Assembly (NCBI GenBank): GCA_024683775.1
Contig: GCA_024683775.1_4106.1
Reading direction: 5' to 3' (one strand)
DNA: 64,000 nucleotides
From: a phage
The number at the start of each line of letters is the position of its first letter. Positions within the stretch are counted from its first letter, which is position 1. The notes under the pieces were generated by a model. That model worked only from the letters and a program-made list of their open reading frames with translations. It was not told where the DNA came from and did no database searches. Of the stretch, positions 1 through 64,000 are shown one piece after another. The position numbers were made by a program, and so were the translations under genes.

Positions 1-98
1 AACCTAAAACTAACTGGAGTTTAGTAGAAGAAAAAATTCAAGGTACTAAATCAACAAAAGTATACAGTGTTAAATGTAATCATAGTTCTCAAGTTATC

Positions 99-389
99 AT
101 GAATAATATTATGATGTATGAAGCTGCACTAACACTAGTAAACCTTCTCAACGAAGGAAGAATGTTGACAGATGCAAAAGTTCTTGGTATCATCAGTTCC
201 GGTTTACAATACACCAATGTAATTACCGAAGCATTGAAGGCTGCACAGAAACGTCAACGTGTTCTGAATGAGTCGAAGTACGATGAAGCAAAAGATTTAG
301 ATATCATCATCGCTGAAAAGAAAGCTGAAGCATACAAACTCAAAGAGCGTGTACTGAACTTTCTAAAGAGTGAAGGTTATATAAAGTAA
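99..389 (+). CDS. hypothetical protein (may be 5'-truncated)
   Basis: ORF in track; the same frame is open back to position 3, so the gene may start upstream of the window. Confidence 0.45.
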   Translation: MNNIMMYEAALTLVNLLNEGRMLTDAKVLGIISSGLQYTNVITEALKAAQKRQRVLNESKYDEAKDLDIIIAEKKAEAYKLKERVLNFLKSEGYIK

Positions 390-422
390 ATAAATTTAGT
401 GATATTTTATAAGGAAATTCAA

Positions 423-1055
423 ATGTCTAACTACAAAAAACTAATGGAATCTGCTTCACGTGTTGAAGCAATGAAGTTCATCAAATTGAACGAATCTAAT
501 ATTGAGAAAGCTGAAATCGTTCTCTCTGTTAAAGGTGAAATCGTTGACAAACTACAACGTCAGTCTGAAGTAATCAATAACATGGGCGTTGACGTTCTAG
601 GTCCACTACTTGACCGTATCAAAGCGGAACAAGGTCTTGATGCTGCACAGAACTTTAGTGATAGCGTTCGCCACCTACTTCAACATGCAGTTACTACTCT
701 AATGGATGTTAAAGACAAAATCAGTACTGAAACTTTAAAACTAACTGGTGATATCACTGATGGTCCAGCAGTTTCTGATATTGGTAGTGAAGATGTTGAT
801 ATCGACATTGCTGCTGACACCCCAACGTTCGACATGGGTACTGATGCTGATTTCGAAGAAGATATTATTTCTGAGCCAGTACCAACTGAGCGTGAAATGA
901 AAGAATCTGTAAAACCAACTCAAATTGGTATTAAGATGGAAAGTGTTCGCGGTACTGTAGGTACTAAATTCTTCAAAAACAAAGAAGAAATGAAAACTTG
1001 GCTATCTGAGAACGAGAAGAAAGTTAAACGTGTACTAGGATACGTTAAAAAATAA
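423..1055 (+). CDS. hypothetical protein with acidic central region
   Basis: Track ORF 399..1055; start moved to in-frame ATG at 423, 8 nt after AAGGA. Confidence 0.55.
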   Translation: MSNYKKLMESASRVEAMKFIKLNESNIEKAEIVLSVKGEIVDKLQRQSEVINNMGVDVLGPLLDRIKAEQGLDAAQNFSDSVRHLLQHAVTTLMDVKDKISTETLKLTGDITDGPAVSDIGSEDVDIDIAADTPTFDMGTDADFEEDIISEPVPTEREMKESVKPTQIGIKMESVRGTVGTKFFKNKEEMKTWLSENEKKVKRVLGYVKK

Positions 1056-1071
1056 TTAAGGATGAATCTAA

Positions 1072-1401
1072 ATGAGATTTCAAGATCTTACAGAAGAGGC
1101 TCCTGGTAAAGACATACGCAATATGATTACTACTATTGCGTTGTCTTTAGTATCATCGGGTCGCGAAGAAGTGAACCTACAATCTTTAATCGCTGAAATC
1201 AAAAAGCGAACCAACATTGATGTTCCTTATAATGTTATGATGGATATTCTAAACTCTTTGCCATTTGTGCAAGATGCGAATTCGGATGTTGTAACATTTA
1301 CTGGTAATGATTCAGAAAGTACTGGTGAAGTTGAACAGAACTCTGAAGACCAAGTTGAAGATTGGGCAACAAAAGCTGCTGTTGCAGCAAATAAGCAATA
1401 A
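1072..1401 (+). CDS. hypothetical protein, acidic C-terminus
   Basis: ORF; RBS-like AAGGATGAATCTAA upstream. Confidence 0.5.
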   Translation: MRFQDLTEEAPGKDIRNMITTIALSLVSSGREEVNLQSLIAEIKKRTNIDVPYNVMMDILNSLPFVQDANSDVVTFTGNDSESTGEVEQNSEDQVEDWATKAAVAANKQ

Positions 1402-1405
1402 AAAC

Positions 1406-1434
1406 TGAGACAAACAAAAATACGATGCTATAAT
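1406..1434 (+). promoter_or_regulatory. sigma70-like early promoter (TGAGAC-17-TATAAT)
   Basis: -35-like TGAGAC at 1406, TATAAT at 1429 with TGc extension; shares TGAGACAAACAAA with the promoter at 18536. Confidence 0.5.
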
Positions 1435-1447
1435 TAGGAGTACACGG

Positions 1448-2167
1448 ATGTACACACCACCAATTGTTAGCAGATATACATACGTTGATTACAAAAGAAT
1501 TGAAGGCGGCCCCGAAGGTCGCCTTTATTCAACTCCAACAGGGAATCTGCCGTCAGTGACAACAATTCTTAGTGCCACCTCTGACAATGAGGGGTTGAAA
1601 AAATGGAGAGAATTTGTTGGTGAAGAGAAAGCTAATGAGATTACATTAGAAGCATGTACTGTTGGTACTTTTATGCACGAGAACTTAGAATATCGTCTGG
1701 ATGGAAAGCCAGACCACCAAGGTGGTATGCCGATACGAGTTCTGGCCCGTAGAATGGCTGACAAAATTCAAGAAGAAGCATGGCCTAGAATCAATGAAGT
1801 GTGGGGTCAGGAAGTTCCATTATTCTATGAAGGATTATGGGCTGGAACAACTGACTTAGTTGGAGTTCATGATGGTATTCCTTCTATCATGGACTATAAG
1901 AATTCCCGTAAATTAAAGACATGGGAACATATCGAAAATTACCGTATGCAAATCGCTGCATATGCACTATCGCATAATCAAATGTTTGGAACAAATATTG
2001 AGCGTGGTGTAATTTTCATCTGTGTAAGAAAAGATCCTAACAATTTACAATATCAAGAATTCGTTATTGAAGGACAAGACTTCAAGGATGCGGTTGATAT
2101 GTGGATTGGTAGAGTTGAACAATACTATATTTTACGTGGAGAAATTGAATCAAATGGAACAGCATAA
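1448..2167 (+). CDS. putative PD-(D/E)XK-type nuclease-like protein
   Basis: ORF; by-eye nuclease-like motifs (TTDLVGV ... IMDYKNSRK); tentative. Confidence 0.45.
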   Translation: MYTPPIVSRYTYVDYKRIEGGPEGRLYSTPTGNLPSVTTILSATSDNEGLKKWREFVGEEKANEITLEACTVGTFMHENLEYRLDGKPDHQGGMPIRVLARRMADKIQEEAWPRINEVWGQEVPLFYEGLWAGTTDLVGVHDGIPSIMDYKNSRKLKTWEHIENYRMQIAAYALSHNQMFGTNIERGVIFICVRKDPNNLQYQEFVIEGQDFKDAVDMWIGRVEQYYILRGEIESNGTA

Positions 2168-2711
2168 ACAAATGAAACAAGACCTATATACAATTCGTGC
2201 ACTAGAAAGTAAAGGCTACTCCTTAGATGAAGTAATCAAACTAAGTGATGAAGAAATTGACAAACTACAACTTTCAAATAAACTTCTAGTTAATATTAAA
2301 GATTATAAATCTCGCGGTGCAAAACCAGTAGAAGTAATCAAAGAGAAAATTGCTGAAGATATTAGTGTTGATGAAGTATCTCGTAATGTTGCACCAGAAG
2401 TAATCGAATCATATGTAGTAGATACTGAAGAACAAATTAAAGTATCTGAAGAAGTACAAGTAATCGCTGAAGAACTAGCACCTGTTGTTGAAGAAGAAGA
2501 CGTTGTTGTTATTGAACGTGTTGAAGCTTCAAAAGAAGATTTGGATATTATCAAAGAAGCACTAAAAACCAAAGAACTAAAAAGTGTTGCAAACTATGTA
2601 AAACACTTGAAATCCCTAGTTCCTGAATCAATTCTTTCTTCCGTTGATAGCTCTGTTGTATCTCAACTAATCAATGAGCGTATTGCTGAAGTTAAAGAAA
2701 ACGCTAAATAA
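2154..2711 (+). CDS. hypothetical protein, acidic
   Basis: Track ORF 2067..2711 overlaps the upstream gene; in-frame ATG at 2154 (or 2173) is a more plausible start. Confidence 0.45.
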   Translation: MEQHKQMKQDLYTIRALESKGYSLDEVIKLSDEEIDKLQLSNKLLVNIKDYKSRGAKPVEVIKEKIAEDISVDEVSRNVAPEVIESYVVDTEEQIKVSEEVQVIAEELAPVVEEEDVVVIERVEASKEDLDIIKEALKTKELKSVANYVKHLKSLVPESILSSVDSSVVSQLINERIAEVKENAK

Positions 2712-2739
2712 TCCTATAATACTATAGGAGATAGTTTTT

Positions 2740-3321
2740 ATGGCACAACAACAAATTGCGTTACAGCAAGTAAGAACTGGTAAGCAACGTGACTTACCAG
2801 ACGCGTTGGAAAAAGGCCAGATAGGATTCAGTACTGATGTGGGTCGTGTATTCATCGGCCTACCTTCCTCATCAGACCCAGCAAGCTTAGTTGCTGGGCG
2901 TACATGGGAAACTGATCCAAACTCTGGTAAAGAGAACGTGGAAATAATTACCGAATTCTCACCGTGGAGAACGGTATCCAAAATCATCAACCGTCCATTT
3001 GAAGTAGACATTCCACAAAACCAAGAGAGTGTTGAAGTTATTATTGAAAGTGAAAGTCGTGTATTCATCGACTACATCGCGTATAATAGCAATGAGACTA
3101 TTTTAGAATCAGGCACAGTGCAAATTGTTGCTGCTGGTTCTTCAACTATGATTGCACAGTCAAATAACACAAGCCGTACTGATGCAATTTTATCTATTCT
3201 GTTTAGTAATCCAGTTTATGATTCAAGTACTGGAAATATGCAATTTGACATAGTTAATGCGGATTATTTAAATTCAGGATACCACATAGAATTTGTATAT
3301 CGTGGGTGGGACAAACCTTAA
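2740..3321 (+). CDS. hypothetical protein
   Basis: ORF preceded by TAGGAGATAG; followed by a terminator. Confidence 0.5.
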   Translation: MAQQQIALQQVRTGKQRDLPDALEKGQIGFSTDVGRVFIGLPSSSDPASLVAGRTWETDPNSGKENVEIITEFSPWRTVSKIINRPFEVDIPQNQESVEVIIESESRVFIDYIAYNSNETILESGTVQIVAAGSSTMIAQSNNTSRTDAILSILFSNPVYDSSTGNMQFDIVNADYLNSGYHIEFVYRGWDKP

Positions 3322-3340
3322 AAGGCGTCCCGCCTTTTTC
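3321..3340 (+). terminator. intrinsic terminator
   Basis: AAGGCG-TCC-CGCCTT hairpin followed by TTTTT. Confidence 0.6.
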
Positions 3341-3387
3341 TTCCACAAAATTTAAGAACTGTATAAACAATATAACAAGGATGACAC

Positions 3388-5706
3388 ATGATTAACGTAA
3401 CCAAGCGTAATGGAAAAAAAGAACCGTTATCTTTGGATAAGATCCATCAAATTTTATTTTTTGCTGCCGAAGGGCTGAGTGGTGTATCTGTTTCCGAAAT
3501 TGAAATTCGTGCACAACTTCAATTCTTTGAAGGTATTGAAACAAATACTATTCATGATATTCTGATTAAATCAGCAGCAGAACTTATTTCTGAAGATACA
3601 CCAAACTACCAATACGTTGCTGGTCGCTTACTAAATTATAGTATCCGTAAGCAAGTGTATGGTGACTATGACCCTATCAAGTACACTGCACATCTACAAG
3701 AAATGGTAGATACAAAAATCTATGATCCAGAAATTCTTGAGAAATACACACTTCAAGAAATTGAAGAGCTTGGACGTTACATCAAACATAAACGTGATGA
3801 TAAATTCACTTATGTTGCTATGCGTCAGTGGGAAGGAAAGTATCTATATAAGAATCGCGTAACTAAGAAAATCTACGAAACTCCACAAATGGCATATATG
3901 ACCATTGCAGCAATCATCTTTATGGAGTATGATCGCTCTGTACGTATGTCTTATGTTAAGAAGTTTTATGATGCTGTTAGTAACTTTGATATCAGTCTCC
4001 CGACTCCTATCATGGCTGGTCTACGTACCAATACACGTCAGTTTAGTTCTTGTGTAGTACTAAACGTTGGGGATAGTCTAGATAGTATTGGTTCTTCTAA
4101 CCACGCTATCCTACGTTATATTTCCCGTAAAGCTGGACTTGGTATCAATATGGGCCGCATTCGTGCTCTGGACTCCGAGATTCGTTCAGGTGATGCAGTA
4201 CACACTGGTTTGATTCCTTTCATTGCATCAACTGCTAAGACCGTTAAAAGCTGCTCTCAAGGTGGTGTACGTGGTGGTGCAGCAACAGTCCACTTCCCAT
4301 TGTGGCATTTGGAATTTGACAATCTTGTAGTACTGAAAAATAACAAAGGTACTGAGTTCAACCGTGTTCGACAACTTGACTATTGTTTCCAAGTGAACAA
4401 AACACTATATCAACGTTTAGTTGATGGCAAGAATATTACATTCTTTAGTCCTAATGAAGTTCCTGGGCTATATGAAGCATTCTGTTCTAACCAAAAAGAA
4501 TTTGAAAAGCTGTACAAGAAGTATGAAGCTGATCCAAGCATTCGTAAAAAATCTGTATCTGCTGTTGAAGTATTCAGTACTCTAATGACTGAACGTGCAG
4601 AAACTGGTCGTATCTATATTCAAAACATTGACCATGCAAACACACACTCAACCTTTATTGAATCAATTGCACCAATTGAACAATCCAACTTGTGTCAAGA
4701 AATCGCACTACCATCTGTGCCATTTGATGATATTAATACTGGTGAAGGTTTGATTAGTCTATGTACTTTGAGTGCAATCAACTGGGGTAACTTTGATCGT
4801 CCAGAAGATATGGAAACTGCTTGTGATCTTTCTGTACGTGCTCTTGATTCTCTATTGGATTATCAAGACTACCCAGTAGTTCATGCTGACCGTGCAACTA
4901 AAATGTATCGCCCATTAGGTGTTGGTATAATTAACTTTGCATACTTCCTTGCTAAACGTGGTTTGCGTTACAATGAAGCTGCATTGGAAACAGTTAACGA
5001 GTGGGCTGAAGCATGGTCTTATTATCTAATTAAATCTTCTGTTCAGCTTGCTAAAGAGAAAGGTAAGTGTGAAGGTTTTGACACACTAAAATATGCTAAA
5101 GGTATTTTACCAATTGATACCTATAAAGAAGATATTGATGCGTTGGTATCTCCTGAACTAAAACAAGATTGGGAAACATTGCGTCAGGATATCAAACAAT
5201 ATGGTATTCGTAACGCAACAACTATGGCACTGATGCCAGCAGAAACTAGTGCACAAATCAGTAACAGTACTAATGGTATTGAGAAACCTCGTTCACTTGT
5301 AACTAAGAAACTATCTAAAGATGGTATTCTGAAACAAGTAGTTCCTGAAATCAATAAGTTGAAAAACAAATATGATTTATTGTGGGACCAGAAAGATAAC
5401 ATCGGTTATCTACAAATCTGTGGTGTTCTTCAGAAATACATTGACCAAAGTATCAGTGTGAATACCAGTTACAATCCAGCACACTTCCCTGATGGTAAGT
5501 TGCCAATGTCAACACTACTAACTGAATTAATGTATGCATACAAAGTTGGTTTGAAAAATCTGTACTATCATAATACTAATGATGGTTCTGATGAAGTTGA
5601 TGTTGAGAAAGTACTAAAAGAAGCTGCAAAACCAGAATCAGGACAGTTTGTGTTGCCTACACTACCTGACTTAGATGAAGGTGATTGTGATAGTTGTAAG
5701 ATCTAA
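3388..5706 (+). CDS. nrdA: ribonucleoside-diphosphate reductase alpha subunit (class Ia)
   Basis: 772 aa; N-terminal ATP-cone (VTKRNGKKEPLSLDKI), overall architecture and C-terminal CxxC tail typical of NrdA. Confidence 0.95.
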   Translation: MINVTKRNGKKEPLSLDKIHQILFFAAEGLSGVSVSEIEIRAQLQFFEGIETNTIHDILIKSAAELISEDTPNYQYVAGRLLNYSIRKQVYGDYDPIKYTAHLQEMVDTKIYDPEILEKYTLQEIEELGRYIKHKRDDKFTYVAMRQWEGKYLYKNRVTKKIYETPQMAYMTIAAIIFMEYDRSVRMSYVKKFYDAVSNFDISLPTPIMAGLRTNTRQFSSCVVLNVGDSLDSIGSSNHAILRYISRKAGLGINMGRIRALDSEIRSGDAVHTGLIPFIASTAKTVKSCSQGGVRGGAATVHFPLWHLEFDNLVVLKNNKGTEFNRVRQLDYCFQVNKTLYQRLVDGKNITFFSPNEVPGLYEAFCSNQKEFEKLYKKYEADPSIRKKSVSAVEVFSTLMTERAETGRIYIQNIDHANTHSTFIESIAPIEQSNLCQEIALPSVPFDDINTGEGLISLCTLSAINWGNFDRPEDMETACDLSVRALDSLLDYQDYPVVHADRATKMYRPLGVGIINFAYFLAKRGLRYNEAALETVNEWAEAWSYYLIKSSVQLAKEKGKCEGFDTLKYAKGILPIDTYKEDIDALVSPELKQDWETLRQDIKQYGIRNATTMALMPAETSAQISNSTNGIEKPRSLVTKKLSKDGILKQVVPEINKLKNKYDLLWDQKDNIGYLQICGVLQKYIDQSISVNTSYNPAHFPDGKLPMSTLLTELMYAYKVGLKNLYYHNTNDGSDEVDVEKVLKEAAKPESGQFVLPTLPDLDEGDCDSCKI

Positions 5707-5711
5707 TTAAA

Positions 5712-5737
5712 GATCCCGCTTCGGCGGGATTTATTTC
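5712..5737 (+). terminator. intrinsic terminator
   Basis: ATCCCGC-TTCG-GCGGGAT hairpin followed by T-rich run. Confidence 0.7.
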
Positions 5738-5751
5738 ATAGGAGTGATATA

Positions 5752-6525
5752 ATGAAAGTTGACTATCGTAGTCCAATAGATATTGGATTCATAGAAGAAT
5801 TTTGGGATGATCTTGATATGGATATGATTGTTCGCTATCAAAAACTCCCACAAGACTTTATAAAAAAACATTTTGATAAAATGAACCCTAATATGTTAGC
5901 TCGATATCAAACAATGACAACTGATTTTCTTAAAGAAAAGTGGGAGTGGTTTGATAAAAATGTTATTGCACAATATGTAGTCATGCCAATGGAATTGATT
6001 ATGGAAAAATGGAATGACTTCAAAGATAACTTTCTGGATACTGTTGCTAAGTATCAAAAACTAACACAAGATTTTATTCAAGACAAATGGAATGACCTTG
6101 TTGAATTTAGAGATGGTGTAATGTCGGAAATTTCCAGATACCAAAAACTAACACTTGATTTCATTAAAGATAAATGGGATTATATTGATAAGAACTATAT
6201 TTCATATTATCAAACTTTAACGGTTGATTTTATCAAAGATAATATTACTGCATTAAATGTTGCAGCAGTATCCGCATTTCAAATACTATCGGATGATATA
6301 CGCTCATTGATGGGGTTAGAAGCACCAGCAAAAACTATTACGGGTAATCAAATACTCGCGTTGGACCCATGTGCCGATGGTATGGCTCGATACAATGCTC
6401 ATACACCTGACAATAATACAGTTTTGACATGGAATGAACTACTTACACTACACTTGGGTTCACAAGAAGGAATTAGTGATATCCATTGGCTATCATATAA
6501 ATTGGGTCATAAAATTAATACATAA
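5752..6525 (+). CDS. tandem-repeat protein (about 6 repeats of ~22-27 aa, core YQKLTxDFIxDKW)
   Basis: Repeats visible in translation: RYQKLPQDFIKKHF / RYQTMTTDFLKEKW / AKYQKLTQDFIQDKW / SRYQKLTLDFIKDKW / SYYQTLTVDFIKD. Confidence 0.6.
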   Translation: MKVDYRSPIDIGFIEEFWDDLDMDMIVRYQKLPQDFIKKHFDKMNPNMLARYQTMTTDFLKEKWEWFDKNVIAQYVVMPMELIMEKWNDFKDNFLDTVAKYQKLTQDFIQDKWNDLVEFRDGVMSEISRYQKLTLDFIKDKWDYIDKNYISYYQTLTVDFIKDNITALNVAAVSAFQILSDDIRSLMGLEAPAKTITGNQILALDPCADGMARYNAHTPDNNTVLTWNELLTLHLGSQEGISDIHWLSYKLGHKINT

Positions 6526-6537
6526 AGGAATATATAT

Positions 6538-7662
6538 ATGTCAGTTTTCAAAATTAATGAGAAGTCTCACCTAGAAAAGAATATGTTTTTTGATGAAAGT
6601 GTTGATATTCAACGATTTGAAAGTAACAAATACTCTACACTTGAAAAACTAACTGAACAACAGAAAAGTTTCTTCTGGACACCAGGTGAAGTTGACGTAT
6701 CTAAAGATAAAATTGATTTTGCTAACCTCAATGATTCTGAGAAGCATATCTTTACATCAAACTTAAAACGTCAAATCCTTCTTGATTCAGTTCAAGGTCG
6801 TGGTCCTAATCTAATGCTACTGCCATATGCATCTCTACCTGAACTTGAAAACTTTATTGAAACATGGGCGTTCTTTGAAGGTGCTATTCATAGTAAATCA
6901 TATACACATATTATTCGTAACATTTATCCTAATCCATCTGAAGTTTTTGATACTATGTTGGACATTCCAGAAATCACCGATTGTGCTGCTGATGTTTCAA
7001 AATACTATGATGACCTTGATGAACTAGGAACATTGTATCGTGCATTAGGTGAAGGCACTCATACTGTTAATGGTAAAACTATTGAAATTAATATGTATGA
7101 TCTAAAGAAAAAACTATGGTTATGTTTGAATAGTATTAACATTCTTGAAGGTGTTCGTTTTTATGCTAGTTTTGCTTGTTCATGGGCATTTGCAGAGAAC
7201 AACCTCATGGAAGGTAATGCAAAGATTATTCGTCTAATTTGTCGTGATGAAAACCTTCATCTCGCAGCAACACAAATGATTTTACGTCTTCTAAAGAAAG
7301 AAGATCCAGATATGGTAAAAATTGCCGAAGAGTGCTATGATGAAGTACTGGAAATGTTTATGTCTGCTATTCGCCAAGAAGAAGCATGGGCAGATTTCCT
7401 CTTTAAAGATGGTTCTATTATTGGATTGAACTCTGAAATTCTTAAACAGTATGTTCGCTGGATTGGTTCTAAGCGTATGACTGCACTTGGTATCAAATGT
7501 CCATATACTGTATCCAAGAGTAACCCACTACCGTGGACTGAACACTGGGTAAGTGGTAGTTCTGTACAGGTAGCACCACAAGAAACTGAAATCAGTTCTT
7601 ATATCATTGGTGGTATTGTGAATGATATCCAAGGAGATACATTCTCGCCATTTAAACTATAA
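6538..7662 (+). CDS. nrdB: ribonucleoside-diphosphate reductase beta subunit
   Basis: 374 aa; R2-like sequence, uninterrupted (no intron). Confidence 0.93.
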   Translation: MSVFKINEKSHLEKNMFFDESVDIQRFESNKYSTLEKLTEQQKSFFWTPGEVDVSKDKIDFANLNDSEKHIFTSNLKRQILLDSVQGRGPNLMLLPYASLPELENFIETWAFFEGAIHSKSYTHIIRNIYPNPSEVFDTMLDIPEITDCAADVSKYYDDLDELGTLYRALGEGTHTVNGKTIEINMYDLKKKLWLCLNSINILEGVRFYASFACSWAFAENNLMEGNAKIIRLICRDENLHLAATQMILRLLKKEDPDMVKIAEECYDEVLEMFMSAIRQEEAWADFLFKDGSIIGLNSEILKQYVRWIGSKRMTALGIKCPYTVSKSNPLPWTEHWVSGSSVQVAPQETEISSYIIGGIVNDIQGDTFSPFKL

Positions 7663-7674
7663 AATAAAACTAAC

Positions 7675-7699
7675 AGGGATTCTATGAATCCCTTTTCTT
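7675..7699 (+). terminator. intrinsic terminator
   Basis: GGGATTC-TAT-GAATCCC hairpin followed by TTTTCTT. Confidence 0.65.
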
Positions 7700-7875
7700 A
7701 TGGAATTTATATGAGTGATATTTTTACAATTGAGCGTAATGTTATCTATGACTTCTACCTAACTGGTGGATTTAAGGTAACTGGTGCAGTATCTGATGTT
7801 TGTCCCAATGGCCTTGTACTGGTAGATGGTACTAGAGTCGTTCAGGCACACATTGTCATGTTTGTACCAACCTAA
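7684..7875 (+). CDS. hypothetical small protein (doubtful)
   Basis: ORF start lies inside the terminator hairpin; may not be expressed. Confidence 0.25.
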   Translation: MNPFSYGIYMSDIFTIERNVIYDFYLTGGFKVTGAVSDVCPNGLVLVDGTRVVQAHIVMFVPT

Positions 7876-7882
7876 TAAAATT

Positions 7883-7911
7883 TAGGACAAACACCAGAAC
7901 TGTGCTATAAT
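7883..7911 (+). promoter_or_regulatory. sigma70-like promoter with extended -10 (TGcTATAAT)
   Basis: TATAAT at 7906 with TG extension; weak -35. Confidence 0.5.
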
Positions 7912-7913
7912 GA

Positions 7914-10774
<2,861 letters not shown>

Positions 10775-10851
10775 AATCTTATTGTTATTTTTATAAAGTA
10801 TTTACCCAAATTTACGTTTTTTTGATAGTTTATATGGAGTTAAAGTAATAA

Positions 10852-12160
<1,309 letters not shown>

Positions 12161-12182
12161 AGTGTAATAATCAGTCGAGGGA

Positions 12183-13526
12183 ATGATGAGTAAAATCAAG
12201 CTTACGGATAAGCAACAAGAAATTTTTGATAATTTTGTAGATCGTGTTTATAATTATGCAGGTAAAACTATATCTGTACTGTCAGCACCAGCGGGTACAG
12301 GTAAAACTTTCACTACTGCTGAGATTGTTAAAGCACTATGTAAAAATTACAATATTGCAGTAACATCGCCAACACACAAGGCAAACTCTGTTATTCGCAA
12401 TATGCTAATCAACAATGCTGGGTTAACTAAAGAAGATGCACAGGTTAGTACTATTCACTCATTTCTAGGTTTAAAACTAGTATATGAAAAGAATCGTCAA
12501 GTACTGAAGCATGACCCACAAAGTAAAGTTAGTAATACTAATGTTGATATTCTAATTGTCGATGAATGTAGTATGATTTCAGAAGAACTGTTTCAACACA
12601 TTCAGGATCAATTGTGGCGTGTTCGCCGAGCGGTTTTATTCATCGGTGATCGCTGTCAGTTGCCTCCAGTTGAATCAGAAGGAACAATAGGAGAAACTAA
12701 GCTTTCCCCTACTTTTGATGTTCCAGTACAATATGAATTAACAGAAGTTTTACGTCAAGCGTTGGATAACCCTATACTTGCAATTGCAACTGCAATTCGT
12801 GAGTGCATAGGTACTTCCAAGAACCCGTTTGATATTATGCACCAGACACATGGTTTGAGTACTATTACACCAATTGAAGATGAAGATCTTTTCTTGGAAG
12901 TTTACCGTGAATTTATTATGGAGAACAAAGGTTCAGCTAAGAAGATATTTGATTTTGTTAATGAAAATAAAATTTTGGCATACACTAACTACCGTGTGAA
13001 CTTGGCTAACATCTACATTCGTAGCCAATTGTTTGAAGTACCAGAGGAATTCACAAAAGGTGAACCGATTGTATTTGAAAGTATCACTGAGAACAGTCCA
13101 TATGTGGTCCAGCAAATCATCCAATGTCCTGATGTGAAAACCGAAAGTTTCATGGGGATTGACTGTTGGCAATTCCGTTTACCAAATGGTAGCTACATCT
13201 TAGGTGTAGGGCCAGAAACGAGAATTGCAATGGAAACTAAACTTGATGAACTAGTTAAAAACATTGAGAAAAAAGAAATCAACCCATTGACAAAGAAACC
13301 ATATATGTGGCAAGATTACTATGTGATTAAAAACAAATTACATATTATCAACTATCCTTATGCAACAACTGTTCACAAATCACAAGGAAGTACATTCGAT
13401 AACATCTGGTTTGATACTGATTTTATTGAGCGTATTGGCACTAATGATACAAAATGTAGAATCCTATATACTGCAATGACACGACCGCGTTATAATGTTA
13501 TGTTGCGTCAAAATGCACGATTCTAA
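12183..13526 (+). CDS. dda: Dda-like SF1 DNA helicase
   Basis: Walker A APAGTGKTF, DEcSM motif, C-terminal TVHKSQGSTF. Confidence 0.9.
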   Translation: MMSKIKLTDKQQEIFDNFVDRVYNYAGKTISVLSAPAGTGKTFTTAEIVKALCKNYNIAVTSPTHKANSVIRNMLINNAGLTKEDAQVSTIHSFLGLKLVYEKNRQVLKHDPQSKVSNTNVDILIVDECSMISEELFQHIQDQLWRVRRAVLFIGDRCQLPPVESEGTIGETKLSPTFDVPVQYELTEVLRQALDNPILAIATAIRECIGTSKNPFDIMHQTHGLSTITPIEDEDLFLEVYREFIMENKGSAKKIFDFVNENKILAYTNYRVNLANIYIRSQLFEVPEEFTKGEPIVFESITENSPYVVQQIIQCPDVKTESFMGIDCWQFRLPNGSYILGVGPETRIAMETKLDELVKNIEKKEINPLTKKPYMWQDYYVIKNKLHIINYPYATTVHKSQGSTFDNIWFDTDFIERIGTNDTKCRILYTAMTRPRYNVMLRQNARF

Positions 13527-13609
13527 TAGACTAAATGATATACACAAATAATTTTGATTCTTAACAATAAATAATCAAAAGTGTTTTGTATTATGGAGAA
13601 GAATATACA

Positions 13610-14176
13610 ATGAACAATTTACTACAAGTATTCAAAATTGAAGTTGCAGGGACAAATCTAGATAATATTCCTTATTATATGTATGAAGATTATGATTCAT
13701 CTTCCCCAACAACTGCACCAACCGACCAACAAACAATTGACAAGTCTGTAGCACTACTACGTTACCTACAGGTTACACGTCTACTATCAACATATTCTGT
13801 TCCAGTGTATTGTACTGTTGAATTTGCTACCCCAGGCACAGCAGCAACTATTCCAACTGGTGCAACCATCAATGTTGGTTATATCAGCTACGAGCCATTC
13901 CTAAGCACTCTAAGTGTTGAAGAACAAGCTGCACTAACCACTGTTGATCTTAAAACTGCTAAAGCAGCAGAAGTTATTCAAGAGTTGCTAAACGAATCCC
14001 TAAAAGGTGACGGTACTAACGCAATTGAGAATGAAGAAATTTCTGTTCAGAAAACAATCCAACGTGTTAAAGATGCACTATCTACCACCACTGTTGATTT
14101 CATTGAGTACGAGAATGTGTACCTAAACGTACCTTCTATTACTGATGCTTCTGTAGTTTCTTACGTAAAATTATAA
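13610..14176 (+). CDS. hypothetical protein
   Basis: Start moved to ATG at 13610 after GGAGAAG. Confidence 0.5.
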   Translation: MNNLLQVFKIEVAGTNLDNIPYYMYEDYDSSSPTTAPTDQQTIDKSVALLRYLQVTRLLSTYSVPVYCTVEFATPGTAATIPTGATINVGYISYEPFLSTLSVEEQAALTTVDLKTAKAAEVIQELLNESLKGDGTNAIENEEISVQKTIQRVKDALSTTTVDFIEYENVYLNVPSITDASVVSYVKL

Positions 14177-14199
14177 TTTAACCACATGGAGTTCTTGAC

Positions 14200-14394
14200 A
14201 TGACTGACAAAACCTTTTATGATCGTATTATTGAAGACAAGGGTGTTTTCGATAAAGTTGTTTATGACTTAGAACTTATGATCAAAGACGCACCAAATCC
14301 ACGCGTGCGTACTCAAGCAGAGTTTGCTAAAACTTATCTAGTGCAAGTTCAAGCAATCTGTGAAGCAATTAAAAAACATAATGATAGTGCTTGA
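14200..14394 (+). CDS. hypothetical small protein
   Basis: ORF. Confidence 0.4.
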   Translation: MTDKTFYDRIIEDKGVFDKVVYDLELMIKDAPNPRVRTQAEFAKTYLVQVQAICEAIKKHNDSA

Positions 14395-14419
14395 CAGAAC
14401 ATTAGTTCTTAACTATAAT
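14391..14419 (+). promoter_or_regulatory. sigma70-like promoter TTGACA-17-TATAAT
   Basis: Consensus -35 at 14391 and -10 at 14414. Confidence 0.65.
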
Positions 14420-14463
14420 TACTATCGAATTGAACATTAAAACCATATCGGAGCTTTTATTAC

Positions 14464-15526
<1,063 letters not shown>

Positions 15527-15543
15527 CAGTATATAACCTAAAA

Positions 15544-17706
<2,163 letters not shown>

Positions 17707-17707
<1 letters not shown>

Positions 17708-18501
17708 TGCCAAGTAAAAGTAAAAGTCAAGCGAAATTCTTCGCTGCTGCTGCCCATAATCCTGAATTCGCCAAAAAAGCAGGGATTTCACAAAGTGCAG
17801 CAAAAGAGTGGAATGCAGCCGATGAAAAAGAGGGAAATCTTAAGAAAGGTTCAAAACTCCCTAATAAAGTAAAAGAATCTAGTATGCGTGGTTTGGTTGA
17901 TATTGTACAAGATGCAGAATTAGCTGATACAGAAGACAGAACTAGTGATATAATGGATTCATGTGAAGAAGACCATAAAGAGAAATTGGAAGAAATGCCA
18001 CAACGTTTCGATAGTTTCCAAGGCCAAGACCGTGACGAGTTCGTTGACAAAACTGCTGAGATGACAGGTAAGCACAACATGGTTAAGTTCGCAGAACACA
18101 AAGATTATGATGTGTTTATGAATAAGAATGGTACTGGGTTTATTGCCTATGATAAAGCGGGTAAACAGCTTGCTATCGTTAGTGGACATTTGTCGAATGA
18201 TGCAGTGGTTGGTGTACCACAAGTGTTTGAGATTTCTGCTACGGCCTCTAAAACTGGTACTAAAGGTATCATCTATAATATCTTTATGGATATGGTTTCT
18301 CATGGTATTAAAGTACTAAGTGACAGTCTTCACACAGATGATGCAATTAAATTCTGGACCCGATTGATTGGTTCACACCAAGTCTACATTGTGGGTGGTG
18401 GTGAAGTATTGGCTAAGGCTAGTCCAGAGAAGGTTCACAAGTACTGGAGTGATGATGAATTTAGTCCTAGTGCTGAATTACAATTACTTCTGGTAAAATA
18501 A
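17707..18501 (+). CDS. hypothetical protein
   Basis: ORF, ATGA overlap with upstream gene. Confidence 0.55.
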
Positions 18502-18508
18502 TAATTGT

Positions 18509-18537
18509 CGGGGCATTTAATGTCCCGATATTTTTTT
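18509..18537 (+). terminator. intrinsic terminator
   Basis: CGGGGCAT-TTA-ATGTCCCG hairpin followed by TTTTTTT. Confidence 0.65.
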
Positions 18538-18565
18538 GAGACAAACAAAGCATTGATGATACAAT
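18536..18565 (+). promoter_or_regulatory. sigma70-like promoter TTGAGA-18-TACAAT
   Basis: -35 and -10 upstream of the topoisomerase gene; shares TGAGACAAACAAA with the promoter at 1406. Confidence 0.5.
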
Positions 18566-18600
18566 GTTGCATGACAAAGAGACATTAAAAAGGAATTCAA

Positions 18601-20565
18601 ATGGCTAAGAAAGAAAGTGCTGTTCTTCAGGAACATGATGTACAACGTCTAAACGATTATCAACATGCTCGCTTACGTACTGAGATGTATCTGGGTTCAC
18701 GTTCTGTTCACGAAAGTCAAGTACTGATCTTTGGTGAGTCTGGATATGAAGTTAAAAACGTTGAGTGGGTTCCTGCAATTCTAACTGCTACTCGTGAAAT
18801 TATCGATAACAGCTTAGATGAATTTAAAAAAGCTGGAACAAAAGAGCCAGTACTCAAAGTTGATTTCAATGAAGAAGAGTTATCCTTTGAGATCAGTGAT
18901 AATGGTCGTGGTATTCCAATTGACTATGTTCCTGAGTATCAGAAAAACCTTTGTACAATGGTAATGACTGAAACTAAAACTGGTCGTAACTTTGATGATT
19001 CGAAGCGTGATGAAACAATCGGTCAGAATGGTTTGGGTGGTTCAGTTGCAATGATTGTAAGTTCTAAAGCTGAACTTGAAATCCATCGCCAAGGTCGCCC
19101 GTATAAAACACAAAGTAGCAATGACGGATATGACGGTTTTTATAAGTTCAATCAGAAGTTCGAAGAAGGAACTATTATGTTTCCTGAACTTCATGTACAT
19201 GAACCAACTATTCGTAAGGTTCAAGCAGATAAGACTGGAACAACAATTCGCTTCACTCTGAGTTCTGAGGTATTTCCTAACCGTAAACTGCCAACCGAAT
19301 TGTTATACAGTATTTTGAAAGAAATGTCTGCTGCTAACCCTACCTATAAGATTTTCCTTAACGGTAAGCGTATTGCAATTAAAGGAACTACTGAAAAAGC
19401 ACTATTCAACGCATCTAAACTGATGCAATTGAACGTTAAAGATGAATCATTCAACTTTAACAGTACTTTCTACATTGTTCCTAATGCAGTATCGGGTATG
19501 AACACTAACTTCCATATGCATGGTTTGGTTAACAATGCCCCAGCATTTGATGGCGGTACACATCTTGATACATTCAAGAAATTCTTCTCATTAGGAGTCG
19601 GGACTGCTCTAGAGAAAGAATCAAAGAAACGCAAGATGAAACCTAACCGCTCTGATATTGAAGAAGGTCTGTTGATTTATAACGTAACAACGATGAAAGC
19701 ACCATCATTCAACTCACAGATTAAATCAAAACTAACCAACGAAAACGTTATTCGTCCAATTCAACAAGCGATGAATTCTGAATGGTTCGATGAATTAGTC
19801 AAGAAGAACAAAGAGTGGATTGATGAAATTTTTGAACGCTGTGCTGCTCGTACCAACAAGAAAGATGCAGAAGAAGATCGCCGTCTAGCTAAAAAACTAC
19901 TGAAAGGTAAAGTTGCAAAACTATTGGACAGTACAGGTACGGATCGTTCCAAATGCATCCTACTAATTGCTGAGGGTGATTCTGCTATTTCCAACATGGC
20001 GAGTGCTCGTGATCCTAAAGTTCATGGTATTCTACCATTGCGTGGTAAAATTATGAACGTCAGTGGTAATGAGAAAACCAAAGAATTAATGGATTCAATG
20101 GCATTGCATGATATAATGGCGAGTATCAACCTGATTCCTGGTGTAAAAGCGGAAAGAGCAGACCTTAACTATGGTAAGCTTTATATCTGTGCCGATGAAG
20201 ATGAGGATGGAAAGAACATTGGTGCTTTAGTATGTAACTTCCTATACAAATTCTGGCCTGAACTATTCCAAGACCCAGAGAATCCATTTGTGTATATATT
20301 CAAAACACCATTCATCATTCTAGAGAAAGGTAAGGAATCCAAGTACTACTATGGTCATGATGTACATGAATACAACCCAGATGATTGGAAAGGTTGGAAA
20401 GCAACCCGTGCGAAAGGATTGGGTACGTTAGAAAAAGCAAACTTCCGTGATGCATTCACTAACAGTGTTGCAGTAGCGATTACAGATGATGGTCGCCTTG
20501 GTGAAACTCTTGATTTGATTTTCAACAAGAAACGTGCTGATGATCGTAAGAACTGGATGGAATAA
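18601..20565 (+). CDS. DNA topoisomerase II large subunit (GyrB-like ATPase + Toprim; fused gp39/gp60 type)
   Basis: 654 aa; Toprim EGDSA ... ADEDEDG; ATPase-type N-terminus. Confidence 0.9.
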   Translation: MAKKESAVLQEHDVQRLNDYQHARLRTEMYLGSRSVHESQVLIFGESGYEVKNVEWVPAILTATREIIDNSLDEFKKAGTKEPVLKVDFNEEELSFEISDNGRGIPIDYVPEYQKNLCTMVMTETKTGRNFDDSKRDETIGQNGLGGSVAMIVSSKAELEIHRQGRPYKTQSSNDGYDGFYKFNQKFEEGTIMFPELHVHEPTIRKVQADKTGTTIRFTLSSEVFPNRKLPTELLYSILKEMSAANPTYKIFLNGKRIAIKGTTEKALFNASKLMQLNVKDESFNFNSTFYIVPNAVSGMNTNFHMHGLVNNAPAFDGGTHLDTFKKFFSLGVGTALEKESKKRKMKPNRSDIEEGLLIYNVTTMKAPSFNSQIKSKLTNENVIRPIQQAMNSEWFDELVKKNKEWIDEIFERCAARTNKKDAEEDRRLAKKLLKGKVAKLLDSTGTDRSKCILLIAEGDSAISNMASARDPKVHGILPLRGKIMNVSGNEKTKELMDSMALHDIMASINLIPGVKAERADLNYGKLYICADEDEDGKNIGALVCNFLYKFWPELFQDPENPFVYIFKTPFIILEKGKESKYYYGHDVHEYNPDDWKGWKATRAKGLGTLEKANFRDAFTNSVAVAITDDGRLGETLDLIFNKKRADDRKNWME

Positions 20566-20576
20566 TATAGATTAAT

Positions 20577-20600
20577 GGGGAACATGGTGTTCCCCTTTTA
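20577..20600 (+). terminator. intrinsic terminator
   Basis: GGGGAACA-TGG-TGTTCCCC hairpin followed by TTTTA. Confidence 0.65.
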
Positions 20601-20615
20601 CAAAGAGACAATGGA

Positions 20616-22028
20616 ATGGCTAAAAGTAAAAAAACCGAAAATCAAAGCATCGATAACCAAACACTAACTCTACTAGATTATAACAGTTCTGATTATGTGA
20701 ATACCACATCACTAGAATATTCAATGTACACACTAGACCGTGCAATCCCTGGGATTGATGGCCTTAAGAGTTCACAACGTAAAGCAATATTCACCCTCTC
20801 AAAAGTTAGTGGTGAAATCAAAACTGTATCATGTGCTGGTAAAATGATTAGTGATGGTATCTATCTACACGGTGATACATCTGCATCTGGAACTCTCCAG
20901 AACCTAGCATCACCAGTGGTAAACAACTACCCACTCATTGGTAAACGTGGTGGTTTTGGTACACAAGTAAACAGTACTCCAGCTTCTGCTCGTTATACTT
21001 ATGTTAAAAAGAATAAAAGTACTGAAATGTTAGTGCTACGTGACGCTGACATTATTCCAATGAAAGAGAACTATGATGGTACTACAATGGAACCAAGTTT
21101 CTTTTTACCTATCATCCCACTATCTTTGTTTGGTAACGATAGTATGTCAGTAGGTTATAAGAGTACAATTCTACCACATAAGATTGAAGATGTTATTGAT
21201 AACTGTATTCGTGCTATTGATAAAAAACCATTAAAAGAAATGACTCCATACTATGTTTCATGTGGTGCAAGTGATATCGTAACTAAGCTTGATGAAAACA
21301 AATATGAGTTCTATGGTAAAGCACAAGTAATTGATGCCAGTACTGTTAAAGTGACAGGTCTACCACCAAACTACAGTATTGAGAAATTCATCGAGAAACT
21401 CATTAAGATGAGCGATGATGGTGATATTCGTGATTATGATAATGATAGTACTGATGTTATTGATATCACAATCAAACTACCACGCGGTACATCTGCTAAA
21501 TGGGTGGAGAAAGATGTAATTGAATACTTTGGCATTCATAAGAAGATGACACAAATCCTAACTGTTCTAGGTGAGAATGGTAAGGTTAAAGTCTATGATA
21601 ACACAATGGATTTGATTAAGGACTTTGTTGAATTCCGTTTCAAATACTATGTGAAACGCTATGAGAAGAAACTTGATGATTGTGCTGCTGAAGTACGTTA
21701 TAAGATTCTAATCAAAGAATGTTTTGATAATGATATGATTGCTAAGGTTAAGGGTTTTGCTAACCGTTCAGAAATGGTTGAGTTTGTTAAATCATTAAAC
21801 ACTGAAATCGAAGCAACCGATGAGAATATTCAAAGCATCGTAAACTTCCCATCATATCGTTGGACCCAAGACAATTATCAATCAGTACTAGCTGATATTC
21901 AACATAACTTGGATTTAATGGATGAATATAACAATCTCCTGTCGAATCATGATTTGATTTGGAACATCTATAAAGATGAGTTGAAAGAACTACGTAAGAT
22001 TGACTTCACGCCAAAAACTGAAGATTGA
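20616..22028 (+). CDS. DNA topoisomerase II medium subunit (GyrA-like, gp52 type)
   Basis: GyrA-like N-terminal region (RAIPGIDGLKSSQRK ... ARYTYV). Confidence 0.88.
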   Translation: MAKSKKTENQSIDNQTLTLLDYNSSDYVNTTSLEYSMYTLDRAIPGIDGLKSSQRKAIFTLSKVSGEIKTVSCAGKMISDGIYLHGDTSASGTLQNLASPVVNNYPLIGKRGGFGTQVNSTPASARYTYVKKNKSTEMLVLRDADIIPMKENYDGTTMEPSFFLPIIPLSLFGNDSMSVGYKSTILPHKIEDVIDNCIRAIDKKPLKEMTPYYVSCGASDIVTKLDENKYEFYGKAQVIDASTVKVTGLPPNYSIEKFIEKLIKMSDDGDIRDYDNDSTDVIDITIKLPRGTSAKWVEKDVIEYFGIHKKMTQILTVLGENGKVKVYDNTMDLIKDFVEFRFKYYVKRYEKKLDDCAAEVRYKILIKECFDNDMIAKVKGFANRSEMVEFVKSLNTEIEATDENIQSIVNFPSYRWTQDNYQSVLADIQHNLDLMDEYNNLLSNHDLIWNIYKDELKELRKIDFTPKTED

Positions 22029-22036
22029 TTATAAAC

Positions 22037-22068
22037 AGGGAAGACCTTTATGGGTCTTCCTTGTCCTT
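22037..22068 (+). terminator. intrinsic terminator
   Basis: GGAAGACC-loop-GGTCTTCC hairpin followed by T-rich tract. Confidence 0.6.
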
Positions 22069-22070
22069 TA

Positions 22071-22078
22071 TATAAATA
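22071..22078 (+). promoter_or_regulatory. T4-type late promoter box TATAAATA
   Basis: Exact TATAAATA about 40 nt upstream of the 807-aa ORF. Confidence 0.45.
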
Positions 22079-22116
22079 ATCTATAGATAATGGTAGCTTG
22101 GCTATGGAGAATTATA

Positions 22117-24513
22117 ATGACAACTTTTACCCCTAGATGGGATATAAAAGCCGATGCTCGATATATACAAGAAGGACAAGACATTCTTGTGCGTTTGAGT
22201 ATCAACAAAGAAACCACAACGGATGATAGTTATATACTTAATGAAAACGAATACTTAGAGATGATTCTAACTATTCAGGGTTTGGACAGTTCTGATGCAG
22301 TATTTCAACCAGAAGATCACTACGCAGTGTATGTTGGTAATGATGAATCTAATCTCACACCTATATCATCAGGTATTACTGGTAACAAGTTGATTAATGG
22401 TAAGCACAAATGTAAAATTGATAAAACTCAATTTGATCTATCGGCAAGCACTAATACCGAAGATGTTTATTTTATTAAATTGCATTGTAAAGATGATGGT
22501 ACATTTAACAACTCTGAACAGATTAACTTCTATCTTCAAGCAGTAAATGTTATGTACTATGGTAACATTTCCCCTAGTGGTGAAATTGGTTCAAATGAAG
22601 TAACAATTGAATATGATAGTCAGGAAGTGTGGGTTACTCCTGGAATCGAAATCGGTGATGATGACAAATTATATTGTATTGGTGATATTGAATACGGTTC
22701 CAACAGTACTTTATTTGTACAGGGATTTGGTCGTCGTCGTCCATTTATTTTAGGAACTGATACATCAACTGACATATCTCCTAGAGTATTTTATCCAGCG
22801 TATCGTCTACTCGATATGACCCCAGCAGAAGTTCCTGCTCGCCACATCACTGATGATTATGCAATCCTACGTCCTATTGATAATATATGGCCTGTATTTG
22901 GTATTAATAAAGAAATTAAGGTTAATATTCAAACTAGCTCTGGAGAGTTACTAGATTCAGGATTGGTTTTCAACCCAAATGGACAATTTCTGCAAACATT
23001 CCTATATGACTCTGATGCATGTGATGCATATTTCAAAGTTGAAATTGTTGATATTTTGAGTACATATAGTTATGACACTGACCGCTTCGCTATAAACCAA
23101 CGTTTCAAAGCATATCAAATGTGGGTATGTCCAGACAATGTAGATGGTATATACGCTGATGGTGATAAACCTTTACCTAATCATTTGTATCAGTTGAAAG
23201 ATAACGTTGTATATCCATATGTAATCTCTGGTGAATATGATCTAGGTGAAACAAAGCCAGTGTTTAAAAGTTCAGATTGGATTGATTTAGGATATTATGA
23301 TTCAAGCTTAGGTGAGAATATTATAGGTGAAGAGAAGATGTTCCGTGTTCTAGTGAACGCAGAAGAAGAAAACTCAATAGACTTCACAACTGATAGTGAT
23401 TTAGGTAGTATTCATGTGGGTGAATATTTCGGTCACAGTACTTATCCACAAATACAAACTACCAGTACTAATCAGGTATCTTATGTATTAGATGGTGGGC
23501 CTGATGATATTCGCAAATATGGTTTGGACCTCACCGCAGATGGGTTCTTGGTCGGAACTGCATATGCAAAAAGTTTAGATTTCAGTGCAAATGATGATAT
23601 AAAATTGGAATTCAACATCAAAGCATATGACACTGAAGGTGGTGTTGCGTCCAAGTTATTTAAACTGAAAATTGTACGTGGTTTTGGACAAAACTACTTA
23701 AGTGCACATATTGTACCTTCTGTTTATTTTGAACGTGAATGGTTTAAGTGTATTAGTACACCATCATTTACAAAACAAGCTTTCCATCGACAATCAGATG
23801 ATAGATACGGGTTACAAAAAGTACCACGTATTCTATTAAAAGAAAACTTTTTGAGTCAGAACTATACTTACACTACGTTGAGTGATATTAAAAAAGTACT
23901 TAGGGAAAATATCATAAACCAAACTGGTGCAACTATACCTGATGGAAAATTTAGAATGGTAATGGGCAACTATAAAGTAATGTCAGCACTTGACAACCAA
24001 GGTAACTTGCAGTATGATATATTATACCGTGAAGTTTTACCCGCAGGTTCATTGGTGTCGGTTTCTAAGAATCCAAGAAGTTACACGCAAATTGATAACG
24101 GAACACTCGGTGAAATATTTGGCTTGCGTCAAAATATTTTTGCAGCAATTGGCGAAGACACAACTAACCTTGTGAAAGACCCAACTGATTTACAAAACCG
24201 TGGTTTGTATGTAGATGCTATACCAGGAATTTCTGATGAGATGCTAGATACTGTTCCTCGCTTCATGAATCACCCATACGAAGAAGATGGAGTTAAAAAG
24301 AAATTCATGCCAATCATTCCAGTTGCATACTGTGCACCAGGAAAGGGTGAAGCATTCTTTAACACTTTACTTCAGAACAATGAACATGGTAAGATGGTTG
24401 GTGTTGAGTTTGAAATCACAGGAGTTGAATTTGGATTCTTTGCACATGAATTCGAAAACTACGTTCATGATACATTTTTGATTTCATTACAAAACAGCAA
24501 TTTAGGAGGATGA
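22117..24513 (+). CDS. large hypothetical protein (about 800 aa), possibly late-expressed or structural
   Basis: Start moved to ATG at 22117 after GGAGA; no recognisable enzyme motif; late-promoter box upstream. Confidence 0.6.
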   Translation: MTTFTPRWDIKADARYIQEGQDILVRLSINKETTTDDSYILNENEYLEMILTIQGLDSSDAVFQPEDHYAVYVGNDESNLTPISSGITGNKLINGKHKCKIDKTQFDLSASTNTEDVYFIKLHCKDDGTFNNSEQINFYLQAVNVMYYGNISPSGEIGSNEVTIEYDSQEVWVTPGIEIGDDDKLYCIGDIEYGSNSTLFVQGFGRRRPFILGTDTSTDISPRVFYPAYRLLDMTPAEVPARHITDDYAILRPIDNIWPVFGINKEIKVNIQTSSGELLDSGLVFNPNGQFLQTFLYDSDACDAYFKVEIVDILSTYSYDTDRFAINQRFKAYQMWVCPDNVDGIYADGDKPLPNHLYQLKDNVVYPYVISGEYDLGETKPVFKSSDWIDLGYYDSSLGENIIGEEKMFRVLVNAEEENSIDFTTDSDLGSIHVGEYFGHSTYPQIQTTSTNQVSYVLDGGPDDIRKYGLDLTADGFLVGTAYAKSLDFSANDDIKLEFNIKAYDTEGGVASKLFKLKIVRGFGQNYLSAHIVPSVYFEREWFKCISTPSFTKQAFHRQSDDRYGLQKVPRILLKENFLSQNYTYTTLSDIKKVLRENIINQTGATIPDGKFRMVMGNYKVMSALDNQGNLQYDILYREVLPAGSLVSVSKNPRSYTQIDNGTLGEIFGLRQNIFAAIGEDTTNLVKDPTDLQNRGLYVDAIPGISDEMLDTVPRFMNHPYEEDGVKKKFMPIIPVAYCAPGKGEAFFNTLLQNNEHGKMVGVEFEITGVEFGFFAHEFENYVHDTFLISLQNSNLGG

Positions 24514-24514
24514 T

Positions 24515-24826
24515 ATGTTCAATCCATTTTTTGATCCATCAACCATGACCGAGAAAGAGTTACAATTGAAAATTAACGAACAATCGATGCGTATTACGTC
24601 TGCTCGTGCAGCAGGTATGAGTGATATGATTGTTGGTAACATGCAAACCGTTCTGAATCAGTGCTATGCTGAATTAGAGATTCGTCAGGGACAAAAAGAA
24701 AAAACCTCCTATGATGAGCAAGACCCATGTATATTTGACATGAACTCTTACTTAACGGATAACGAAGAGGATCAGAAGAAGAAAAATGAAAGTACAAGGA
24801 AACAGATTTATAAGTCCCAATGGTGA
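24515..24826 (+). CDS. hypothetical protein
   Basis: ORF with RBS AGGAGGATGAT. Confidence 0.45.
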   Translation: MFNPFFDPSTMTEKELQLKINEQSMRITSARAAGMSDMIVGNMQTVLNQCYAELEIRQGQKEKTSYDEQDPCIFDMNSYLTDNEEDQKKKNESTRKQIYKSQW

Positions 24827-25304
24827 TGTAAAATGTAACCTTAATGCAGTCGTGTATGCAATCAACTGTGGTGCAGATATTCAGTACTTACAGCTACAGG
24901 AGATTGATGAACCGGAACGATTGAAATTTAACGATAATTGTAAAAAATTTGGTTTAGAACAGCGTATGCTGGATTATACAATAGAACATGATAAAAACCA
25001 TGAGCTATGGCGTTATGATCCAGTGTACGATAACATCAACTTGCGTGAGTACTTTTTACAGAAATGTACATCGGATGAAGCCCGTGAACGTGTAATGTAT
25101 GAGATTGATTTGTTTGAACATTACAACATGACTAAGCTTTTAAGATGTATGATCTGGTTAGTTGATTATATGGAAGAGCACAATATTTTTTGGGGTCTTG
25201 GGCGTGGTAGTTCAGTGGCTTCGTATTGTTTGTTCCTGATTGATTTGCATATGGTTGATTCTTTGAAGTATAAACTAGATGTAAATGAATTTTTGAAATG
25301 GTAG
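24786..25304 (+). CDS. hypothetical protein
   Basis: ORF. Confidence 0.45.
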   Translation: MKVQGNRFISPNGDVKCNLNAVVYAINCGADIQYLQLQEIDEPERLKFNDNCKKFGLEQRMLDYTIEHDKNHELWRYDPVYDNINLREYFLQKCTSDEARERVMYEIDLFEHYNMTKLLRCMIWLVDYMEEHNIFWGLGRGSSVASYCLFLIDLHMVDSLKYKLDVNEFLKW

Positions 25305-25310
25305 AAAAAC

Positions 25311-25322
25311 ATGTGATATAAT
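25311..25322 (+). promoter_or_regulatory. extended -10 promoter (TGTGATATAAT)
   Basis: TGnTATAAT upstream of 25368 ORF. Confidence 0.45.
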
Positions 25323-25367
25323 GTTGTTTGAGGCGTTATATCACTCACATAGAAAAAGGATTTTTAT

Positions 25368-25712
25368 ATGTCAAAACACACAACTTATCGTGGAACCACC
25401 ATTGATATGGATATGCTAAAGTATCAAAACCAGCACCAAGTAGCACTAGGTAATGCAAACCTAAATGCTCGTGGTGATAAGATTGGTTCAGGTGGTACGG
25501 TCATTAAAACCCGTGAAGAACTAATCCAAGAAAAAGAACGTGAAATGCAAATTCCTGATTTCATTCCTGAACACCAACTTCACAGTGCTGAATATAGTAC
25601 TGAAGAAGTATGGGATGATGAAAGCTTTGAAGTTCAACCACAAGAACCAGAAGTTGAAGTATCTGAAGAGAAGAAAGCTCCACGCCGAGCAAAAACTAAA
25701 GATCAGGAGTAA
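25368..25712 (+). CDS. hypothetical protein
   Basis: ORF. Confidence 0.45.
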   Translation: MSKHTTYRGTTIDMDMLKYQNQHQVALGNANLNARGDKIGSGGTVIKTREELIQEKEREMQIPDFIPEHQLHSAEYSTEEVWDDESFEVQPQEPEVEVSEEKKAPRRAKTKDQE

Positions 25713-25715
25713 TTC

Positions 25716-26042
25716 ATGACCAATAAAGTAATGACAGCTTGTAAAGGTAAAGTTATTGTAACTGAACTAGAACATGGTGAGCGTAAAACCGCAGGTGGTA
25801 TTGTACTGACAAGTGATGATGGTAAGATACGTGGTATTCGTTGTCGTTGGGCTAAAGTATATTCTGTTGGTGAAGACATTACCGATATCAAAGAAGGACA
25901 ATGGATTCTAATTGACCACGGTCGTTGGTCGAGAACTATTGAGATTGATGGTATTAAAATGAATCTCGTTGATTATCCAGCAGCAGTAAGTTTGGTATCT
26001 GACACTGATCCACGCATCTCTGCTCAAACATTTGGTCGTTAA
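25716..26042 (+). CDS. GroES-like co-chaperonin (gp31-type)
   Basis: KGKVIVTELEHGERKTAGGIVLT ... resembles GroES from memory. Confidence 0.65.
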   Translation: MTNKVMTACKGKVIVTELEHGERKTAGGIVLTSDDGKIRGIRCRWAKVYSVGEDITDIKEGQWILIDHGRWSRTIEIDGIKMNLVDYPAAVSLVSDTDPRISAQTFGR

Positions 26043-26098
26043 AACATAAATCTAAAGCTCGGATATATTATCTGGGCTTTTTATTTGGATGAAAATAC

Positions 26099-26368
26099 AT
26101 GATAACTGATGATGGAAAATATAGTTTTTCTGACGTTACGTTAGTTTCTAAAAATGGACGATTTATGTTTGAAGATAGAACTAACACGAAGTACGTATAT
26201 GAAGTTTCTCATGATATGTTTAAGTACTTACTTATCGTATCAGCCCAGGCCGAAGCAATGGGTGTGAAGAACAAAGCAAACTCATTTAATTTTTTGTTTA
26301 ATCAACTTGAAATGACAGAAGACTTATTCACTGCATTGTTGTATGATTATGCAGATTGGATTTCATAA
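26099..26368 (+). CDS. hypothetical protein
   Basis: ORF. Confidence 0.4.
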   Translation: MITDDGKYSFSDVTLVSKNGRFMFEDRTNTKYVYEVSHDMFKYLLIVSAQAEAMGVKNKANSFNFLFNQLEMTEDLFTALLYDYADWIS

Positions 26369-26394
26369 ACACCTAATATACAAGGAAATAAAAC

Positions 26395-27348
26395 ATGACT
26401 ACATTATGGACTGAAAAATACCGCCCACAAACTATGGAAGATTATGTATCTAAGAACGAAGCCCTACGTCAGAAGATGGAAGAATGGATTCGTACTGGTG
26501 ATATCCCACATATTGGATTTTTTGGACCAGCAGGGACAGGTAAAACTTCAGCAATCAAAGTACTACTGAATGGTCTGGAAGCTAACGGACACCTTGACCC
26601 TAGTGATGTAACAACACTGAATATGTCAGATGAAGGTATCGATGCTGTTCGTGACAAAATTGATGCAGCAGCAAAACTATCATGTTTTGGTCGTTATCGT
26701 GTATTTGTTCTGGAAGAAATGGAACAAATGAACCACAAAGCACAGGGTAGCTTGAAACGTGTCATGGAAGATTACCATGAAAATGCTCGTTTCATTCTTA
26801 CCAGTAATGAACCACATAAGATTCAGAAACCTATTATCTCTCGTGTTCAGGTCATCACCATTGAGAAGCATGATATGGAACAATTCATGTCACGCATCTA
26901 CAACGTACTATTGGCAGAAGGAGTAGATCTAAGTACTGATGAAAGTATTGAACAAGTACAAAAATACATCAATGTTTCATATCCTGATTTCCGCAAAACG
27001 CTAAACGTATTGCAAAGTTCAGTAGTCGATGGTAAACTTGTAAAGCTTGAAGACAGTATTGAGAACTCTGCTGGGTATCGTACTGCCATTATTGATGCAC
27101 TAAAAGCTGGTAACATTCGTCAAATGCGTGAGCAGATCGTGCAAAACATTCCTGATGATGAGATGGATGCATTCTTCTCTTATCTGTATCGTAATGCAGA
27201 AATGTTCAGTACTGATGAAATTACTCTAATGAAAATTAAGGTTAAGATTCGTGACGCTGTTGTTAAACAAGCTACCGTGTCTGACCGTGAAATGAATCTC
27301 AGTGCATTACTGTGTGAGATTGACCTAATCTGTTCGGGGAACATGTAA
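26395..27348 (+). CDS. sliding-clamp loader AAA+ ATPase subunit (gp44/RFC-like)
   Basis: WTEKYRPQT, Walker A GPAGTGKTS, DExx box, SRV sensor-like motif. Confidence 0.85.
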   Translation: MTTLWTEKYRPQTMEDYVSKNEALRQKMEEWIRTGDIPHIGFFGPAGTGKTSAIKVLLNGLEANGHLDPSDVTTLNMSDEGIDAVRDKIDAAAKLSCFGRYRVFVLEEMEQMNHKAQGSLKRVMEDYHENARFILTSNEPHKIQKPIISRVQVITIEKHDMEQFMSRIYNVLLAEGVDLSTDESIEQVQKYINVSYPDFRKTLNVLQSSVVDGKLVKLEDSIENSAGYRTAIIDALKAGNIRQMREQIVQNIPDDEMDAFFSYLYRNAEMFSTDEITLMKIKVKIRDAVVKQATVSDREMNLSALLCEIDLICSGNM

Positions 27349-27974
27349 TGAAAGACCGTTGTATTGTATTCGACTGTGATGAAGTACTACTAGATCACAT
27401 TGGTTCATTAGGAGAATACGCAAAACTCCAATATGATATCAACCCAACAACACCATACCCACTCGCATACGATTTATCTGAATGGTTTGGTGTTTCACGA
27501 GAAAAAGTTCAAGAGATCATTACTGAATTCAATCAACGTTCGTATATGTTTGGATTACTAAAACCTGTAGAAACTAACACTGTAAGTATTATGCATGAAC
27601 TGCGTGATCGTTTTTACAAGGAAAAATTCATAGTACTGACTAAGTGTGGTAAGAAAGGTTATAGCGAGGTACTTCGCAATACTAATCTTATGCATGTATT
27701 TGGTGAGACATGTTTTGATGAAATCATCATTGTTGAAATGAATGAATCTAAGCATGAAGCATTAGTAGAATTAAAAGAACGATATGACGTAAAACTGATG
27801 ATTGATGATTATATCAATAATATTGAAACATCAATGGAATTGGGTATCCCATCAGTTATGATGCGAGCGTCCCACAATCATATGTATAAAAATGGTTATG
27901 GGTATGACTATGTTAACAACTGGGATGAACTACGTTTAAAAATCTATTCAGTACTGTCGAAATATTACCAATAA
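27348..27974 (+). CDS. putative HAD-superfamily 5'(3')-deoxyribonucleotidase-like hydrolase
   Basis: N-terminal DxD motif (IVFDCDEVLLDH); tentative. Confidence 0.5.
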   Translation: MKDRCIVFDCDEVLLDHIGSLGEYAKLQYDINPTTPYPLAYDLSEWFGVSREKVQEIITEFNQRSYMFGLLKPVETNTVSIMHELRDRFYKEKFIVLTKCGKKGYSEVLRNTNLMHVFGETCFDEIIIVEMNESKHEALVELKERYDVKLMIDDYINNIETSMELGIPSVMMRASHNHMYKNGYGYDYVNNWDELRLKIYSVLSKYYQ

Positions 27975-27989
27975 TATAGTAAAAACAAT

Positions 27990-28020
27990 GGGGATTATTT
28001 AATCCCCTTTTATTGTTTTT
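27990..28020 (+). terminator. intrinsic terminator
   Basis: GGGGATTA-TT-TAATCCCC hairpin followed by T-run. Confidence 0.65.
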
Positions 28021-28073
28021 TAAAAGTAGTAAATAGTATTATATGTGCTAGTTTTTTAAGGATAATATAAAAC

Positions 28074-28640
28074 ATGGATGATTTAGATTATACAGATAAT
28101 GCAGTCCAGCAGTTGTATGATAACAGCGGTATGCTAGATATACTTCTGGCTGTTGAAAAATATTTTGATGATAATGATTTGTACGCATATCATGGTATCA
28201 TCGAAGGTGAACTCGTTGAAGGTCCGATTGTTAGTAAGTACTGGTGTACTGTGACATTCAAATACTATCGTGAGAATTTCCCTGATCCTACTGCATTCTC
28301 AATTCTTGAGAAGCACGGGACTAAGGTATATGTGAAAGCAGATTATGAAATTACACCTATTCAAGATCCTAACCGTCAGGCTGATATGAAGAGTGTGGCA
28401 ACGCAATCTGGTTCTGTTCGTATTCCAAAAAATGAACGAATTCCAGTTCTATTGGTTCGTGTACAAATTCCTAGAAACCTAATCAACCCTGAAAGTTTTG
28501 ATGAATACAAACTAATGGCTTCCGAGTTCAATAGTAATCCTATGAATGCACAAGAACCATCAGATGAGCCAATTACTGGTGAAGATGTTGATTTAGATGT
28601 AGAAGTATCTGATGATGTACAACAAGGTGGTATGCAATGA
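28074..28640 (+). CDS. hypothetical protein
   Basis: ORF. Confidence 0.5.
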   Translation: MDDLDYTDNAVQQLYDNSGMLDILLAVEKYFDDNDLYAYHGIIEGELVEGPIVSKYWCTVTFKYYRENFPDPTAFSILEKHGTKVYVKADYEITPIQDPNRQADMKSVATQSGSVRIPKNERIPVLLVRVQIPRNLINPESFDEYKLMASEFNSNPMNAQEPSDEPITGEDVDLDVEVSDDVQQGGMQ

Positions 28641-29317
28641 AAAAGAAACTAAATGAACAAGGTTTACGTCCACAAGTACTAAAGGATTTGATTCATCCTA
28701 TTATTAGTGTAGATGAATATACTCCTAAGATTGAAGATAGTAATATCGTTGTTATGTTTCAAGTACTAAACAACTTTGATGCTGCATATGACCTGTCATC
28801 TTTTATTGAGAAGTCTCCAATTGATGCAGTTGATACTGAAGCTGCTGAAACACCTAACCTGGATGGTCGTTATCAGGTATTCGTTGAAATGGAACGTGAT
28901 GCGGAATTTCCAGAAAACCTACTTCGTCTTATCAAAACTATTGAAAACATTTGCCCAAATCCTGGCTGGAAGATTCAGCTTTATGGTGTGAATGATCCGA
29001 TTGATGTTGATTTTGATGAAATTCAACAACGTATCGATTTGGGTATTCCTAAATCCATCAGTGAATTTTTAGACTTTGCTGGTGTATCTGTTGTTAAAGA
29101 AGGTCACATGCTTGCACTAAACACTGCATATGGTAAACTACATTACAGTACTGGTAGTGGCTTTGTGTCAGAAGCATACGTAAAACAGCTTCTATCGAAC
29201 GATACGCAGGTAGATACATCTCGCTTAAGTTCGGTACTAGGTGAAAGTTATAGCGTCCTACGTAGCGGTAATCAGTATGTAGTAGGTAAAGATGGGAAGT
29301 ATTTGGTGTTACGATGA
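28637..29317 (+). CDS. hypothetical protein
   Basis: ORF, ATGA overlap. Confidence 0.5.
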   Translation: MKKKLNEQGLRPQVLKDLIHPIISVDEYTPKIEDSNIVVMFQVLNNFDAAYDLSSFIEKSPIDAVDTEAAETPNLDGRYQVFVEMERDAEFPENLLRLIKTIENICPNPGWKIQLYGVNDPIDVDFDEIQQRIDLGIPKSISEFLDFAGVSVVKEGHMLALNTAYGKLHYSTGSGFVSEAYVKQLLSNDTQVDTSRLSSVLGESYSVLRSGNQYVVGKDGKYLVLR

Positions 29318-30132
29318 GAATTTTAAACATGCTTAAATCTCTCCATGAGACTACCAAACTTCACCAAGACGACAAGTATCATCGTAGTACAACTAAAGAT
29401 TTGGCATGTAGAATGTATATGAGACGATTCGAAATTTCTCGAATCGGTAAAGGATGGGACGATATCAAACGTGAAGATATCGACCCTGATGCGGTATTCA
29501 AAGCATACATGGCACGAAAAGTTTTTATCAATGAGAAAACTTTTTATATTGACAGCGATAAAGAACTTGAAGTAAAATTTACGAAAGGCTTGTGGAAGAT
29601 TTGGTGCTTAGAGACGTTCGGTGAAGTGTTACCAGAGCCACCAGTACCAGAAACTTACAAAGATCTAAAAGCTATATTTGACAATGAACATATACATACA
29701 AATTACTCACTATATGAAACTGTTTCCGAAGCGGTATTTTATGGAGAGTTGAACGGTCATAACAAGTACTTTGATAGTATGGTGAGTTTTGATTTATTCT
29801 GTCATCTCCCTGGTATCTCTAGTTGGACATGTGACCAGCATCGAGCTAGTAAGGTAGACAAGCGTAAGTTCTCTGCCCAACGCTTTATGCAAGCTGCTAT
29901 GGGTATGTACAAATTGGATTATCTTGGGTGTCCAGAACCATATAAACATTTTTGGAAAGAACGTGCACAAAAGTGCATGAACTATTGTATAATTCGTTTA
30001 ATGGATTCATACATTTTAAAATTCAGAAATGCAACTGTGTATGATATGCCGGAACCACCAAAGAATGAAAAGTACCCACCAGTAAAAACATTTGTGTGGT
30101 ACAAGGACAAGAGTAACAAAAGGATGCACTAA
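29314..30132 (+). CDS. hypothetical protein
   Basis: ORF, ATGA overlap. Confidence 0.5.
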   Translation: MRILNMLKSLHETTKLHQDDKYHRSTTKDLACRMYMRRFEISRIGKGWDDIKREDIDPDAVFKAYMARKVFINEKTFYIDSDKELEVKFTKGLWKIWCLETFGEVLPEPPVPETYKDLKAIFDNEHIHTNYSLYETVSEAVFYGELNGHNKYFDSMVSFDLFCHLPGISSWTCDQHRASKVDKRKFSAQRFMQAAMGMYKLDYLGCPEPYKHFWKERAQKCMNYCIIRLMDSYILKFRNATVYDMPEPPKNEKYPPVKTFVWYKDKSNKRMH

Positions 30133-30149
30133 GGTGCGTCCTTTTTTTC
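30121..30149 (+). terminator. intrinsic terminator
   Basis: AGGATGCAC-loop-GTGCGTCCT hairpin followed by TTTTTTT. Confidence 0.65.
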
Positions 30150-30162
30150 TTTAAAAAATGGT

Positions 30163-30191
30163 TTGACAAATACATCGTGTGTATGTAGAAT
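30163..30191 (+). promoter_or_regulatory. sigma70-like promoter TTGACA-17-TAGAAT
   Basis: Consensus spacing. Confidence 0.6.
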
Positions 30192-30231
30192 GTACGTATC
30201 GTATCAATTTTAATTAATTAAGAGGTTAGTA

Positions 30232-31359
30232 ATGAAAGGAAAATATTTTTTCATTGACAACGGAAAAGAAGTTGAAATCAAAGAATTTAACTTCAACTAC
30301 GTTCTTAACTCACTGTTAAAACAGTATGATCGTTCATCGAATCGAAAATATATGTATACCATTGTTGTGGACAGAACATACGATTCATTGGGAAATCCAC
30401 ATTTCGACACCCGTTCACTTTCACTCGACGAGATCTATTTTGATAATCGCCGTTTGAAGGTAATGGATTTGATGAAAGATAAAATTCATTTCTCAAATGT
30501 GAGAATCGTTCCAGATCTCCCAATTCCTCCGTTAGAGAAGGAGTACCGAGACTGGAAGGAAGGCAAACTTCGTCCAAACATGGCAGCAGTAGCTACTTCA
30601 CCAGACGTTCCGGCTCCTATTGTTCTTAAGAAGAAACCTATCGATCCTGAATGTGATATGGTTGCTGACATTGAACGTTGGATGGAATTCCCAGATACAA
30701 TTAAAAAAGATTCGGTAAAAGTACTGGATTGGTATGTTAACCTCCCAGTATGTGCACAAGAAGTTGGTATGAAGATTCAGAAGATCTCTGAGCGACAATT
30801 GGATTTGAACGCAGCACTACAACAACACAGTGATTATATCCGTTTATTAATGGGTAACCTTACAACAGCACTGGAAAAGTTATTCCCGTTGAAGCCTACC
30901 TTTGCACAGAAGTTGTTTGGGAAAGCAGATATCAAAGTTCAACCATCTGATTTACCAAAAGTAATGAAAGCATTGAATGAGGCCGTGAAGTACGATACTA
31001 ACAAGTTTAGTGGTATTACGTCTTTATTCACTGAAATTCGTGAGGAAGTTCGTGAAATCAAAAATGAACTTGAGTATGGTAAGATTGGGTGTGAATATGC
31101 AATTCGTCGTTTGGAAGATCCATTTGAATATGAACTAACGCTTGAACGTATTATGAAAATGGGTATTTCAACAGCAATGACTGAAACTAGTATTGTTGGT
31201 GTTAGTAAGCAGTATCAGATTGATATGAGCCGAATGATTGATATTCAAACTATCACTATCCCATTGATTATAGGTCGTTTACAAGCTCAAACTGGTAAAG
31301 CAGTCGATGAAGATACTGCCAATATCATTCGCAACCTAGCGTATGGAAATAAAGAGTAA
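30232..31359 (+). CDS. hypothetical protein (375 aa)
   Basis: ORF after AAGAGGTTAGTA. Confidence 0.55.
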   Translation: MKGKYFFIDNGKEVEIKEFNFNYVLNSLLKQYDRSSNRKYMYTIVVDRTYDSLGNPHFDTRSLSLDEIYFDNRRLKVMDLMKDKIHFSNVRIVPDLPIPPLEKEYRDWKEGKLRPNMAAVATSPDVPAPIVLKKKPIDPECDMVADIERWMEFPDTIKKDSVKVLDWYVNLPVCAQEVGMKIQKISERQLDLNAALQQHSDYIRLLMGNLTTALEKLFPLKPTFAQKLFGKADIKVQPSDLPKVMKALNEAVKYDTNKFSGITSLFTEIREEVREIKNELEYGKIGCEYAIRRLEDPFEYELTLERIMKMGISTAMTETSIVGVSKQYQIDMSRMIDIQTITIPLIIGRLQAQTGKAVDEDTANIIRNLAYGNKE

Positions 31360-31367
31360 AAAAGTAG

Positions 31368-31396
31368 TTGACAGTACTGAGTGTTGCCTGTAGAAT
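31368..31396 (+). promoter_or_regulatory. sigma70-like promoter TTGACA-17-TAGAAT
   Basis: Consensus spacing. Confidence 0.6.
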
Positions 31397-31442
31397 GTTT
31401 ATCACTGAGCAACACTATCTTAAATTAACTGAGGAATACACA

Positions 31443-32585
31443 ATGTCCGAGAAAGAAATCAATCCGAAAAAAGCAACAGTTAAACAAGCCAAAGCAACCA
31501 AAACTGCCAAACGTACTACCAAAACAGCAGCACACACAATTGACGCAACTGATATCTTCGAACAACAGTCCAAGTCACTTCCAGTACTGAAAGATACTAA
31601 AGGCAACAGTATGGCTTTAACTGTGCAGAATATTAATACCATCGGAACCACTGCTGGGGCAGGTGTAGGACGTTTGGCTGATGAAATCATGTCAAAAGTT
31701 AACGTCACTGATGATAATACCGAATTCGGTAAGTCTATTACTACTATCTTGACATTGACTCGTGCAGTTGATATTGATAGTCTACAGGACGATAAATCAA
31801 TCGTAGGCTGGGTCAAAAAACTTTTTGTTAATGCTAAACAGAAAGTTGGCGATCAGTACAAAAACAGTAAAGAACAAATTGATGAAATCATGAACACTCT
31901 TCAGGTTGGTATTAACCGCCAGCATGGGGAATGTGCATGGCTAGACACTGCTTACAACGAAAACAAAAACTATCTCTTTGAACTACGTGATACGTTAGTT
32001 GAGTTGGAAGAAGTTACCAAAGCACAAGATGCTGAATTGGTAGCAATGCAAGCGAACCCTGACGTTGATTCTTTTGCAATCCAGGAGCAAAAGATGATTT
32101 GTGAAGCTCTTTCTAAACAGGAAGATAAGATTCGTCGTCTTATCATGATGTGTGAACTGAGCGGTCCTCGCCTGATGAGTATGAAGAAAGTAAACCTCAA
32201 CACTGTTTCTAAGTTTGAGGATTTGAAATCAGTTGTTATTCCAGCATGGAAATCACAATTGGCTGAACAGTTGATTTCCGAACGTCAACGTAAAGACAAT
32301 GAGTTGGGTAATCTGATTGACAATGAAACTAACCGTTTACTCGAAGTAAACTCTAAAATGGTAGCAACTAACATGTTGGATGCTGCTAAGGCAAATAATC
32401 GTGGTATCGTGGATATTAAAACATTGCGTAATGTACACAAAACAATGATCGATAGCATCGAAGCAGTACTGATTGAAGAGAAGAAAGGTAAAGAAGAGCG
32501 TGAGCGAGCTAAGATTGAAATCGCAAAACTCTCTCATGAACTTGAAGATACTCTTCGTGAAATTGCTGAAAAAGCTAACAAGTAA
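31443..32585 (+). CDS. hypothetical coiled-coil protein
   Basis: Track ORF 31368 overlaps the promoter; start moved to ATG at 31443 after GAGGA. Confidence 0.55.
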   Translation: MSEKEINPKKATVKQAKATKTAKRTTKTAAHTIDATDIFEQQSKSLPVLKDTKGNSMALTVQNINTIGTTAGAGVGRLADEIMSKVNVTDDNTEFGKSITTILTLTRAVDIDSLQDDKSIVGWVKKLFVNAKQKVGDQYKNSKEQIDEIMNTLQVGINRQHGECAWLDTAYNENKNYLFELRDTLVELEEVTKAQDAELVAMQANPDVDSFAIQEQKMICEALSKQEDKIRRLIMMCELSGPRLMSMKKVNLNTVSKFEDLKSVVIPAWKSQLAEQLISERQRKDNELGNLIDNETNRLLEVNSKMVATNMLDAAKANNRGIVDIKTLRNVHKTMIDSIEAVLIEEKKGKEERERAKIEIAKLSHELEDTLREIAEKANK

Positions 32586-32587
32586 TA

Positions 32588-32616
32588 GTTGACACAAGAG
32601 TGCGTTTTCGATATAA
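32588..32616 (+). promoter_or_regulatory. sigma70-like promoter TTGACA-17-TATAAT, embedded in a hairpin
   Basis: Consensus elements; the -10 sits in the loop of the 32597..32643 hairpin. Confidence 0.55.
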
Positions 32617-32643
32617 TGTTCTTATTGAAACGCACTCTTTTTT
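32597..32643 (+). terminator. long-stem hairpin with U-run (terminator overlapping a promoter)
   Basis: AGAGTGCGTTTC ... GAAACGCACTCT 12-bp stem followed by TTTTTT. Confidence 0.55.
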
Positions 32644-32666
32644 AATATACAGATAAGGAACGAAAT

Positions 32667-33356
32667 ATGAAACGCCGTCATGTTAGTGTTGATATTGAAG
32701 CTCTCGGTACTCCTGAAAACTCTGGTTATGATATTATTATTCCAAATTATGCAGCAGTAGTTGTTCCAAGTAAACCTGAACATGATATCAGACAATTTGT
32801 ATATGTTAAGTTACCATACCAAGCACAAGTCAACGCTGGGCTGAAATCAGATGCAGGTGCAATGGATTTCTGGATGAATACATGTCAGAAGGAATATCCT
32901 AATGCATATGCTGAAGTTGCCAGTACTATGGCACTAGTTGCACCAGAATTGTACGGTCCTAATGGTAAATCCAAACAAATCTTTACTTCTAATGGTATTG
33001 TCGATTTCTGGAAAGATATCCGTTTTGATTGTTATGGTAAAGAGGTTGAACATTCAATTTGGGGAAATGGCTGCAACTTCGACTGTAGTATTTTACAAGC
33101 TAATCACTTAAAACTATTGAATGTTGGTGATTTGTGGAAATATGATGCTCCTGAAAACGCACGAACCCTGAAGCGTTTATTGAATGAAGAAGCTCGCACC
33201 GAAATGGATGAGATTGTGTCAGTGCAGTTAGCTAAATTCGTGAAGTATGTAGAAAAATGTGGTATTAATGGTTTGGAATTACATCACCCTCTGTATGATG
33301 CAGCACGTGAAGCTATCCAAATCTCCTATTGTCTCAATAAACTTAAACTGGACTAA
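32667..33356 (+). CDS. DnaQ-like 3'-5' exonuclease (DexA-like)
   Basis: Exo I motif VSVDIEALG; size and DEDDh-like pattern. Confidence 0.6.
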   Translation: MKRRHVSVDIEALGTPENSGYDIIIPNYAAVVVPSKPEHDIRQFVYVKLPYQAQVNAGLKSDAGAMDFWMNTCQKEYPNAYAEVASTMALVAPELYGPNGKSKQIFTSNGIVDFWKDIRFDCYGKEVEHSIWGNGCNFDCSILQANHLKLLNVGDLWKYDAPENARTLKRLLNEEARTEMDEIVSVQLAKFVKYVEKCGINGLELHHPLYDAAREAIQISYCLNKLKLD

Positions 33357-33359
33357 TAC

Positions 33360-34454
33360 ATGAATTTTATTATTCTGTTGATTCCTTCACTTATCGTTGT
33401 ATTTGTTATGAAATACATGTATGATAAGCACATCAGTACTAAAGAACTGTTGATTCATATTGGTTGTTGTATAGTTGGTGCTGCTCTTGTGCTTGGTATC
33501 TCATATGCAATCAACTACAGTCAATTGTACGATGTAGAGATTCTAAATGGGCAGGTAACATCCAAATATAATCACAAGGAGTTTTGTACACAATCAAGCT
33601 CATGTAAGCATTACACGTGGCACGAGAAATGCAGAACTCGTTATGATAGTAAGGGGAAATCCCATCGTGAATGTGAGTCCTATAAGGTATTTGATTATAC
33701 ATACGAAGTTGACTGGTATGTAAAAAGTACTGTAGGGAAGTTTGAGATTGAGCGAGTAAACCGTCAGGGTACAATGACCCCTCCACGCTGGCAACAGGTT
33801 AACATTGGGGATTATGCTGCCGCAGAAAGTTCTTATATTAACTATCTGTTCGCTGATAAAAACTCATTGTTCAGTCCTGATGAATTACATGAAATGTATG
33901 ATGAGAAATATCTTAGTACTTTACCAGAATACCCAAGTGTGGTAGACTATTATAAAACACACCATGTAATCAACACTACTAATTATAATGTAGATGGTTA
34001 TGATGAGTATCTGCGTGAAGAACTAAAAACTATGGGTGCACGTAAACAAGTCAACATCCAAGTTTTGGTTTATGATTATAAAAACGTAGATTTTGTTGAG
34101 GCAACACTCGCTTCGTGGCGTGGTGGTAAGAAGAATGATGTTATTATGTTCTTTGGAATTGATAATGATGGGAAGATTGTTAAATTTGATAGCACTTCCT
34201 TTGCACAAGGCATGAAGAACGAAGAACTACATGCTAAGATGCGAATGGATGCATTAAATGAAAAATTAACTCTTGACTTGTTGAGCAAAGAAGTGCATAA
34301 TATTGACACAAAGTTTGAAAGACTCTCTAATAAAGAGTTCGAGTACTTGTCTGTAAAAATGGAACCACGTAAAGATGTTCTCATCGGTGCTTCTATTTTA
34401 TTACTGATTGTATCTATTTTCATTGGCCTTTATATGAGGGATAACAAGTTATGA
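33360..34454 (+). CDS. membrane protein (N- and C-terminal TM segments, Cys-rich)
   Basis: Hydrophobic termini in translation. Confidence 0.5.
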   Translation: MNFIILLIPSLIVVFVMKYMYDKHISTKELLIHIGCCIVGAALVLGISYAINYSQLYDVEILNGQVTSKYNHKEFCTQSSSCKHYTWHEKCRTRYDSKGKSHRECESYKVFDYTYEVDWYVKSTVGKFEIERVNRQGTMTPPRWQQVNIGDYAAAESSYINYLFADKNSLFSPDELHEMYDEKYLSTLPEYPSVVDYYKTHHVINTTNYNVDGYDEYLREELKTMGARKQVNIQVLVYDYKNVDFVEATLASWRGGKKNDVIMFFGIDNDGKIVKFDSTSFAQGMKNEELHAKMRMDALNEKLTLDLLSKEVHNIDTKFERLSNKEFEYLSVKMEPRKDVLIGASILLLIVSIFIGLYMRDNKL

Positions 34455-35005
34455 ATGGTAAAATTATTGCATTGATTGGTGTTGTTGTTGTATTCGGTCT
34501 TATGGCAATTGGTTCAGTTAGTATGTATGTAGATGCACATGACCGTGCTGTTGAATTTGAAGGTAATATTAAAAAGTACTATGATGCATCAGAAAGTCAA
34601 CTAAGTAAATACACTCTTGTCATTCAAGAAAAAGTACAAGTTTCTGATAAGTATAAGGATGCATTGAAAGAAACCATCGAAACATACTTTAAAGGTCGTG
34701 AAGGTGTTGACCAGAAGTTTGTGATGTCACAGATTCAACAACAGGTTCCTAATCTCGATCCTAAGATTTATCAAGAACTTATGGTAACTATCGAGTCAGG
34801 ACGTACACAGTTCAACAATCTTCAGAAAATGAAAATTGACCAGTGTACTGATTATGCTAAGTTCCGTAAAGGTTTCTGGAACTCCAAAATTCTTGATACT
34901 AACACATTCCCAAGTGAAAATATTGAACATTTATGTACAGTAGTTTCTGATACACGCACTAAGAAAGCAATGGATACTGGTATCCAAGAAGTAATTAAAC
35001 TATAA
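34451..35005 (+). CDS. membrane-anchored protein
   Basis: N-terminal TM segment; ATGA overlap. Confidence 0.5.
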   Translation: MNGKIIALIGVVVVFGLMAIGSVSMYVDAHDRAVEFEGNIKKYYDASESQLSKYTLVIQEKVQVSDKYKDALKETIETYFKGREGVDQKFVMSQIQQQVPNLDPKIYQELMVTIESGRTQFNNLQKMKIDQCTDYAKFRKGFWNSKILDTNTFPSENIEHLCTVVSDTRTKKAMDTGIQEVIKL

Positions 35006-35014
35006 TCTAAATTT

Positions 35015-35040
35015 GGGAGTACATTGTACTCCCATTTTCT
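35015..35040 (+). terminator. intrinsic terminator
   Basis: GGGAGTAC-ATT-GTACTCCC hairpin followed by ATTTTCT. Confidence 0.65.
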
Positions 35041-35052
35041 ATAGGATTTATT

Positions 35053-35640
35053 ATGTTTTTAAAAAATACTTATGAATTAATTAAAATGCTTCAAAATATG
35101 AATTCCGGTGGTCTATTCCCGTATCACTCTGAGGATAAAACTCATCGTTTAGTTTTGAAATTGGATGAAACTGGGCGTATTGCATCACTAAGAACGGCTG
35201 TTCCAAATATAGATCAAGTAATTATGCCAACAACTCCGAATTCAGGAACTGCTGTTAATACACCACAAACATATAACTCAAACTACCAACACCCACAGAT
35301 GTATACGATTAGTACTCCATCTATTACAAGAGTTGCTTGTATTGTTAATATAAAAGTATCAAAAGACTATCGTGATTTAATATCAGTTGAATGGTCAGAA
35401 CTAACATCAGCATTTGCAAACAATGGGCTTGTTGTAACAAATGCTGGTATAGCAGTCAATGCAAAAGAAGGACAACAGATAATGAGTGCGTTGTATCTTA
35501 GCAATGGTTATGTTATCATTAATGGGAAGTTGTATTGTAACACCGAACCAGAAGCACTCACTGAAGATTTGATTAGTGAAAAAGAATATAGTCTTCTTGA
35601 AATTATGAATTTAAAAAAGGTATATGAAAACTGTGATTAG
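35053..35640 (+). CDS. hypothetical protein
   Basis: ORF. Confidence 0.45.
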   Translation: MFLKNTYELIKMLQNMNSGGLFPYHSEDKTHRLVLKLDETGRIASLRTAVPNIDQVIMPTTPNSGTAVNTPQTYNSNYQHPQMYTISTPSITRVACIVNIKVSKDYRDLISVEWSELTSAFANNGLVVTNAGIAVNAKEGQQIMSALYLSNGYVIINGKLYCNTEPEALTEDLISEKEYSLLEIMNLKKVYENCD

Positions 35641-36205
35641 ATTTGATCAAGACGATTTGCCATTTATCCAAGAACTAGAAGAACTAGTTACGGTAACGAT
35701 GCAAGAAATTAGTTCATGGGATATAACAGTTTTTAGGAACGTATATGATAAAATCACAAACTTTAAAACTGTTAATATTGAGGTAAAACACAATAACTTT
35801 TACTTAACAAAAGAATTCATTCTAAAAAGACCAGGAACGATCCAACCGAAACGTAGTTTGTCTTTTGCTCAAGTTCTCGGTGCTAAGACAAGGGATGATG
35901 ATTTGAATGAATCAATATATTCGTATATTAAAGAGCGTTCTCCTGATGTTAAGAAGAGATATTACCTTTGTGTTACATTTGATGAACAAGGAAAACTAAA
36001 TGCGTATTCTATAAATTCATCAGCACACGTCCCATTACATTCAACGTCAATTGGTGATAAACAATTACTAATCGATTCATCAACATGGCATAATAGGGAA
36101 AATTTTGCCACTGAAACTTTTCAGTACTCGGTATCTGAACCAAAGTCTCCATTTGATTTTGTGTTTGTTAATAACATCCTTTTACGTTTTGGTGTAGGAG
36201 TCTAA
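35624..36205 (+). CDS. hypothetical protein; possible divergent member of the FQxS family (ETFQYSVSE)
   Basis: ORF; weak motif match near C-terminus. Confidence 0.45.
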   Translation: MKTVIRFDQDDLPFIQELEELVTVTMQEISSWDITVFRNVYDKITNFKTVNIEVKHNNFYLTKEFILKRPGTIQPKRSLSFAQVLGAKTRDDDLNESIYSYIKERSPDVKKRYYLCVTFDEQGKLNAYSINSSAHVPLHSTSIGDKQLLIDSSTWHNRENFATETFQYSVSEPKSPFDFVFVNNILLRFGVGV

Positions 36206-36207
36206 AT

Positions 36208-36561
36208 ATGCTAATTTATTTGAGTGTTCTTGTTATTTCATTACTAGTATCATTAGCAGTACTGAAAGTTGTTGCTATCGGTCGTAGTAAAATTGATAGT
36301 ACTGAAACCAGTTCTGTGTTGGACCTAATTATGGATCATCCAAAGATCTGTACTGGGATTGTTGTGTTTGTTCTTCTTATAGGAACATTCATTGTACGTA
36401 CACATTTATACAATATGTATGACTGTAGTGTTCGTTCAATTTCTCAGGGTGTTGAAACCGACTATAGCTGGTACTATGAGAAATGTCGCTTCAAAAACCA
36501 GCATGGTATTTGGGTTGATTTTGATAAACTGCGTGGTACACCATCTGGTGAAGAAGAGTAA
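36208..36561 (+). CDS. small membrane protein
   Basis: Two hydrophobic segments. Confidence 0.4.
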   Translation: MLIYLSVLVISLLVSLAVLKVVAIGRSKIDSTETSSVLDLIMDHPKICTGIVVFVLLIGTFIVRTHLYNMYDCSVRSISQGVETDYSWYYEKCRFKNQHGIWVDFDKLRGTPSGEEE

Positions 36562-36563
36562 TT

Positions 36564-37055
36564 ATGTTTGAATTTCCTGAAGAGTCATTTAACTATATTG
36601 ACCCTACTGATGACGGATACAGACACATTAATATCTATAGTAAAGCTAAAACTAAGTTAGGTAGGGATCTATCTAACTTTTCGTCACATAGTTTTACCTT
36701 AGAACCATACGGTTGGTTCCCATCGGTAGAAACTTTTTATTTTTGGTTTTTAACAGGCCAGAAACATGATGATCTTAGAAAAGTGTCGGGTGCTGCTGCA
36801 AAAGCAGCGGCGAACAAGTATATGCACGACCGTATTGAAATGACACCCGAATGCATTTCTCGTATCCAGGATGCAATATGTGCTAAGATATTTCAAAACC
36901 CAGAACTTGCTGAACGATTGAGGAAAAGTAAGTTACCCTTCTATCATTACTATGTTTATGGTGGGAAGGTGGTTGATGTATCTGATGAACATGACTGGTT
37001 TGTTAAAACATTCGAAGATATAAGAATTGTTTTGAAGGAGAACCACAATGAGTAA
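36564..37055 (+). CDS. hypothetical protein (tentatively NADAR/YbiA-like)
   Basis: By-eye LSNF ... SVE pattern; low certainty. Confidence 0.4.
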   Translation: MFEFPEESFNYIDPTDDGYRHINIYSKAKTKLGRDLSNFSSHSFTLEPYGWFPSVETFYFWFLTGQKHDDLRKVSGAAAKAAANKYMHDRIEMTPECISRIQDAICAKIFQNPELAERLRKSKLPFYHYYVYGGKVVDVSDEHDWFVKTFEDIRIVLKENHNE

Positions 37056-37326
37056 ATGTTGGGTATGTTGTAAGCAATTCGATGAAGATTATATTATTTC
37101 TTTGGATGTATTACCACAACAATACATGATATCTTCAGGGAAATATAAACTAGATACAGTTCCAACACCTAAGTATATGGGGATTTGTCCATTGTGTAAT
37201 GGGAATGGTGTATCGAATGAAGTTGTTGCATTCACAAATACACAAACTACTGATTGTGTCGCCGAATATATAAGAAAGAATCTGGCTTTTTTCACTAGGA
37301 GATTATATGAACGAGAGAATCTTTAA
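37048..37326 (+). CDS. small Cys-containing protein (CxxC ... CxxC)
   Basis: CWVCC ... CPLCNG. Confidence 0.4.
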   Translation: MSKCWVCCKQFDEDYIISLDVLPQQYMISSGKYKLDTVPTPKYMGICPLCNGNGVSNEVVAFTNTQTTDCVAEYIRKNLAFFTRRLYERENL

Positions 37327-37543
37327 TTCATATGATATGGAAGATTTACTAATACCATCTGATAACAGTACTGTTAAAATGCAAATGTATTGGTTAGTAA
37401 AAGATGGAAAGGTATTCCAGCACAAAGTTACAAAAGTATGGCAATGTAATAAAAACAAATCTATAGTTGATGCACTCGCAACTGCATATCCTGGGGTAGA
37501 GGTTGTATTTTTACCATTTGCTTACATTAAGGAAATAAAATGA
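37307..37543 (+). CDS. hypothetical small protein
   Basis: ORF. Confidence 0.35.
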   Translation: MNERIFNSYDMEDLLIPSDNSTVKMQMYWLVKDGKVFQHKVTKVWQCNKNKSIVDALATAYPGVEVVFLPFAYIKEIK

Positions 37544-37704
37544 AAAAAAACATGGACAATATTCGTAATACCTACTATAATGTTGTTATTGTCACTTACG
37601 GTCCCGCAAGGGCATGTTGTGGCACTGAATGTAGTAGAAATTATTCTTCTTGTAATTCACTGCATTGTATGTTACTATTATGTAAAATCGGATGATAAAA
37701 AAAT

Positions 37705-38127
37705 ATGAAGTACTATCGAATTCGAGTTGGTGTAAGCTCTGGTTTTAGTAATTGGGTATATTATGATTTACCTGATAGCTATACCGTAGAAGATGTAATT
37801 GACTTATATTATGAAGAAGAGTCATGGGTATCCAGTACTGAAACACACAGTGTTGTGTGTGAAGAACTGAGTGCTGAAGATTACAAGCACTGTACCCAAG
37901 CAATGAAGTATTACAGTAAAGATGTGAAGATGTTATCTGAAAACGTTTTTCCTGTAAAAGAATGGGCAATTTTGCTTGCAAATCCTAACAAACCTGTTAG
38001 AATAGGTTATCCAAACAATCATATGGTTTATCGAATGAATGATAAACGTGAGCTAAGTTATCAGTATGATTACAGTGCTTCTAAGTTTGGAGTTCTAAAA
38101 CAATTTATGAAGGCTTATCCAGTATGA
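37705..38127 (+). CDS. hypothetical protein
   Basis: ORF. Confidence 0.45.
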   Translation: MKYYRIRVGVSSGFSNWVYYDLPDSYTVEDVIDLYYEEESWVSSTETHSVVCEELSAEDYKHCTQAMKYYSKDVKMLSENVFPVKEWAILLANPNKPVRIGYPNNHMVYRMNDKRELSYQYDYSASKFGVLKQFMKAYPV

Positions 38128-38459
38128 GCAAAGACAGCAAAGAATTTATAGTGCGTTGTAGTTGTGGCGATAATACGGAACATTGTGTTCACATTTCACA
38201 ATTTGACTTGACACAAGAACATGGAGATGATAAACTTGGTCAATGTCTGGTGAGTATGCGTTTGAATCCTTTCTTAAAATGGTACAAACGTATATGGGTT
38301 GCATTGAAGTATATTTTCGGCGTAAACGACTTTCAATACAAAGAAGCAATGATTGATGTTGACATTCTGAAAGAAGTTGTGTTACAATTAGAAGATACCC
38401 GCTCCGATGAGGTAAAGAAAGAAGAAAGAGATAAACGTACTGATGTGAAGGTTTTATGA
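38124..38459 (+). CDS. hypothetical protein
   Basis: ORF, ATGA overlap. Confidence 0.4.
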   Translation: MSKDSKEFIVRCSCGDNTEHCVHISQFDLTQEHGDDKLGQCLVSMRLNPFLKWYKRIWVALKYIFGVNDFQYKEAMIDVDILKEVVLQLEDTRSDEVKKEERDKRTDVKVL

Positions 38460-38650
38460 GTACTGAACTTTATGAAAAAAAGTACTGTACAAATTGTTCA
38501 ACCGAGTATACAATACAGGGTATGTTGATTTGTACAATATGCCAATCAAAACAGGCTGCCACTTTTATCGTTGATGATAGATTTGGTGATTTAAAACAGT
38601 TTAAAGCAAACCGTAATCTTCGTAACTTTAGCAATCTATATAAGGAATAA
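38456..38650 (+). CDS. small zinc-ribbon-like protein
   Basis: CTNCS ... CTICQ. Confidence 0.4.
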   Translation: MSTELYEKKYCTNCSTEYTIQGMLICTICQSKQAATFIVDDRFGDLKQFKANRNLRNFSNLYKE

Positions 38651-38653
38651 CAC

Positions 38654-39082
38654 ATGAATATCGAACAAACTATCCGTAACCACTCTTTCTTCGCTGCTGA
38701 AACTGGTCGTGTAATCGAGAGCGTCAAAATTGAAGAACTGATGATTAACGTTAAATATAAAGAACTGAATGATGAGATTAGCAGCACCATTTGTGCACTA
38801 CGTGCTCCATTCCGTTCTGAAGCAGCTAAGAAACCTGCCTATGTACTGGCGATTGCATTGGGTTGTGTAGTGAAATTGGTCGTTGATGAAAATCAACTAA
38901 ATATCAAAGTTGCTCCAACCAACGATGAAGAAAACATCGACCTGAACTTTGAAGGTAATCTGGCTGAAGACGTATTCTTCCAACAATCACTGGTTTATGA
39001 TTTCCGTACCGTAACTCATGACCATATCAACTTTGTCAATGAGATGGTTGACATTGTAGCTGAATACGAAGCTTCCCTATAA
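38654..39082 (+). CDS. FQxS-motif paralogue family member
   Basis: C-terminal EDVFFQQSLVYDF motif. Confidence 0.5.
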   Translation: MNIEQTIRNHSFFAAETGRVIESVKIEELMINVKYKELNDEISSTICALRAPFRSEAAKKPAYVLAIALGCVVKLVVDENQLNIKVAPTNDEENIDLNFEGNLAEDVFFQQSLVYDFRTVTHDHINFVNEMVDIVAEYEASL

Positions 39083-39094
39083 TTAGATTAACAA

Positions 39095-39119
39095 AAGCCT
39101 CCGTAATGGGGGCTTTTTC
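39095..39119 (+). terminator. intrinsic terminator
   Basis: AGCCTCC-loop-GGGGGCT hairpin followed by TTTTT. Confidence 0.55.
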
Positions 39120-39138
39120 CAACATAAGGATATGAATA

Positions 39139-39690
39139 ATGATTGACCAAATTAAAATCCTAACTGAACAAATCACTGATTTTCTAGCAGATAAAGATGG
39201 ATTCAGTACTGAAGTTAAAATGCATGGTGTTAGTCTCGATGTAACTGCACCAAATGGTGAAACAACCAATTATGATATGTATGAAATCCTACTTTATACA
39301 TTGGCTGTTCGTAAACTTGGTAGTGATATTGAACTGAACATTAACAAAACCGAGAACGGTGACCAAGTGTTTGCAATCAACACTGGTGCACAAATGGACG
39401 TAGTAGCTGAAATCAACAAGATCAACCAATCTTTTGTGGGTTTCAAGCATGATACAATCCAATCTGTGTTCCTGGGTAAACAAACCGGAAACAGCCACTG
39501 TCCTTATTGTGTAATGACAACCTATAAAAATGGTAACTGGATGCGTCAGGATCTAGTACTTGCAGAAATGCTTTATGCAATCACTCACGGCCTAGAACTT
39601 GAACTTGATGATAGTGTTTACTGTTTCAAGAAAATCCGTAAACTTTCTGGTGATATACAAGCTCAATTAAAAGAATTAAATGATAAATAA
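39139..39690 (+). CDS. hypothetical protein
   Basis: ORF after AAGGATATGAATA. Confidence 0.5.
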   Translation: MIDQIKILTEQITDFLADKDGFSTEVKMHGVSLDVTAPNGETTNYDMYEILLYTLAVRKLGSDIELNINKTENGDQVFAINTGAQMDVVAEINKINQSFVGFKHDTIQSVFLGKQTGNSHCPYCVMTTYKNGNWMRQDLVLAEMLYAITHGLELELDDSVYCFKKIRKLSGDIQAQLKELNDK

Positions 39691-39802
39691 TTATACCAGT
39701 AATGGTTAACATTATCATGTTACTTTCCTCCCTTACATAATAATGATGCGTTATTATTTTATTGTATTATTCCCCTTTTTTGTACAAAATCTTTTTCGTA
39801 CT

Positions 39803-39826
39803 GCCCCGACCTTCGGGGCATTTTTC
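39803..39826 (+). terminator. intrinsic terminator
   Basis: GCCCCGA-CCT-TCGGGGC hairpin followed by ATTTTT. Confidence 0.7.
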
Positions 39827-39847
39827 TTGTCTAAATTTTGAGGTTCT

Positions 39848-40243
39848 ATGAATAATACTATTGGTAGTACAATATCTAAACCACTCTCTTATTACCTTGA
39901 AAAATTCAGAAGTACAAATGGTAAAAAATTTAATGGTATATACCAATTCTCACATAAAGAATATATCACAGTTGATTGTTATTCAAATAAACTTATGTAC
40001 GTAGATGATACTGAATACTGTATGAAATTGTCATTGGATGTAGAATTAGATAAGTTAACATTTATTGAATATACATCCAAAAGAACATCATTTCTTGGGA
40101 AATGTAATCGAAAAGTATATAAAAATATTTCAATGTACTTAAATGAAGATTACCACTTCCAACAAACAACGATTGAAGATGTTCTATTCAGTACTGAAGA
40201 ATTGAAAGAACTGTATCACTGGTATAAGCAATTCACATCTTGA
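39848..40243 (+). CDS. FQxS-motif paralogue family member
   Basis: EDYHFQQTTIEDV motif. Confidence 0.5.
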   Translation: MNNTIGSTISKPLSYYLEKFRSTNGKKFNGIYQFSHKEYITVDCYSNKLMYVDDTEYCMKLSLDVELDKLTFIEYTSKRTSFLGKCNRKVYKNISMYLNEDYHFQQTTIEDVLFSTEELKELYHWYKQFTS

Positions 40244-40268
40244 CATTATCGTGGGTTTATCCTACAAT
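40240..40268 (+). promoter_or_regulatory. sigma70-like promoter TTGACA-17-TACAAT
   Basis: Consensus spacing. Confidence 0.55.
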
Positions 40269-40298
40269 GTAAGATAATGATACATAGAGGATAAATTT

Positions 40299-40709
40299 AT
40301 GAGTTTAGATTTACACAATGAACTAAAATATTATTTCGATTTGGATATATCACATTTGAACCAACACGTCAATTATATGACTAGTACTATGTGGTGGTCT
40401 GATGAGTTTGATGAACCAAAAATCCAACTTTGTGGTGATTTGTCTGTTTTGAGGTTGTATGCCCTTGATTCGGAAATGAATATCAAGATCACATACATCC
40501 CATACACAAACAAACTTATTGTAAACACCCTAAACCCAGTTACCGTATTGAAAATTTCTGATTTGGACACGATACAGTCAGATGAATCACTATTCCAACG
40601 TTCTTTGATTGATGATATGGGTGGTATTTTATATGAAGATATTGTACAATTGAAGAAGATGTATAGTGAATTGTTAGAAATTAAAAACACAGTAATTGTG
40701 GGGAGTTGA
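40299..40709 (+). CDS. FQxS-motif paralogue family member
   Basis: DESLFQRSLIDDM motif. Confidence 0.55.
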   Translation: MSLDLHNELKYYFDLDISHLNQHVNYMTSTMWWSDEFDEPKIQLCGDLSVLRLYALDSEMNIKITYIPYTNKLIVNTLNPVTVLKISDLDTIQSDESLFQRSLIDDMGGILYEDIVQLKKMYSELLEIKNTVIVGS

Positions 40710-40710
40710 T

Positions 40711-41115
40711 ATGGTAAGTTTACTTGATATTGATAATACCAGTCTAGTACTGGTAAAAAAAGGTGTAATTCCCAATTCTACAAAAATTGATTATGCAGTT
40801 ATTGAAACAAATATTGGAAATATCTGGTATGACTCCGAAAGGGATATTGTGATTAGCTGCGTAGACAGTGACCGTGCTGAGTGTTGTAGGGTTGGTCATG
40901 ACGGGCAATTTATTTTCGAATTCCGTTACTGGAAAGATGCTAAATTCCATCATGAGCATGTTTCAATTACAGGTGTGTATTGCACCGAAGAATCGTTCTT
41001 CATGGATAGTACTGTTAATGATTTTGGTTCAGTTACATTTGAGTACTATAAAAAAGTATACAACGTATCCAGAGAAGTAATGCGAATCATCAGAAATGCT
41101 GAGGGTCAAGATTAA
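40711..41115 (+). CDS. FQxS-motif paralogue family member
   Basis: EESFFMDSTVNDF motif; start moved to ATG at 40711 after GGGGAG. Confidence 0.5.
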   Translation: MVSLLDIDNTSLVLVKKGVIPNSTKIDYAVIETNIGNIWYDSERDIVISCVDSDRAECCRVGHDGQFIFEFRYWKDAKFHHEHVSITGVYCTEESFFMDSTVNDFGSVTFEYYKKVYNVSREVMRIIRNAEGQD

Positions 41116-41116
41116 C

Positions 41117-41491
41117 ATGACTACTATATATGACATTTTAGGTGACTTGAATAAAAATATAGATAATGATTTTGTTATTGTTCAAGATACTAGAAATTTA
41201 TTTCAACTACCAATAGGTTCACCAGATAGGTTAATTTTTAATAGATACGCAAAAACACTGACATACCTACACGATGGTATGGTTATATTGGTACTTGATA
41301 TTAAAGAAAATACAATACGATATGCATATGACTTCAAAGATTATTGGTCAAGAACCCATAGTATTGATATTGAGGAAGAGGAACTATTCCAATTGTCATT
41401 GATTGAGGAAAATGTAATAGGAATTACAGAAATTGATATTGTTAAAAAAGCATTAGACTATACAAATATAAAAATTAATGGTGAGCTATGA
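41117..41491 (+). CDS. FQxS-motif paralogue family member
   Basis: EEELFQLSLIEEN motif; start moved to ATG at 41117. Confidence 0.5.
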   Translation: MTTIYDILGDLNKNIDNDFVIVQDTRNLFQLPIGSPDRLIFNRYAKTLTYLHDGMVILVLDIKENTIRYAYDFKDYWSRTHSIDIEEEELFQLSLIEENVIGITEIDIVKKALDYTNIKINGEL

Positions 41492-41943
41492 TGGAAATTG
41501 ATGAAATAAAAAATCATTTTGAAATTGCATTGTCTTGTAAATTTGATGGCTCTTATGTTCCTGATCCAGAAGAGATAATTAGAATTTCCACATCGTTTTC
41601 GGAAGAGTACAATGTTCTTATTGAGAAAACATATGACAGTACGGAACTCGCATTTTACAATAAGAATTCACGAACAACAACATTTATATTATTATATAAC
41701 ACAACATCGGATTTAATAGAAATTATAACATGTAAAACAATCAAAGATGTACATTATGAGACTATATCAAATGTGAGTTATTGTTCAACTGAAGAAGGAT
41801 ACTTTCAGGAATCTCTTGTTAAAAATTTAACAGTTAGTTATTCTGATTTAAGCACTATAATCAATTGTGTTGAAAAGCTAAATGATTTCGTTCTATCTAT
41901 GTTTGATATCACAGAGCAAAACCCGAAGGTAATCAAATGCTAA
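41488..41943 (+). CDS. FQxS-motif paralogue family member
   Basis: EEGYFQESLVKNL motif. Confidence 0.55.
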   Translation: MMEIDEIKNHFEIALSCKFDGSYVPDPEEIIRISTSFSEEYNVLIEKTYDSTELAFYNKNSRTTTFILLYNTTSDLIEIITCKTIKDVHYETISNVSYCSTEEGYFQESLVKNLTVSYSDLSTIINCVEKLNDFVLSMFDITEQNPKVIKC

Positions 41944-42392
41944 ATCCAGGACAGTTTTTCCATTTACTTAGTATTACACCTATACCGGATTTAATCAGTG
42001 AAGCGAATCAATATCGTGATATAGGAATTGTATCTATGGAATACGATTCACCTGACTTTAAATGTTACGTAACATATGATTTGGTAGCCTATGAGTCAGA
42101 AACTGAGATAAAAAAACCATCATACATTTTTGTGTTCATATATAATGATTATAGTGGTGATCTACTCAATGATGTTCATATTGACACATTTGAAATATGT
42201 GATAATATTATAACAGATGATTCATCATGTACATTTGATTTATCAGAAAACAGTACTGAAGAGGCACTTTTTCAGTTGAGTACTGTTAGTGACACTGTAC
42301 TAACTCTTGATGACATTGAGAAATTTAAAGAACAGCTTGACGCAGTACGTGAGATGTTCTATAATCATTATCCAGAAATCGAGTTCAAATAA
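41937..42392 (+). CDS. FQxS-motif paralogue family member
   Basis: EEALFQLSTVSDT motif. Confidence 0.55.
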   Translation: MLNPGQFFHLLSITPIPDLISEANQYRDIGIVSMEYDSPDFKCYVTYDLVAYESETEIKKPSYIFVFIYNDYSGDLLNDVHIDTFEICDNIITDDSSCTFDLSENSTEEALFQLSTVSDTVLTLDDIEKFKEQLDAVREMFYNHYPEIEFK

Positions 42393-42406
42393 CTAAAGGT
42401 ATCAAA

Positions 42407-42667
42407 ATGACTAAAGTAGTTCGTAAACGCCACATGATGAACATGGATGAATTTCGCACCTTTGACAAATACCGTACTATGTTTCGTATGCTGTCACAGG
42501 GCCGTCCAATCGTCATTGTAACGGAGAATTACATGTCACCTGAGATGATGTTCGGTAATTATGAAAAGGTCTTCATGTTGTACGTGAAGCGTGAATTGCT
42601 AACGATTAAGACCTTAGCTGAAGCTACAGATGAAGATATGGATGGTGATAATACATTTACCATGTGA
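42407..42667 (+). CDS. hypothetical protein
   Basis: ORF. Confidence 0.45.
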   Translation: MTKVVRKRHMMNMDEFRTFDKYRTMFRMLSQGRPIVIVTENYMSPEMMFGNYEKVFMLYVKRELLTIKTLAEATDEDMDGDNTFTM

Positions 42668-42706
42668 GGAAATATATGGCAGAAAAACCAAAAGAACCAT
42701 TGGACC

Positions 42707-42997
42707 GTGATGATGATTTTTACGACGAACGATATGGGGAATCAGATGAGTGAACATCGTGCAGTACTTAAAAAGATTTTAAATGAACTTGGTGATGAGT
42801 TTAATGTTACTGAAGAAGAATATCAATGTTGGAAGAAGGATTTTGAACTCCTTGCTGAGTATGATAAAGTCTTCAATATGATTGGTGTCATTAGCCAGTA
42901 CTTACTTGGTGGTGGTCGAGCCAGTGCTTCAATTCTTGCATCTGCGATCATCTGTACTTCTCGATGGTGCGATGAAAAAAGTCTGGAAGATTTCTAA
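42707..42997 (+). CDS. hypothetical protein
   Basis: ORF. Confidence 0.4.
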   Translation: MMMIFTTNDMGNQMSEHRAVLKKILNELGDEFNVTEEEYQCWKKDFELLAEYDKVFNMIGVISQYLLGGGRASASILASAIICTSRWCDEKSLEDF

Positions 42998-43002
42998 ATA
43001 AG
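42990..43002 (+). promoter_or_regulatory. extended -10 promoter (TGcTATAAT)
   Basis: GATGCTATAAT upstream of the methyltransferase gene. Confidence 0.45.
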
Positions 43003-43049
43003 ATGCTATAATGTATTATAGTACCTTAACAATATAAAAAGGATTTTAT

Positions 43050-43910
43050 ATGAAACCTATCAGAGTACTGTCACTTTTTAATGGAATGAGCGTTGGATAT
43101 ATGGCATTGGCAGATGCAGGTATTCCAGTTGAAAAATATTACTCATCTGAAATTGACAAGTACGCAATTGCTGAATCTTCCGAGAATTTTCCTGATATTA
43201 TCCAGTTAGGTGATGTGACTAAGTGGAAAGAATGGGATATTGAGTGGGATAAGATAGATTTACTCATGGGAGGATTCCCATGTCAAGCCTGGTCTGTTGC
43301 TGGTAAGCAAGGTGGCTTGAATGATATACGTGGACAGTTATTTTTGGTTATGGTTGATATTTTTGAGCACATCAAAAGTGTAAATCCAAACTTGCAATTT
43401 CTGTTCGAGAATGTTAAAATGAAGGAAGATTTCAAAGAATACATTAATAGTATTTTAGGAATCACACCAGTACTGATAAATTCCCAGCATTATACGCCTC
43501 ACTTCAGGCAGAGATACTACTGGTGCAGTACTGATAAGCTTTTTATACCACCTGCATTATCAAATGCCCCTAAACTTCAAGATATCATTGAAGATGGTTG
43601 GTATACTGACAGAACCGCTTCGTACTGTATAGATGCTAACTATTTTAAGGGTGGTGATTGTAACCAGTACTTTAATAAATCAAGACGACAGTTGGTGTTT
43701 CGTGACCCAACGATTAATCGTCAATATCTATTGGAGAATGGTAAAAGAAATATTGACTATAGACACTTAAGTGTAGTAGAATGTTGTAAATTACAGGGTA
43801 TTCCTGTAGATTTCTTTAAAGTGTCTAGTAAGACACAAGCATACAAAATGCTTGGGAATGGATGGACTATGCCAGTTATATCACACTTACTAAGAGAGAT
43901 ATTCTTTTGA
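43050..43910 (+). CDS. DNA (cytosine-5)-methyltransferase
   Basis: Motif I LFNGMSVG, motif IV GFPCQ, motif VI ENV, QxRxR-like FRQRYY, motif X LGNGW. Confidence 0.8.
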   Translation: MKPIRVLSLFNGMSVGYMALADAGIPVEKYYSSEIDKYAIAESSENFPDIIQLGDVTKWKEWDIEWDKIDLLMGGFPCQAWSVAGKQGGLNDIRGQLFLVMVDIFEHIKSVNPNLQFLFENVKMKEDFKEYINSILGITPVLINSQHYTPHFRQRYYWCSTDKLFIPPALSNAPKLQDIIEDGWYTDRTASYCIDANYFKGGDCNQYFNKSRRQLVFRDPTINRQYLLENGKRNIDYRHLSVVECCKLQGIPVDFFKVSSKTQAYKMLGNGWTMPVISHLLREIFF

Positions 43911-43912
43911 AC

Positions 43913-44392
43913 ATGAAGAACTACCCCACCTATACTGAACGTGTAATGAAATTTCAACGTCAGTCATCAAAGGAAGAATTAGAATTTAATTTGTACTATC
44001 CTAATATTGGTGATGAGGTATTCTATTGTTCTCATACAAAGAATGGAACTTTACTTAAATCTGGTAAAGGTATTATTGTTGATATGATTAGCACTTTCAA
44101 AGGTAAACTTAATGTAATGTACAAAGTACAAGATTCAAGTACTGAGTGCATTCATGAAGTGATGCATAATATACCTGCATATCCAAAGGATTTTGTTGAG
44201 CTAATATCTCGAAGGGAGAAACCTATGTTTTATTGTGGTTATGACAAACTAACCAAACAAATTATTCCTAATACTATGGGAAAATTTAAAAGTGATGTTA
44301 AAACTGAACTTAATAAGAAATTAGGTTCATCATGGGAAACTGAAAACGAATTCATCGAAATTCGTTTGATTGAAGTTACTATACTCGATTAA
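43913..44392 (+). CDS. hypothetical protein
   Basis: Track ORF 43862 overlaps the methyltransferase; ATG at 43913 directly follows its stop. Confidence 0.45.
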   Translation: MKNYPTYTERVMKFQRQSSKEELEFNLYYPNIGDEVFYCSHTKNGTLLKSGKGIIVDMISTFKGKLNVMYKVQDSSTECIHEVMHNIPAYPKDFVELISRREKPMFYCGYDKLTKQIIPNTMGKFKSDVKTELNKKLGSSWETENEFIEIRLIEVTILD

Positions 44393-44398
44393 TTACAG

Positions 44399-44422
44399 AT
44401 CCACGCTATGCGTGGATTTTTC
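44399..44422 (+). terminator. intrinsic terminator
   Basis: ATCCACGC-TAT-GCGTGGAT hairpin followed by TTTTC. Confidence 0.65.
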
Positions 44423-44434
44423 ATAGGTGCATAT

Positions 44435-44950
44435 ATGACAGTTCCTTATGTTAAAATTATTAATAATATCCTTGATTCGTGGGAAGATGTTATTACTGGT
44501 AAAAAGAACCCAATGCCAGTACACGCACTAACCGGAAGACTACAATTCAGAACGTCAAACAAAACTGAAACTTTTAATAATCATGATGTTCACATTACTA
44601 TAAAATCACCTGTACGTATTGTAATTAAAAAAAATCAAGATGATGAATTGACATTATCTATTGGTAGTGATAAAATCATTTTGAGTAATTTATCCGAAGA
44701 AGAATTCTTTCAACGTAGTACTATCATCGATATGAAAGATTTCACATATGAATCATTGGTTGAACTCAATACACGTTTCAACGATATTCAGGAACGATTG
44801 CGACCAATCCTCGGTAAAGAAGAGGAAGCCTGGAATGAAAGTGTGAGAAAGATGCAAGAAATGTTGAAAGAAAATATTAACAATCTGGGTAAAGCTACAA
44901 TGGAATTTGGTAAATCTTTTAAACTGAACTTTTCAAAGGATCGTAAATGA
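44435..44950 (+). CDS. FQxS-motif paralogue family member
   Basis: EEEFFQRSTIIDM motif; start moved downstream of the terminator hairpin. Confidence 0.5.
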   Translation: MTVPYVKIINNILDSWEDVITGKKNPMPVHALTGRLQFRTSNKTETFNNHDVHITIKSPVRIVIKKNQDDELTLSIGSDKIILSNLSEEEFFQRSTIIDMKDFTYESLVELNTRFNDIQERLRPILGKEEEAWNESVRKMQEMLKENINNLGKATMEFGKSFKLNFSKDRK

Positions 44951-45402
44951 AAATTGATAATTTGATTCATGTCTTAGGGACTTTACATAAAATATTATCT
45001 CATGTAGATGAGATAAAGAAACTGGGACTTAACATCTCAAATTCAATTGAAACTACATTTAAATATCAATCAATTACTGGTGATGGTTATTACATAATCG
45101 AATATACTTATGAAACCGATCCAGACTTCTATCCTCTTACGTTGAGAATTTATCCAACAAATCCGAGAGGAATTCACGACATATCATCAATTTCACTTGA
45201 TCCAGATGGTGAAACGAGTATTGAATACAATAATGATTCAAAACCAGAATTTTACATTGATGATATTAAAAAGTTGTTCAATGATGAATATGTTTTCCAA
45301 CAAAGTACTGTGCATGATGTTGGTAGTACTACTGGGCAATTTTGGAATACATGTTATTATCATATGATTGAAATTTGTAAATTACTAAAAGGTGTTGAAT
45401 AA
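44947..45402 (+). CDS. FQxS-motif paralogue family member
   Basis: DEYVFQQSTVHDV motif. Confidence 0.55.
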   Translation: MKIDNLIHVLGTLHKILSHVDEIKKLGLNISNSIETTFKYQSITGDGYYIIEYTYETDPDFYPLTLRIYPTNPRGIHDISSISLDPDGETSIEYNNDSKPEFYIDDIKKLFNDEYVFQQSTVHDVGSTTGQFWNTCYYHMIEICKLLKGVE

Positions 45403-45785
45403 TGAAATACTGCATTGAAGTACATTACACTACAGGTGATACTGAAAATTGTTATGACGTTCTTAATACAATTGATATTCAATGGTCTTCTAAAGAGGAA
45501 GCAGTTGCTGCTTTACAGTGCCTAAAAGAGCATTGGGTGTTTTATATGAAGCAAGATAATTGCTATACAAAAGAACACGAAACGATCATGGAAAATGCTA
45601 AACAAAAAGAGTGGTTTGACCCAATATCACCAGAATATTCATTCTTAGTTAAAGTTGGTGATGTGACAGTTCCATTACGAACACCGTGGAACGGCTACTT
45701 TGAAACTCTTCATAATGCACGAGTTGTCGCTGTTGATAACCCTGAACAAATCGATTTCGATTCATTGGACTGGAAAAAACTATGA
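45402..45785 (+). CDS. hypothetical protein
   Basis: ORF. Confidence 0.45.
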   Translation: MKYCIEVHYTTGDTENCYDVLNTIDIQWSSKEEAVAALQCLKEHWVFYMKQDNCYTKEHETIMENAKQKEWFDPISPEYSFLVKVGDVTVPLRTPWNGYFETLHNARVVAVDNPEQIDFDSLDWKKL

Positions 45786-46225
45786 CAGTACTGCACCGAT
45801 TGAAGAAGGTTAAGCATCCAGTTGTATATGAGGACTGGAAACGACAGAAGTTGCTGGGTGATTTTTATTACCCAAAATCTAAAGTTCTTGCGAATTCAAG
45901 ATGTACATATTGCACACATAATGATAAAGATACAGTATTTGTCGAAATGGGTTTCCATCCATCAAACACAATGTTCACTACTAACCAAACGTTTTACAAA
46001 TTTCATATACAAAAAGATTCATTTACTGTTATGATTATAAAACATTTAGTTGAAGATCTGGCATTCAGTGAAGAACGAGTACCTTTATCATTAGTGGATA
46101 TTCCTTATAATAATTTAGAGGAAATGTACTTCCAACAGTTGACAGTACAAGAAAACTTTGGTATGATAGGACTTCAAGAGTTAGAGATGATTAAGCAAAT
46201 TCGTGATATCTACTTTAAGGAGTAA
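45782..46225 (+). CDS. FQxS-motif paralogue family member
   Basis: EEMYFQQLTVQEN motif. Confidence 0.55.
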   Translation: MTVLHRLKKVKHPVVYEDWKRQKLLGDFYYPKSKVLANSRCTYCTHNDKDTVFVEMGFHPSNTMFTTNQTFYKFHIQKDSFTVMIIKHLVEDLAFSEERVPLSLVDIPYNNLEEMYFQQLTVQENFGMIGLQELEMIKQIRDIYFKE

Positions 46226-46697
46226 CTATGCCAGTACGTAACAGTACTTCACGCTTTACGCTTCAACAGAAAGCAGATCTTTTGAATATGGCAAACAAAG
46301 ATTCTAATTTTCACTATCTAGTACTCGGTGGTTCAGTTGAAAAGATTGACCTACGTGAGTGTATGAAATAACAAAAAGGGGACTAAAATGAGTCTACGTG
46401 AATCATGGGAACAATTTAAAGAAGAGATTGGTTATCGTGGTGTCAAAATCGAACCAATCAATCGCACCGAAAGCATCAAAGCTAGTACTAATGGCACTAC
46501 CTATGATCGTTATGATGAAAAGTATGGTTTACATTCTAAACCAAAGGATACTGAGTAATGGTGTATACTAATATTTTTACTGGTATTATGCGTAAGTTTG
46601 TTAATGGTATTGGATATGTATCCAATGACAACGGTAGTACATGGGTAAAAAATAATACGTCAGAATCTTTAGTGAAAAGTCTTCCGTATTATAAAGC

Positions 46698-46726
46698 TTG
46701 ACACATGAAAATGGAGTATGTATAAT
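46698..46726 (+). promoter_or_regulatory. sigma70-like promoter TTGACA-17-TATAAT
   Basis: Consensus spacing. Confidence 0.65.
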
Positions 46727-46743
46727 ACTCCTATATTAATCAA

Positions 46744-47331
46744 ATGAGGATATACGAAATGGCTGGTGTTGATAAAATTTGTGAATTCAGTGGCGATTAT
46801 GAAGGTTACGAAATGTACAAGTCCAAGCGTAATCACATTCAAGTTCTGTCAAAGTACCGTAAAGAATTCCGAGGACACAAAGCAACATTGTATGTTTTTG
46901 AGAATGGATATTCTGAAGTTTTCACAAGTGGTGGGTATAGTACAGCTAACATGGCACATATCAACCCAAACCCAACTGAAGATGATTGGAATAGTGGTAA
47001 CGCTTTTCGTATTTCAATTTTGAATAAAATGAATCGTTACGACCGTTATTGTACATTCTTTGAAAATATTTCAGAATACAAGCAAGCATTAAAGAAATAT
47101 AATCAACGCTTACTAATGAATTATGATTACATTCTTCATGTTCCTACTGTTCCAGGTCAGGTTAATGGTCTGTATACGAACAGTACACATGATTTAACTG
47201 CGGTGAAGCGTCGCCTCAAACGTATGTTGGGTTGTGGTAATTTAACAATCAAGGTTATGCGTAATGAATCAATGTATAACTTTTTAAATGTACTACAATA
47301 CACATTGAAGGATAATAATGGAAACGATTAA
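46744..47331 (+). CDS. hypothetical protein
   Basis: ORF after GAGGATATACGAA. Confidence 0.5.
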   Translation: MRIYEMAGVDKICEFSGDYEGYEMYKSKRNHIQVLSKYRKEFRGHKATLYVFENGYSEVFTSGGYSTANMAHINPNPTEDDWNSGNAFRISILNKMNRYDRYCTFFENISEYKQALKKYNQRLLMNYDYILHVPTVPGQVNGLYTNSTHDLTAVKRRLKRMLGCGNLTIKVMRNESMYNFLNVLQYTLKDNNGND

Positions 47332-47515
47332 GTTTATGTTTGAGGTGTTTGTTGCATTCATCTTATGTGCTGTATCTATTGCTATTGCTTTAATCCCAGT
47401 AATCGTTTACCAAGTTAATGGTGGTACAGACCCAACAGTTGATCTGTTTCTTCGTTGCGTGGGATTCTGCATATGGTTGGCGATGTTTATGTACTATATG
47501 CATCGTGAGGATTGA
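47318..47515 (+). CDS. small membrane protein
   Basis: Two hydrophobic helices. Confidence 0.45.
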   Translation: METIKFMFEVFVAFILCAVSIAIALIPVIVYQVNGGTDPTVDLFLRCVGFCIWLAMFMYYMHRED

Positions 47516-48348
47516 TTATGTCATTGGAAAAAGTAATTATTTCTGAATTCCGAAAGTACATCATTGATTGTGATAGAGATACCCAGCGTAAGTTCAATGA
47601 GTATCTTGACAAATATCCATATTTGATGTTTAATCCATTTGAAACTCAATCCGATGTTAATCTTGGATTTTACATTGGGTTTACACAACGAATTCTACAA
47701 CAATATGAGATGAAACAGCCAGAGGTTTGGGTAGAAACTGATTCGAATGAGACGAATGTTTTTTATCTGTACTCTTATTATGCGGAAATTGTTAGTTCAA
47801 TGACGCTAGAAGGGTATCTATTCGTCAAAACATCTGATATTGAAAAAATATACATAGAACCTGTATCTTTGGATATGGTTGCCCAGCTTCCAACAGTTCA
47901 ATATTTGGATGCAAATGAGTTGACATATTCGGTGTTTGAGTACCTTAACCGAGACGATTTAACTCAAGAAATTGAGAATATGGTTTCAAAATATACCACA
48001 ACTCTTATATCTAATGGTTCACTTAGAATAGAACTGATTTACGACGATACTAGTACTAATGCAGTACGAGGAACTCGAATTGGAAAAGTTACTATACGTG
48101 TTGTCCACAATGATGTAGTACTTGGTTATATTTCGAAACGTGGTCATGACTTGTGTTTGATTAACACATATGTTATTGAACGAAAAGAATGGAACGATTT
48201 AATGCAAAAAATCGTAGACGGAAGTGGAATTCGTGATATAATGTGTAATGAGGTAGTGACAATTAATCCTGACATTGACTGTGATGTATATTTCCCAGTT
48301 CCTGGATTTACTCTACGTAATTTTGGTACATTAAAGGGTACAAAATGA
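47512..48348 (+). CDS. hypothetical protein
   Basis: ORF, ATGA overlap. Confidence 0.5.
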   Translation: MIMSLEKVIISEFRKYIIDCDRDTQRKFNEYLDKYPYLMFNPFETQSDVNLGFYIGFTQRILQQYEMKQPEVWVETDSNETNVFYLYSYYAEIVSSMTLEGYLFVKTSDIEKIYIEPVSLDMVAQLPTVQYLDANELTYSVFEYLNRDDLTQEIENMVSKYTTTLISNGSLRIELIYDDTSTNAVRGTRIGKVTIRVVHNDVVLGYISKRGHDLCLINTYVIERKEWNDLMQKIVDGSGIRDIMCNEVVTINPDIDCDVYFPVPGFTLRNFGTLKGTK

Positions 48349-48635
48349 AAATTTTAGAAGTCTTACTTGAAAAGGATGCATCTGGCACACTTTATGTTGG
48401 TAATGAGTTCAGTCCTGATCCAATTGATATGATGCAGCGTATTCAAACACTGACCCAATCAATTTCAGTTAAACAACCTTTCCTAAAAGAATTGGAAATT
48501 CACTGCGATAAAGATATGGAACAACATGATAATGTTATTTCTGATATCAAAAGTCTATTGACAAAGAATGGATATGTGGAGTATAATCCTTCTATCGTAA
48601 TCGTTATCCCTGACTTTATGAAAGGAACCTTGTAA
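48345..48635 (+). CDS. hypothetical protein
   Basis: ORF. Confidence 0.45.
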   Translation: MKILEVLLEKDASGTLYVGNEFSPDPIDMMQRIQTLTQSISVKQPFLKELEIHCDKDMEQHDNVISDIKSLLTKNGYVEYNPSIVIVIPDFMKGTL

Positions 48636-48904
48636 TGACTAAAGAAGAAATGAAATCTCGCCTAAGCGAACTTAAGAAAGAACGAAAACTAGTCCGTTTG
48701 GACTGGGACATTCTTAACAAAAAAGATGAGCAATCATATGCTAACTGGAGTTCCGATAAAGTTCGTAACGACCGTTCCAAAGAAGACGCTAAACAGTTTA
48801 TGGCATTGACCAAACGTTTATCCTCACTGAACAGTGAAATTACAGGTCTTCAAAAGGAAATTATTTCAATTCTTCAATCGGAGATTAACTCACTGTATGA
48901 ATAA
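48635..48904 (+). CDS. hypothetical protein
   Basis: ORF. Confidence 0.45.
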   Translation: MTKEEMKSRLSELKKERKLVRLDWDILNKKDEQSYANWSSDKVRNDRSKEDAKQFMALTKRLSSLNSEITGLQKEIISILQSEINSLYE

Positions 48905-49193
48905 GCATGAAGTGATTCATTTTGATGGTAAGATTTATGTACCAAACAATGATAGTACTGAATCTTATTATCTAATCAATGCAATTATGTCAGAAACACA
49001 AACATGTTGCCGTCAGCGTCCAGGTGAGTATGAGTTCAGTCAGACCATTGGTTATTATCGTTATACTGAACTTGATAAATTTACAATCGATTCTAAAAAA
49101 GTTATTGACGTTCTCACGAAGAACGGATATAATGAATCCGAATCAAACGAAACAGAGTTACCAGTTGTGAAATTTGTTCTAAAAAATAATTAA
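48897..49193 (+). CDS. hypothetical protein
   Basis: Track ORF 48834; start moved to ATG at 48897. Confidence 0.4.
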   Translation: MNKHEVIHFDGKIYVPNNDSTESYYLINAIMSETQTCCRQRPGEYEFSQTIGYYRYTELDKFTIDSKKVIDVLTKNGYNESESNETELPVVKFVLKNN

Positions 49194-49210
49194 TTTTTGG
49201 GACAACGCTG

Positions 49211-49226
49211 AAAAGCATGATATAAT
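49211..49226 (+). promoter_or_regulatory. extended -10 promoter (CATGATATAAT)
   Basis: TGnTATAAT. Confidence 0.45.
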
Positions 49227-49310
49227 GTATATTATCGGCAGATGTAAAAATGCAAACCATTCCTCAATGATGAGGGTTTTTCATAAAAAAGAAATAAAAG
49301 GGTATTAAAA

Positions 49311-49520
49311 ATGGCTAAAGAAACTAACGCACAAGTACTAGATATCACCGACTTCGACCGCACTGTGAACTACATTCAGTTCCAGATTCATCAAGCTGAA
49401 GAAGCTCTCGCAGTATTCCACGGTACTGGTGCAAGGCCAATCCGTTTTGCTCATCTAATTGCATGGAAGAAAAGTCTACAAGAAGAACTTTCTGAACTGC
49501 GTAAAGCAAACCGTAAGTAA
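49311..49520 (+). CDS. hypothetical small protein
   Basis: ORF after AAAAGGGTATTAAAA. Confidence 0.45.
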   Translation: MAKETNAQVLDITDFDRTVNYIQFQIHQAEEALAVFHGTGARPIRFAHLIAWKKSLQEELSELRKANRK

Positions 49521-49527
49521 TTGATTT

Positions 49528-49558
49528 CCCGCCTCATCAATGTTGATGGGGCTTTTTT
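49528..49558 (+). terminator. intrinsic terminator
   Basis: GCCTCATCAA-TG-TTGATGGGGC hairpin followed by TTTTTT. Confidence 0.7.
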
Positions 49559-49585
49559 AATAAAATACAAACTGAGGATATATTA

Positions 49586-50092
49586 ATGAGTGTTGAATAT
49601 TGGTTTTTGTTTATATGTCTTGGTACACTAGTACTGATTACATTGGGCTTAATCTTCAATACGGTAATCAGTGGTAGTAATTACTTCAAGTCCTTTCAAC
49701 TTCTAATGTCAGCTATGCAGTACAGTGACGAGGCAGAAGAAACCACTACATTGATTTTGAATAAACTTGAAGCTAACTTACTGGTTGCTAAAATTTCTTC
49801 GTGTAATACAAATATTGTATTTTATGCATCACCCGTGGACATTAATGGGTACGAAATGAGTTACCAGCCAGCCGTTGCTGAAATTTTTATTGGTTCTAAG
49901 TATTATGCATATGGATATATCCGAAAGTATTATACTGAAGCAAAAGCCGAGCTAACAAAGAAACGACCGTCAATTAAGACATTAAAGCGTATCATCGCAC
50001 TAGAAAAGAAACTACGAGGTGATGTGACAAAAAATGATTCACCCACTGTAGTAAATACAAAGAAAAAAAATAACGTAGTGGAGTTGGATTAA
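49586..50092 (+). CDS. membrane-anchored protein
   Basis: N-terminal TM segment. Confidence 0.45.
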   Translation: MSVEYWFLFICLGTLVLITLGLIFNTVISGSNYFKSFQLLMSAMQYSDEAEETTTLILNKLEANLLVAKISSCNTNIVFYASPVDINGYEMSYQPAVAEIFIGSKYYAYGYIRKYYTEAKAELTKKRPSIKTLKRIIALEKKLRGDVTKNDSPTVVNTKKKNNVVELD

Positions 50093-50397
50093 TGGACGCA
50101 GATAAATCAAACAGTATTCTTATTGATGTACAAACGAAGTTATTAGATGTTATGGAAATCATCAAAGATTTACCACAAGGATATCAGTTTAAAGTTCGTG
50201 AAATGTTATCTTGTGCAGAAACGGTTGTGTCTATGTACAATGATGTGCAGCATGGAATTATCCCTGAAATTCTTCAAGATGGTCTAAATATTAACACAAA
50301 GATTCCAGCACAAGAGCCTGAAGAGGTTGTTCAGCCTGAACCAGAACCTCCTTTACGTAAAGTACTGGATCTGTCTGGCATCAAAATTAACATCTAA
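50092..50397 (+). CDS. hypothetical protein
   Basis: ORF. Confidence 0.45.
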   Translation: MDADKSNSILIDVQTKLLDVMEIIKDLPQGYQFKVREMLSCAETVVSMYNDVQHGIIPEILQDGLNINTKIPAQEPEEVVQPEPEPPLRKVLDLSGIKINI

Positions 50398-50419
50398 AAT
50401 ACATTCAATAGGAGAAGTA

Positions 50420-50569
50420 ATGAGTAATCAAAAAATCGACTTAGTAGTAAAACTTCAAGAGATTCAAGCACTAGCTAAAGAACTTGATGAAAAACGTGCA
50501 GCAGCAGTTGATTCACTGTGTGCAACAATCCTGACTGTTTTTGCAGATTACGAAAAGAAATCTGATTAA
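50420..50569 (+). CDS. hypothetical small protein (about 50 aa)
   Basis: ATG at 50420 after AGGAGAAG; track ORF 50327 starts far upstream. Confidence 0.35.
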   Translation: MSNQKIDLVVKLQEIQALAKELDEKRAAAVDSLCATILTVFADYEKKSD

Positions 50570-50580
50570 ACATTACTTTA

Positions 50581-50608
50581 TACCCAGTCTAGTACTGGGT
50601 ATTTTTTT
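50581..50608 (+). terminator. intrinsic terminator
   Basis: TACCCAGT-loop-ACTGGGTA hairpin followed by TTTTTTT. Confidence 0.7.
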
Positions 50609-50619
50609 AAGGAAATAAA

Positions 50620-51012
50620 ATGACTGAATCTGAACTACGTGAAATGATAGATTTCATTTATGAAATGGTGCAAGATAAAAATAACATCAATACAATTATT
50701 TCTGGTCCAAGACAAATTGGTAACCAAATGACATATTCTTTATCTTTGTGGATAAACCAGAACTACAAAGTTGATTGTTTGTATTTTCGTCCTGATATTG
50801 ATGCTTATTATTTTGTAAATCATGATGCATTAATGAAACCAAATAAGCGTCCAGTTGATGATGCCTTTGTGACGCACCCATTTTATCTGGCTGATTCCGA
50901 AGAAGATGAGTTTCAAAAGAACACAACGTTAAGCCCAGGTGAAATTTGCATCCCTTACACACTAAAAGATAAAATGATTTACATCACAGAAGTTATGAAA
51001 ACATGCTGGTAA
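50620..51012 (+). CDS. hypothetical protein
   Basis: ORF after AAGGAAATAAA. Confidence 0.5.
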   Translation: MTESELREMIDFIYEMVQDKNNINTIISGPRQIGNQMTYSLSLWINQNYKVDCLYFRPDIDAYYFVNHDALMKPNKRPVDDAFVTHPFYLADSEEDEFQKNTTLSPGEICIPYTLKDKMIYITEVMKTCW

Positions 51013-51021
51013 GTGCAATGA

Positions 51022-51035
51022 AACTCTGATATAAT
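51022..51035 (+). promoter_or_regulatory. extended -10 promoter (CTGATATAAT)
   Basis: TGnTATAAT. Confidence 0.45.
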
Positions 51036-51060
51036 ACAAATAATGATAATAGGAGGATAT

Positions 51061-51279
51061 ATGAAATTTATTAATTTTGATATTTCTAAGGTCAAAGAAT
51101 TATTTGTAAGAAATGCAGTTTATGATATCATGTTACATAACGGTACTGTACAAGAAGATGTTGTATTGTTTTCGTTTGATGGTGAAAATCTCGAAACTAT
51201 ATATAAATTCAGCAACTTAGATGGTGACTTTTGGGAAACCAGTGCTGTTAAAATGTATAGAATTAAAAAGGAGCATTAA
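51061..51279 (+). CDS. hypothetical small protein
   Basis: ATG at 51061 after AGGAGGATAT. Confidence 0.45.
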   Translation: MKFINFDISKVKELFVRNAVYDIMLHNGTVQEDVVLFSFDGENLETIYKFSNLDGDFWETSAVKMYRIKKEH

Positions 51280-51280
51280 T

Positions 51281-51769
51281 ATGCCAATTCGTGGTGTCCC
51301 AGAACCATTAACTGAAGTTATTAAGCATGTTCGCATTGGAGATCGAGAAGTTAATCTGCGACGTGGTAATATATATTACTTTAAAACTTCAGATATGAGT
51401 TCTGTGCAGATTGTCATTGGTACATCTATTATGATTACTCGCGTACTTGATGGTAGTACTGACTTCGTTGGGTACAATGTACTTACTAATAAAGTAACAC
51501 ATACATATAAATGGAGTGGATATAAAACTATTAAGTATGAATTTGACTTAGCTAGAACTGAAGAAGAACGATTTATGCTGAGTACTATCAATCCAGCAAA
51601 CTATCCAGATCTTGATGCATTTTTGCTAATTTTAAAATTGTATAATGAAGCAAATCAGAAAGCTAAAGAGTATGATAGAATCATGTATGAACGCCGAAAA
51701 GAACGTGCACAAAAAAGTTATGATCTGTATGATAGCCCATACGTGAAATATAGTAAGGGGTCGAAATGA
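51281..51769 (+). CDS. FQxS-motif paralogue family member (divergent)
   Basis: EEERFMLSTINPA motif; ATG at 51281 after AAGGAGCATTAAT. Confidence 0.45.
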   Translation: MPIRGVPEPLTEVIKHVRIGDREVNLRRGNIYYFKTSDMSSVQIVIGTSIMITRVLDGSTDFVGYNVLTNKVTHTYKWSGYKTIKYEFDLARTEEERFMLSTINPANYPDLDAFLLILKLYNEANQKAKEYDRIMYERRKERAQKSYDLYDSPYVKYSKGSK

Positions 51770-52170
51770 ATAAAGAAGTTCAAATTATCATAACTCCACC
51801 TATACAAAGTCTGGATGTATCCATTAGTGATTTTTTGGAAAAATACTATGAATGGTTTAATGAAGATTCAGTAATTTATAACCATTCATTACCTGATGGT
51901 TTCGTTGAGCTTATTGAATTAAATGCCAAATCACTATACTTCTGTGTTGAATACAATGATTATATGACAGATGAAGCATATCGTTTTCGTTGTACATTGT
52001 ATCCTAACCATTTTTCCATTGGTTATAAAGACTATCAGTACTGCACCACAAACTATAGTGTAGAGGAAGAATTTCAGTACAATTTACTTTATCCTGATTT
52101 AGATTATACGATTGCAGTACTGTTGACTAAAATCATGGATTTTTATAAAGATAAATATAATGCATCCTAA
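51766..52170 (+). CDS. FQxS-motif paralogue family member (divergent)
   Basis: EEEFQYNLLYPDL motif. Confidence 0.45.
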   Translation: MNKEVQIIITPPIQSLDVSISDFLEKYYEWFNEDSVIYNHSLPDGFVELIELNAKSLYFCVEYNDYMTDEAYRFRCTLYPNHFSIGYKDYQYCTTNYSVEEEFQYNLLYPDLDYTIAVLLTKIMDFYKDKYNAS

Positions 52171-52345
52171 GACATTTGATGAGTGGTTTAATCTACACTA
52201 TAATATAAATGCAGCAGATATATACTATTTTAAGCTTGAATTGTATATATCATTGCGTAACCCAATCGAATACTATAACAACATCATCAATTGTGATGAT
52301 TTTGGTACATATTTTAGTATAGCAGTCATGGACAAAATAAGATGA
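52160..52345 (+). CDS. hypothetical small protein
   Basis: ORF. Confidence 0.35.
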   Translation: MHPKTFDEWFNLHYNINAADIYYFKLELYISLRNPIEYYNNIINCDDFGTYFSIAVMDKIR

Positions 52346-52512
52346 CACACAAAGAATGGTTAGATGAACTAAAATTTAAACATAATCCTTTTGGTTTTGG
52401 TATACGCCAAGGTCATTATGATGTGTTAAAAGATAAACAACTTTTCAAATCATTTGTACTTGATGAGGATAGTAATCACTGGTACATCTATGAGCTTGCA
52501 ATTAGGAAATAG
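52342..52512 (+). CDS. small MTHxEW-family protein (56 aa), paralogue of the 53846..54332 triplet
   Basis: Not in ORF track (under 60 aa); translation MTHKEWLDELKF...; ATGA overlap with upstream ORF. Confidence 0.4.
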   Translation: MTHKEWLDELKFKHNPFGFGIRQGHYDVLKDKQLFKSFVLDEDSNHWYIYELAIRK

Positions 52513-52522
52513 AAGATATAGT

Positions 52523-52871
<349 letters not shown>

Positions 52872-52884
52872 CGAGGAATCCAAA

Positions 52885-53082
52885 GTGACTAAAGCAGAAC
52901 TTGTAGCATTATTGGAATCATATCCCGATGATGCATGTATTGAAGTTGTTCATAGTGCGAGACATTTTGACATTGAAGATGTAGTACGTTATAATGACAA
53001 AGGTGTGCTCATCATGGAACTATGTATTGGTGAAATGAAAACTATACCCGAATCAGAAAAACGTAAAAATAGTAAACCGTAA
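52885..53082 (+). CDS. hypothetical small protein (GTG start)
   Basis: GAGGA RBS followed by GTG. Confidence 0.4.
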   Translation: MTKAELVALLESYPDDACIEVVHSARHFDIEDVVRYNDKGVLIMELCIGEMKTIPESEKRKNSKP

Positions 53083-53092
53083 GGAAAATAAA

Positions 53093-53311
53093 ATGGAATC
53101 TACTCTATTAGAAGTTATTAACTCATTAAACGCTGGCGACAATGTACAAGTACTCCTTCAGGGATACCGTGTAAAAGGTTCAGTAGTTTTAGTTAATGAC
53201 ACCACTGTTGTTGTAACTGAAACTAACCCGTTTGACAGTAATGAGCTTGCTAATATCCATATTGATATTAAAAGTATTATTGGTGTTGGTGTAACTAAAC
53301 CACAAGAATAA
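53093..53311 (+). CDS. hypothetical small protein
   Basis: ORF after AAGGAAAATAAA. Confidence 0.45.
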   Translation: MESTLLEVINSLNAGDNVQVLLQGYRVKGSVVLVNDTTVVVTETNPFDSNELANIHIDIKSIIGVGVTKPQE

Positions 53312-53332
53312 CAATTGTTATTGGGGATTACT

Positions 53333-53605
53333 ATGCATTTTGAAAAATTCAATACAAATCGTAACACACGCATTGACGTTCTTTATGAAACACAAGACTC
53401 AATAAGCATTCGTACACGTAGTGGTGATGTATATCATGACTGTACTATTGGTTGGGAACAGGGAAGAACACGTAGTGCAGAATTCGATAACTATCGCTTC
53501 TACCAAGGGGACACCACAATCTGGCCTGAACACGTAGAAGATATTGCGATTGAAGATGAACATAAAGATGAATTTATAAAATTTAATCCCGAAACCGAAT
53601 CATAA
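53333..53605 (+). CDS. hypothetical small protein
   Basis: ATG at 53333. Confidence 0.4.
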   Translation: MHFEKFNTNRNTRIDVLYETQDSISIRTRSGDVYHDCTIGWEQGRTRSAEFDNYRFYQGDTTIWPEHVEDIAIEDEHKDEFIKFNPETES

Positions 53606-53619
53606 ATATTGGAACAGAC

Positions 53620-53737
<118 letters not shown>

Positions 53738-53741
53738 AAAA

Positions 53742-53828
<87 letters not shown>

Positions 53829-53845
53829 CAATTAAAGGTTAAACC

Positions 53846-54006
<161 letters not shown>

Positions 54007-54010
<4 letters not shown>

Positions 54011-54167
54011 CACATGAAGAATGGATGAATGACATTAATTTTAGATATTCGGGTATCGGTAAATGGCTAAAGTATCATTGGGAATTCATTTCAGAGCCAC
54101 ATCTGTATGATAAACTTATCAACGATCCAGCATATGAAATGTACTTAATTGAACTACTGGTACGAAT

Positions 54168-54171
<4 letters not shown>
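54007..54171 (+). CDS. small MTHEEW-family protein (54 aa), tandem copy 2
   Basis: MTHEEWMNDINFRYSGIGKW...; ATGA overlap; first ~55 nt nearly identical to copy 1. Confidence 0.45.
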
Positions 54172-54763
<592 letters not shown>

Positions 54764-54767
<4 letters not shown>

Positions 54768-54792
54768 CTAAATAGTTCAGTACTGATATAAT
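54764..54792 (+). promoter_or_regulatory. repeated promoter cassette, copy 2
   Basis: TTGACTAAATAGTTCAGTACTGATATAAT. Confidence 0.6.
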
Positions 54793-54867
54793 GAATTCCA
54801 CAATCAGACGTATATGGTGTAAGTTACGTCGATGTAATCCAGAACAAGATCTCTGGTACTCTAGGAA

Positions 54868-55077
54868 GTGGTGAATGTTAACCTAGACGGGTTTGATAAT
54901 TGGACGATAGGCAATTATTACTTGACTAGCAGGTTTAAACTAGAGGTGACAGTCCTTTACCAAACTGGAAAACCGGATGGACTTTTATTTAAAAGGGTAA
55001 GGCGTGGAAATATGTTTACAGTAGTTGCTTTTAGTAGCCTGTACGCCCCACGTAAAGGTAGCCGAAAGGCAAGTTAA
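54868..55077 (+). CDS. hypothetical small basic protein (doubtful; region may instead be an RNA)
   Basis: ORF lies in a GC-richer segment with hairpins such as GCCGAAAGGC. Confidence 0.25.
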   Translation: MVNVNLDGFDNWTIGNYYLTSRFKLEVTVLYQTGKPDGLLFKRVRRGNMFTVVAFSSLYAPRKGSRKAS

Positions 55078-55155
55078 AACGGGTGGTTATAAAGCTGAAT
55101 TAACAGCGGCGTTTAAAAGCGTCACCATCCATTTTTTTTAATTAAAGTTGGTGAT

Positions 55156-55533
<378 letters not shown>

Positions 55534-55544
55534 GATTAAGTACT

Positions 55545-56109
<565 letters not shown>

Positions 56110-56125
56110 ATCAGTACTTTATTAT

Positions 56126-56258
<133 letters not shown>

Positions 56259-56262
56259 AATC

Positions 56263-56352
56263 GGTCCCGTTGCCTAGCGTCCGAAGGCAGCCGACTCATA
56301 ATCGGTCACAGTTAATGACACACCACTGGTTAGAATCCAGTCGGGACCACCA
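56263..56352 (+). tRNA. tRNA-like, anticodon CAT, atypical long variable region and T loop TTAGAAT
   Basis: Acceptor GGTCCCG/CGGGACC, anticodon arm GCCGA-CTCATAA-TCGGT, encoded CCA. Confidence 0.5.
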
Positions 56353-56356
56353 ATTA

Positions 56357-56429
56357 GACTCTGTAGTTCAGTTGGTAGAACGCTTCACTCATAATGAAGA
56401 AGTCGCTGGTTCAATCCCAGTACTGACCA
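56357..56429 (+). tRNA. tRNA-like, anticodon CAT; acceptor stem not pairable by eye (possible pseudo-tRNA)
   Basis: Canonical D arm TAGTTCAGTTGGTAGAAC, anticodon arm CTTCA-CTCATAA-TGAAG, T arm GCTGG-TTCAATC-CCAGT. Confidence 0.45.
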
Positions 56430-56438
56430 CAAAAAAAA

Positions 56439-58136
<1,698 letters not shown>

Positions 58137-58206
58137 AATATTCTCCTGAATTTTCTAAAAGTTATAATAATATTTAGTTACAATATTTATGATATAGATT
58201 AAAAAG

Positions 58207-58236
58207 TTGAAATGTGTTCAAAAAATGTGGTATAAT
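58207..58236 (+). promoter_or_regulatory. sigma70-like promoter TTGAAA-18-TGgTATAAT
   Basis: Consensus elements with extended -10. Confidence 0.55.
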
Positions 58237-58261
58237 ACCTCTGTTGTTCACGGAAAGATTA

Positions 58262-58484
<223 letters not shown>

Positions 58485-58493
58485 TCAAAATTC

Positions 58494-58575
<82 letters not shown>

Positions 58576-58584
58576 TAAAACAAA

Positions 58585-58668
58585 TGGTAGTTAGCATATC
58601 GGCCTTATGCAACGGACTGTTAATCCGTGTCAGAAATGACAAGACTGGTTCGACTCCAGTACTACCAG
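58585..58668 (+). tRNA. tRNA with anticodon GTT (Asn-type) but a 15-nt variable arm
   Basis: Acceptor TGGTAGT/ACTACCA, D arm GCAT...ATGC, anticodon arm ACGGA-CTGTTAA-TCCGT, variable hairpin GTCA-GAAA-TGAC, T arm ACTGG-TTCGACT-CCAGT. Confidence 0.6.
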
Positions 58669-58733
58669 CAAAACAATCATGAACCTCGGAACAATAAATA
58701 ATATCATACAGGATATTATGAGGTCTAAGGTTC

Positions 58734-59276
58734 ATGGGACGAAAACAATCAGAAGAAACACGTAAAAAAATAGCTGAATCATTAAAGGCTAAAAGTTCTA
58801 AATTACCAGAGAATGAAATAATTCAAAAATATTTAAATGGTATGCCAATTTACGGTTTAGCCAAAGAATATAAGTGTAATAGATCAAGAATAAATGATAT
58901 CGTTGAATCACATGGTGTTAAACGACCAAAATCAACCAATGAAATGCGATTTTGTGAAATACACAATAAGAATTATGAATTAAATTCACAAGGTAAATGG
59001 AAATGTTTAAAATGTGACAGTCAACGTGTTTCTGATAGACGTAGAAAATTAAAAATACTAGCCGTTGAATACAAAGGCGGTTGTTGTGAAAAGTGTGGAT
59101 ATGATAAATGCATTGCCGCATTAGAATTCCATCATGTTGATCCTTCACAGAAAGATTATTCAATTAGTCAAGAAGGTGCAACTCGTTCTTTTGAAAAAAT
59201 TAAAATAGAACTGGATAAATGTATTATGGTTTGTGCAAATTGTCATCGTGAGATTCATGATGATGAACGACAATAA
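58734..59276 (+). CDS. HNH homing endonuclease (Mob-like, NUMOD3-type N-terminus)
   Basis: GRKQSEETRKKIAESLK motif; C-terminal CxxC ... HHVD ... CANCH. Confidence 0.75.
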   Translation: MGRKQSEETRKKIAESLKAKSSKLPENEIIQKYLNGMPIYGLAKEYKCNRSRINDIVESHGVKRPKSTNEMRFCEIHNKNYELNSQGKWKCLKCDSQRVSDRRRKLKILAVEYKGGCCEKCGYDKCIAALEFHHVDPSQKDYSISQEGATRSFEKIKIELDKCIMVCANCHREIHDDERQ

Positions 59277-59279
59277 TTT

Positions 59280-59549
<270 letters not shown>

Positions 59550-59557
59550 GAATTTAA

Positions 59558-59959
59558 ATGAAAAAGAATGACTTGATCAAAATGCTTCAAGAGATTGACG
59601 GCAATCCAGAGATTGTTATTTGGAATGGATATGTCGATGATTATATGAACATCGAAAAAGGCTTGACTAAAATCACTCTAGTCAAAGAAACTGAACAGTT
59701 CCTTCTGGAAGCATTAGTGCACGAATGGTGCAAACGTAACAATACATTCGACATTCCAGAAGATCAACGAACTAAGATTGCAGAACAAGCTAAAAAACTT
59801 CATAAGAAACGTGAATACGATTTCCAGAACCCACATGTTACTGAAGACGAATTCAATCACTGGTACGGTAAAAAGAAATTGACAAAATATGTCATTTCAC
59901 CTAAACTACGTGGTAAGACTTCACTTGGTGTCTTCAACGCCGCTGACTTAAACTACTAG
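59558..59959 (+). CDS. hypothetical protein (paralogous N-terminus with 59972..60187)
   Basis: MKKNDLIKMLQEIDGNPEIVIW versus MKAKDLIKILQNNPEADILIH. Confidence 0.45.
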   Translation: MKKNDLIKMLQEIDGNPEIVIWNGYVDDYMNIEKGLTKITLVKETEQFLLEALVHEWCKRNNTFDIPEDQRTKIAEQAKKLHKKREYDFQNPHVTEDEFNHWYGKKKLTKYVISPKLRGKTSLGVFNAADLNY

Positions 59960-59968
59960 CGGGTATTA

Positions 59969-60236
<268 letters not shown>

Positions 60237-60281
60237 GATTCCCGATTCAGTAGCTTATAAAGCAGTTCCGTGTGTGCCTAT

Positions 60282-60334
<53 letters not shown>

Positions 60335-60335
60335 T

Positions 60336-60373
<38 letters not shown>

Positions 60374-60392
60374 AGAGGTACTTCGAGTATGC

Positions 60393-60501
<109 letters not shown>

Positions 60502-60520
60502 AAATCTTAGTAAGAAAATA

Positions 60521-60723
<203 letters not shown>

Positions 60724-60774
60724 GCCTCCCCTCAATGCGAAAGAGTATAGAGACTTGTTGGTTATCTTACTTCT

Positions 60775-60853
<79 letters not shown>

Positions 60854-60870
60854 CAAAATAAAGGTACACT

Positions 60871-61296
60871 ATGACATACAACATTGTTAAAATGGTGAAC
60901 TACGTATTAAAAAACAACGCATGGTCACTACATGATGTACAATTAAAAGATATTGGTGAAGTTAGAGTTTTTTGCTATGATGACGATTTGAACGAAACCA
61001 CTGATTTGAGTAAATGTTTTAATATTTTTCTTGGTTATGAAATCAATGATCATTTTTATTCATTTGATGTGTATTTTGAACGAGTTAAAATCAGAATTTA
61101 TTCAGTAGATAATGATTTTTATGATTATGATAACGAATCAATTGAATTGAATTTTAACGATATTGATACTGAAGAAAAATTCTTCCAGTACTGTCTCGTA
61201 AACGATCTAAATGGATTGACATTTGAGGACATTAGTGCTATCCTTAAAGTTAAAAGATTGATTCCAGAAGAGGTTCCAAATCCGTTTAATGACTAG
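60871..61296 (+). CDS. FQxS-motif paralogue family member
   Basis: EEKFFQYCLVNDL motif. Confidence 0.55.
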   Translation: MTYNIVKMVNYVLKNNAWSLHDVQLKDIGEVRVFCYDDDLNETTDLSKCFNIFLGYEINDHFYSFDVYFERVKIRIYSVDNDFYDYDNESIELNFNDIDTEEKFFQYCLVNDLNGLTFEDISAILKVKRLIPEEVPNPFND

Positions 61297-61648
61297 TTTA
61301 ATAACTCGTATAATGCAAGATGTTCGTAAGAATCTTTATACTGGTAATTTTGATGATCCTAACATAAAAATATTATGTTATGATGTATTCACACTGGTAC
61401 ACCCATCTGAATCTAATAATATATACATAGCATATACTTCTCCTGATATTTTGTATCAATTTGATTTATATAGTACAATGGCTAAGATAACATTAGATGT
61501 TTCTAAGGAGCCATTTTTTATAGCAGTACATGATTTTGAGTACACAGAAGAGTCATTATTCCAGTACTCAATGATAAATGACATTGGTGACTTGACATTA
61601 GAAGAGATAAATGTTATAGTTGGTATGTGTCGTTTGATTAATCCATAA
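61289..61648 (+). CDS. FQxS-motif paralogue family member
   Basis: EESLFQYSMINDI motif. Confidence 0.55.
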   Translation: MTSLITRIMQDVRKNLYTGNFDDPNIKILCYDVFTLVHPSESNNIYIAYTSPDILYQFDLYSTMAKITLDVSKEPFFIAVHDFEYTEESLFQYSMINDIGDLTLEEINVIVGMCRLINP

Positions 61649-61661
61649 CTCGGAGCTTAAT

Positions 61662-61853
61662 ATGTTTTTGAATTTGTTATGCTTATTTGGTCGTACATTG
61701 GTTCTTGCTATTATTCATACACCTGGTATTCGTAATTATGTTTCTTATGAATTTAAGAAAAATTACCACAACAACACTGAAGTTCGTGTAACTAAGATGT
61801 GCAAAGACTTCAATGGAGATGTTCAACCATTCAAGAAGTACGAGGATGAATAA
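61662..61853 (+). CDS. hypothetical small protein
   Basis: ORF. Confidence 0.4.
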   Translation: MFLNLLCLFGRTLVLAIIHTPGIRNYVSYEFKKNYHNNTEVRVTKMCKDFNGDVQPFKKYEDE

Positions 61854-62137
61854 TGGAATTTATTGTTGCACCTGATGAACTAAAAACATTCACGTTCCGA
61901 GACAATAACAATTATCCTTATATAAATCATTCATTGAATTCATTGCATGTTATTTCAATCATTGCATCTGAATACAGAGACAATCCATGTATTGATTTTA
62001 AAACCACTGATGGTGAATATACATGGGTAGTTCCGAACGATAAATACAGTTATCAGGGTGCAGTGGAGATCCGCGACTCGATTCTAAAGCAAATCGAAGA
62101 TGGACATACTCATCCTAAACTAAACATTCAGTACTGA
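61853..62137 (+). CDS. hypothetical protein
   Basis: ORF. Confidence 0.45.
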   Translation: MEFIVAPDELKTFTFRDNNNYPYINHSLNSLHVISIIASEYRDNPCIDFKTTDGEYTWVVPNDKYSYQGAVEIRDSILKQIEDGHTHPKLNIQY

Positions 62138-62152
62138 AATCGTTTAACCGGA

Positions 62153-62198
62153 TAGCTTCTAGTCGGTACTGAATTCCTCCTTTTGTCTAGAAGCTATC
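62153..62198. repeat. 12-bp inverted repeat GATAGCTTCTAG / CTAGAAGCTATC enclosing a 22-nt loop
   Basis: Perfect inverted repeat in a non-coding stretch; adjacent TTCAGTACTGAA palindrome at 62140. Confidence 0.5.
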
Positions 62199-62328
62199 AC
62201 TCTTTTAAAGTATAATGATATCACCCTCATGGTTCATTATATTCGTTACCCTCTAACAGTATCTTTTTTATTCCTCTTTGATACTGTATTTTAGAAGTTG
62301 ACATTTTTACTTCTACTGTGTTATACTT

Positions 62329-62360
62329 AAGGCTGATTCATAATGAATCGGCCTTTTTTT
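62329..62360 (+). terminator. hairpin plus U-run between a promoter-like site and the next ORF (terminator or attenuator)
   Basis: AAGGCTGATTCA-TAA-TGAATCGGCCTT followed by TTTTTTT; TTGACA-17-TATACT at 62298..62326. Confidence 0.55.
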
Positions 62361-62378
62361 CTTGTGGGGATTAATGTA

Positions 62379-62795
62379 ATGAATAAAGAAGTTATTAGTT
62401 TAATGGATGAGTATATCAACCAAACATATCGTTTTATATTTTTTAATGCATTTGAGTCCAGAACAACGTATTATTCTGGTGAATATGAGATAATAACTGG
62501 ATCATTTCTTAACGGATACATGGAGTTTTTAGAACAAAGCGATAATGTGTTCATTTCCATATCTGAAAAACATGGTAATGATTATGTTATTGATATGTGG
62601 CCTAATAAAGTAGAGATTGATACCACGCACAAAATCGTAATTGATGTGGATGAATCGTTGTATGATTTAACTGAAGATATGTACATGCAACTAAATTTCG
62701 TATACGATCTAACTAACATAAGTTATTCTAATCTAAGTAAATTATTTTATATTTGTGGTGTACTACATAAAAACGTACAACAAAATAAAGGATAA
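62379..62795 (+). CDS. FQxS-motif paralogue family member (divergent)
   Basis: EDMYMQLNFVYDL motif; track start 62343 lies in the hairpin, so ATG at 62379 is used. Confidence 0.5.
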   Translation: MNKEVISLMDEYINQTYRFIFFNAFESRTTYYSGEYEIITGSFLNGYMEFLEQSDNVFISISEKHGNDYVIDMWPNKVEIDTTHKIVIDVDESLYDLTEDMYMQLNFVYDLTNISYSNLSKLFYICGVLHKNVQQNKG

Positions 62796-62803
62796 ACATT
62801 TAA

Positions 62804-63208
62804 ATGTTGAAAATTCCACCACATACACTATCTATGCTAATTGAAAATGGTGTAATATTTTCTGAAGGGTGTAGTTCATTCTATACATGTGACGTAGACC
62901 CGTATACATTTGAATACCGTTCATTTAAAAATACATTGAGTGTTCCATGTGAAGCTTCTGACAACATTGTACTTGTCGTTTCGTTCTATGGTGTGCCAAA
63001 ATTCTTCATTGATATATATTATGATTCTTTTAAGATACAAACATACGATCATTTTCTTGGTGAAGTGCTCTTGCAAATGCAGATTGAACATGTTACTATA
63101 GATGAAGATATGTTCTTTCAGCTATCTACATTATACGATATGTGTGGATTGTCAGTTGACAACATAAATGGTATATTTGAAATTGCCAGAAACCTACGAG
63201 GAAGATGA
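62804..63208 (+). CDS. FQxS-motif paralogue family member
   Basis: EDMFFQLSTLYDM motif. Confidence 0.55.
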   Translation: MLKIPPHTLSMLIENGVIFSEGCSSFYTCDVDPYTFEYRSFKNTLSVPCEASDNIVLVVSFYGVPKFFIDIYYDSFKIQTYDHFLGEVLLQMQIEHVTIDEDMFFQLSTLYDMCGLSVDNINGIFEIARNLRGR

Positions 63209-63209
63209 T

Positions 63210-63617
63210 ATGAATAAAATTTTAAGTGATAATGAGGTTGATATTGTCATTGATGTGCTTGAAAACAGTAATACATTTGAGAAGAAACACAGTACTGTAT
63301 ACTTCGGTAAAGATTGCTGGTTGAGCTATATATCTGATAATTCGTTTGTAATTCGTGTTGAAACGGGTGATATTGGATTTACGGTACATGCGGCACATAC
63401 CAAAACTGATAAACAAATCACTGTTATTGCTGACACGCCAAGTATCTGGGATAGAATTGATGATTGTGAACACTACACGTCAACATTCTATGATACAGAA
63501 GAAGAACATTTCATGGATAGTACGGTCAAAGAATTAACTATTCCATTTAAACTTATGAAAGCAGCAAGAGATTTTATTTTAAAATACAAAAAAATAGGAG
63601 TTGATGATGCAATTTAA
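63210..63617 (+). CDS. FQxS-motif paralogue family member
   Basis: EEEHFMDSTVKEL motif; start moved to ATG at 63210 after GAGGAAG. Confidence 0.5.
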   Translation: MNKILSDNEVDIVIDVLENSNTFEKKHSTVYFGKDCWLSYISDNSFVIRVETGDIGFTVHAAHTKTDKQITVIADTPSIWDRIDDCEHYTSTFYDTEEEHFMDSTVKELTIPFKLMKAARDFILKYKKIGVDDAI

Positions 63618-64000
63618 TGGTAAGGTTTCTAAAGTAGGTTTAGTTTTTGAAAATTGTGAGTTCATTGAGATTGATGTAAAGAATGTTTTATGGATGCATA
63701 TTGCTGACGAGAAAACTCTTTGTAGTCGTTTTTCCAACGGTCTAACTATTAGTACTGGTATTGGTGAGTTTGGTATCGCATTACGTAGTGACACACCATC
63801 TGATTTCATGGATAACTCAACACTGCTAGAACGTTTAAAAATGCGTGATGTTACACACGTTTATCTTTATGATACTAATGGTGTTGAACAGCGTTATGTA
63901 GTTGAATGGGCTAATTATAACCTTAGTGATCAATATTCAGTAAATCAGCGTGTTCAACTCACCCCTGGTGGTAATATTGTGTTTGTTAGTTCAACTGGTA
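63604..64000 (+). CDS. hypothetical protein, 3'-truncated at window end
   Basis: Open frame from ATG 63604 to the end of the window. Confidence 0.4.
   Translation, partial: MMQFNGKVSKVGLVFENCEFIEIDVKNVLWMHIADEKTLCSRFSNGLTISTGIGEFGIALRSDTPSDFMDNSTLLERLKMRDVTHVYLYDTNGVEQRYVVEWANYNLSDQYSVNQRVQLTPGGNIVFVSSTG

Follow-up and report, generated by a model that had tools for sequence, protein, structure and literature searches.

Is a phage virion protein expressed late in infection from within a block of replication genes, and from a promoter of its own? This question is raised by a locus in a 64-kb stretch of phage DNA (64,000 nucleotides, contig GCA_024683775.1_4106.1, here called the window), in which a sequence-only reading had noted an exact TATAAATA about 40 nt upstream of an ORF of roughly 800 aa, located directly after the topoisomerase genes and their terminator. 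Our analysis points to a self-contained late transcription unit that lies between two middle-type replication operons and encodes a virion protein, a reading to which we assign a probability of about 0.78. The features of the locus are listed in Table 1.

Table 1. Features of the proposed late gene locus and its neighborhood.
Feature	Position	Strand	Remarks
Middle/early-type promoter, TGAGAC-N-TGATACAAT	18537..18565	+	before the topoisomerase operon; like the CBB 'promoter 2' class
Topoisomerase II large subunit	18601-20565	+	PHROG and Pfam matches
Topoisomerase II medium subunit	20616-22028	+	PHROG and Pfam matches
Intrinsic-terminator-like hairpin	22035..22064	+	13 pairs, T-rich tail; closes the topoisomerase operon just before the late box
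T4-type late promoter box, TATAAATA	22071..22078	+	sole copy in the window; TAAATA core kept
Ribosome-binding site, GGAG	22106..22109	+	7 nt before the ATG; kept in all related loci
Virion-associated protein gene, 798 aa	22117..24513	+	phrog_13911, E = 0, full length
Predicted domains of the 798-aa protein	residues 1-390, 395-525, 527-790 (approximate)		beta-sandwich/Ig-like; He_PIG-like Ig; 2H-phosphoesterase-like, lacking catalytic motifs
ORF, 103 aa	24515-24826	+	ATG 1 nt after the stop codon of the 798-aa gene
DNA polymerase III alpha fragment, 172 aa	24786-25304	+	
Next middle-type promoter, TGAAATGGTAGAAAAACATGTGATATAAT	25293..25322	+	near-identical to CBB Porf_329 (PMC5259590 Table S6)
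ORF	25368-25712	+	
GroES-like gene	25716-26042	+	

Genome context and layout of the locus

The window (GC content of 34.7%) originates from a Rak2-like jumbo coliphage and matched phages BF17 and fEgEco12 at 99%; WPEC5 is a further relative at 99%. The topoisomerase II pair (18601..22028) was assigned based on PHROG 543 and 551 and the Pfam domains DNA_gyraseB, Toprim, and DNA_topoisoIV. The promoter preceding it was compared with Porf_324 of phage CBB (PMC5259590 Table S6) and fits the 'promoter 2' class of this phage (TGAAACG...TGnTATAAT). As expected from the sequence-only reading, both subunit genes are followed by an intrinsic terminator, i.e., a GC-rich hairpin with a T-run at the end of the operon, and six bases further on by the late box. 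Folding of the hairpin as RNA resulted in a dG of -21.5 kcal/mol (z -5.4), and none of 200 shuffled sequences was as stable. Its T-run is interrupted in the window (TTGTCCTTTAT) and cleaner in CBB, GAP32, and K64-1.

The longest ORF behind the box (22090-24513) would encode 807 aa. Since GGAG is located 7 nt upstream of ATG 22117, every homologue starts at the Met of this codon, and the same start was picked in the GenBank annotation of fEgEco12, 121Q, and phAPEC6, we consider ATG 22117 the real start, which leads to a protein of 798 aa. Its N-terminus is conserved, with P6 and W8 being invariant.

Due to its start codon 1 nt past the preceding stop codon, the 103-aa ORF is probably translationally coupled to the 798-aa gene. 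No terminator was called after 24513 until 26054, and the 103-aa ORF and the PolIII-alpha fragment probably share the late transcript. The order of these two genes is kept in CBB, GAP32, 121Q, K64-1, phAPEC6, and a distant contig (L009). With the following middle-type promoter, which also feeds the later genes, transcription of replication genes resumes.

The proposed late promoter box

The box ends 38 nt before ATG 22117 and is located in the intergenic spacer; a search of both strands of the 64-kb window revealed no further copy of TATAAATA. Analytic Markov models were used for motif-count expectations, and those of order 1-3 predicted about 8-10 copies (Poisson P about 0.0007-0.003 for the single copy observed), while dinucleotide shuffles gave 9.7 +/- 3.3. 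Thus, the word is depleted across the window. The consensus occupies the -10 position, the sequence directly upstream is the terminator hairpin, and the site has no -35 element. A scan of the plus strand from 21600 to the start codon at 22117 called no sigma-70-type promoter. By analogy with T4, transcription would start at about 22084-22086; an altered box replacing TATAAATA could read, for example, TATACATA.

Related boxes were found at other genes of the window. In its first part (1-30.2 kb), 36 plus-strand gene starts were listed from ORF calls and the annotation of relatives, and an NTAAATA box precedes six of them at -36 to -45. The six boxed gene groups are exactly those with orthologues among the proteins detected in phAPEC6 virions, namely gp183c/182c, 179c, 167c, 163c-161c, 158c, and 150c/149c. 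Across the window, the coding strand carries 11 copies of ATAAATA and the opposite strand a single one, which precedes a tail-fibre-like gene (56439-58136); no other minus-strand gene of notable size is present in this part of the window. For this single antisense copy, 17-19 were expected with order-2/3 models (P about 1e-7), and the order-1 model predicted 13.7 (P about 2e-5). CTAAATA at 42994 and 54347 was also considered and rejected as late promoter, because it lies at or beside the -35 element of sigma-70-type early promoters (...TATAAT for 42994 and TTGACT...TGTATAAT for 54347). A DNA methyltransferase gene was observed downstream of one of these two CTAAATA sites.

For phage CBB, ATAAATA upstream of structural genes as well as a gp55-like sigma factor, CBB_244, were already described (PMC5259590); the published list of 35 CBB late promoters, as excerpted from the tables of that paper, has no entry for CBB_326, the orthologue of the 798-aa protein. 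In our analysis, CBB_244 matched the late sigma family of gp55 (phrog_234, 5e-19), and WPEC5 carries a copy with 75.6% identity; the window itself does not contain this gene, which was found in relatives only. Taken together, the single exact consensus, the lack of a sigma-70 site, the upstream terminator, the conserved core described below, and the gp55-family sigma factor of the relatives argue for the T4-type late promoter that had been proposed. A literature search found no transcriptome or late-kinetics measurement for a Rak2-like coliphage.

Late in infection, the host RNA polymerase core together with the phage gp55-like sigma factor would use the box as a -10 element in a promoter that lacks a -35. 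Transcripts starting near 22085 would then encode the virion protein and probably also cover the two small genes behind it. The terminator at 22035-22064 would block earlier read-through out of the topoisomerase operon.

Conservation of the cassette in the Rak2-like clade

The order of terminator, TAAATA-core box, GGAG, and ATG is kept in 17/17 related loci, down to a relative that is alignable across the C-terminal half of the protein only. While the sequences of hairpin, spacer, and flanking regions diverge among these loci, all of them retain the TAAATA core unchanged at -32 to -44, and the positions preceding it vary (A, C, or G). All 16 relatives that share the arrangement have a hairpin in the equivalent place, of differing sequence. 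The distant contig L009 differs by an intervening small ORF, its hairpin being located behind the topoisomerase gene.

The neighborhood of topoisomerase II large and medium subunit, 798-aa gene, small ORF, and PolIII-alpha fragment is identical in relatives, and the gene has the same place throughout the clade. In Rak2-like phages, virion genes are dispersed along the genome (PMC7247149 Fig. 2 legend; PMC5259590). The gene order had been called unusual relative to T4, which holds for the comparison with T4 itself but not within the Rak2-like phages, for which a late structural gene amid replication genes is normal and conserved. Moreover, GenBank annotation and the literature on close relatives already cover the gene, the presence of its product in virions, and the late motif ATAAATA, so that the finding is genuine but nothing out of the ordinary for these phages.

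The 798-aa protein and the detection of its orthologues in virions

Over its full length (residues 1-797 of 798), the protein matched phrog_13911, a family annotated as "virion structural protein" (E = 0, 1366 bits). Its orthologues are fEgEco12 g420, 121Q gp54, phAPEC6 gp158c, GAP32_321, CBB_326, RaK2 ORF160, and K64-1 gp202, with protein identities of 99% for BF17 and fEgEco12, 80% for 121Q, 55% for RaK2 and K64-1, and 45-46% for GAP32 and CBB. In purified phAPEC6 virions, gp158c was detected by mass spectrometry with 9 unique peptides and 17.1% coverage (PMC7247149). According to the comparison table of the CBB paper, on which the status of GAP32 and RaK2 rests, the orthologue was also detected in virions of these two phages, and CBB_326 was negative in CBB (PMC5259590 Table S1). 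The main text of the RaK2 paper does not mention ORF160, and the cryo-EM paper on phiKp24 contains nothing on the phrog_13911 family. Based on family membership and these virion data, the earlier suggestion of a structural protein gained support.

Predicted fold

Searches of the protein against Pfam, NCBIfam, and PDB sequences resulted in no match, in agreement with the sequence-only reading, which had recognized no enzyme motif, and a profile of 39 sequences against PDB sequences had none either. Fold prediction, which had been suggested as a check, led to an AlphaFold2 model (pLDDT 87.6) with beta-sandwich/Ig-like domains followed by a C-terminal 2H-phosphoesterase fold that lacks the H-x-T/S motifs (domain limits in Table 1). 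For the whole protein, Foldseek against PDB revealed only generic cadherin/Ig arrays (TM about 0.1), which say nothing about function. Structural matches were to cadherin, cohesin, and Calx-beta sandwiches. The protein itself had no Pfam hit; in distant relatives, the segment corresponding to residues about 395-525 matches He_PIG. Distant family members replace the N-terminal part by He_PIG and CBM5/12 carbohydrate-binding modules. Homologues P0045, P0085, and P0088 carry an insertion of roughly 220 residues at residues 259/265; an intein or homing endonuclease was rejected, as the insertion had no Pfam hit and sits between beta-sandwich domains.

The C-terminal domain has the two lobes of the alpha+beta 2H fold in the predicted model, and it is common to about a hundred protein clusters (50% identity), of which those checked were phage-type. 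No conserved H-x-T/S was present in residues 520-798 of the 39 homologues. The strands expected to bear these motifs, placed by the order of secondary structure elements and not by superposition, read RILLKEN (572-578) and IIPVAYC (733-739). The wider family retains neither H719, the only invariant histidine, nor the KEN triad; 20 distant members had no conserved histidine, and conservation there mostly concerns G, P, A, and aromatic residues, together with R540, R558, D561, and D626. Since both catalytic motifs are missing, an enzymatic role is unlikely, and we regard the predicted module as a domain for structure or binding.

Based on the string of N-terminal beta-sandwich/Ig-like domains and their exchange for He_PIG and CBM5/12 modules in distant members, the protein may be displayed externally, with the conserved C-terminal module acting as a particle-binding anchor. 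Tentatively, and at somewhat less than even odds, we regard it as a component of low to moderate copy number, i.e., a fibre, a whisker, or a baseplate accessory; the modest coverage in mass spectrometry disfavours a decoration of one per hexamer. A bolder and improbable proposal is that the histidine-less 2H module represents a new virion domain for attachment or ligand binding with swappable display domains (Ig, He_PIG, CBM5/12) at its N-terminal side. The module could anchor or form the 'hairy' capsid and sheath fibres of 121Q, phAPEC6, and CBB or, alternatively, could still bind a nucleotide-like ligand.

Alternative explanations

In a window as AT-rich as this one (34.7% GC; spacer 35% GC), the box might be a chance match, and the gene might be expressed together with the replication genes by terminator read-through from the middle-type promoter at 18537. 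Given the interrupted T-tail, some read-through is indeed plausible. However, a word found once instead of about 8-10 times is depleted, its TAAATA core recurs at the same distance in 17/17 diverged loci, the boxes of the window match the virion-gene groups in six of six cases, and the position of the hairpin is kept despite the turnover of its sequence, which makes a chance match very unlikely. More weight, though still little, is given to a gene that is expressed late but does not encode a building block; its product would co-purify, be packaged passively, or assist in assembly and would in this way show up in sensitive virion mass spectrometry. Virion detection by itself does not prove a structural role, because the phAPEC6 list also contains clearly non-structural proteins, namely topoisomerase II small subunit, a RecA-like protein, SSB, and thymidylate synthase (PMC7247149); the modest coverage of gp158c and the negative result for CBB_326 point in the same direction. 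Against this stand the independent detection in three phages by three laboratories, a number of unique peptides for gp158c similar to that of portal, baseplate wedge, and tail-fibre proteins of the same table (PMC7247149), and the multi-Ig/beta-sandwich build with CBM5/12 modules in relatives, which is typical of exposed virion proteins.

A third candidate is that the C-terminal 2H-fold domain is an active phosphodiesterase in or on the virion, which might degrade cyclic-nucleotide immune signals like Acb1 or the poxvirus cGAMP phosphodiesterases or process RNA ends. This candidate was rejected and is highly improbable, as neither H-x-T/S motif is present, the expected strands read otherwise, H719 and the KEN triad vary in the wider family, and no 2H model of Pfam or NCBIfam matched.

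Significance and comparison with known systems

For Rak2-like jumbo phages, the T4 late-promoter word can flag virion genes that are dispersed among replication genes. Three aspects appear modestly new: the conservation of the cassette of terminator, late box, and gene throughout the clade including a very distant relative, the strong avoidance of the late-box word on the antisense strand, and a conserved C-terminal module whose predicted 2H-phosphoesterase fold is catalytically dead and which is combined with variable display domains.

In T4, late promoters of the sequence TATAAATA are recognized by gp55, which acts together with gp33 and the gp45 clamp. The box resembles them in that all eight positions agree, a -35 element is lacking, and a virion gene starts a few tens of nt downstream; the word is likewise avoided elsewhere, above all in antisense orientation, and the clade encodes a gp55-family sigma factor. 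In contrast to T4, the clade fixes the TAAATA core only, and the authors of the CBB study found homologues of neither gp33 nor gp45 (PMC5259590), so that the activation mechanism may differ.

Among the Rak2-like members of phrog_13911, the copy in the window is an ordinary one with nothing material that differs. With respect to its predicted C-terminal fold, the 2H phosphoesterase superfamily comprises LigT/ThpR, CPDase, Usb1, the AKAP18 central domain, Acb1, and the poxvirus cGAMP PDE. The module deviates from these by the loss of both H-x-T/S motifs, about 90 extra residues, and the lack of a sequence-profile match, and is rather like non-catalytic uses of the fold, e.g., in the trypanosome mitoribosomal protein ms64, which was among the fold matches. 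In T4 Hoc, Ig-like domains are carried on a conserved C-terminal part that binds the capsid. The 798-aa protein is similar in its variable N-terminal Ig-like/beta-sandwich array on a conserved C-terminal module and as a virion protein of presumably late timing, but it shows no sequence kinship to any Pfam family (Hoc included), is twice the size of Hoc, and ends in a predicted 2H-like fold.

Organization of the probable late transcription unit

Conservation of the box, its link to virion genes, a gp55-like sigma factor and the virion proteomes of relatives support the reading of the locus as a late transcription unit that encodes a member of a known family of virion-associated proteins. GenBank records with 99% identity to the window already carry this annotation, and a late ATAAATA motif has been described in the clade (PMC5259590). 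As proposed in the sequence-only reading, an exact T4-type box precedes a large ORF that directly follows a terminator-like hairpin and the topoisomerase genes. The ORF has 798 aa, and the preceding genes encode the large and medium subunits of topoisomerase II. A mechanical ORF list opened the frame at ATG 22090 (807 aa). The true start is ATG 22117, since the upstream ATG lies 11 nt past the box without a ribosome-binding site, all homologues share a conserved N-terminus that begins with the Met encoded at 22117, this codon is also the annotated start in fEgEco12, 121Q, and phAPEC6, and the preceding GGAG is kept in all relatives.

Features of the probable late unit and of further boxes and promoters in the window
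Feature	Position	Strand	Remark
NTAAATA box	386	+	gene start 423; phAPEC6 virion proteome: gp183c/182c
NTAAATA box	2704	+	gene start 2740; gp179c
NTAAATA box	13567	+	gene start 13610; gp167c
Phage IF3, ClpS-like protease adaptor, KTSC-domain protein	14464-16146
NTAAATA box	15565	+	gene start 15601 (KTSC gene); gp163c-162c-161c
Two virion protein genes	16136-18501		operon headed by KTSC gene
Promoter 2-type	18537-18565		before topoisomerase large subunit
Second topoisomerase gene, stop codon	ends 22028	+
13-bp hairpin ACAGGGAAGACC-TTTA-TGGGTCTTCCTTGT	22035-22064 plus T-rich tail	+
Late box TATAAATA	22071-22078	+	NTAAATA box at 22072; gp158c
GGAG	22106-22109	+
Virion protein ORF	ATG 22117 to TGA 24513	+
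103-aa ORF, then overlapping 172-aa DNA polymerase III alpha fragment	24515-25304		PF07733 residues 15-95 only
Promoter 2-type	25293-25322		before gene at 25368
NTAAATA box	28029	+	gene start 28074; gp150c/149c
Sigma-70-type early promoter	42994-43050		TTGACT-N17-TGTATAAT type; -35 region contains/adjoins CTAAATA
DNA methyltransferase gene	43050-43910		preceded by the above promoter
Sigma-70-type early promoter	54347-54402		same type, with CTAAATA
Tail-fibre/hydrolase-like protein gene	56439-58136	-	phrog_32409, phrog_16653
NTAAATA box	58184	-	ATAAATA
NTAAATA box	58694

Conservation of the locus in relatives

Eight Escherichia jumbo phages, among them BF17, vB_Ec-M-J, fEgEco12, Ecwhy_1, and WPEC3/5, shared 99.1-99.4% identity with the window region, followed by CMSTMSU (98.4%), TH47 (98.1%), and the 121Q, PBECO4, and phAPEC6 group (Asteriusvirus; about 77%). 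Across 17 loci of relatives, including a distant metagenomic contig (L009) with a protein match over the C-terminal half only, the order of a TAAATA-core box at -32 to -44, GGAG, and ATG was found in all 17. In 16 of them, the topoisomerase stop codon is directly followed by a GC-rich hairpin with a T-run and then by the box; in L009, the hairpin also follows the topoisomerase gene and a 116-aa ORF separates it from the box. The hairpin stems vary (GGAAGACC, GGACGC, GGATGC, GGATAC, GGGAGCAC), as do the two bases preceding the core (TA, CA, AA, or AG), and the exact 8-mer of the window recurs in six of the 17 loci, including 121Q and phAPEC6.

A late gene among replication genes had been regarded as unusual relative to T4 order. 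It is indeed embedded there, but the arrangement is kept across the clade: helicase, IF3, ClpS, KTSC protein, virion genes, and topoisomerase II are followed by the virion protein gene, the small ORF, the PolIII-alpha fragment, a GroES-like gene, and the clamp loader. Judged by this conserved gene order, the position is ancient and normal for the clade rather than a recent insertion, and both published descriptions report structural genes dispersed around these genomes (PMC5259590, PMC7247149). The trio of IF3, ClpS-like, and KTSC genes just upstream also occurs in L009, where the topoisomerase II subunits are fused to a single 1135-aa protein (4147-7554), while K64-1 harbors a hef-like homing endonuclease gene between its two topoisomerase II subunit genes (L004 3796-5505). 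In CBB (L002 4383-4390), GAP32 (L005 3390-3397), and L009 (4024-4031), the gene ahead of topoisomerase II has an exact TATAAATA at its end, about 100-120 nt before the topoisomerase II gene; the window lacks this copy.

Distribution of putative late boxes

Searching 70 nt upstream of 36 plus-strand gene starts within 1-30.2 kb, taken from called ORFs and from annotated relatives, revealed an NTAAATA box in six, every one at -36 to -45. Based on phAPEC6 gene numbers, with concordant PHROG matches, these six starts are exactly the heads of the gene groups with products in the phAPEC6 virion proteome; the sole other proteome entry from this stretch, detected with two peptides, is the small subunit of topoisomerase. 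The full T4 8-mer occurs only at 22071, the other boxes being A/C/G-TAAATA. Two further boxes 36-45 nt before start codons were located at 58184 (minus strand) and 58694. CTAAATA at 42994 and 54347 was not counted, as it lies at or next to the -35 of early promoters.

Over both strands of the 64-kb window, TATAAATA occurs once, while 9.7 +/- 3.3 copies were expected from dinucleotide shuffles and about 8-10 from Markov models of order 1-3 (P for at most one copy about 0.0007-0.003). Thus, the word is avoided, and its sole copy lies in this spacer. The 7-mer ATAAATA is present in 11 copies on the strand bearing nearly all genes, with a single copy on the opposite strand, against 17-19 antisense copies expected under order-2/3 Markov models (P about 1e-7) or 13.7 under order 1 (P about 2e-5). 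This lone antisense copy immediately precedes the tail-fibre-like gene at 56439-58136, the one gene of notable size on the minus strand in the early-gene half of the window, and would make it an isolated late gene in an early region. Word avoidance together with strict co-orientation with genes would be expected of a functional promoter word, and the word alone could serve to map late units in Rak2-like genomes.

Putative mechanism of transcription

Promoters of the flanking operons are of the "promoter 2" type of CBB and GAP32, with a TGAAAC-like -35 and an extended -10 TGnTATAAT; no sigma-70-type site was called between the terminator and ATG 22117. T4 late transcription starts 6-8 nt downstream of the box, and by analogy a start near 22085 would be predicted here. 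For CBB, an ATAAATA motif upstream of structural genes was likened to the T4 late promoter, and a gp55-like sigma factor (CBB_244) was reported along with no gp33 or gp45 homologue (PMC5259590). CBB_244 matched the gp55 family phrog_234 at 5e-19, cyanophage gp55 relatives were found for it, and a copy with 75.6% identity is encoded by WPEC5, itself 99% identical to the window. Based on this sigma factor and the motif in relatives, a T4-like mechanism is most likely, in which the box would serve as a -10 element recognised by host core polymerase carrying the phage late sigma.

Since no terminator was called downstream of the virion protein gene until 26054 and the next ATG lies one base past its stop codon, the 103-aa ORF and the PolIII-alpha fragment are probably carried on the same late transcript, the former probably translationally coupled to the virion protein gene. 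This gene pair recurs throughout the clade, L009 included.

Virion association and predicted structure

The protein matched phrog_13911 ("virion structural protein", E = 0) over its full length, while Pfam, NCBIfam, and PDB sequences yielded no match, in line with the earlier remark that it carries no recognised enzyme motifs. Full-length relatives were found within the Rak2-like clade, with identities of 80% (121Q), 55% (RaK2, K64-1), and 45-46% (GAP32, CBB, Serratia BF, and Yersinia fHe-Yen9 phages). The suspected structural role could be followed up in published mass spectrometry data: phAPEC6 gp158c, the 80%-identical orthologue assigned by position, was found in virions with nine unique peptides and 17.1% coverage (PMC7247149 Table 1), and the orthologues GAP32_321 and RaK2 ORF160 are marked as detected, CBB_326 as not detected, in a comparison table of the CBB paper (PMC5259590 Table S1). 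These proteomes settle the association of the orthologues with particles in relatives. Coverage of gp158c resembles that of portal, baseplate wedge, and tail-fibre proteins and is far below that of major capsid or sheath (PMC7247149 Table 1), which suggests a low-to-moderate copy number. As these phages bear unassigned "hairy" fibres on capsid and sheath (PMC7247149), the protein might be a candidate for, or a partner of, such appendages.

Fold prediction, also proposed earlier, revealed a beta-rich N-terminal part and a C-terminal domain similar to the 2H-phosphoesterase (2H) superfamily. The AlphaFold2 model (39 homologues; pLDDT 87.6, pTM 0.49) is consistent with a multi-domain chain, being nearly all beta strand from residue 1 to about 525, and Foldseek matched it in full length to cadherin and S-layer Ig arrays. 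Structural matches from another fold search, with their scores, comprised Usb1 (10.7), the AKAP18 central domain (10.3), Pyrococcus LigT-like protein (10.1), Deinococcus CPDase (9.7), Acb1 (8.8), and Penguinpox cGAMP PDE (8.4). With a separate model of residues 525-798 (pLDDT 76.9, pTM 0.78), the first twelve Foldseek matches were all 2H proteins (probability 1.00, twelfth 0.99; target-normalised TM 0.47-0.66). The domain shows the duplicated beta-alpha-beta-alpha-beta-beta unit of the 2H fold and lacks the defining H-x-T/S motifs; the strands expected to bear them, placed by secondary-structure order and not by superposition, read RILLKEN and IIPVAYC. Within the domain, the 39 homologues have no conserved H-x-T/S and 20 distant family members no conserved histidine; the latter mainly share G, P, A, and aromatic residues along with R540, R558, D561, and D626. 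On these grounds, we interpret the domain as one in which the fold is used without catalysis.

A profile search against 1.84 billion cluster representatives revealed 103 proteins, most of them sharing only the C-terminal roughly 400 residues (Ig domain and 2H-like domain). In these proteins, the shared part is usually found at the C-terminal end or close to it, after N-terminal regions of very different length, among which He_PIG Ig domains and CBM5/12 carbohydrate-binding modules occur. Homologues P0045, P0064, P0085, and P0088, from Erwinia phages pEa_SNUABM_47/49/50 and Serratia phage BF, carry about 220 additional residues between positions 259 and 265. Pfam gave no match for this segment, which probably represents an added display domain rather than an intein. 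T4 Hoc is built of a conserved C-terminal module and a variable N-terminal display region, and the similar layout of this family suggests that the virion protein is an exposed, adhesin-like component.

Follow-up and report, generated by a model that had tools for sequence, protein, structure and literature searches.

The 64,000-nucleotide stretch of phage DNA analysed here (the window) contains 20 paralogous genes that are real, look expressed, and belong to one ancient family, whose proteins have in common the motif [TS]-E-E-x-[FYL]-F-[QM]-x-S-[TL]-[VIL]-x-[DN], some 35-45 residues before the C-terminus. The preliminary description had reported at least 19 such paralogs in tandem runs on the + strand; the family exists and is larger than first stated, with exactly 20 motif-bearing ORFs (119-182 aa), all on the + strand, in runs at 38654-42392 (7 members), 44408-46225 (3), 50620-52170 (3), 54402-55533 (2), and 60871-63617 (5). 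Judged by sequence, the source is an Asteriusvirus jumbo coliphage (RaK2-like, about 350-380 kb, host E. coli) and not a classical T4-like phage, as had been supposed; the window is 99% identical to WPEC5 and about 87% identical to 121Q.

Members of the family in the window

The coordinates below are those of maximal ORFs, six of which likely start slightly downstream, according to the 121Q annotation, at the positions given with each; E denotes the leave-one-out HMM E-value of that member. The first run opens with member 1 (38654..39082, 142 aa, motif AEDVFFQQSLVYD, E 1e-7), the orthologs of which are gene 80 in 121Q (86.6% amino acid identity) and a RaK2 protein with 47.6% identity (E 3e-46). 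It continues with member 2 (39848..40243, 131 aa, NEDYHFQQTTIED, E 7.5e-5), member 3 (40299..40709, 136 aa, SDESLFQRSLIDD, E 2.6e-7), which lies downstream of a sigma-70-like site at 40240-40268, and member 4 (40696..41115, maximal ORF 139 aa, TEESFFMDSTVND, E 2.7e-8), for which 121Q gene 85 points to a start at 40711. Member 5 (41096..41491, 131 aa, likely start 41117, EEEELFQLSLIEE, E 8e-7), member 6 (41488..41943, 151 aa, TEEGYFQESLVKN, E 1.6e-8), and member 7 (41937..42392, 151 aa, pI 4.05, TEEALFQLSTVSD, E 8e-8) complete this run.

The second run consists of member 8 (44408..44950, 180 aa, likely start 44435, SEEEFFQRSTIID, E 3e-6), which has a long Lys/Glu-rich C-terminal extension, member 9 (44947..45402, 151 aa, NDEYVFQQSTVHD, E 2.6e-4), and member 10 (45782..46225, 147 aa, LEEMYFQQLTVQE, E 6.7e-5). 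In the third run, an HMM that includes relatives from outside the window gave E-values of 5e-5 for member 11 (50620..51012, 130 aa, SEEDEFQKNTTLS, E 7.8e-4), the weakest member, 2e-10 for member 12 (51221..51769, 182 aa, likely start 51281, TEEERFMLSTINP, E 9.7e-4), which carries a basic C-terminal tail (pI 9.4), and 4.5e-8 for member 13 (51766..52170, 134 aa, SVEEEFQYNLLYP, E 8e-3). The fourth run comprises member 14 (54402..54767, 121 aa, TEEEYFQTSTVQE, E 1.5e-6), with a sigma-70-like site upstream at 54343-54370, and member 15 (55156..55533, 125 aa, DAEDEFQKSTVYE, E 1.4e-5).

The last run begins with two neighbours that are mutual best BLASTP matches, member 16 (60871..61296, 141 aa, TEEKFFQYCLVND, E 4.7e-13) and member 17 (61289..61648, 119 aa, TEESLFQYSMIND, E 5.8e-12). 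These are followed by member 18 (62343..62795, 150 aa, likely start 62379, TEDMYMQLNFVYD, E 2.8e-8), upstream of which lie a sigma-70-like site (62298-62327) and a terminator-like hairpin (62329-62355), member 19 (62804..63208, 134 aa, DEDMFFQLSTLYD, E 7e-8), and member 20 (63168..63617, 149 aa, likely start 63210, TEEEHFMDSTVKE, E 9e-6). In 121Q, further small hypothetical genes follow the member 20 ortholog, beyond the window end; no family member lies immediately downstream, and the next match is at about 95 kb. As had been described, the arrays are interleaved with a C5-methyltransferase gene (43050-43910), two HNH endonuclease genes (55545-56102 and 58734-59276), and 7 tRNA genes.

Leave-one-out HMMs recovered all 20 members, with E-values for the omitted member from 5e-13 to 8e-3, and the best non-member among the 338 window ORFs scored 0.03-0.5. 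The HMM including outside relatives picked exactly the 20 members and found nothing at 1-38 kb of the window. Searched with a strict regular expression, the + strand gave 18 motif matches, every one inside a family ORF and 32-84 residues before the stop, and the - strand gave none in any frame. In the alignment the motif occupies homologous positions across the members, and over 119 sequences conservation is 98% for F, 93% and 90% for the two E, and 88% for both Q and S. Within the motif, Phe is encoded by TTC (10) or TTT (9), Gln by CAA (10) or CAG (7), and Ser by both the AGY and the TCN families, indicating that the conservation is at the protein level and not at the DNA level. Outside the motif the divergence is high, since BLASTP at E<1e-3 detected only 7 of 190 pairs of window paralogs. 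Most family proteins are acidic (median pI about 4.5), and a few are basic (pI 7.9-9.4).

Predicted fold and the motif helix

Each gene is predicted to encode a small, soluble, single-domain protein. The AlphaFold model of member 17 is of high confidence (pLDDT 92.2, pTM 0.84; motif helix 87-96), and a first model, of member 16, has the same order of elements, supporting a common fold of an N-terminal helix, a five-stranded antiparallel sheet (up to seven strands in some members), and a C-terminal helix-loop-helix. The N-terminal 100 or so residues had been described as highly divergent; the divergence holds, whereas the notion of a non-homologous remainder does not, because the HMM alignments and the AlphaFold models span the whole protein as a single domain.

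In both independent models the motif makes up the first of the two C-terminal helices, at a pLDDT of about 90-94 and with structured elements on either side. In the models, T/S would serve as the N-cap, E-E would occupy the first turn, F, [TL], and [VIL] would form the packing face, and Q, S, and D are predicted to make conserved polar contacts. Free variation is confined to positions 4, 8, and 12 of 13, a single stripe (i/i+4/i+8), and this periodicity, together with the predicted helix, suggests that the motif provides the common scaffold with its folding core. Conservation extends roughly three quarters of the way around the helix and takes in the polar residues Q, S, E, E, and D; this exceeds the needs of simple packing and may instead reflect a shared interaction surface. 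In the family alignment, no conserved residues suggestive of catalysis were seen; since nothing is conserved beyond the motif, an enzymatic role is unlikely.

Distribution, evolution, and comparison with known families

The complete 121Q genome contains 60 family matches, or 68 after one iteration, about three times the count in the window; all are on the + strand (0 of 307 ORFs on the - strand matched the HMM), and they make up about 10% of its genes. The family is confined to RaK2-like jumbo phages of about 310-390 kb (54 of 50,697 phage records) that infect Escherichia, Klebsiella, Salmonella, Pectobacterium, and Erwinia, plus one Xanthomonas phage. In IMG/VR, a DNA pattern for the motif matched only 5 of 2.9 million contigs, these being 345-378 kb long. 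When 1.84 billion cluster representatives were searched with a profile, 119 clusters (62-217 aa) matched at E<=1e-3, 115 of them with the motif, and the longest relatives inspected showed no domain fusions.

All 20 window members have syntenic orthologs in 121Q. The median dN/dS between them is 0.27 and every pair is below 1, so the genes are under purifying selection, although they evolve faster than the neighbouring genes (0.15, p = 0.003). Between orthologs, conservation peaks in the motif (88% identity versus 72% and 77% for the flanks). In the RaK2/121Q comparison, the nearest relative was a cross-genus ortholog in 36 of 43 cases and a paralog in the same genome in 2, and cross-genus orthologs are kept at 28-48% identity. 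Gene order in the RaK2 array matches that of 121Q block 1, and such collinearity across genera indicates that the expansion is old.

The preliminary description recognised no named family, and none emerged here: searches of Pfam, NCBIfam, and PADLOC with the window members gave no match, and PHROGs returned only families of unassigned function. Each member matches at least one phrog (for example phrog_17453, 24941, 24321, 23322, 21500, and 24510), with E down to 1e-104 for some. These are the same proteins, divided into about 25 unnamed groups; PHROGs records neither the motif that unites them nor their relationship as a superfamily. A structural search with the AlphaFold models gave no significant match, the weak best neighbour being the MAM33/p32/gC1qBP fold (PF02330; PDB 1p32, 3qv0, 7te3). 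DUF4909 (PF16253; PDB 4lqz), a Staphylococcus lipoprotein family of similar length, has an invariant LDDEVFHLSAL that aligns with TEEEFFQxSTV, but the hhalign probability is 1.2% over just 32 columns, 4lqz is absent among the structural matches, and its lipoprotein signal peptide is lacking in the phage family.

Two known systems resemble the arrays in organisation. In bacterial polyimmunity loci, reportedly described by Zhang, Iyer, and Aravind in 2011, divergent small immunity proteins (SUKH/Imm families) form tandem arrays. Here too, small, acidic, divergent alpha+beta paralogs without catalytic residues are arrayed on one strand, and a similar role, with each copy neutralising a different effector, is a plausible functional analogy; unlike such loci, the phage family has no SUKH/Imm Pfam match at E<=1 and no adjacent toxin genes. 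The Zn-ribbon family of the jumbo Bacillus phage G likewise consists of many tandem small single-domain copies with a function proposed from context, and its roughly 35 copies were called unprecedented (Iyer et al. 2021, PMC7824862), compared with the 60-68 in 121Q. The present family, unmentioned in the main text of that paper, is alpha/beta, lacks metal-binding residues, and belongs to another phage clade.

Candidate functions

Early-type promoters had been noted at several copies, and strong sigma-70-type sites (11 of 12 matches) do immediately precede the members at 40299, 54402, and 62343. The window holds 7 perfect TTGACA-N16-18-TATAAT sites, compared with an expectation of 0.23, and all 7 are on the + strand; the enrichment is limited to near-perfect sites, as the total of promoter-like sites is not above the shuffled expectation. 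RpoD-like promoters of the related phage CBB are concentrated in a region of short hypothetical ORFs, which its authors take to be early genes (PMC5259590). The literature searched contained no experiments on timing, localisation, partners, or phenotype of any member.

Our preferred reading, held tentatively, is that the family supplies diversified cytoplasmic binders, made early and sharing one scaffold, for host takeover or anti-defence. The genes would be organised as translationally coupled operons and transcribed by the host RNA polymerase early in infection. Through its divergent sheet and loops, each paralog would target a host (or phage) macromolecule of its own, so that the paralogs together might provide a fixed repertoire of binders. 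A rather unlikely alternative is that the motif helix is a common surface for docking or oligomerisation, joining the members to each other or to one hub, either a host complex (RNA polymerase, chaperone/protease) or a phage factor, with the variable part as cargo or adaptor. The 71-93% conservation of the polar E, E, Q, S, and D in a 13-residue helix that varies at three positions, and the status of the motif as the most conserved segment between orthologs, are consistent with such a surface. In addition, the terminal helices of p32/Mam33, the nearest structural matches although weak ones, mediate assembly into obligate trimers, and ClpA-like, ClpP-like, HslV-like, and chaperone-like genes annotated in 121Q are candidate hubs.

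The same residues had prompted a comparison with Gln-Ser protease sites, in which E-x-x-[YF]-F-Q-x-S would be cut by a 3C/potyvirus-like or phage protease to release the last 35 or so residues as a peptide. The motif does resemble the TEV/potyviral NIa site, ENLYFQ(S/G), at P6 (acidic), P3 (aromatic), P2 (Phe), and P1 (Gln). However, it is predicted to be a buried, packed helix and not an exposed linker, P1' is the most variable column with Ser at P2', and M replaces Q in 11% of sequences. The proteases annotated in 121Q are ClpP-like, HslV-like, gp21-like, and a 'metallopeptidase', the window counterpart of which matches an exoribonuclease family instead; none is 3C-like, and cleavage at the motif is thus highly improbable. 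Delivery with the DNA as virion proteins, like the T4 internal proteins, is only slightly less doubtful. Small, acidic, multi-copy proteins would suit a large myovirus, and jumbo-phage virions are rich in minor proteins, 54-93 being reported for relatives (PMC3622015; PMC7318152). Nevertheless, every family ORF of 121Q is annotated as 'hypothetical protein' and 0 of 60 as structural, although many other CDSs there are labelled 'structural protein'; the conserved element is C-terminal and helical and not an N-terminal targeting peptide; and the genes sit where the sigma-70 promoters are and not among late genes. Least credible of all is that the ORFs are spurious, with the motif a repeated DNA element or the copies decaying duplicates, for which nothing speaks except the absent annotation; this is refuted by the synonymous codon differences and both Ser codon families in the motif, dN/dS below 1 in 20 of 20 ortholog pairs, cross-genus retention, strict strand bias, and the confidently predicted fold.

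Overall, paralogy, divergence, and promoters stand from the earlier interpretation, and the protease site and the non-homologous N-terminal part do not. Host-takeover or anti-defence effectors, as first proposed, would be compatible with all of the results here. An old, stable, collinear repertoire under purifying selection would not be the pattern of a fast arms-race accordion, and a housekeeping role in the biology of the phage would fit equally well.

Membership and extent of the FQxS family

A strict regular expression for the FQxS motif, applied in six frames, matched 18 + strand ORFs of the window, 32-84 residues before the stop codon, and nothing on the - strand in any frame. Two further ORFs, at 51221-51769 and 51766-52170, carry one-off variants of the motif, TEEERFMLSTINP and SVEEEFQYNLLYP. 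The 20 members in total, named here by start coordinate, lie in five runs at 38654-42392, 44408-46225, 50620-52170, 54402-55533, and 60871-63617 (ORF starts are maximal-ORF calls).

The members were first chosen by eye and were then checked by a leave-one-out test with 20 HMMs, each built without one member. The left-out member scored E = 5e-13 to 8e-3, and the best non-member among the 338 window ORFs scored E = 0.025-0.56. An HMM derived mostly from relatives outside the window recovered the same 20 ORFs and no others, with no family member in the 1-38 kb portion. These results bear out the expanded paralog family of at least 19 copies claimed in the preliminary description, and its motif proved positionally homologous, occupying identical alignment columns in all 20 members. 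The codons within the motif vary (Phe, TTC 10 and TTT 9; Gln, CAA 10 and CAG 7; Ser, AGT 7, TCA 3, TCT 3, and AGC 1, with both serine codon families present). This synonymous variation indicates that conservation acts on the protein and does not reflect a DNA repeat.

The arrays also contain embedded + strand ORFs of unknown function (39139-39690, 45402-45785, and 61662-62137; phrog_15745 and phrog_10176), which keep a fixed position within the arrays and are conserved with 121Q, a complete Asteriusvirus reference genome (KM507819), at 98% identity for 45402-45785. The possibility that interleaved ORFs are degenerate members was rejected, because 39139-39690, 45402-45785, and the other interleaved non-members went undetected by the family HMM and fall into other phrogs.

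Over 38654-46225, the window shared 99.3% identity with Escherichia phage WPEC5 (381 kb), 95.8-98.6% with nine further coliphages, and ~87% with 121Q, the Asteriusvirus type, whose record gives the taxonomy Caudoviricetes; Asteriusvirus. Judged from sequence, the window phage is a jumbo myovirus of the RaK2-like type, about 350-380 kb in size. The earlier assignment to the T4-like phages was therefore replaced by Asteriusvirus, although the replication and morphogenesis genes of the phage are distantly related to those of T4.

In the complete 121Q genome, where the 937 ORFs of 60 aa or more were all searched with the family HMM, 60 ORFs matched at E<=0.01 and 68 after one iteration. All matches were on the + strand, with none among the 307 - strand ORFs, and nearly all contained the motif. 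The first-pass matches comprised 20 at 58-81 kb, the block corresponding to the window, two at 95-101 kb, 33 at 160.7-189 kb, one at 200 kb, one at 239.7 kb, and three at 255.5-257 kb. The family thus accounts for roughly 10% of the ~610 annotated CDSs and is the largest among several paralog expansions in 121Q. Its 60-68 copies exceed the ~35-copy expansion that was termed unprecedented in a 2021 survey of jumbo phages (PMC7824862). Elsewhere in 121Q, a tandem array of ~13 RCC1-like 'DNA condensation' genes was seen on the - strand at 117089-131255 (genes 234-248), and a run of ~17 ORFs of roughly 60 aa each at 131358-135194 (genes 249-265).

Among 1.84 billion cluster representatives, a profile search returned 119 clusters of 62-217 aa at E<=1e-3, and the motif was present in 115 of them; when the alignment was used to query a word-index protein search, close orthologs alone were returned. 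The resulting consensus was [TS]-E-E-x-[FYL]-F-[QM]-x-S-[TL]-[VIL]-x-[DN]-hydrophobic. Named cluster members came from Salmonella phages Munch, SE_PL, and 7t3 and Klebsiella phage fENko-Kae01, all of ~350 kb, and no domain fusions were found in the longest relatives. In a tblastn search, which is too insensitive for copy counts and was used for taxonomic distribution only, a consensus C-terminal peptide matched 54 of 50,697 phage records. Of these, 52 were jumbo phages of 310-386 kb infecting Escherichia, Klebsiella, Salmonella, Pectobacterium, and Erwinia, together with Xanthomonas phage XbC2; the remaining two were shorter records (86 and 94 kb) of Klebsiella and Escherichia phages. Across 2.9 million IMG/VR contigs, a degenerate DNA pattern for the motif had only eight matching stretches; these fell on five contigs (345-378 kb), RaK2 and CBB among them. 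The HMM found 7-9 members per 12-14 kb in these stretches, all on one strand; copy numbers beyond 121Q refer to such sampled stretches only. Overall, the FQxS family is established as real, ancient, clade-specific, and very large.

Predicted fold and comparison with known families

Two members were modelled with AlphaFold. For 60871-61296 (119-sequence alignment; pLDDT 72, pTM 0.63), the model has a helix at the N-terminus, followed by seven short strands and two further helices (101-110 and 118-128). Of these two C-terminal helices, the first is formed by the motif, which is also the best-predicted segment (~94). For 61289-61648, the prediction was stronger (pLDDT 92.2, pTM 0.84, with five of five models at or above 90), with a helix at 4-15, strands at 26-32, 44-50, 55-61, 64-69, and 76-79, a helix at 87-96 (EESLFQYSMI), and a helix at 104-114. 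The same element order in both models points to a single alpha / beta-meander / alpha-alpha domain, and establishes the motif, at the level of prediction, as the core helix of that domain.

In the family alignment, the variable motif positions were 4, 8, and 12 (i, i+4, i+8), which would place them in one solvent-exposed stripe. The T/S preceding E-E would fit a helix N-cap, and the second helix starts with [TS]-x-E-[DE], resembling the motif start, such that both helix starts may be read as capping boxes. No column outside the motif was conserved above ~50%, and therefore no catalytic constellation was seen. The members are mostly acidic (median pI ~4.5), except for three at pI 6.6-7.9 and one at 9.4, two of these four having basic C-terminal tails. 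These proteins are established as small, soluble, acidic, single-domain proteins.

Pfam, NCBIfam, and PADLOC, searched with each of the 20 members, gave no shared match, the only PADLOC hits being three isolated single-member matches at E 0.001-0.05, and in PHROGs the members spread over ~25 phrogs of unknown function. The family is accordingly unnamed, as had been stated earlier. MAM33/p32 (PF02330) was not matched by any of the 20 members in Pfam at E<=1, and neither were the SUKH/Imm models; the array neighbours are a methyltransferase, HNH endonucleases, tRNAs, and hypothetical proteins, rather than the toxin neighbourhood of SUKH/Imm proteins. MAM33/p32 proteins form a doughnut-shaped homotrimer with an acidic face, and of these traits the analysis shows acidity alone for the window members. 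When the family profile was compared with PDB sequences, a marginal match (E 0.35) was obtained to 4lqz, a Staphylococcus DUF4909 protein in which an invariant LDDEVFHLSAL aligns with the motif. Homology was rejected, since the hhalign probability was 1.2% over 32 columns and 4lqz was absent from the structural matches of a fold search that used the weaker of the two models as query. In addition, DUF4909 (PF16253) proteins are lipoproteins with an LSSCG lipobox, whereas the window proteins have no such N-terminus.

Evolution and genomic setting of the copies

The 20 window members pair one-to-one with syntenic 121Q orthologs. Median amino-acid identity to 121Q was 74% for the members versus 88% for other window genes, and median dN/dS was 0.27 versus 0.15 for the neighbouring non-family genes (Mann-Whitney p = 0.003), the whole-window median being 0.08. 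None of the 20 member-ortholog pairs had dN/dS >1. Ortholog identity was 88% in the 13-residue motif, 72% in the N-terminal part, and 77% in the C-terminal part. Purifying selection on each copy, together with faster evolution than in its neighbours, is therefore established.

By contrast with these ortholog relationships, paralogs are barely detectable from one another: BLASTP at E<1e-3 linked only 7 of 190 pairs in the window and 56 of 1770 in 121Q, and only the adjacent pairs 60871/61289 and 62343/62804 were mutual best matches. Because only ~3-4% of paralog pairs are detectable pairwise, BLASTP-based surveys missed the family; the RaK2 paper reported that 'nearly 10%' of gene products are paralogues, with no further detail (PMC3622015), and the supplement of the CBB paper lists small BLASTP paralog sets. 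At the RaK2 locus, ORFs 6164, 7280, 7680, 9210, and 11721 match 121Q 58099, 59744, 60156, 60930, and 64380 in the same order (47.6% identity, E 3e-46, for the first pair). Among 43 members sampled from parts of other genomes, 36 had their closest relative in another genome and not in their own. These sequence relationships indicate that the expansion took place before these genera diverged and that individual copies have been retained ever since, which argues that the copies are not redundant.

The genes described as interleaved with the arrays were all confirmed, namely a C5 cytosine methyltransferase at 43050-43910 (PF00145, E 5e-37), HNH endonucleases with NUMOD motifs at 55545-56102 and 58734-59276, and seven tRNA genes. 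Compared with 121Q, the stretch at 55545-60600 has the two extra HNH/NUMOD homing-endonuclease genes, a tail-fibre-like gene on the - strand, and tRNA calls that are longer or more numerous (three tRNA-Met, several of 79-92 nt by ARAGORN), suggesting that the tRNA cluster was remodelled by mobile elements. The - strand gene (56439-58136, 565 aa), the only sizeable one on that strand in the region, lies between tRNA genes and the two HNH endonuclease genes. At the corresponding position 121Q has no counterpart of it. It had no Pfam match, and in PHROGs it matched phrog_30606 (2e-73), phrog_32409 'tail fiber protein' (3e-44), and phrog_16653 'hydrolase' (4e-41); its appearance is that of a cassette for a depolymerase or tail spike that was inserted among the tRNA genes. 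Farther upstream, an IF3 homolog was seen at 14464-14967 (+; IF3_N, E 1e-15; IF3_C, E 6e-12).

The preliminary description had also assigned own promoters to several copies. Sigma-70 sites with 11 of 12 matches lie 30-50 nt upstream of members 40299, 54402, and 62343, and perfect TTGACA-N16-18-TATAAT sites are enriched, but a generic promoter scan gave no overall enrichment (80 sites versus 77±9 expected; 72 versus 62±7.5). The perfect sites, at 14391, 32589, 46698, 48558, 52823, 52967, and 60462, are all on the + strand and number seven versus 0.23 expected, a count that no shuffle reached; five of them fall between 46.7 and 60.5 kb. It is thus established that the family genes sit among strong sigma-70 consensus promoters. 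The seven perfect sites are striking in that 121Q encodes its own sigma factors (genes 167 and 591). Transcription units are bounded by terminator-like hairpins at 39802 and 62329, and an overlap of 1-8 nt with the preceding stop codon is common among the members (for example, 41488/41491, 41937/41943, 44947/44950, and 51766/51769), which suggests translational coupling within putative operons.

In CBB, RpoD-like promoters cluster where short hypothetical ORFs are found together with a sigma factor, and the authors of that study proposed this as an early, host-takeover region (PMC5259590). In 121Q, the sigma factor of gene 167 lies ~8.5 kb downstream of the array syntenic with those of the window. 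The literature searched gave no transcriptome or expression data for the Asteriusvirus and RaK2-like phages that carry the family.

Possible roles of the family

We favour, at somewhat less than even confidence, the reading that the paralogs are diversified early host-takeover or anti-defence binders on one scaffold. The proteins would be made early, act in the host cytoplasm, and be non-enzymatic; the divergent sheet and loops would give each paralog its own target, and the paralogs together would form a repertoire of such binders, functionally analogous to bacterial polyimmunity arrays. In the main competing explanation, which is unlikely though far from negligible, the motif helix would be a shared docking or oligomerisation surface through which all paralogs converge on one hub, consistent with the unusually well-conserved polar face of that helix.

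The other explanations are poorly supported. It is very unlikely that the members are virion or internal proteins, since none in 121Q is annotated as structural, though many other 121Q CDSs are so labelled, and the conserved element is C-terminal, unlike the N-terminal capsid-targeting sequence of T4-type internal proteins. That they are protease substrates is more doubtful still. The motif agrees with the TEV site at P6, P3, P2, and P1, which had led to an aside on 3C or potyviral cleavage, but P1' varies more than any other column (L 22%, Q 19%, Y 10%, E 8%), with Ser at P2', and the motif Gln is replaced by Met in 11% of sequences. Moreover, the segment is confidently predicted (pLDDT >90) as a helix within a compact domain and not as an exposed extended linker, and the complete 121Q annotation contains no 3C-like protease, its annotated proteases being only ClpP-like, HslV-like, and gp21-like ones and one 'metallopeptidase', whose counterpart in the window gave a match (E 5e-9) to the Rv2179c-like 3'-5' exoribonuclease family instead. 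We regard the likeness to the TEV site as coincidental. Least probable of all is that the ORFs are spurious, given the purifying selection on each copy.

A link to a phage Clp system was dropped as evidence, because the window counterpart of the 121Q 'ClpS' had no Pfam match. The annotations of 121Q genes 48 and 67 as 'ClpS protease adapter' and 'metallopeptidase', corresponding to window 14981-15526 and 32667-33356 (+), are not backed by the Pfam results for these window counterparts. In 121Q, genes 464, 473, 475, and 581 are annotated as two ClpP-like proteins, one ClpYQ/HslV-like protein, and a ClpA-like ATPase; with annotated GroES-like and DnaJ-like proteins, these would form a phage-borne proteostasis set.

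The family sequences are already public as 'hypothetical proteins', and paralogs in these phages have been noted before; neither the family nor its motif, size, or fold was found described in the Pfam, NCBIfam, PADLOC, and PHROGs annotations or in the literature searched. Multigene expansions specific to one lineage are familiar from large viruses, and the family itself is new. Only 79 of 534 RaK2 genes were annotated (PMC3622015), and most genes of RaK2-like jumbo phages are without an assigned function; about one in ten now falls into a single recognisable family with a predictable structure. Given the profile and the high-confidence model, the ~60 'hypothetical proteins' of each genome become a single tractable problem, and the natural variants on one scaffold offer a ready panel for binding, toxicity, and anti-defence screens. 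The host effects are of practical interest, as such phages are in development for therapy against E. coli, Klebsiella, and Salmonella. Should the fold prove truly new, it would merit an entry in Pfam or as a DUF.

In a bolder extension of the binder reading, which we consider improbable, the ~60 FQxS proteins might be an anciently fixed, polyimmunity-like arsenal with an undescribed fold, in which each paralog would act against a different host target, be it a nuclease, a toxin, a defence effector, or a host machine to disable. If true, this arsenal would rank with the largest repertoires dedicated to counter-defence or host takeover that have been described in a bacteriophage, and would account for about a tenth of the 'dark' genes in RaK2-like jumbo phages and for the broad enterobacterial host ranges of these phages.

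Follow-up and report, generated by a model that had tools for sequence, protein, structure and literature searches.

The window analyzed here, a stretch of phage DNA of 64,000 nt, encodes at positions 43050–43910 of the plus strand a compact, DNMT3-like cytosine-C5 methyltransferase of 286 amino acids. As far as can be judged from its sequence the product is an intact member of this family of DNA methylases; the methyl transfer itself is predicted. The gene is an orphan, shows the substitution pattern of strong purifying selection and belongs to a jumbo coliphage, a relative of which lacks the hydroxymethylcytosine (hmC)/glucosylation pathway of T4. We consider it likely that the enzyme is active and that it protects the ordinary cytosine DNA of the phage from restriction.

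Family membership, conserved motifs and fold

The open reading frame runs uninterrupted from an ATG start to a TGA stop codon. A preliminary description of this DNA had assigned the product to the C5 methyltransferases with an aligned catalytic Pro-Cys and had proposed a search with the profiles of the family; a missing family match or a misaligned PCQ would have spoken against the assignment. In this search the protein scored above the curated thresholds of PF00145 (Pfam; 128.6 bits, cut-off 22, E=4.7e-37) and of TIGR00675 (NCBIfam, "dcm" superfamily; 117.2 bits, cut-off 100.65) and matched PHROG 116 "DNA methyltransferase" over residues 1–285 (E=1.2e-58). The best PADLOC matches were to type II and orphan methyltransferase models, that is to DNA methylases of restriction–modification systems. 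Moreover, P77-C78-Q79 falls on the PC of DNMT3B, and the assignment was confirmed.

We compared the protein with 60 homologues, going down to about 50% identity, and took the motif equivalences with DNMT3B from the residue alignment produced by phmmer. Motif I (LFNGMSVG, L9–G16, 43074–43097), which binds AdoMet, aligns to LFDGIATG of DNMT3B. It departs from the canonical FxGxG (FNGMS), and DNMT3 has a similar variant (F-D-G-I-A-T-G); in the family alignment F10 and G12 are invariant, and S14 and G16 are found in at least 90% of the sequences. Motif IV (GFPCQ, G75–Q79, 43272–43286) contains the codon of the catalytic Cys78 at 43281–43283 and aligns to GGSPC of DNMT3B, and motif VI (ENV, starting at E120, 43407–43415) aligns to ENV. 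Motif VIII (RQRYYW, 43506–43523) carries the RxR element R153-x-R155 and aligns to RARYFW of DNMT3, with R153, R155, Y157 and W158 being invariant. The variable region or target-recognition domain (TRD) follows at residues 160–237 (43527–43760) with the conserved boxes SYCIDANYFKGG and NKSRRQLVF; it is among the shortest of the relatives examined, and the inserts of the longer relatives fall exactly here. Motif IX (R238-x-L-S-V-V-E-C-C-K-L-Q-G-I-P, with E244 to P252, 43761–43805) was located by the family alignment, and motif X (GNG(W), G269-N-G, 43854–43862) aligns to GRSW of DNMT3B. All these elements lie on the plus strand. The motif order is canonical and non-permuted with the TRD between motifs VIII and IX, and all motifs named previously (I, IV, VI, the QxRxR-like motif and X) are in place. 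Across the 60 homologues there is no variation at F10, G12, E34, P77, C78, E120, N121, V122, R153, R155 and G269-N-G.

An AlphaFold2 model built on the same 60-sequence alignment has a mean pLDDT of 93.8 and a pTM of 0.91 and is soft only at residues 81–90, the loop after PCQ; the catalytic loop of such enzymes is mobile and softness at this place is usual. When the model was compared with the PDB using Foldseek, the best 50 matches were all catalytic domains of DNMT3A, DNMT3B and DNMT3C (E down to 1e-24, TM about 0.8, 25–29% identity), and the protein thus has the two-lobed methyltransferase fold.

The ratio dN/dS is 0.07 against the gene of phage 121Q (92% nucleotide and 96% amino acid identity) and 0.11 against the exteins of phage UE-S1, which points to strong purifying selection, and the gene is kept across several genera. 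In the records of CMSTMSU, SD-6_S16 and SD-1_S14 the gene is interrupted and present in two to three pieces each. The gene may therefore be dispensable, or these records may contain sequencing errors.

Source phage, gene neighbourhood and transcription signals

A region of 3 kb around the gene is 99.3–99.8% identical to the Escherichia phages WPEC5, fEgEco12, WPEC3, Turkey3, BF17 and others; the identity is 95.7% with TH47 and about 89.5% with 121Q, PBECO4, phAPEC6, G17 and Sharanji. These relatives are jumbo myoviruses of 350–385 kb of or near the genus Asteriusvirus. By this measure the source of the window is an Asteriusvirus-type jumbo coliphage of the 121Q/PBECO4 group and not T4, which had been the setting assumed before. 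That assumption is explained by T4-like genes elsewhere in the window (NrdAB, DHFR, RNase H, two topoisomerase II subunits and clamp loader); judged from its gene content the phage is a distant relative of T4 sharing only replication and nucleotide-metabolism genes.

We searched the window and the assembled complete genome of TH47 (352 kb) by tblastn with T4 gp42, alpha-glucosyltransferase and beta-glucosyltransferase. The beta-glucosyltransferase gave no match in either, and the alpha-glucosyltransferase gave only a spurious match at chance level, 59 amino acids long, on the N-terminus of the methylase. With gp42 a single open reading frame was found in TH47 (24% identity), and this is a bona fide thymidylate synthase: it scores 343 bits on NF002497 (equivalog cut-off 327), while T4 gp42 itself reaches about 30–49 bits on thymidylate synthase models. 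In line with this the phAPEC6 paper lists a thymidylate synthase and a dCMP deaminase, and according to the CBB paper no genes for glycosylated hmC were found in CBB. Going by these searches, the T4 hmC/glucosylation system is absent from the genome of the relative, TH47 having neither a dCMP hydroxymethylase nor a glucosyltransferase, and the premise of a T4-like hmC system, for which true homologues of gp42 and of both glucosyltransferases would be needed in the window or in TH47, was rejected. The phage DNA should therefore contain ordinary cytosine, the substrate of a C5 methylase. As an hmC genome offers no such substrate, the methylase is not an "alternative or additional" strategy to hmC and glucosylation as had been suggested: there is no hmC system to supplement, but protection against restriction stands as the most likely role.

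The methylase gene is preceded by two small open reading frames of 86 and 96 amino acids (42407–42667 and 42707–42997, spanning 42407–42997) and followed by one of 176 amino acids starting at 43862 (43862–44392), for which an alternative in-frame ATG lies 2 nt past the stop codon of the methylase, at 43913; all three lie on the plus strand. In annotated relatives all neighbours of the methylase, among them the upstream pair, are hypothetical genes without assigned function. Scans of the flanking frames with Pfam and PADLOC gave no matches and no nuclease, Vsr or defence profile. By these profile scans the upstream pair are neither members of the FQxS paralogue family of this window nor nucleases, and the downstream frame is neither a Vsr nor a restriction enzyme. 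A type II restriction–modification system would require an adjacent cognate endonuclease, and no such nuclease was found in the flanks by Pfam or PADLOC. With neither a restriction endonuclease nor a Vsr beside it, the gene qualifies as an orphan; in the complete genome of TH47 it is also the sole C5-methylase locus.

An iterative HMM search seeded with six FQxS members showed that this family is real and has 17–18 open reading frames in the window, clustered at 38654–42392, 44408–46225, 54402–55533 and 60871–63617. The nearest members are found at 41937–42392 upstream (E=6e-29) and at 44408–44950 downstream (E=4e-22), both on the plus strand. The methylase had been placed between runs of this family, and it is indeed embedded in the array; together with the three small non-family frames it forms an island of about 2 kb and does not abut any member.

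The preliminary description had also given the gene an extended −10 promoter of its own, and this appears plausible. A promoter-like element matching the extended −10 consensus, TGCTATAAT, is located on the plus strand at 43004–43012, 38 nt upstream of the ATG and inside the intergenic gap of 52 nt; its −35 is weak. It is followed by the Shine–Dalgarno sequence AGGA (43040–43043, plus strand, 6 nt before the ATG), and in UE-S1 a ribosome binding site is annotated at the equivalent position. The upstream region of 76 nt is 99% identical in 121Q, UE-S1 and fEgEco12, phages that are otherwise 86–90% identical. In addition, the window has more sites of the motif class TGNTATAAT than expected (23 compared with 7.4), and 18 of them are on the plus strand, which is the coding strand. 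A generic sigma-70 scan did not call the TGCTATAAT site because its −35 is weak. The conservation upstream together with the enrichment and strand bias of TGNTATAAT supports, short of proof, an early promoter used by the host polymerase. Many of the extended −10 sites carry a GGACAAAC-like box just before them.

In five sister phages (UE-S1, ph0011, TH47, JNE01 and A4) the methylase gene has 626–629 codons and contains an intein of 340–343 amino acids between P77 and C78. The intein matches Pfam Hint_2 and LAGLIDADG_3 above their thresholds, and thus a LAGLIDADG endonuclease is present. The alleles of UE-S1 and TH47 read GGFP|C...VVHN|CQ. From the point of insertion it follows that the catalytic Cys of the methylase is at the same time the +1 nucleophile of the intein. 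Two alleles occupy this one site, being only 54% identical, and genes for DNA methylases in Lactobacillus, Mannheimia, Propionibacterium and mycobacteriophages harbour distant relatives of the intein. In the window the insertion site is empty, with the junction at 43280|43281. The intein on the catalytic Cys is unannotated in the sister phages; it goes unmentioned in the UE-S1 paper, and a literature search for intein together with cytosine methylase returned nothing relevant.

Proposed role, target site and alternative explanations

In the enzymology of HhaI and DNMT3 the Cys attacks C6 of the flipped cytosine, the Glu protonates N3, the Arg pair holds the base, and motifs I–III and X bind AdoMet. 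For the phage enzyme we propose that the host sigma-70 RNA polymerase probably transcribes the gene from its conserved extended −10 promoter and that the methylase would then act on the phage's own ordinary cytosine DNA during replication. The target cytosine would be flipped out of the duplex and attacked at C6 by Cys78; the base would be activated and held in place by Glu120 and Arg153/Arg155, and C5 would receive the methyl group from AdoMet. Progeny genomes carrying 5mC at a short target site should resist host enzymes cutting that site. In this task the methylase may work beside a Dam-type adenine methylase of the phage and in a genome from which palindromic restriction sites have been purged to an extreme degree.

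This purge is evident from k-mer counts. GCGC does not occur in TH47 (0, about 333 expected) nor in the window (0, 58 expected); the short loci of Erwinia phage Hallingskeid and of CBB lack it as well, and T4 has it. Furthermore, of the 64 six-base palindromes TH47 lacks 23 altogether and four more almost completely. Since the genome lacks GCGC and the 23 purged hexamers, these sites are excluded as protective targets. Among the tetramers GTAC is the most frequent relative to expectation (2.19x), with GTGC and GCAC mildly raised (1.43x).

The most over-represented octamer of TH47 is CAGTACTG with 203 copies compared with 3.6 expected, a 56-fold excess. The window has 32 copies (0.69 expected), two of which (43468 and 43526) fall within the methylase gene, and Hallingskeid also bears the motif at high density. 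The copies are scattered over all frames of coding sequence and seldom stand beside promoters; 26 of the 32 sites of the window are inside open reading frames, in line with the coding density. As only 11 of the 203 sites abut a −10-like hexamer, a function as a general promoter element was rejected. An origin of GTAC by deamination of G(5mC)GC is speculation and cannot give a 56-fold excess of one octamer. A literature search for the octamer yielded primer matches only. AGTACT or CAGTACTG is also an unlikely target of the methylase, because Hallingskeid, with its high density of the motif, showed marks only at GATC and CCWGG (PMC11780129).

CCWGG is the most likely target at present and is to be taken as a candidate only. 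When native and whole-genome-amplified virion DNA of Hallingskeid were compared by nanopore sequencing, exactly two marks were found, 6mA at GATC and 5mC at CCWGG; the authors note that host enzymes such as Dcm could account for them (PMC11780129). Hallingskeid has just two predicted phage methylases; one of them, the orthologue CDS_0275, is 77% identical to the methylase of the window and retains the TRD boxes SYCIDANY(F/W)KGGD and NQYFNKSRRQ(L/M)VF. Sharanji plates on MG1655, which is consistent with CCWGG. The site is also retained in the phage genome (243 sites, 1.12x the zero-order expectation, compared with 0.17x for CCSGG). C(5mC)WGG is not known to be a substrate of E. coli McrBC. The k-mer statistics show that CCWGG, GGCC, CCGG and CGCG are all retained, without telling these sites apart. 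An assignment of the target from TRD homology was rejected, as Dcm, HhaI and HaeIII align in the catalytic half only, and a sequence search against structures and the subfamily model detected no similarity of the TRD to that of Dcm/EcoRII. A CCWGG specificity would therefore have to be convergent. It is conceivable, if rather doubtful, that the phage has acquired this specificity independently through an unrelated TRD and so copies the Dcm pattern on any host, which would protect its DNA from enzymes of the EcoRII type and keep it invisible to McrBC and would form one arm of a defence beside Dam and the purge of GC-rich palindromes.

Other functions of the methylase have to be weighed against protection from restriction. 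The 5mC might serve as a self-mark and not as a shield, telling phage from host DNA for a phage nuclease or regulating packaging, replication or transcription, much as Dam regulates the packaging of P1. Most palindromic restriction sites being already avoided, there is less need for protective methylation; the complete lack of GCGC in the sequences of the clade would fit a phage nuclease shredding host DNA, and the conservation of the methylase gene across several genera agrees with such a role. On the other hand, Pfam and PADLOC revealed no methyl-dependent or methyl-sensitive nuclease beside the gene, there is no precedent in the clade, and orphan C5 methylases of phages are generally read as anti-restriction enzymes in the literature, so that we regard a self-mark as improbable. 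It is less probable still that the gene is a decaying or selfish remnant, either the survivor of a lost restriction–modification pair or a landing pad for a homing intein, and of no current benefit to the phage. The interrupted copies in a few records, the occupation of the gene by an intein with a LAGLIDADG endonuclease in five sister phages and the location among small accessory genes could be taken in this sense, but the low dN/dS (0.07–0.11) and the invariance of the catalytic residues across genera are not those of a decaying gene. Moreover, inteins are typically retained in indispensable genes, and the PCQ motif is exactly re-formed on splicing.

We attach very little probability to two further explanations. 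One is that the enzyme is an RNA m5C methyltransferase of the DNMT2/TRDMT1 kind which acts on phage or host tRNAs. These jumbo phages do bear many tRNA genes and tRNA-related enzymes, and structures of DNMT2 and of a tRNA(Cyt38) methyltransferase were matched with E=6.5e-10 to 6e-06. Compared with the full-length match to DNMT3, however, these matches are confined to the N-terminal half and weaker by at least 13 orders of magnitude; the protein does not contain the CFT motif specific to DNMT2, and the best PADLOC matches are, as described, DNA methylases. The other is that methylation opens a hypermodification pathway in which 5mC is oxidised by a TET/JBP-type dioxygenase and then glycosylated. 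Such cassettes exist in other phages, and the neighbouring genes, having no assigned function, would leave room for one. The flanking frames tested, however, matched no profile of a dioxygenase or glycosyltransferase, jumbo phages lack TET/JBP hydroxylases according to Iyer et al., and Hallingskeid and Kaldavass have been sequenced natively by nanopore with simple 5mC at CCWGG (PMC11780129). Protection from restriction is thus the reading that we prefer.

Comparison with known relatives and systems

The orthologues of fEgEco12 (g455), WPEC5, WPEC3, BF17 and Ecwhy_1 are 100% identical to the methylase of the window, those of the 121Q/PBECO4 group (among them 121Q gp91, YP_009101685) are about 95.5% identical, and those of CBB (gp580) and Hallingskeid (CDS_0275) 76–77%; phAPEC6, G17, Sharanji ("HaeIIIM", WNN14532) and GAP32 have annotated orthologues as well. 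The neighbourhood of the methylase is syntenic in the Asteriusvirus relatives, while in Hallingskeid and CBB the gene was seen only to have the same orientation, amid small hypothetical genes. Nothing material distinguishes the methylase of the window from its annotated orthologues. Many GenBank records already carry the gene under names such as DNA methyltransferase, cytosine methyltransferase or Dcm methyltransferase, or under "HaeIII", "HpaII" or "DNMT2"; some of the labels "HaeIII", "HpaII", "DNMT2" and "Dcm" are automated guesses as far as a named specificity is concerned. The papers on phAPEC6, CBB, Sharanji and UE-S1 and a survey of jumbo phages also mention the gene and ascribe the same protective function to it. 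By this reading it encodes an ordinary self-protection methylase of a phage.

Our analysis confirms a conserved cytosine methylase in coliphages of 350–385 kb, several of which have been proposed for therapy, and predicts that their virion DNA is partly modified with 5mC. This would bear on restriction mapping and nanopore basecalling as well as on how far systems of type II and type IV (McrA/McrBC) limit the host range.

Among solved relatives the best sequence match is to the catalytic domains of mammalian DNMT3A/3B/3C (phmmer E=1.2e-23, residues 2–282, identity about 27%). The likeness extends to the motif I variant, the RxRY[FY]W of motif VIII and the small target-recognition region. DNMT3, however, has regulatory PWWP and ADD domains, which read chromatin, and a partner of the DNMT3L type, whereas the phage protein is a bare catalytic domain of 286 amino acids without these. 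The phage enzyme thus resembles the catalytic domain of DNMT3, but we do not file it as a member of DNMT3, although KEGG-based annotation in virome studies commonly bins such phage genes as "DNMT3A". As the TRD aligns poorly to that of DNMT3, the CpG specificity of the latter is not transferable. DNMT2/TRDMT1 matches at E=6.5e-10 or weaker only, and the protein is not placed there.

With M.HhaI and M.HaeIII the enzyme shares the fold and the motif order, the N-terminal half being aligned with E values of about 1e-15 to 1e-17. It differs from them in having no cognate endonuclease and another TRD, and GCGC is ruled out as its protective target. With E. coli Dcm and M.EcoRII it has the superfamily and the chemistry in common, and possibly also CCWGG, if the Hallingskeid mark is that of the phage enzyme. 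The designation as a Dcm-type methylase made before holds in the generic sense of the superfamily but not for the subfamily of E. coli Dcm: the protein reaches 20.9 bits on the subfamily model NF007772, for which 710 are required, no Dcm-type TRD was seen, and the Dcm structures 3lx6 and 3me5 match residues 69–124 only. The Dcm chains in the PDB have 410 and 482 residues, compared with 286 of the phage protein, which is also without a Vsr partner.

The T4 system, finally, shares with the methylase the broad aim of escaping host restriction. The two differ in chemistry and stage: T4, whose gp42 and glucosyltransferase genes are absent from TH47, replaces the nucleotide pool, whereas the phage enzyme, by its family, should methylate cytosine post-replicatively in the DNA. 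The idea of a methylase sitting on top of a T4-like hmC system is corrected accordingly.

An intein at the catalytic cysteine of the methylase

The gene of the orphan C5-cytosine DNA methyltransferase (286 aa, window 43050..43910, + strand) is split in the sister phages UE-S1, ph0011, TH47, JNE01 and A4 by a LAGLIDADG intein of 340-343 aa, which occupies L002:1732-2751 at the UE-S1 locus and MT446416.1 176068-177096 in TH47. In these phages the insertion point lies between Pro77 and the catalytic Cys78, and the catalytic cysteine of the methylase is therefore at the same time the +1 residue of the intein. The corresponding site in the window is empty (43280|43281). Two alleles of the intein, only 54% identical to each other, are found at this one site, and distant relatives are present in the DNA methylase genes of unrelated phages. 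The intein is not annotated in the sister-phage records and is not mentioned in the UE-S1 paper.

In CMSTMSU (MH494197) and in the Salmonella phages SD-6_S16 and SD-1_S14 the match to the methylase gene is divided into two to three pieces. These pieces are not separated by an intein-sized gap, which suggests either frameshifts caused by sequencing errors or genuine pseudogenes.

The surroundings of the methylase gene

For the ORF 3′ of the methylase a possible start at 43862 would give an overlap of 49 nt with the methylase gene (43862-43910); an alternative in-frame ATG is present at 43913, 2 nt past the methylase stop. The annotated start also varies among the relatives, with a 4-nt overlap in 121Q and a position 81 nt downstream in UE-S1.

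A large share of this part of the genome is taken up by a family of paralogous small proteins (119-180 aa) with at least 17 members, many of which carry a C-terminal FQxS[TL] motif. The family is clustered at window positions 38654-42392, 44408-46225, 54402-55533 and 60871-63617, and none of the three members tested gave a Pfam match.

Putative promoters and an enriched octamer

The window contains the extended -10 element TGNTATAAT at three times the expected frequency and with a strong preference for the coding strand; examples on the + strand lie at 1426, 7903, 11836, 25314, 49218, 53630 and 55362. Many copies have a GGACAAAC-like box about 10-15 nt upstream, which suggests a phage-specific class of early or middle promoters.

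Also enriched is the 8-bp palindrome CAGTACTG, with 32 copies in the window versus 0.69 expected (about 46-fold) and 203 versus 3.6 expected in the TH47 genome (56-fold), 27 of these in a single 10-kb stretch at ~100-110 kb. The sites occur in every reading frame and the majority is intragenic, two of them within the methylase gene (43468-43475 and 43526-43533); the copies at 54778 and 56139 adjoin -10 elements. GTAC is the tetramer with the highest over-representation, and AGTACT is over-represented 7.6-fold.

Palindrome avoidance

GCGC is absent from the window (58 copies expected) and from the whole 352-kb genome of TH47 (about 333 expected), as are 23 of the 64 six-base palindromes from TH47, among them CTGCAG, CAGCTG, GGTACC and GCATGC. 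Possibly this extreme avoidance reflects the evasion of restriction, or else immunity to a phage nuclease attacking the host DNA. The short Hallingskeid and CBB loci also lack GCGC, whereas T4, unlike all of these sequences, does contain it.

Follow-up and report, generated by a model that had tools for sequence, protein, structure and literature searches.

Two tandem structured RNAs in a jumbo coliphage, one of which appears to represent a new RNA family shared by unrelated phages

Results

A transcription unit bounded by a promoter and a terminator-like structure

The unit considered here lies within a window of 64,000 nucleotides (the whole stretch of phage DNA that was analysed), in a region (54300-55700) that is 94-99% identical to approximately 20 genomes of 121Q/PBECO4-type jumbo coliphages (Asteriusvirus). 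Its features are collected in Table 1. A preliminary description, made from the sequence alone, had read the locus as running from a promoter to a terminator, and this layout is borne out: a near-consensus sigma-70 promoter, nearly identical to another copy at 54343-54370, stands at one end, and a hairpin followed by eight T residues (55132-55139) stands at the other. Seven base pairs (55081-55087 with 55124-55130) form the stem that closes around the terminal hairpin, GGCGUUUAAAAGCGUC. A consensus terminator scan made no call at this site, which we ascribe to the structure being branched and containing G-U pairs. The local GC enrichment described earlier is genuine but modest (0.39-0.41 across 54800-55099 vs 0.30-0.33 in the flanks on either side), and the GNRA-type hairpin is present, as GCCGAAAGGC. 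Seven same-strand tRNAs fall within 6 kb in the window, and a gene for an HNH endonuclease is found 400 bp downstream; neither ARAGORN nor the Rfam tRNA model calls a tRNA or tmRNA within 54793-55140.

Table 1. Features of the unit, in positions of the 64,000-nucleotide window
Feature	Position	Strand	Basis or remark
Sigma-70-type promoter	54764..54792	+	TTGACT-17-TATAAT, TG before the -10 (extended -10); 11/12 consensus positions matched
RNA-1, ~190-nt putative structured ncRNA	54794..54983	+	Homologs, covariance model R1, covariation
Pseudoknot B, 5' strand CCAC	54798..54801	+	Predicted to pair with GUGG 54868-54871 in the H3 loop
H1 hairpin AUC-A-GACGUA / UACGUCGAU	54803..54833	+	12-nt loop with GGYG motif
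H2 hairpin CCAG/CUGG	54839..54856	+	Covariation
H3 hairpin UCUAGG/CCUAGA	54860..54887	+	3' strand of pseudoknot B (54868-54871) within its loop
69-aa ORF, GTG start	54868..55077	+	Read as a chance frame, not a gene
H4 long hairpin	54894..54920	+	Loop with GACGAUA, 54903-54909
Core CUUG-A-CUAG-CAGG-nUnAAA-CUAG	54921..54943	+	S1 54921-54924 with 54930-54933; S2 54926-54929 with 54940-54943
H6 hairpin GGUGA/UUACC	54945..54961	+	7-nt loop
Segment CUGG-AAAA-CCGG	54965..54976	+	Three competing partners, including local hairpin H7
Pseudoknot A	54952-54955 (GUCC, H6 loop) with 54979-54982 (GGAC, 3' tail)	+	Covariation
AU-rich spacer between RNA-1 and RNA-2	54984..54994	+	Added promoter at the same spot in RaK2 and L021
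RNA-2, ~140-nt putative structured RNA	54995..55139	+	Consensus fold, MFE z-score, stands alone in JNE01
RNA-2 5' hairpin domain	55001-55054	+	Consensus fold
RNA-2 GNRA hairpin	55061-55070	+	Consensus fold
RNA-2 three-way junction and U8	55081-55130, 55132-55139	+	Nine aligned copies

The open reading frame is best read as a chance frame

The only protein-coding candidate in the unit is a 69-aa ORF, and a small basic protein encoded there would fit both the frame being open in four near-identical Asteriusvirus relatives and the annotation of a hypothetical protein at this place in some GenBank records, an annotation that we deem spurious. The same frame stops after 16 codons in Klebsiella phage RaK2 and in the related metagenome contig L021, after 10 in Mm5 (Morganella), and after 2 in PM2 (Proteus) and SdyM006 (Shigella), although the DNA of these five relatives is still 80-91% identical; it is because the frame is interrupted early in relatives with highly conserved DNA that we do not regard it as a gene. 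Further evidence points the same way. The ORF crosses the border between two modules that occur separately (see below), a border at which other phages hold an insertion; substitutions within it compensate one another in helices and do not follow a codon pattern; and its product matches no Pfam family and no PHROG. The earlier remark that the ORF lacks an obvious ribosome-binding site also holds, the sole Shine-Dalgarno-like element (AGGA) ending 1 base before the start codon and offering no usable site. We therefore give a protein product next to no weight, and the original preference for a stable structured RNA is upheld by the broken frames together with strand-specific compensatory base-pair changes. 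That the unit specifies structured noncoding RNAs rather than a protein is a reading in which we place high confidence.

The unit comprises two independent modules

The preliminary description had favoured a single stable RNA of ~340 nt. Its structured character stands, but its unity does not: the unit divides into two tandem RNA genes, referred to here as RNA-1 and RNA-2, that behave as independent modules. In the alignment with RaK2, an insertion falls exactly between 54983 and 54995 and carries a promoter of its own (TTGAAC-17-TATAAT), and L021 holds in the same spacer a full copy of the promoter characteristic of this phage group, TTGAACAAAAAGTTCAGTACTGATATAAT. The two RNAs also occur apart: EJP2 has the promoter and RNA-1, then tRNA-Ser, with RNA-2 absent, and JNE01 has the promoter and RNA-2, with RNA-1 absent. 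The promoter preceding the lone RNA-1 and the lone RNA-2 is the same as that at 54764-54792. It is this separate occurrence, along with the separate promoter of RNA-2 in RaK2 and L021, that identifies the modules as independent.

Both RNAs can also be lost together. In phages of the phAPEC6 type both RNAs have been deleted: of the unit there remain the promoter and the initial 36 nt of RNA-1, directly followed by the downstream gene, which shows that RNA-1 and RNA-2 are dispensable at least in that lineage; we infer that RNA-1 is accessory rather than essential. This arrangement bears as well on whether the unit could be a cis-acting leader (a riboswitch or attenuator) for the downstream gene at 55156-55533. 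That the unit has a promoter before it and that gene behind it, and finishes in a terminator-like structure, would suit such a role, but the downstream gene of phAPEC6 follows the same promoter directly with neither RNA present, and each phage group has something else behind RNA-1 (tRNA-Asp, tRNA-Ser, tRNA-Thr, tRNA-Glu or RNA-2). We accordingly consider a leader function highly improbable.

RNA-1 is shared by unrelated phages

To describe the distribution of RNA-1 we used blastn and a covariance model, R1, for which the 11 enteric sequences were combined with a structure derived by hand. By blastn, RNA-1 is found in ~65 of 50,697 phage records. Identity to the copy described here is 97-99% in Asteriusvirus (Escherichia, Salmonella), ~81% in Alcyoneusvirus (Klebsiella), 85-91% in Bragavirus (T4-like phages of Proteus, Morganella and Shigella) and 86% in Novosibvirus (T5-like; Proteus). 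Among the T4-like Aeromonas phages Ishigurovirus and Ceceduovirus the core alone is recognisable by blastn, and R1 scores 58-74 bits; one 120-kb IMG/VR contig, L007, scores 80 bits. The model retrieves all 18 distinct copies of RNA-1, including the divergent Aeromonas ones and L007.

Outside these groups the searches returned no further members. RNA-1 was found neither in E. coli genomes nor in plasmids, and a strict core motif yielded no RNA-1 copy across 185,579 bacterial and archaeal GTDB genomes. A stricter structural pattern recovered known members only, a metagenome scan returned solely close jumbo-phage relatives, and R1 gave zero matches in the 100 viral loci scanned of the 120 found with the loosest pattern. 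The loci picked up by a looser motif (L011-L019) proved to be chance matches, coding sequence or unrelated; R1 rejects such chance motif matches.

The genes flanking RNA-1 are unrelated from one carrier group to another, which indicates that RNA-1 has moved horizontally, and no protein conserved beside it across phage groups was found. Judged by sequence comparison, RNA-1 appears to belong to an RNA family not described before, which virulent phages of Enterobacterales and Aeromonas have exchanged although they are unrelated to one another.

Covariation supports a pseudoknotted fold for RNA-1

What lifts the unit beyond chance is conservation and covariation across phage families, not thermodynamic stability: the unit taken as a whole has an MFE z-score of -1.61, and at -0.89 RNA-1 folds no better than its shuffles, which is unsurprising since RNA-1 is pseudoknotted and the folding tool ignores pseudoknots. 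In the alignment of RNA-1, 95.7% of cells form standard pairs, compared with 83.2% in column shuffles (none of 500 reaching the observed value) and 23-38% when the partners are slid, the pair count including two pseudoknots outside the model used for alignment. Both sides have changed in 28 of the 54 pairs, although many of these compensatory changes are single inherited events because the 18 sequences form only four or five clades. A hand-made structural alignment covering the top of H1, H2, H3, H5, H6 and both pseudoknots has 521 of 522 cells paired. Together these data support a fold of seven helices tied by pseudoknots. At four or five clades, an all-against-all covariation scan for further tertiary pairs was too noisy. 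The G-U pairs, together with the way RNA-1 is oriented with respect to promoters and tRNAs, assign it to the + strand.

The individual elements bear out this fold to differing degrees. The H1 helix persists in carriers whose sequences there are unrelated: L007 has AUGCAU/AUGCAU, the Aeromonas phages have CGGGAUA/UAUCCCCG, and Mm5 forms a perfect helix of 9 bp. H2 is reduced to CCG/CGG in two carriers, SdyM006 and Proteus phage 1, whereas L007 has a longer H2 capped by a cUUCGg loop. The evidence is especially dense in H3, where five different strand pairs occur with all 108 cells paired and double changes affect 4 of 6 pairs, and in H6, with seven strand variants and 90/90 cells paired. In H4, 5 of 9 pairs carry double changes around a GACGAUA loop that is invariant in 18/18 sequences.

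For the nearly invariant core that follows, CUUGACUAGCAGGnUnAAACUAG, a compact H-type pseudoknot is the most fitting interpretation. Its first stem, S1 (CUUG/CAGG), is 100% paired, with C-G replaced by A-U in two sequences, and its second, S2, which is CUAG/CUAG here, takes the forms CAAG/CUUG and CAGG/CUUG in Ceceduovirus. Each of the two longer-range pseudoknots, both of them outside the model, shows two doubly changed pairs. Pseudoknot A appears as GUCC/GGAC, ACCC/GGGU, GCCC/GGGC and AUCC/GGAU (71/72 cells paired); pseudoknot B changes from CCAC/GUGG to GCAC/GUGC in the Aeromonas phages and to CUAC/GUAG in L007 (72/72 cells paired, and 95.8% in the model alignment). The segment at 54965-54976 has several candidate partners: the local hairpin H7, which pairs only weakly in L007 and in the phages of Aeromonas; pairing of CUGG with 54940-54943 or of CCGG with 54853-54856 (88-92% paired, with one compensatory change each); and a long-range alternative that is 82% paired.

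The invariant bases of RNA-1 cluster in loops and junctions (GACGAUA in the H4 loop, the core, YCCU, ACCAAAC and AUGG). Conserved loops alongside drifting stems are what one would expect of a site for binding or catalysis. A possible pairing of GACGAUA to the start of tRNA-Glu (UAUCGUC) is available in SdyM006, Proteus phage 1 and Mm5 only, not in PM2, and we treat it as coincidence.

RNA-2 ends in a recurring three-way-junction module

RNA-2 has an MFE z-score of -2.53, and at full length it is found only in Asteriusvirus and Alcyoneusvirus. As with RNA-1, no match to it was obtained among the T4 or T5 stable RNAs, in bacterial genomes or in plasmids. Its parts are more widely scattered. The 5' domain is 81% identical to part of a ~790-nt unannotated region of Kuravirus podophages; we considered this region as a relative of RNA-1 and rejected it, as it shares the RNA-2 5' domain only.

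The 3' module is built from a 7-bp closing stem, UAUAAA, a hairpin of the form nCUG-AAUURA-CAGn, a second hairpin and then a U-run. Elsewhere it stands after tRNA-Ser and before RNA-1 in RaK2 and after tRNA-Arg in L021, and in EJP2 the module and the GNRA hairpin occur together between tRNA-Ser and tRNA-Arg. Across nine copies, 96.5% of cells are paired and both sides have changed in 6 of 16 pairs, with closing-stem variants GGGUGGU/ACCAUCC, GGAUAGU/ACUAUCC and GGAUGAU/AUUAUCC. Since a U-rich tract follows every copy, we read the module as probably a branched intrinsic terminator that also serves as a 3' stabiliser.

Genomic setting and possible processing of RNA-1

In the smaller phages, RNA-1 occupies a gap of ~200 nt between two same-strand tRNA genes, and the identity of these tRNAs varies: tRNA-Gly and tRNA-Asp in Bragavirus, tRNA-Leu and tRNA-Ser in Novosibvirus, and tRNA-Pro and tRNA-Thr in the Aeromonas phages (Ishigurovirus, Ceceduovirus), named in each case in the order upstream, downstream. 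In four phage groups RNA-1 starts 0-1 nt past the encoded CCA of the upstream tRNA. It also stands without an upstream tRNA, behind a promoter in the jumbo phages and behind a stop codon in Morganella phage Mm5.

This placement suggests how the RNAs might be made. In the phage described here, host RNA polymerase would transcribe both RNAs from the promoter at 54764-54792 and would stop at the branched hairpin and U8 (55081-55139). In the T4-like and T5-like phages, RNA-1 would instead be part of a multi-tRNA precursor and would be released by the enzymes that mature tRNAs: its 5' end may be produced by the cut that frees the CCA end of the upstream tRNA, and its 3' end in two steps, RNase P first cleaving at the next tRNA and exonucleases then trimming back until the terminal pseudoknot halts them. 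We infer this route from the position of RNA-1, from the conservation of its loops over its stems, and by analogy with the stable RNAs of T4 and T5.

The same placement raises the possibility that RNA-1 is a ribozyme, one that either cleaves itself at its 5' edge, freeing the 3' end of the upstream tRNA, or acts in trans on pre-tRNAs. A start directly behind CCA in four phage groups would be natural for such an enzyme, and a fold with several pseudoknots and invariant loops and junctions is typical of catalytic cores. HDV-like (theta) ribozymes, about 50-70 nt long, lie directly after a phage tRNA gene and adopt a pseudoknotted fold, a nested double pseudoknot. RNA-1 does not, however, follow their strand order (P1-P2-P3-P3'-P1'-P4-P4'-P2'): the partner of its 5' end sits inside the H3 loop, with 2 nt (AA) before it and 10 nt after it, and this leaves no room for the P3 and P4 of HDV. 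Unlike these tRNA-adjacent ribozymes, RNA-1 also occurs without an upstream tRNA, so that in the jumbo phages and Mm5 there is no tRNA to free. No Rfam ribozyme family matches it at E values up to 10, and host RNase E and RNase P can explain both of its ends. Considering these points jointly, we judge a ribozyme to be decidedly unlikely, and retain processing by tRNA-maturing enzymes as the favoured route.

Comparison with known RNAs

The Rfam search proposed in the preliminary description returned no match for either RNA. With Rfam 15 at the gathering threshold, the window yields tRNAs only; in 54700-55250 the best hits are P31 (17.5 bits vs a threshold of 40; E = 1) and HIV-1 SL3 (E = 9); and across 14 homolog loci, at E values up to 10, nothing falls on RNA-1 or RNA-2.

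The setting of RNA-1 is nevertheless one that is known from other phages. The T4 RNAs rnaC and rnaD (species 1 and 2 RNAs) are small stable RNAs in a phage tRNA cluster, immediately beside tRNA genes and on their strand, and RNA-1 shares this setting. They are shorter than RNA-1, at 139 and 119 nt, and rnaC terminates in a T-arm and acceptor resembling those of a tRNA, which RNA-1 does not have. Their "biological roles are unknown" (PMC3014915). The T5 record likewise annotates RNAI, RNAIII, RNAIV, RNA1, RNA2, RNA2H, RNA3 and RNAX as "stable RNA with unknown functions"; these are scattered among tRNA genes with HNH endonuclease genes near them, and RNA-1 is placed in the same manner in the T5-like Novosibvirus. 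The likeness does not extend to sequence or fold. Neither blastn nor nhmmer matches RNA-1 to T4 rnaC and rnaD or to the T5 stable RNAs; R1, with filters off, scores at best 3.4 bits in the T4 tRNA region; and the T5 stable RNAs are not homologous, the best R1 score among them being 16.5 bits for a hit that overlaps a promoter and is without the conserved core. We also compared RNA-1 with ncRNA001 and ncRNA002, defined by RNA-seq in the related jumbo phage PA5oct, and found no match. By analogy of setting, then, RNA-1 would be an RNA of a known kind, the stable RNAs of phage tRNA clusters.

GOLLD and ROOL are complex RNAs of unknown function, roughly 600-800 nt long, that are often phage-borne and near tRNA genes. 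They are much larger than RNA-1, belong to other bacterial groups and are represented in Rfam, in which RNA-1 has no match. The structures of GOLLD and ROOL are treated in bioRxiv 10.1101/2024.12.08.627333.

Discussion

As a whole, the locus is best explained by two tandem RNA genes with the biogenesis set out above and a trans-acting role for RNA-1, an account that we consider rather probable. Mature RNA-1 would be stable and would act in trans, binding some factor of the host or the phage in its conserved pocket; such a binding role is our best guess, resting on the position of RNA-1, on its conserved loops and on analogy with the T4 and T5 stable RNAs. RNA-1 may plausibly belong to the tRNA and translation module of the phage, helping to keep translation going under host attack, and RNA-2 would be a second, independent modular RNA whose 3' module doubles as terminator and stabiliser. 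Such a role for RNA-1 would fit the current view of phage tRNA clusters as loci that sustain translation when the host attacks; recent papers (PMC11555353, PMC13096335) treat these clusters, with their homing endonucleases, as anti-defence loci.

The same setting could be taken to mean that RNA-1 is an aptamer or decoy directed against one particular host defence, soaking up an immune signalling nucleotide or blocking a tRNA-cutting nuclease. Its presence varies among close relatives, it has been exchanged between phage families, it sits in the kind of cluster that the papers just cited treat as anti-defence, and an HNH endonuclease gene lies nearby. This support is purely circumstantial, and no known riboswitch aptamer in Rfam matches RNA-1; we regard the idea as quite unlikely. 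A further proposal is that RNA-1 constitutes a new functional fold class: it would be a ribozyme, or else an aptamer with high affinity for a host immune factor, a translation factor or a small molecule, traded among virulent phages as a counter-defence cassette within their tRNA arrays, with the core and GACGAUA forming the active or binding site. This, too, seems to us rather unlikely, and the stable trans-acting RNA described above is the reading that we prefer.

The stable RNAs of the T4 and T5 tRNA regions have been known for decades without explanation, and RNA-1 is a further, non-homologous example. Because it is common to five or more phage lineages, its fold can be defined by covariation; RNA-1 is better suited to study than the T4 and T5 stable RNAs. 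The natural variants that carry RNA-1 only, RNA-2 only or neither provide a ready-made genetic test. Since RNA-1 travels with tRNA clusters that are viewed, in the recent work cited above, as counter-defence loci, it would be a concrete candidate for an RNA-based factor in counter-defence or translation control.

Genetic neighborhood of the RNA unit

The two tandem structured noncoding RNAs, RNA-1 and RNA-2, lie among small ORFs, promoters and tRNA genes (see the table below). Shortly upstream, the three tandem ORFs and their fourth relative constitute a small paralogous family. The two promoters are spaced 420 bp apart, and in relatives the same promoter type recurs before RNA-1, RNA-2 and small ORFs.

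The tRNA-like gene adjoining tRNA-Ser(UGA) has a 7-bp acceptor stem and an anticodon loop with UCU (Arg). Its T-arm is normal and its variable region long, but only 4 nt take the place of the D-arm; the gene was called by neither ARAGORN nor the default Rfam scan, and scores 32.6 bits against the tRNA model under permissive filters. In relatives, an ordinary tRNA-Arg(UCU) adjoins tRNA-Ser.

On the other side, the HNH gene separates the RNA unit from the next tRNAs, and in multi-piece sequence matches the relatives differ here in that an HNH gene and a tRNA-Ser are inserted or deleted. We also observed unusual ARAGORN calls among these tRNAs, including one labeled Met; a CAU anticodon is unusual on a type-II tRNA.

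Coordinates of features in the window and in loci (L) of other phages and contigs
Feature	Location	Remarks
Fourth ORF	window 52342-52512	related to the MTHEEWM... trio
tRNA-Ser(UGA)	window 53649-53738	
tRNA-like gene	window 53743-53821	directly after tRNA-Ser(UGA)
Three 54-aa ORFs	window 53846-54010, 54007-54171, 54168-54332	tandem, overlapping; start MTHEEWM...
Two 29-nt promoters	window 54343-54370, 54764-54792	near-identical; TTGACTAAATAGTTCAGTACTG[T/A]ATAAT
HNH homing endonuclease gene	window 55545-56102	PHROG 59, E 6e-49
tRNA-Ser, anticodon ACU	within window 56164-56430	ARAGORN; 92 nt
tRNA called Met, anticodon CAU	within window 56164-56430	ARAGORN; 90 nt, long variable arm
Natural deletion	L033:2501-2600	phAPEC6; ~320 bp
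Three-way-junction module copies	L006:2443-2503, L006:4093-4149, L021:1754-1816, L032:1531-1593	
Phage tRNA-Glu genes	L003:3217-3240, L004:978-1000, L028:597-620	SdyM006, Proteus phage 1, Mm5
Unannotated GC-rich region	L031:1014-1802	Escherichia phage vB-EcoP-XT18 (Kuravirus); ~790 nt

Loss and reuse of the RNAs in other phages

The phAPEC6-type deletion, also present in G17, Sharanji, ECO103 4-12-1 and EC22.5-2, removes RNA-1 beyond nt 36 and all of RNA-2, so that the promoter now adjoins the 55156 gene homolog.

The three-way-junction module that ends RNA-2 is a repeated element found 3' of tRNAs and RNAs in Alcyoneusvirus and EJP2; in RaK2, a copy upstream of RNA-1 also provides the RNA-1 promoter (TTGACA-17-TATTAT).

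In SdyM006, Proteus phage 1 and Mm5, the phage tRNA-Glu genes begin with GCACCUAUCGUC, within which UAUCGUC complements the invariant GACGAUA loop of RNA-1. This match is probably a coincidence, since no such complementarity was seen in PM2 or the other loci. At L028:597-915, the record of Morganella phage vB_Mm5 (PP397179) has four tRNAs on the strand opposite RNA-1; Rfam places all four on the strand of RNA-1, and the tRNA strand annotation of the record appears to be inverted.

The 5' domain of RNA-2 recurs farther afield, at L031:1501-1563 within the GC-rich region of XT18. That region matches no Rfam family, has a tRNA-like end consisting of a T-arm and an acceptor with CCA, and may represent another large phage noncoding RNA.
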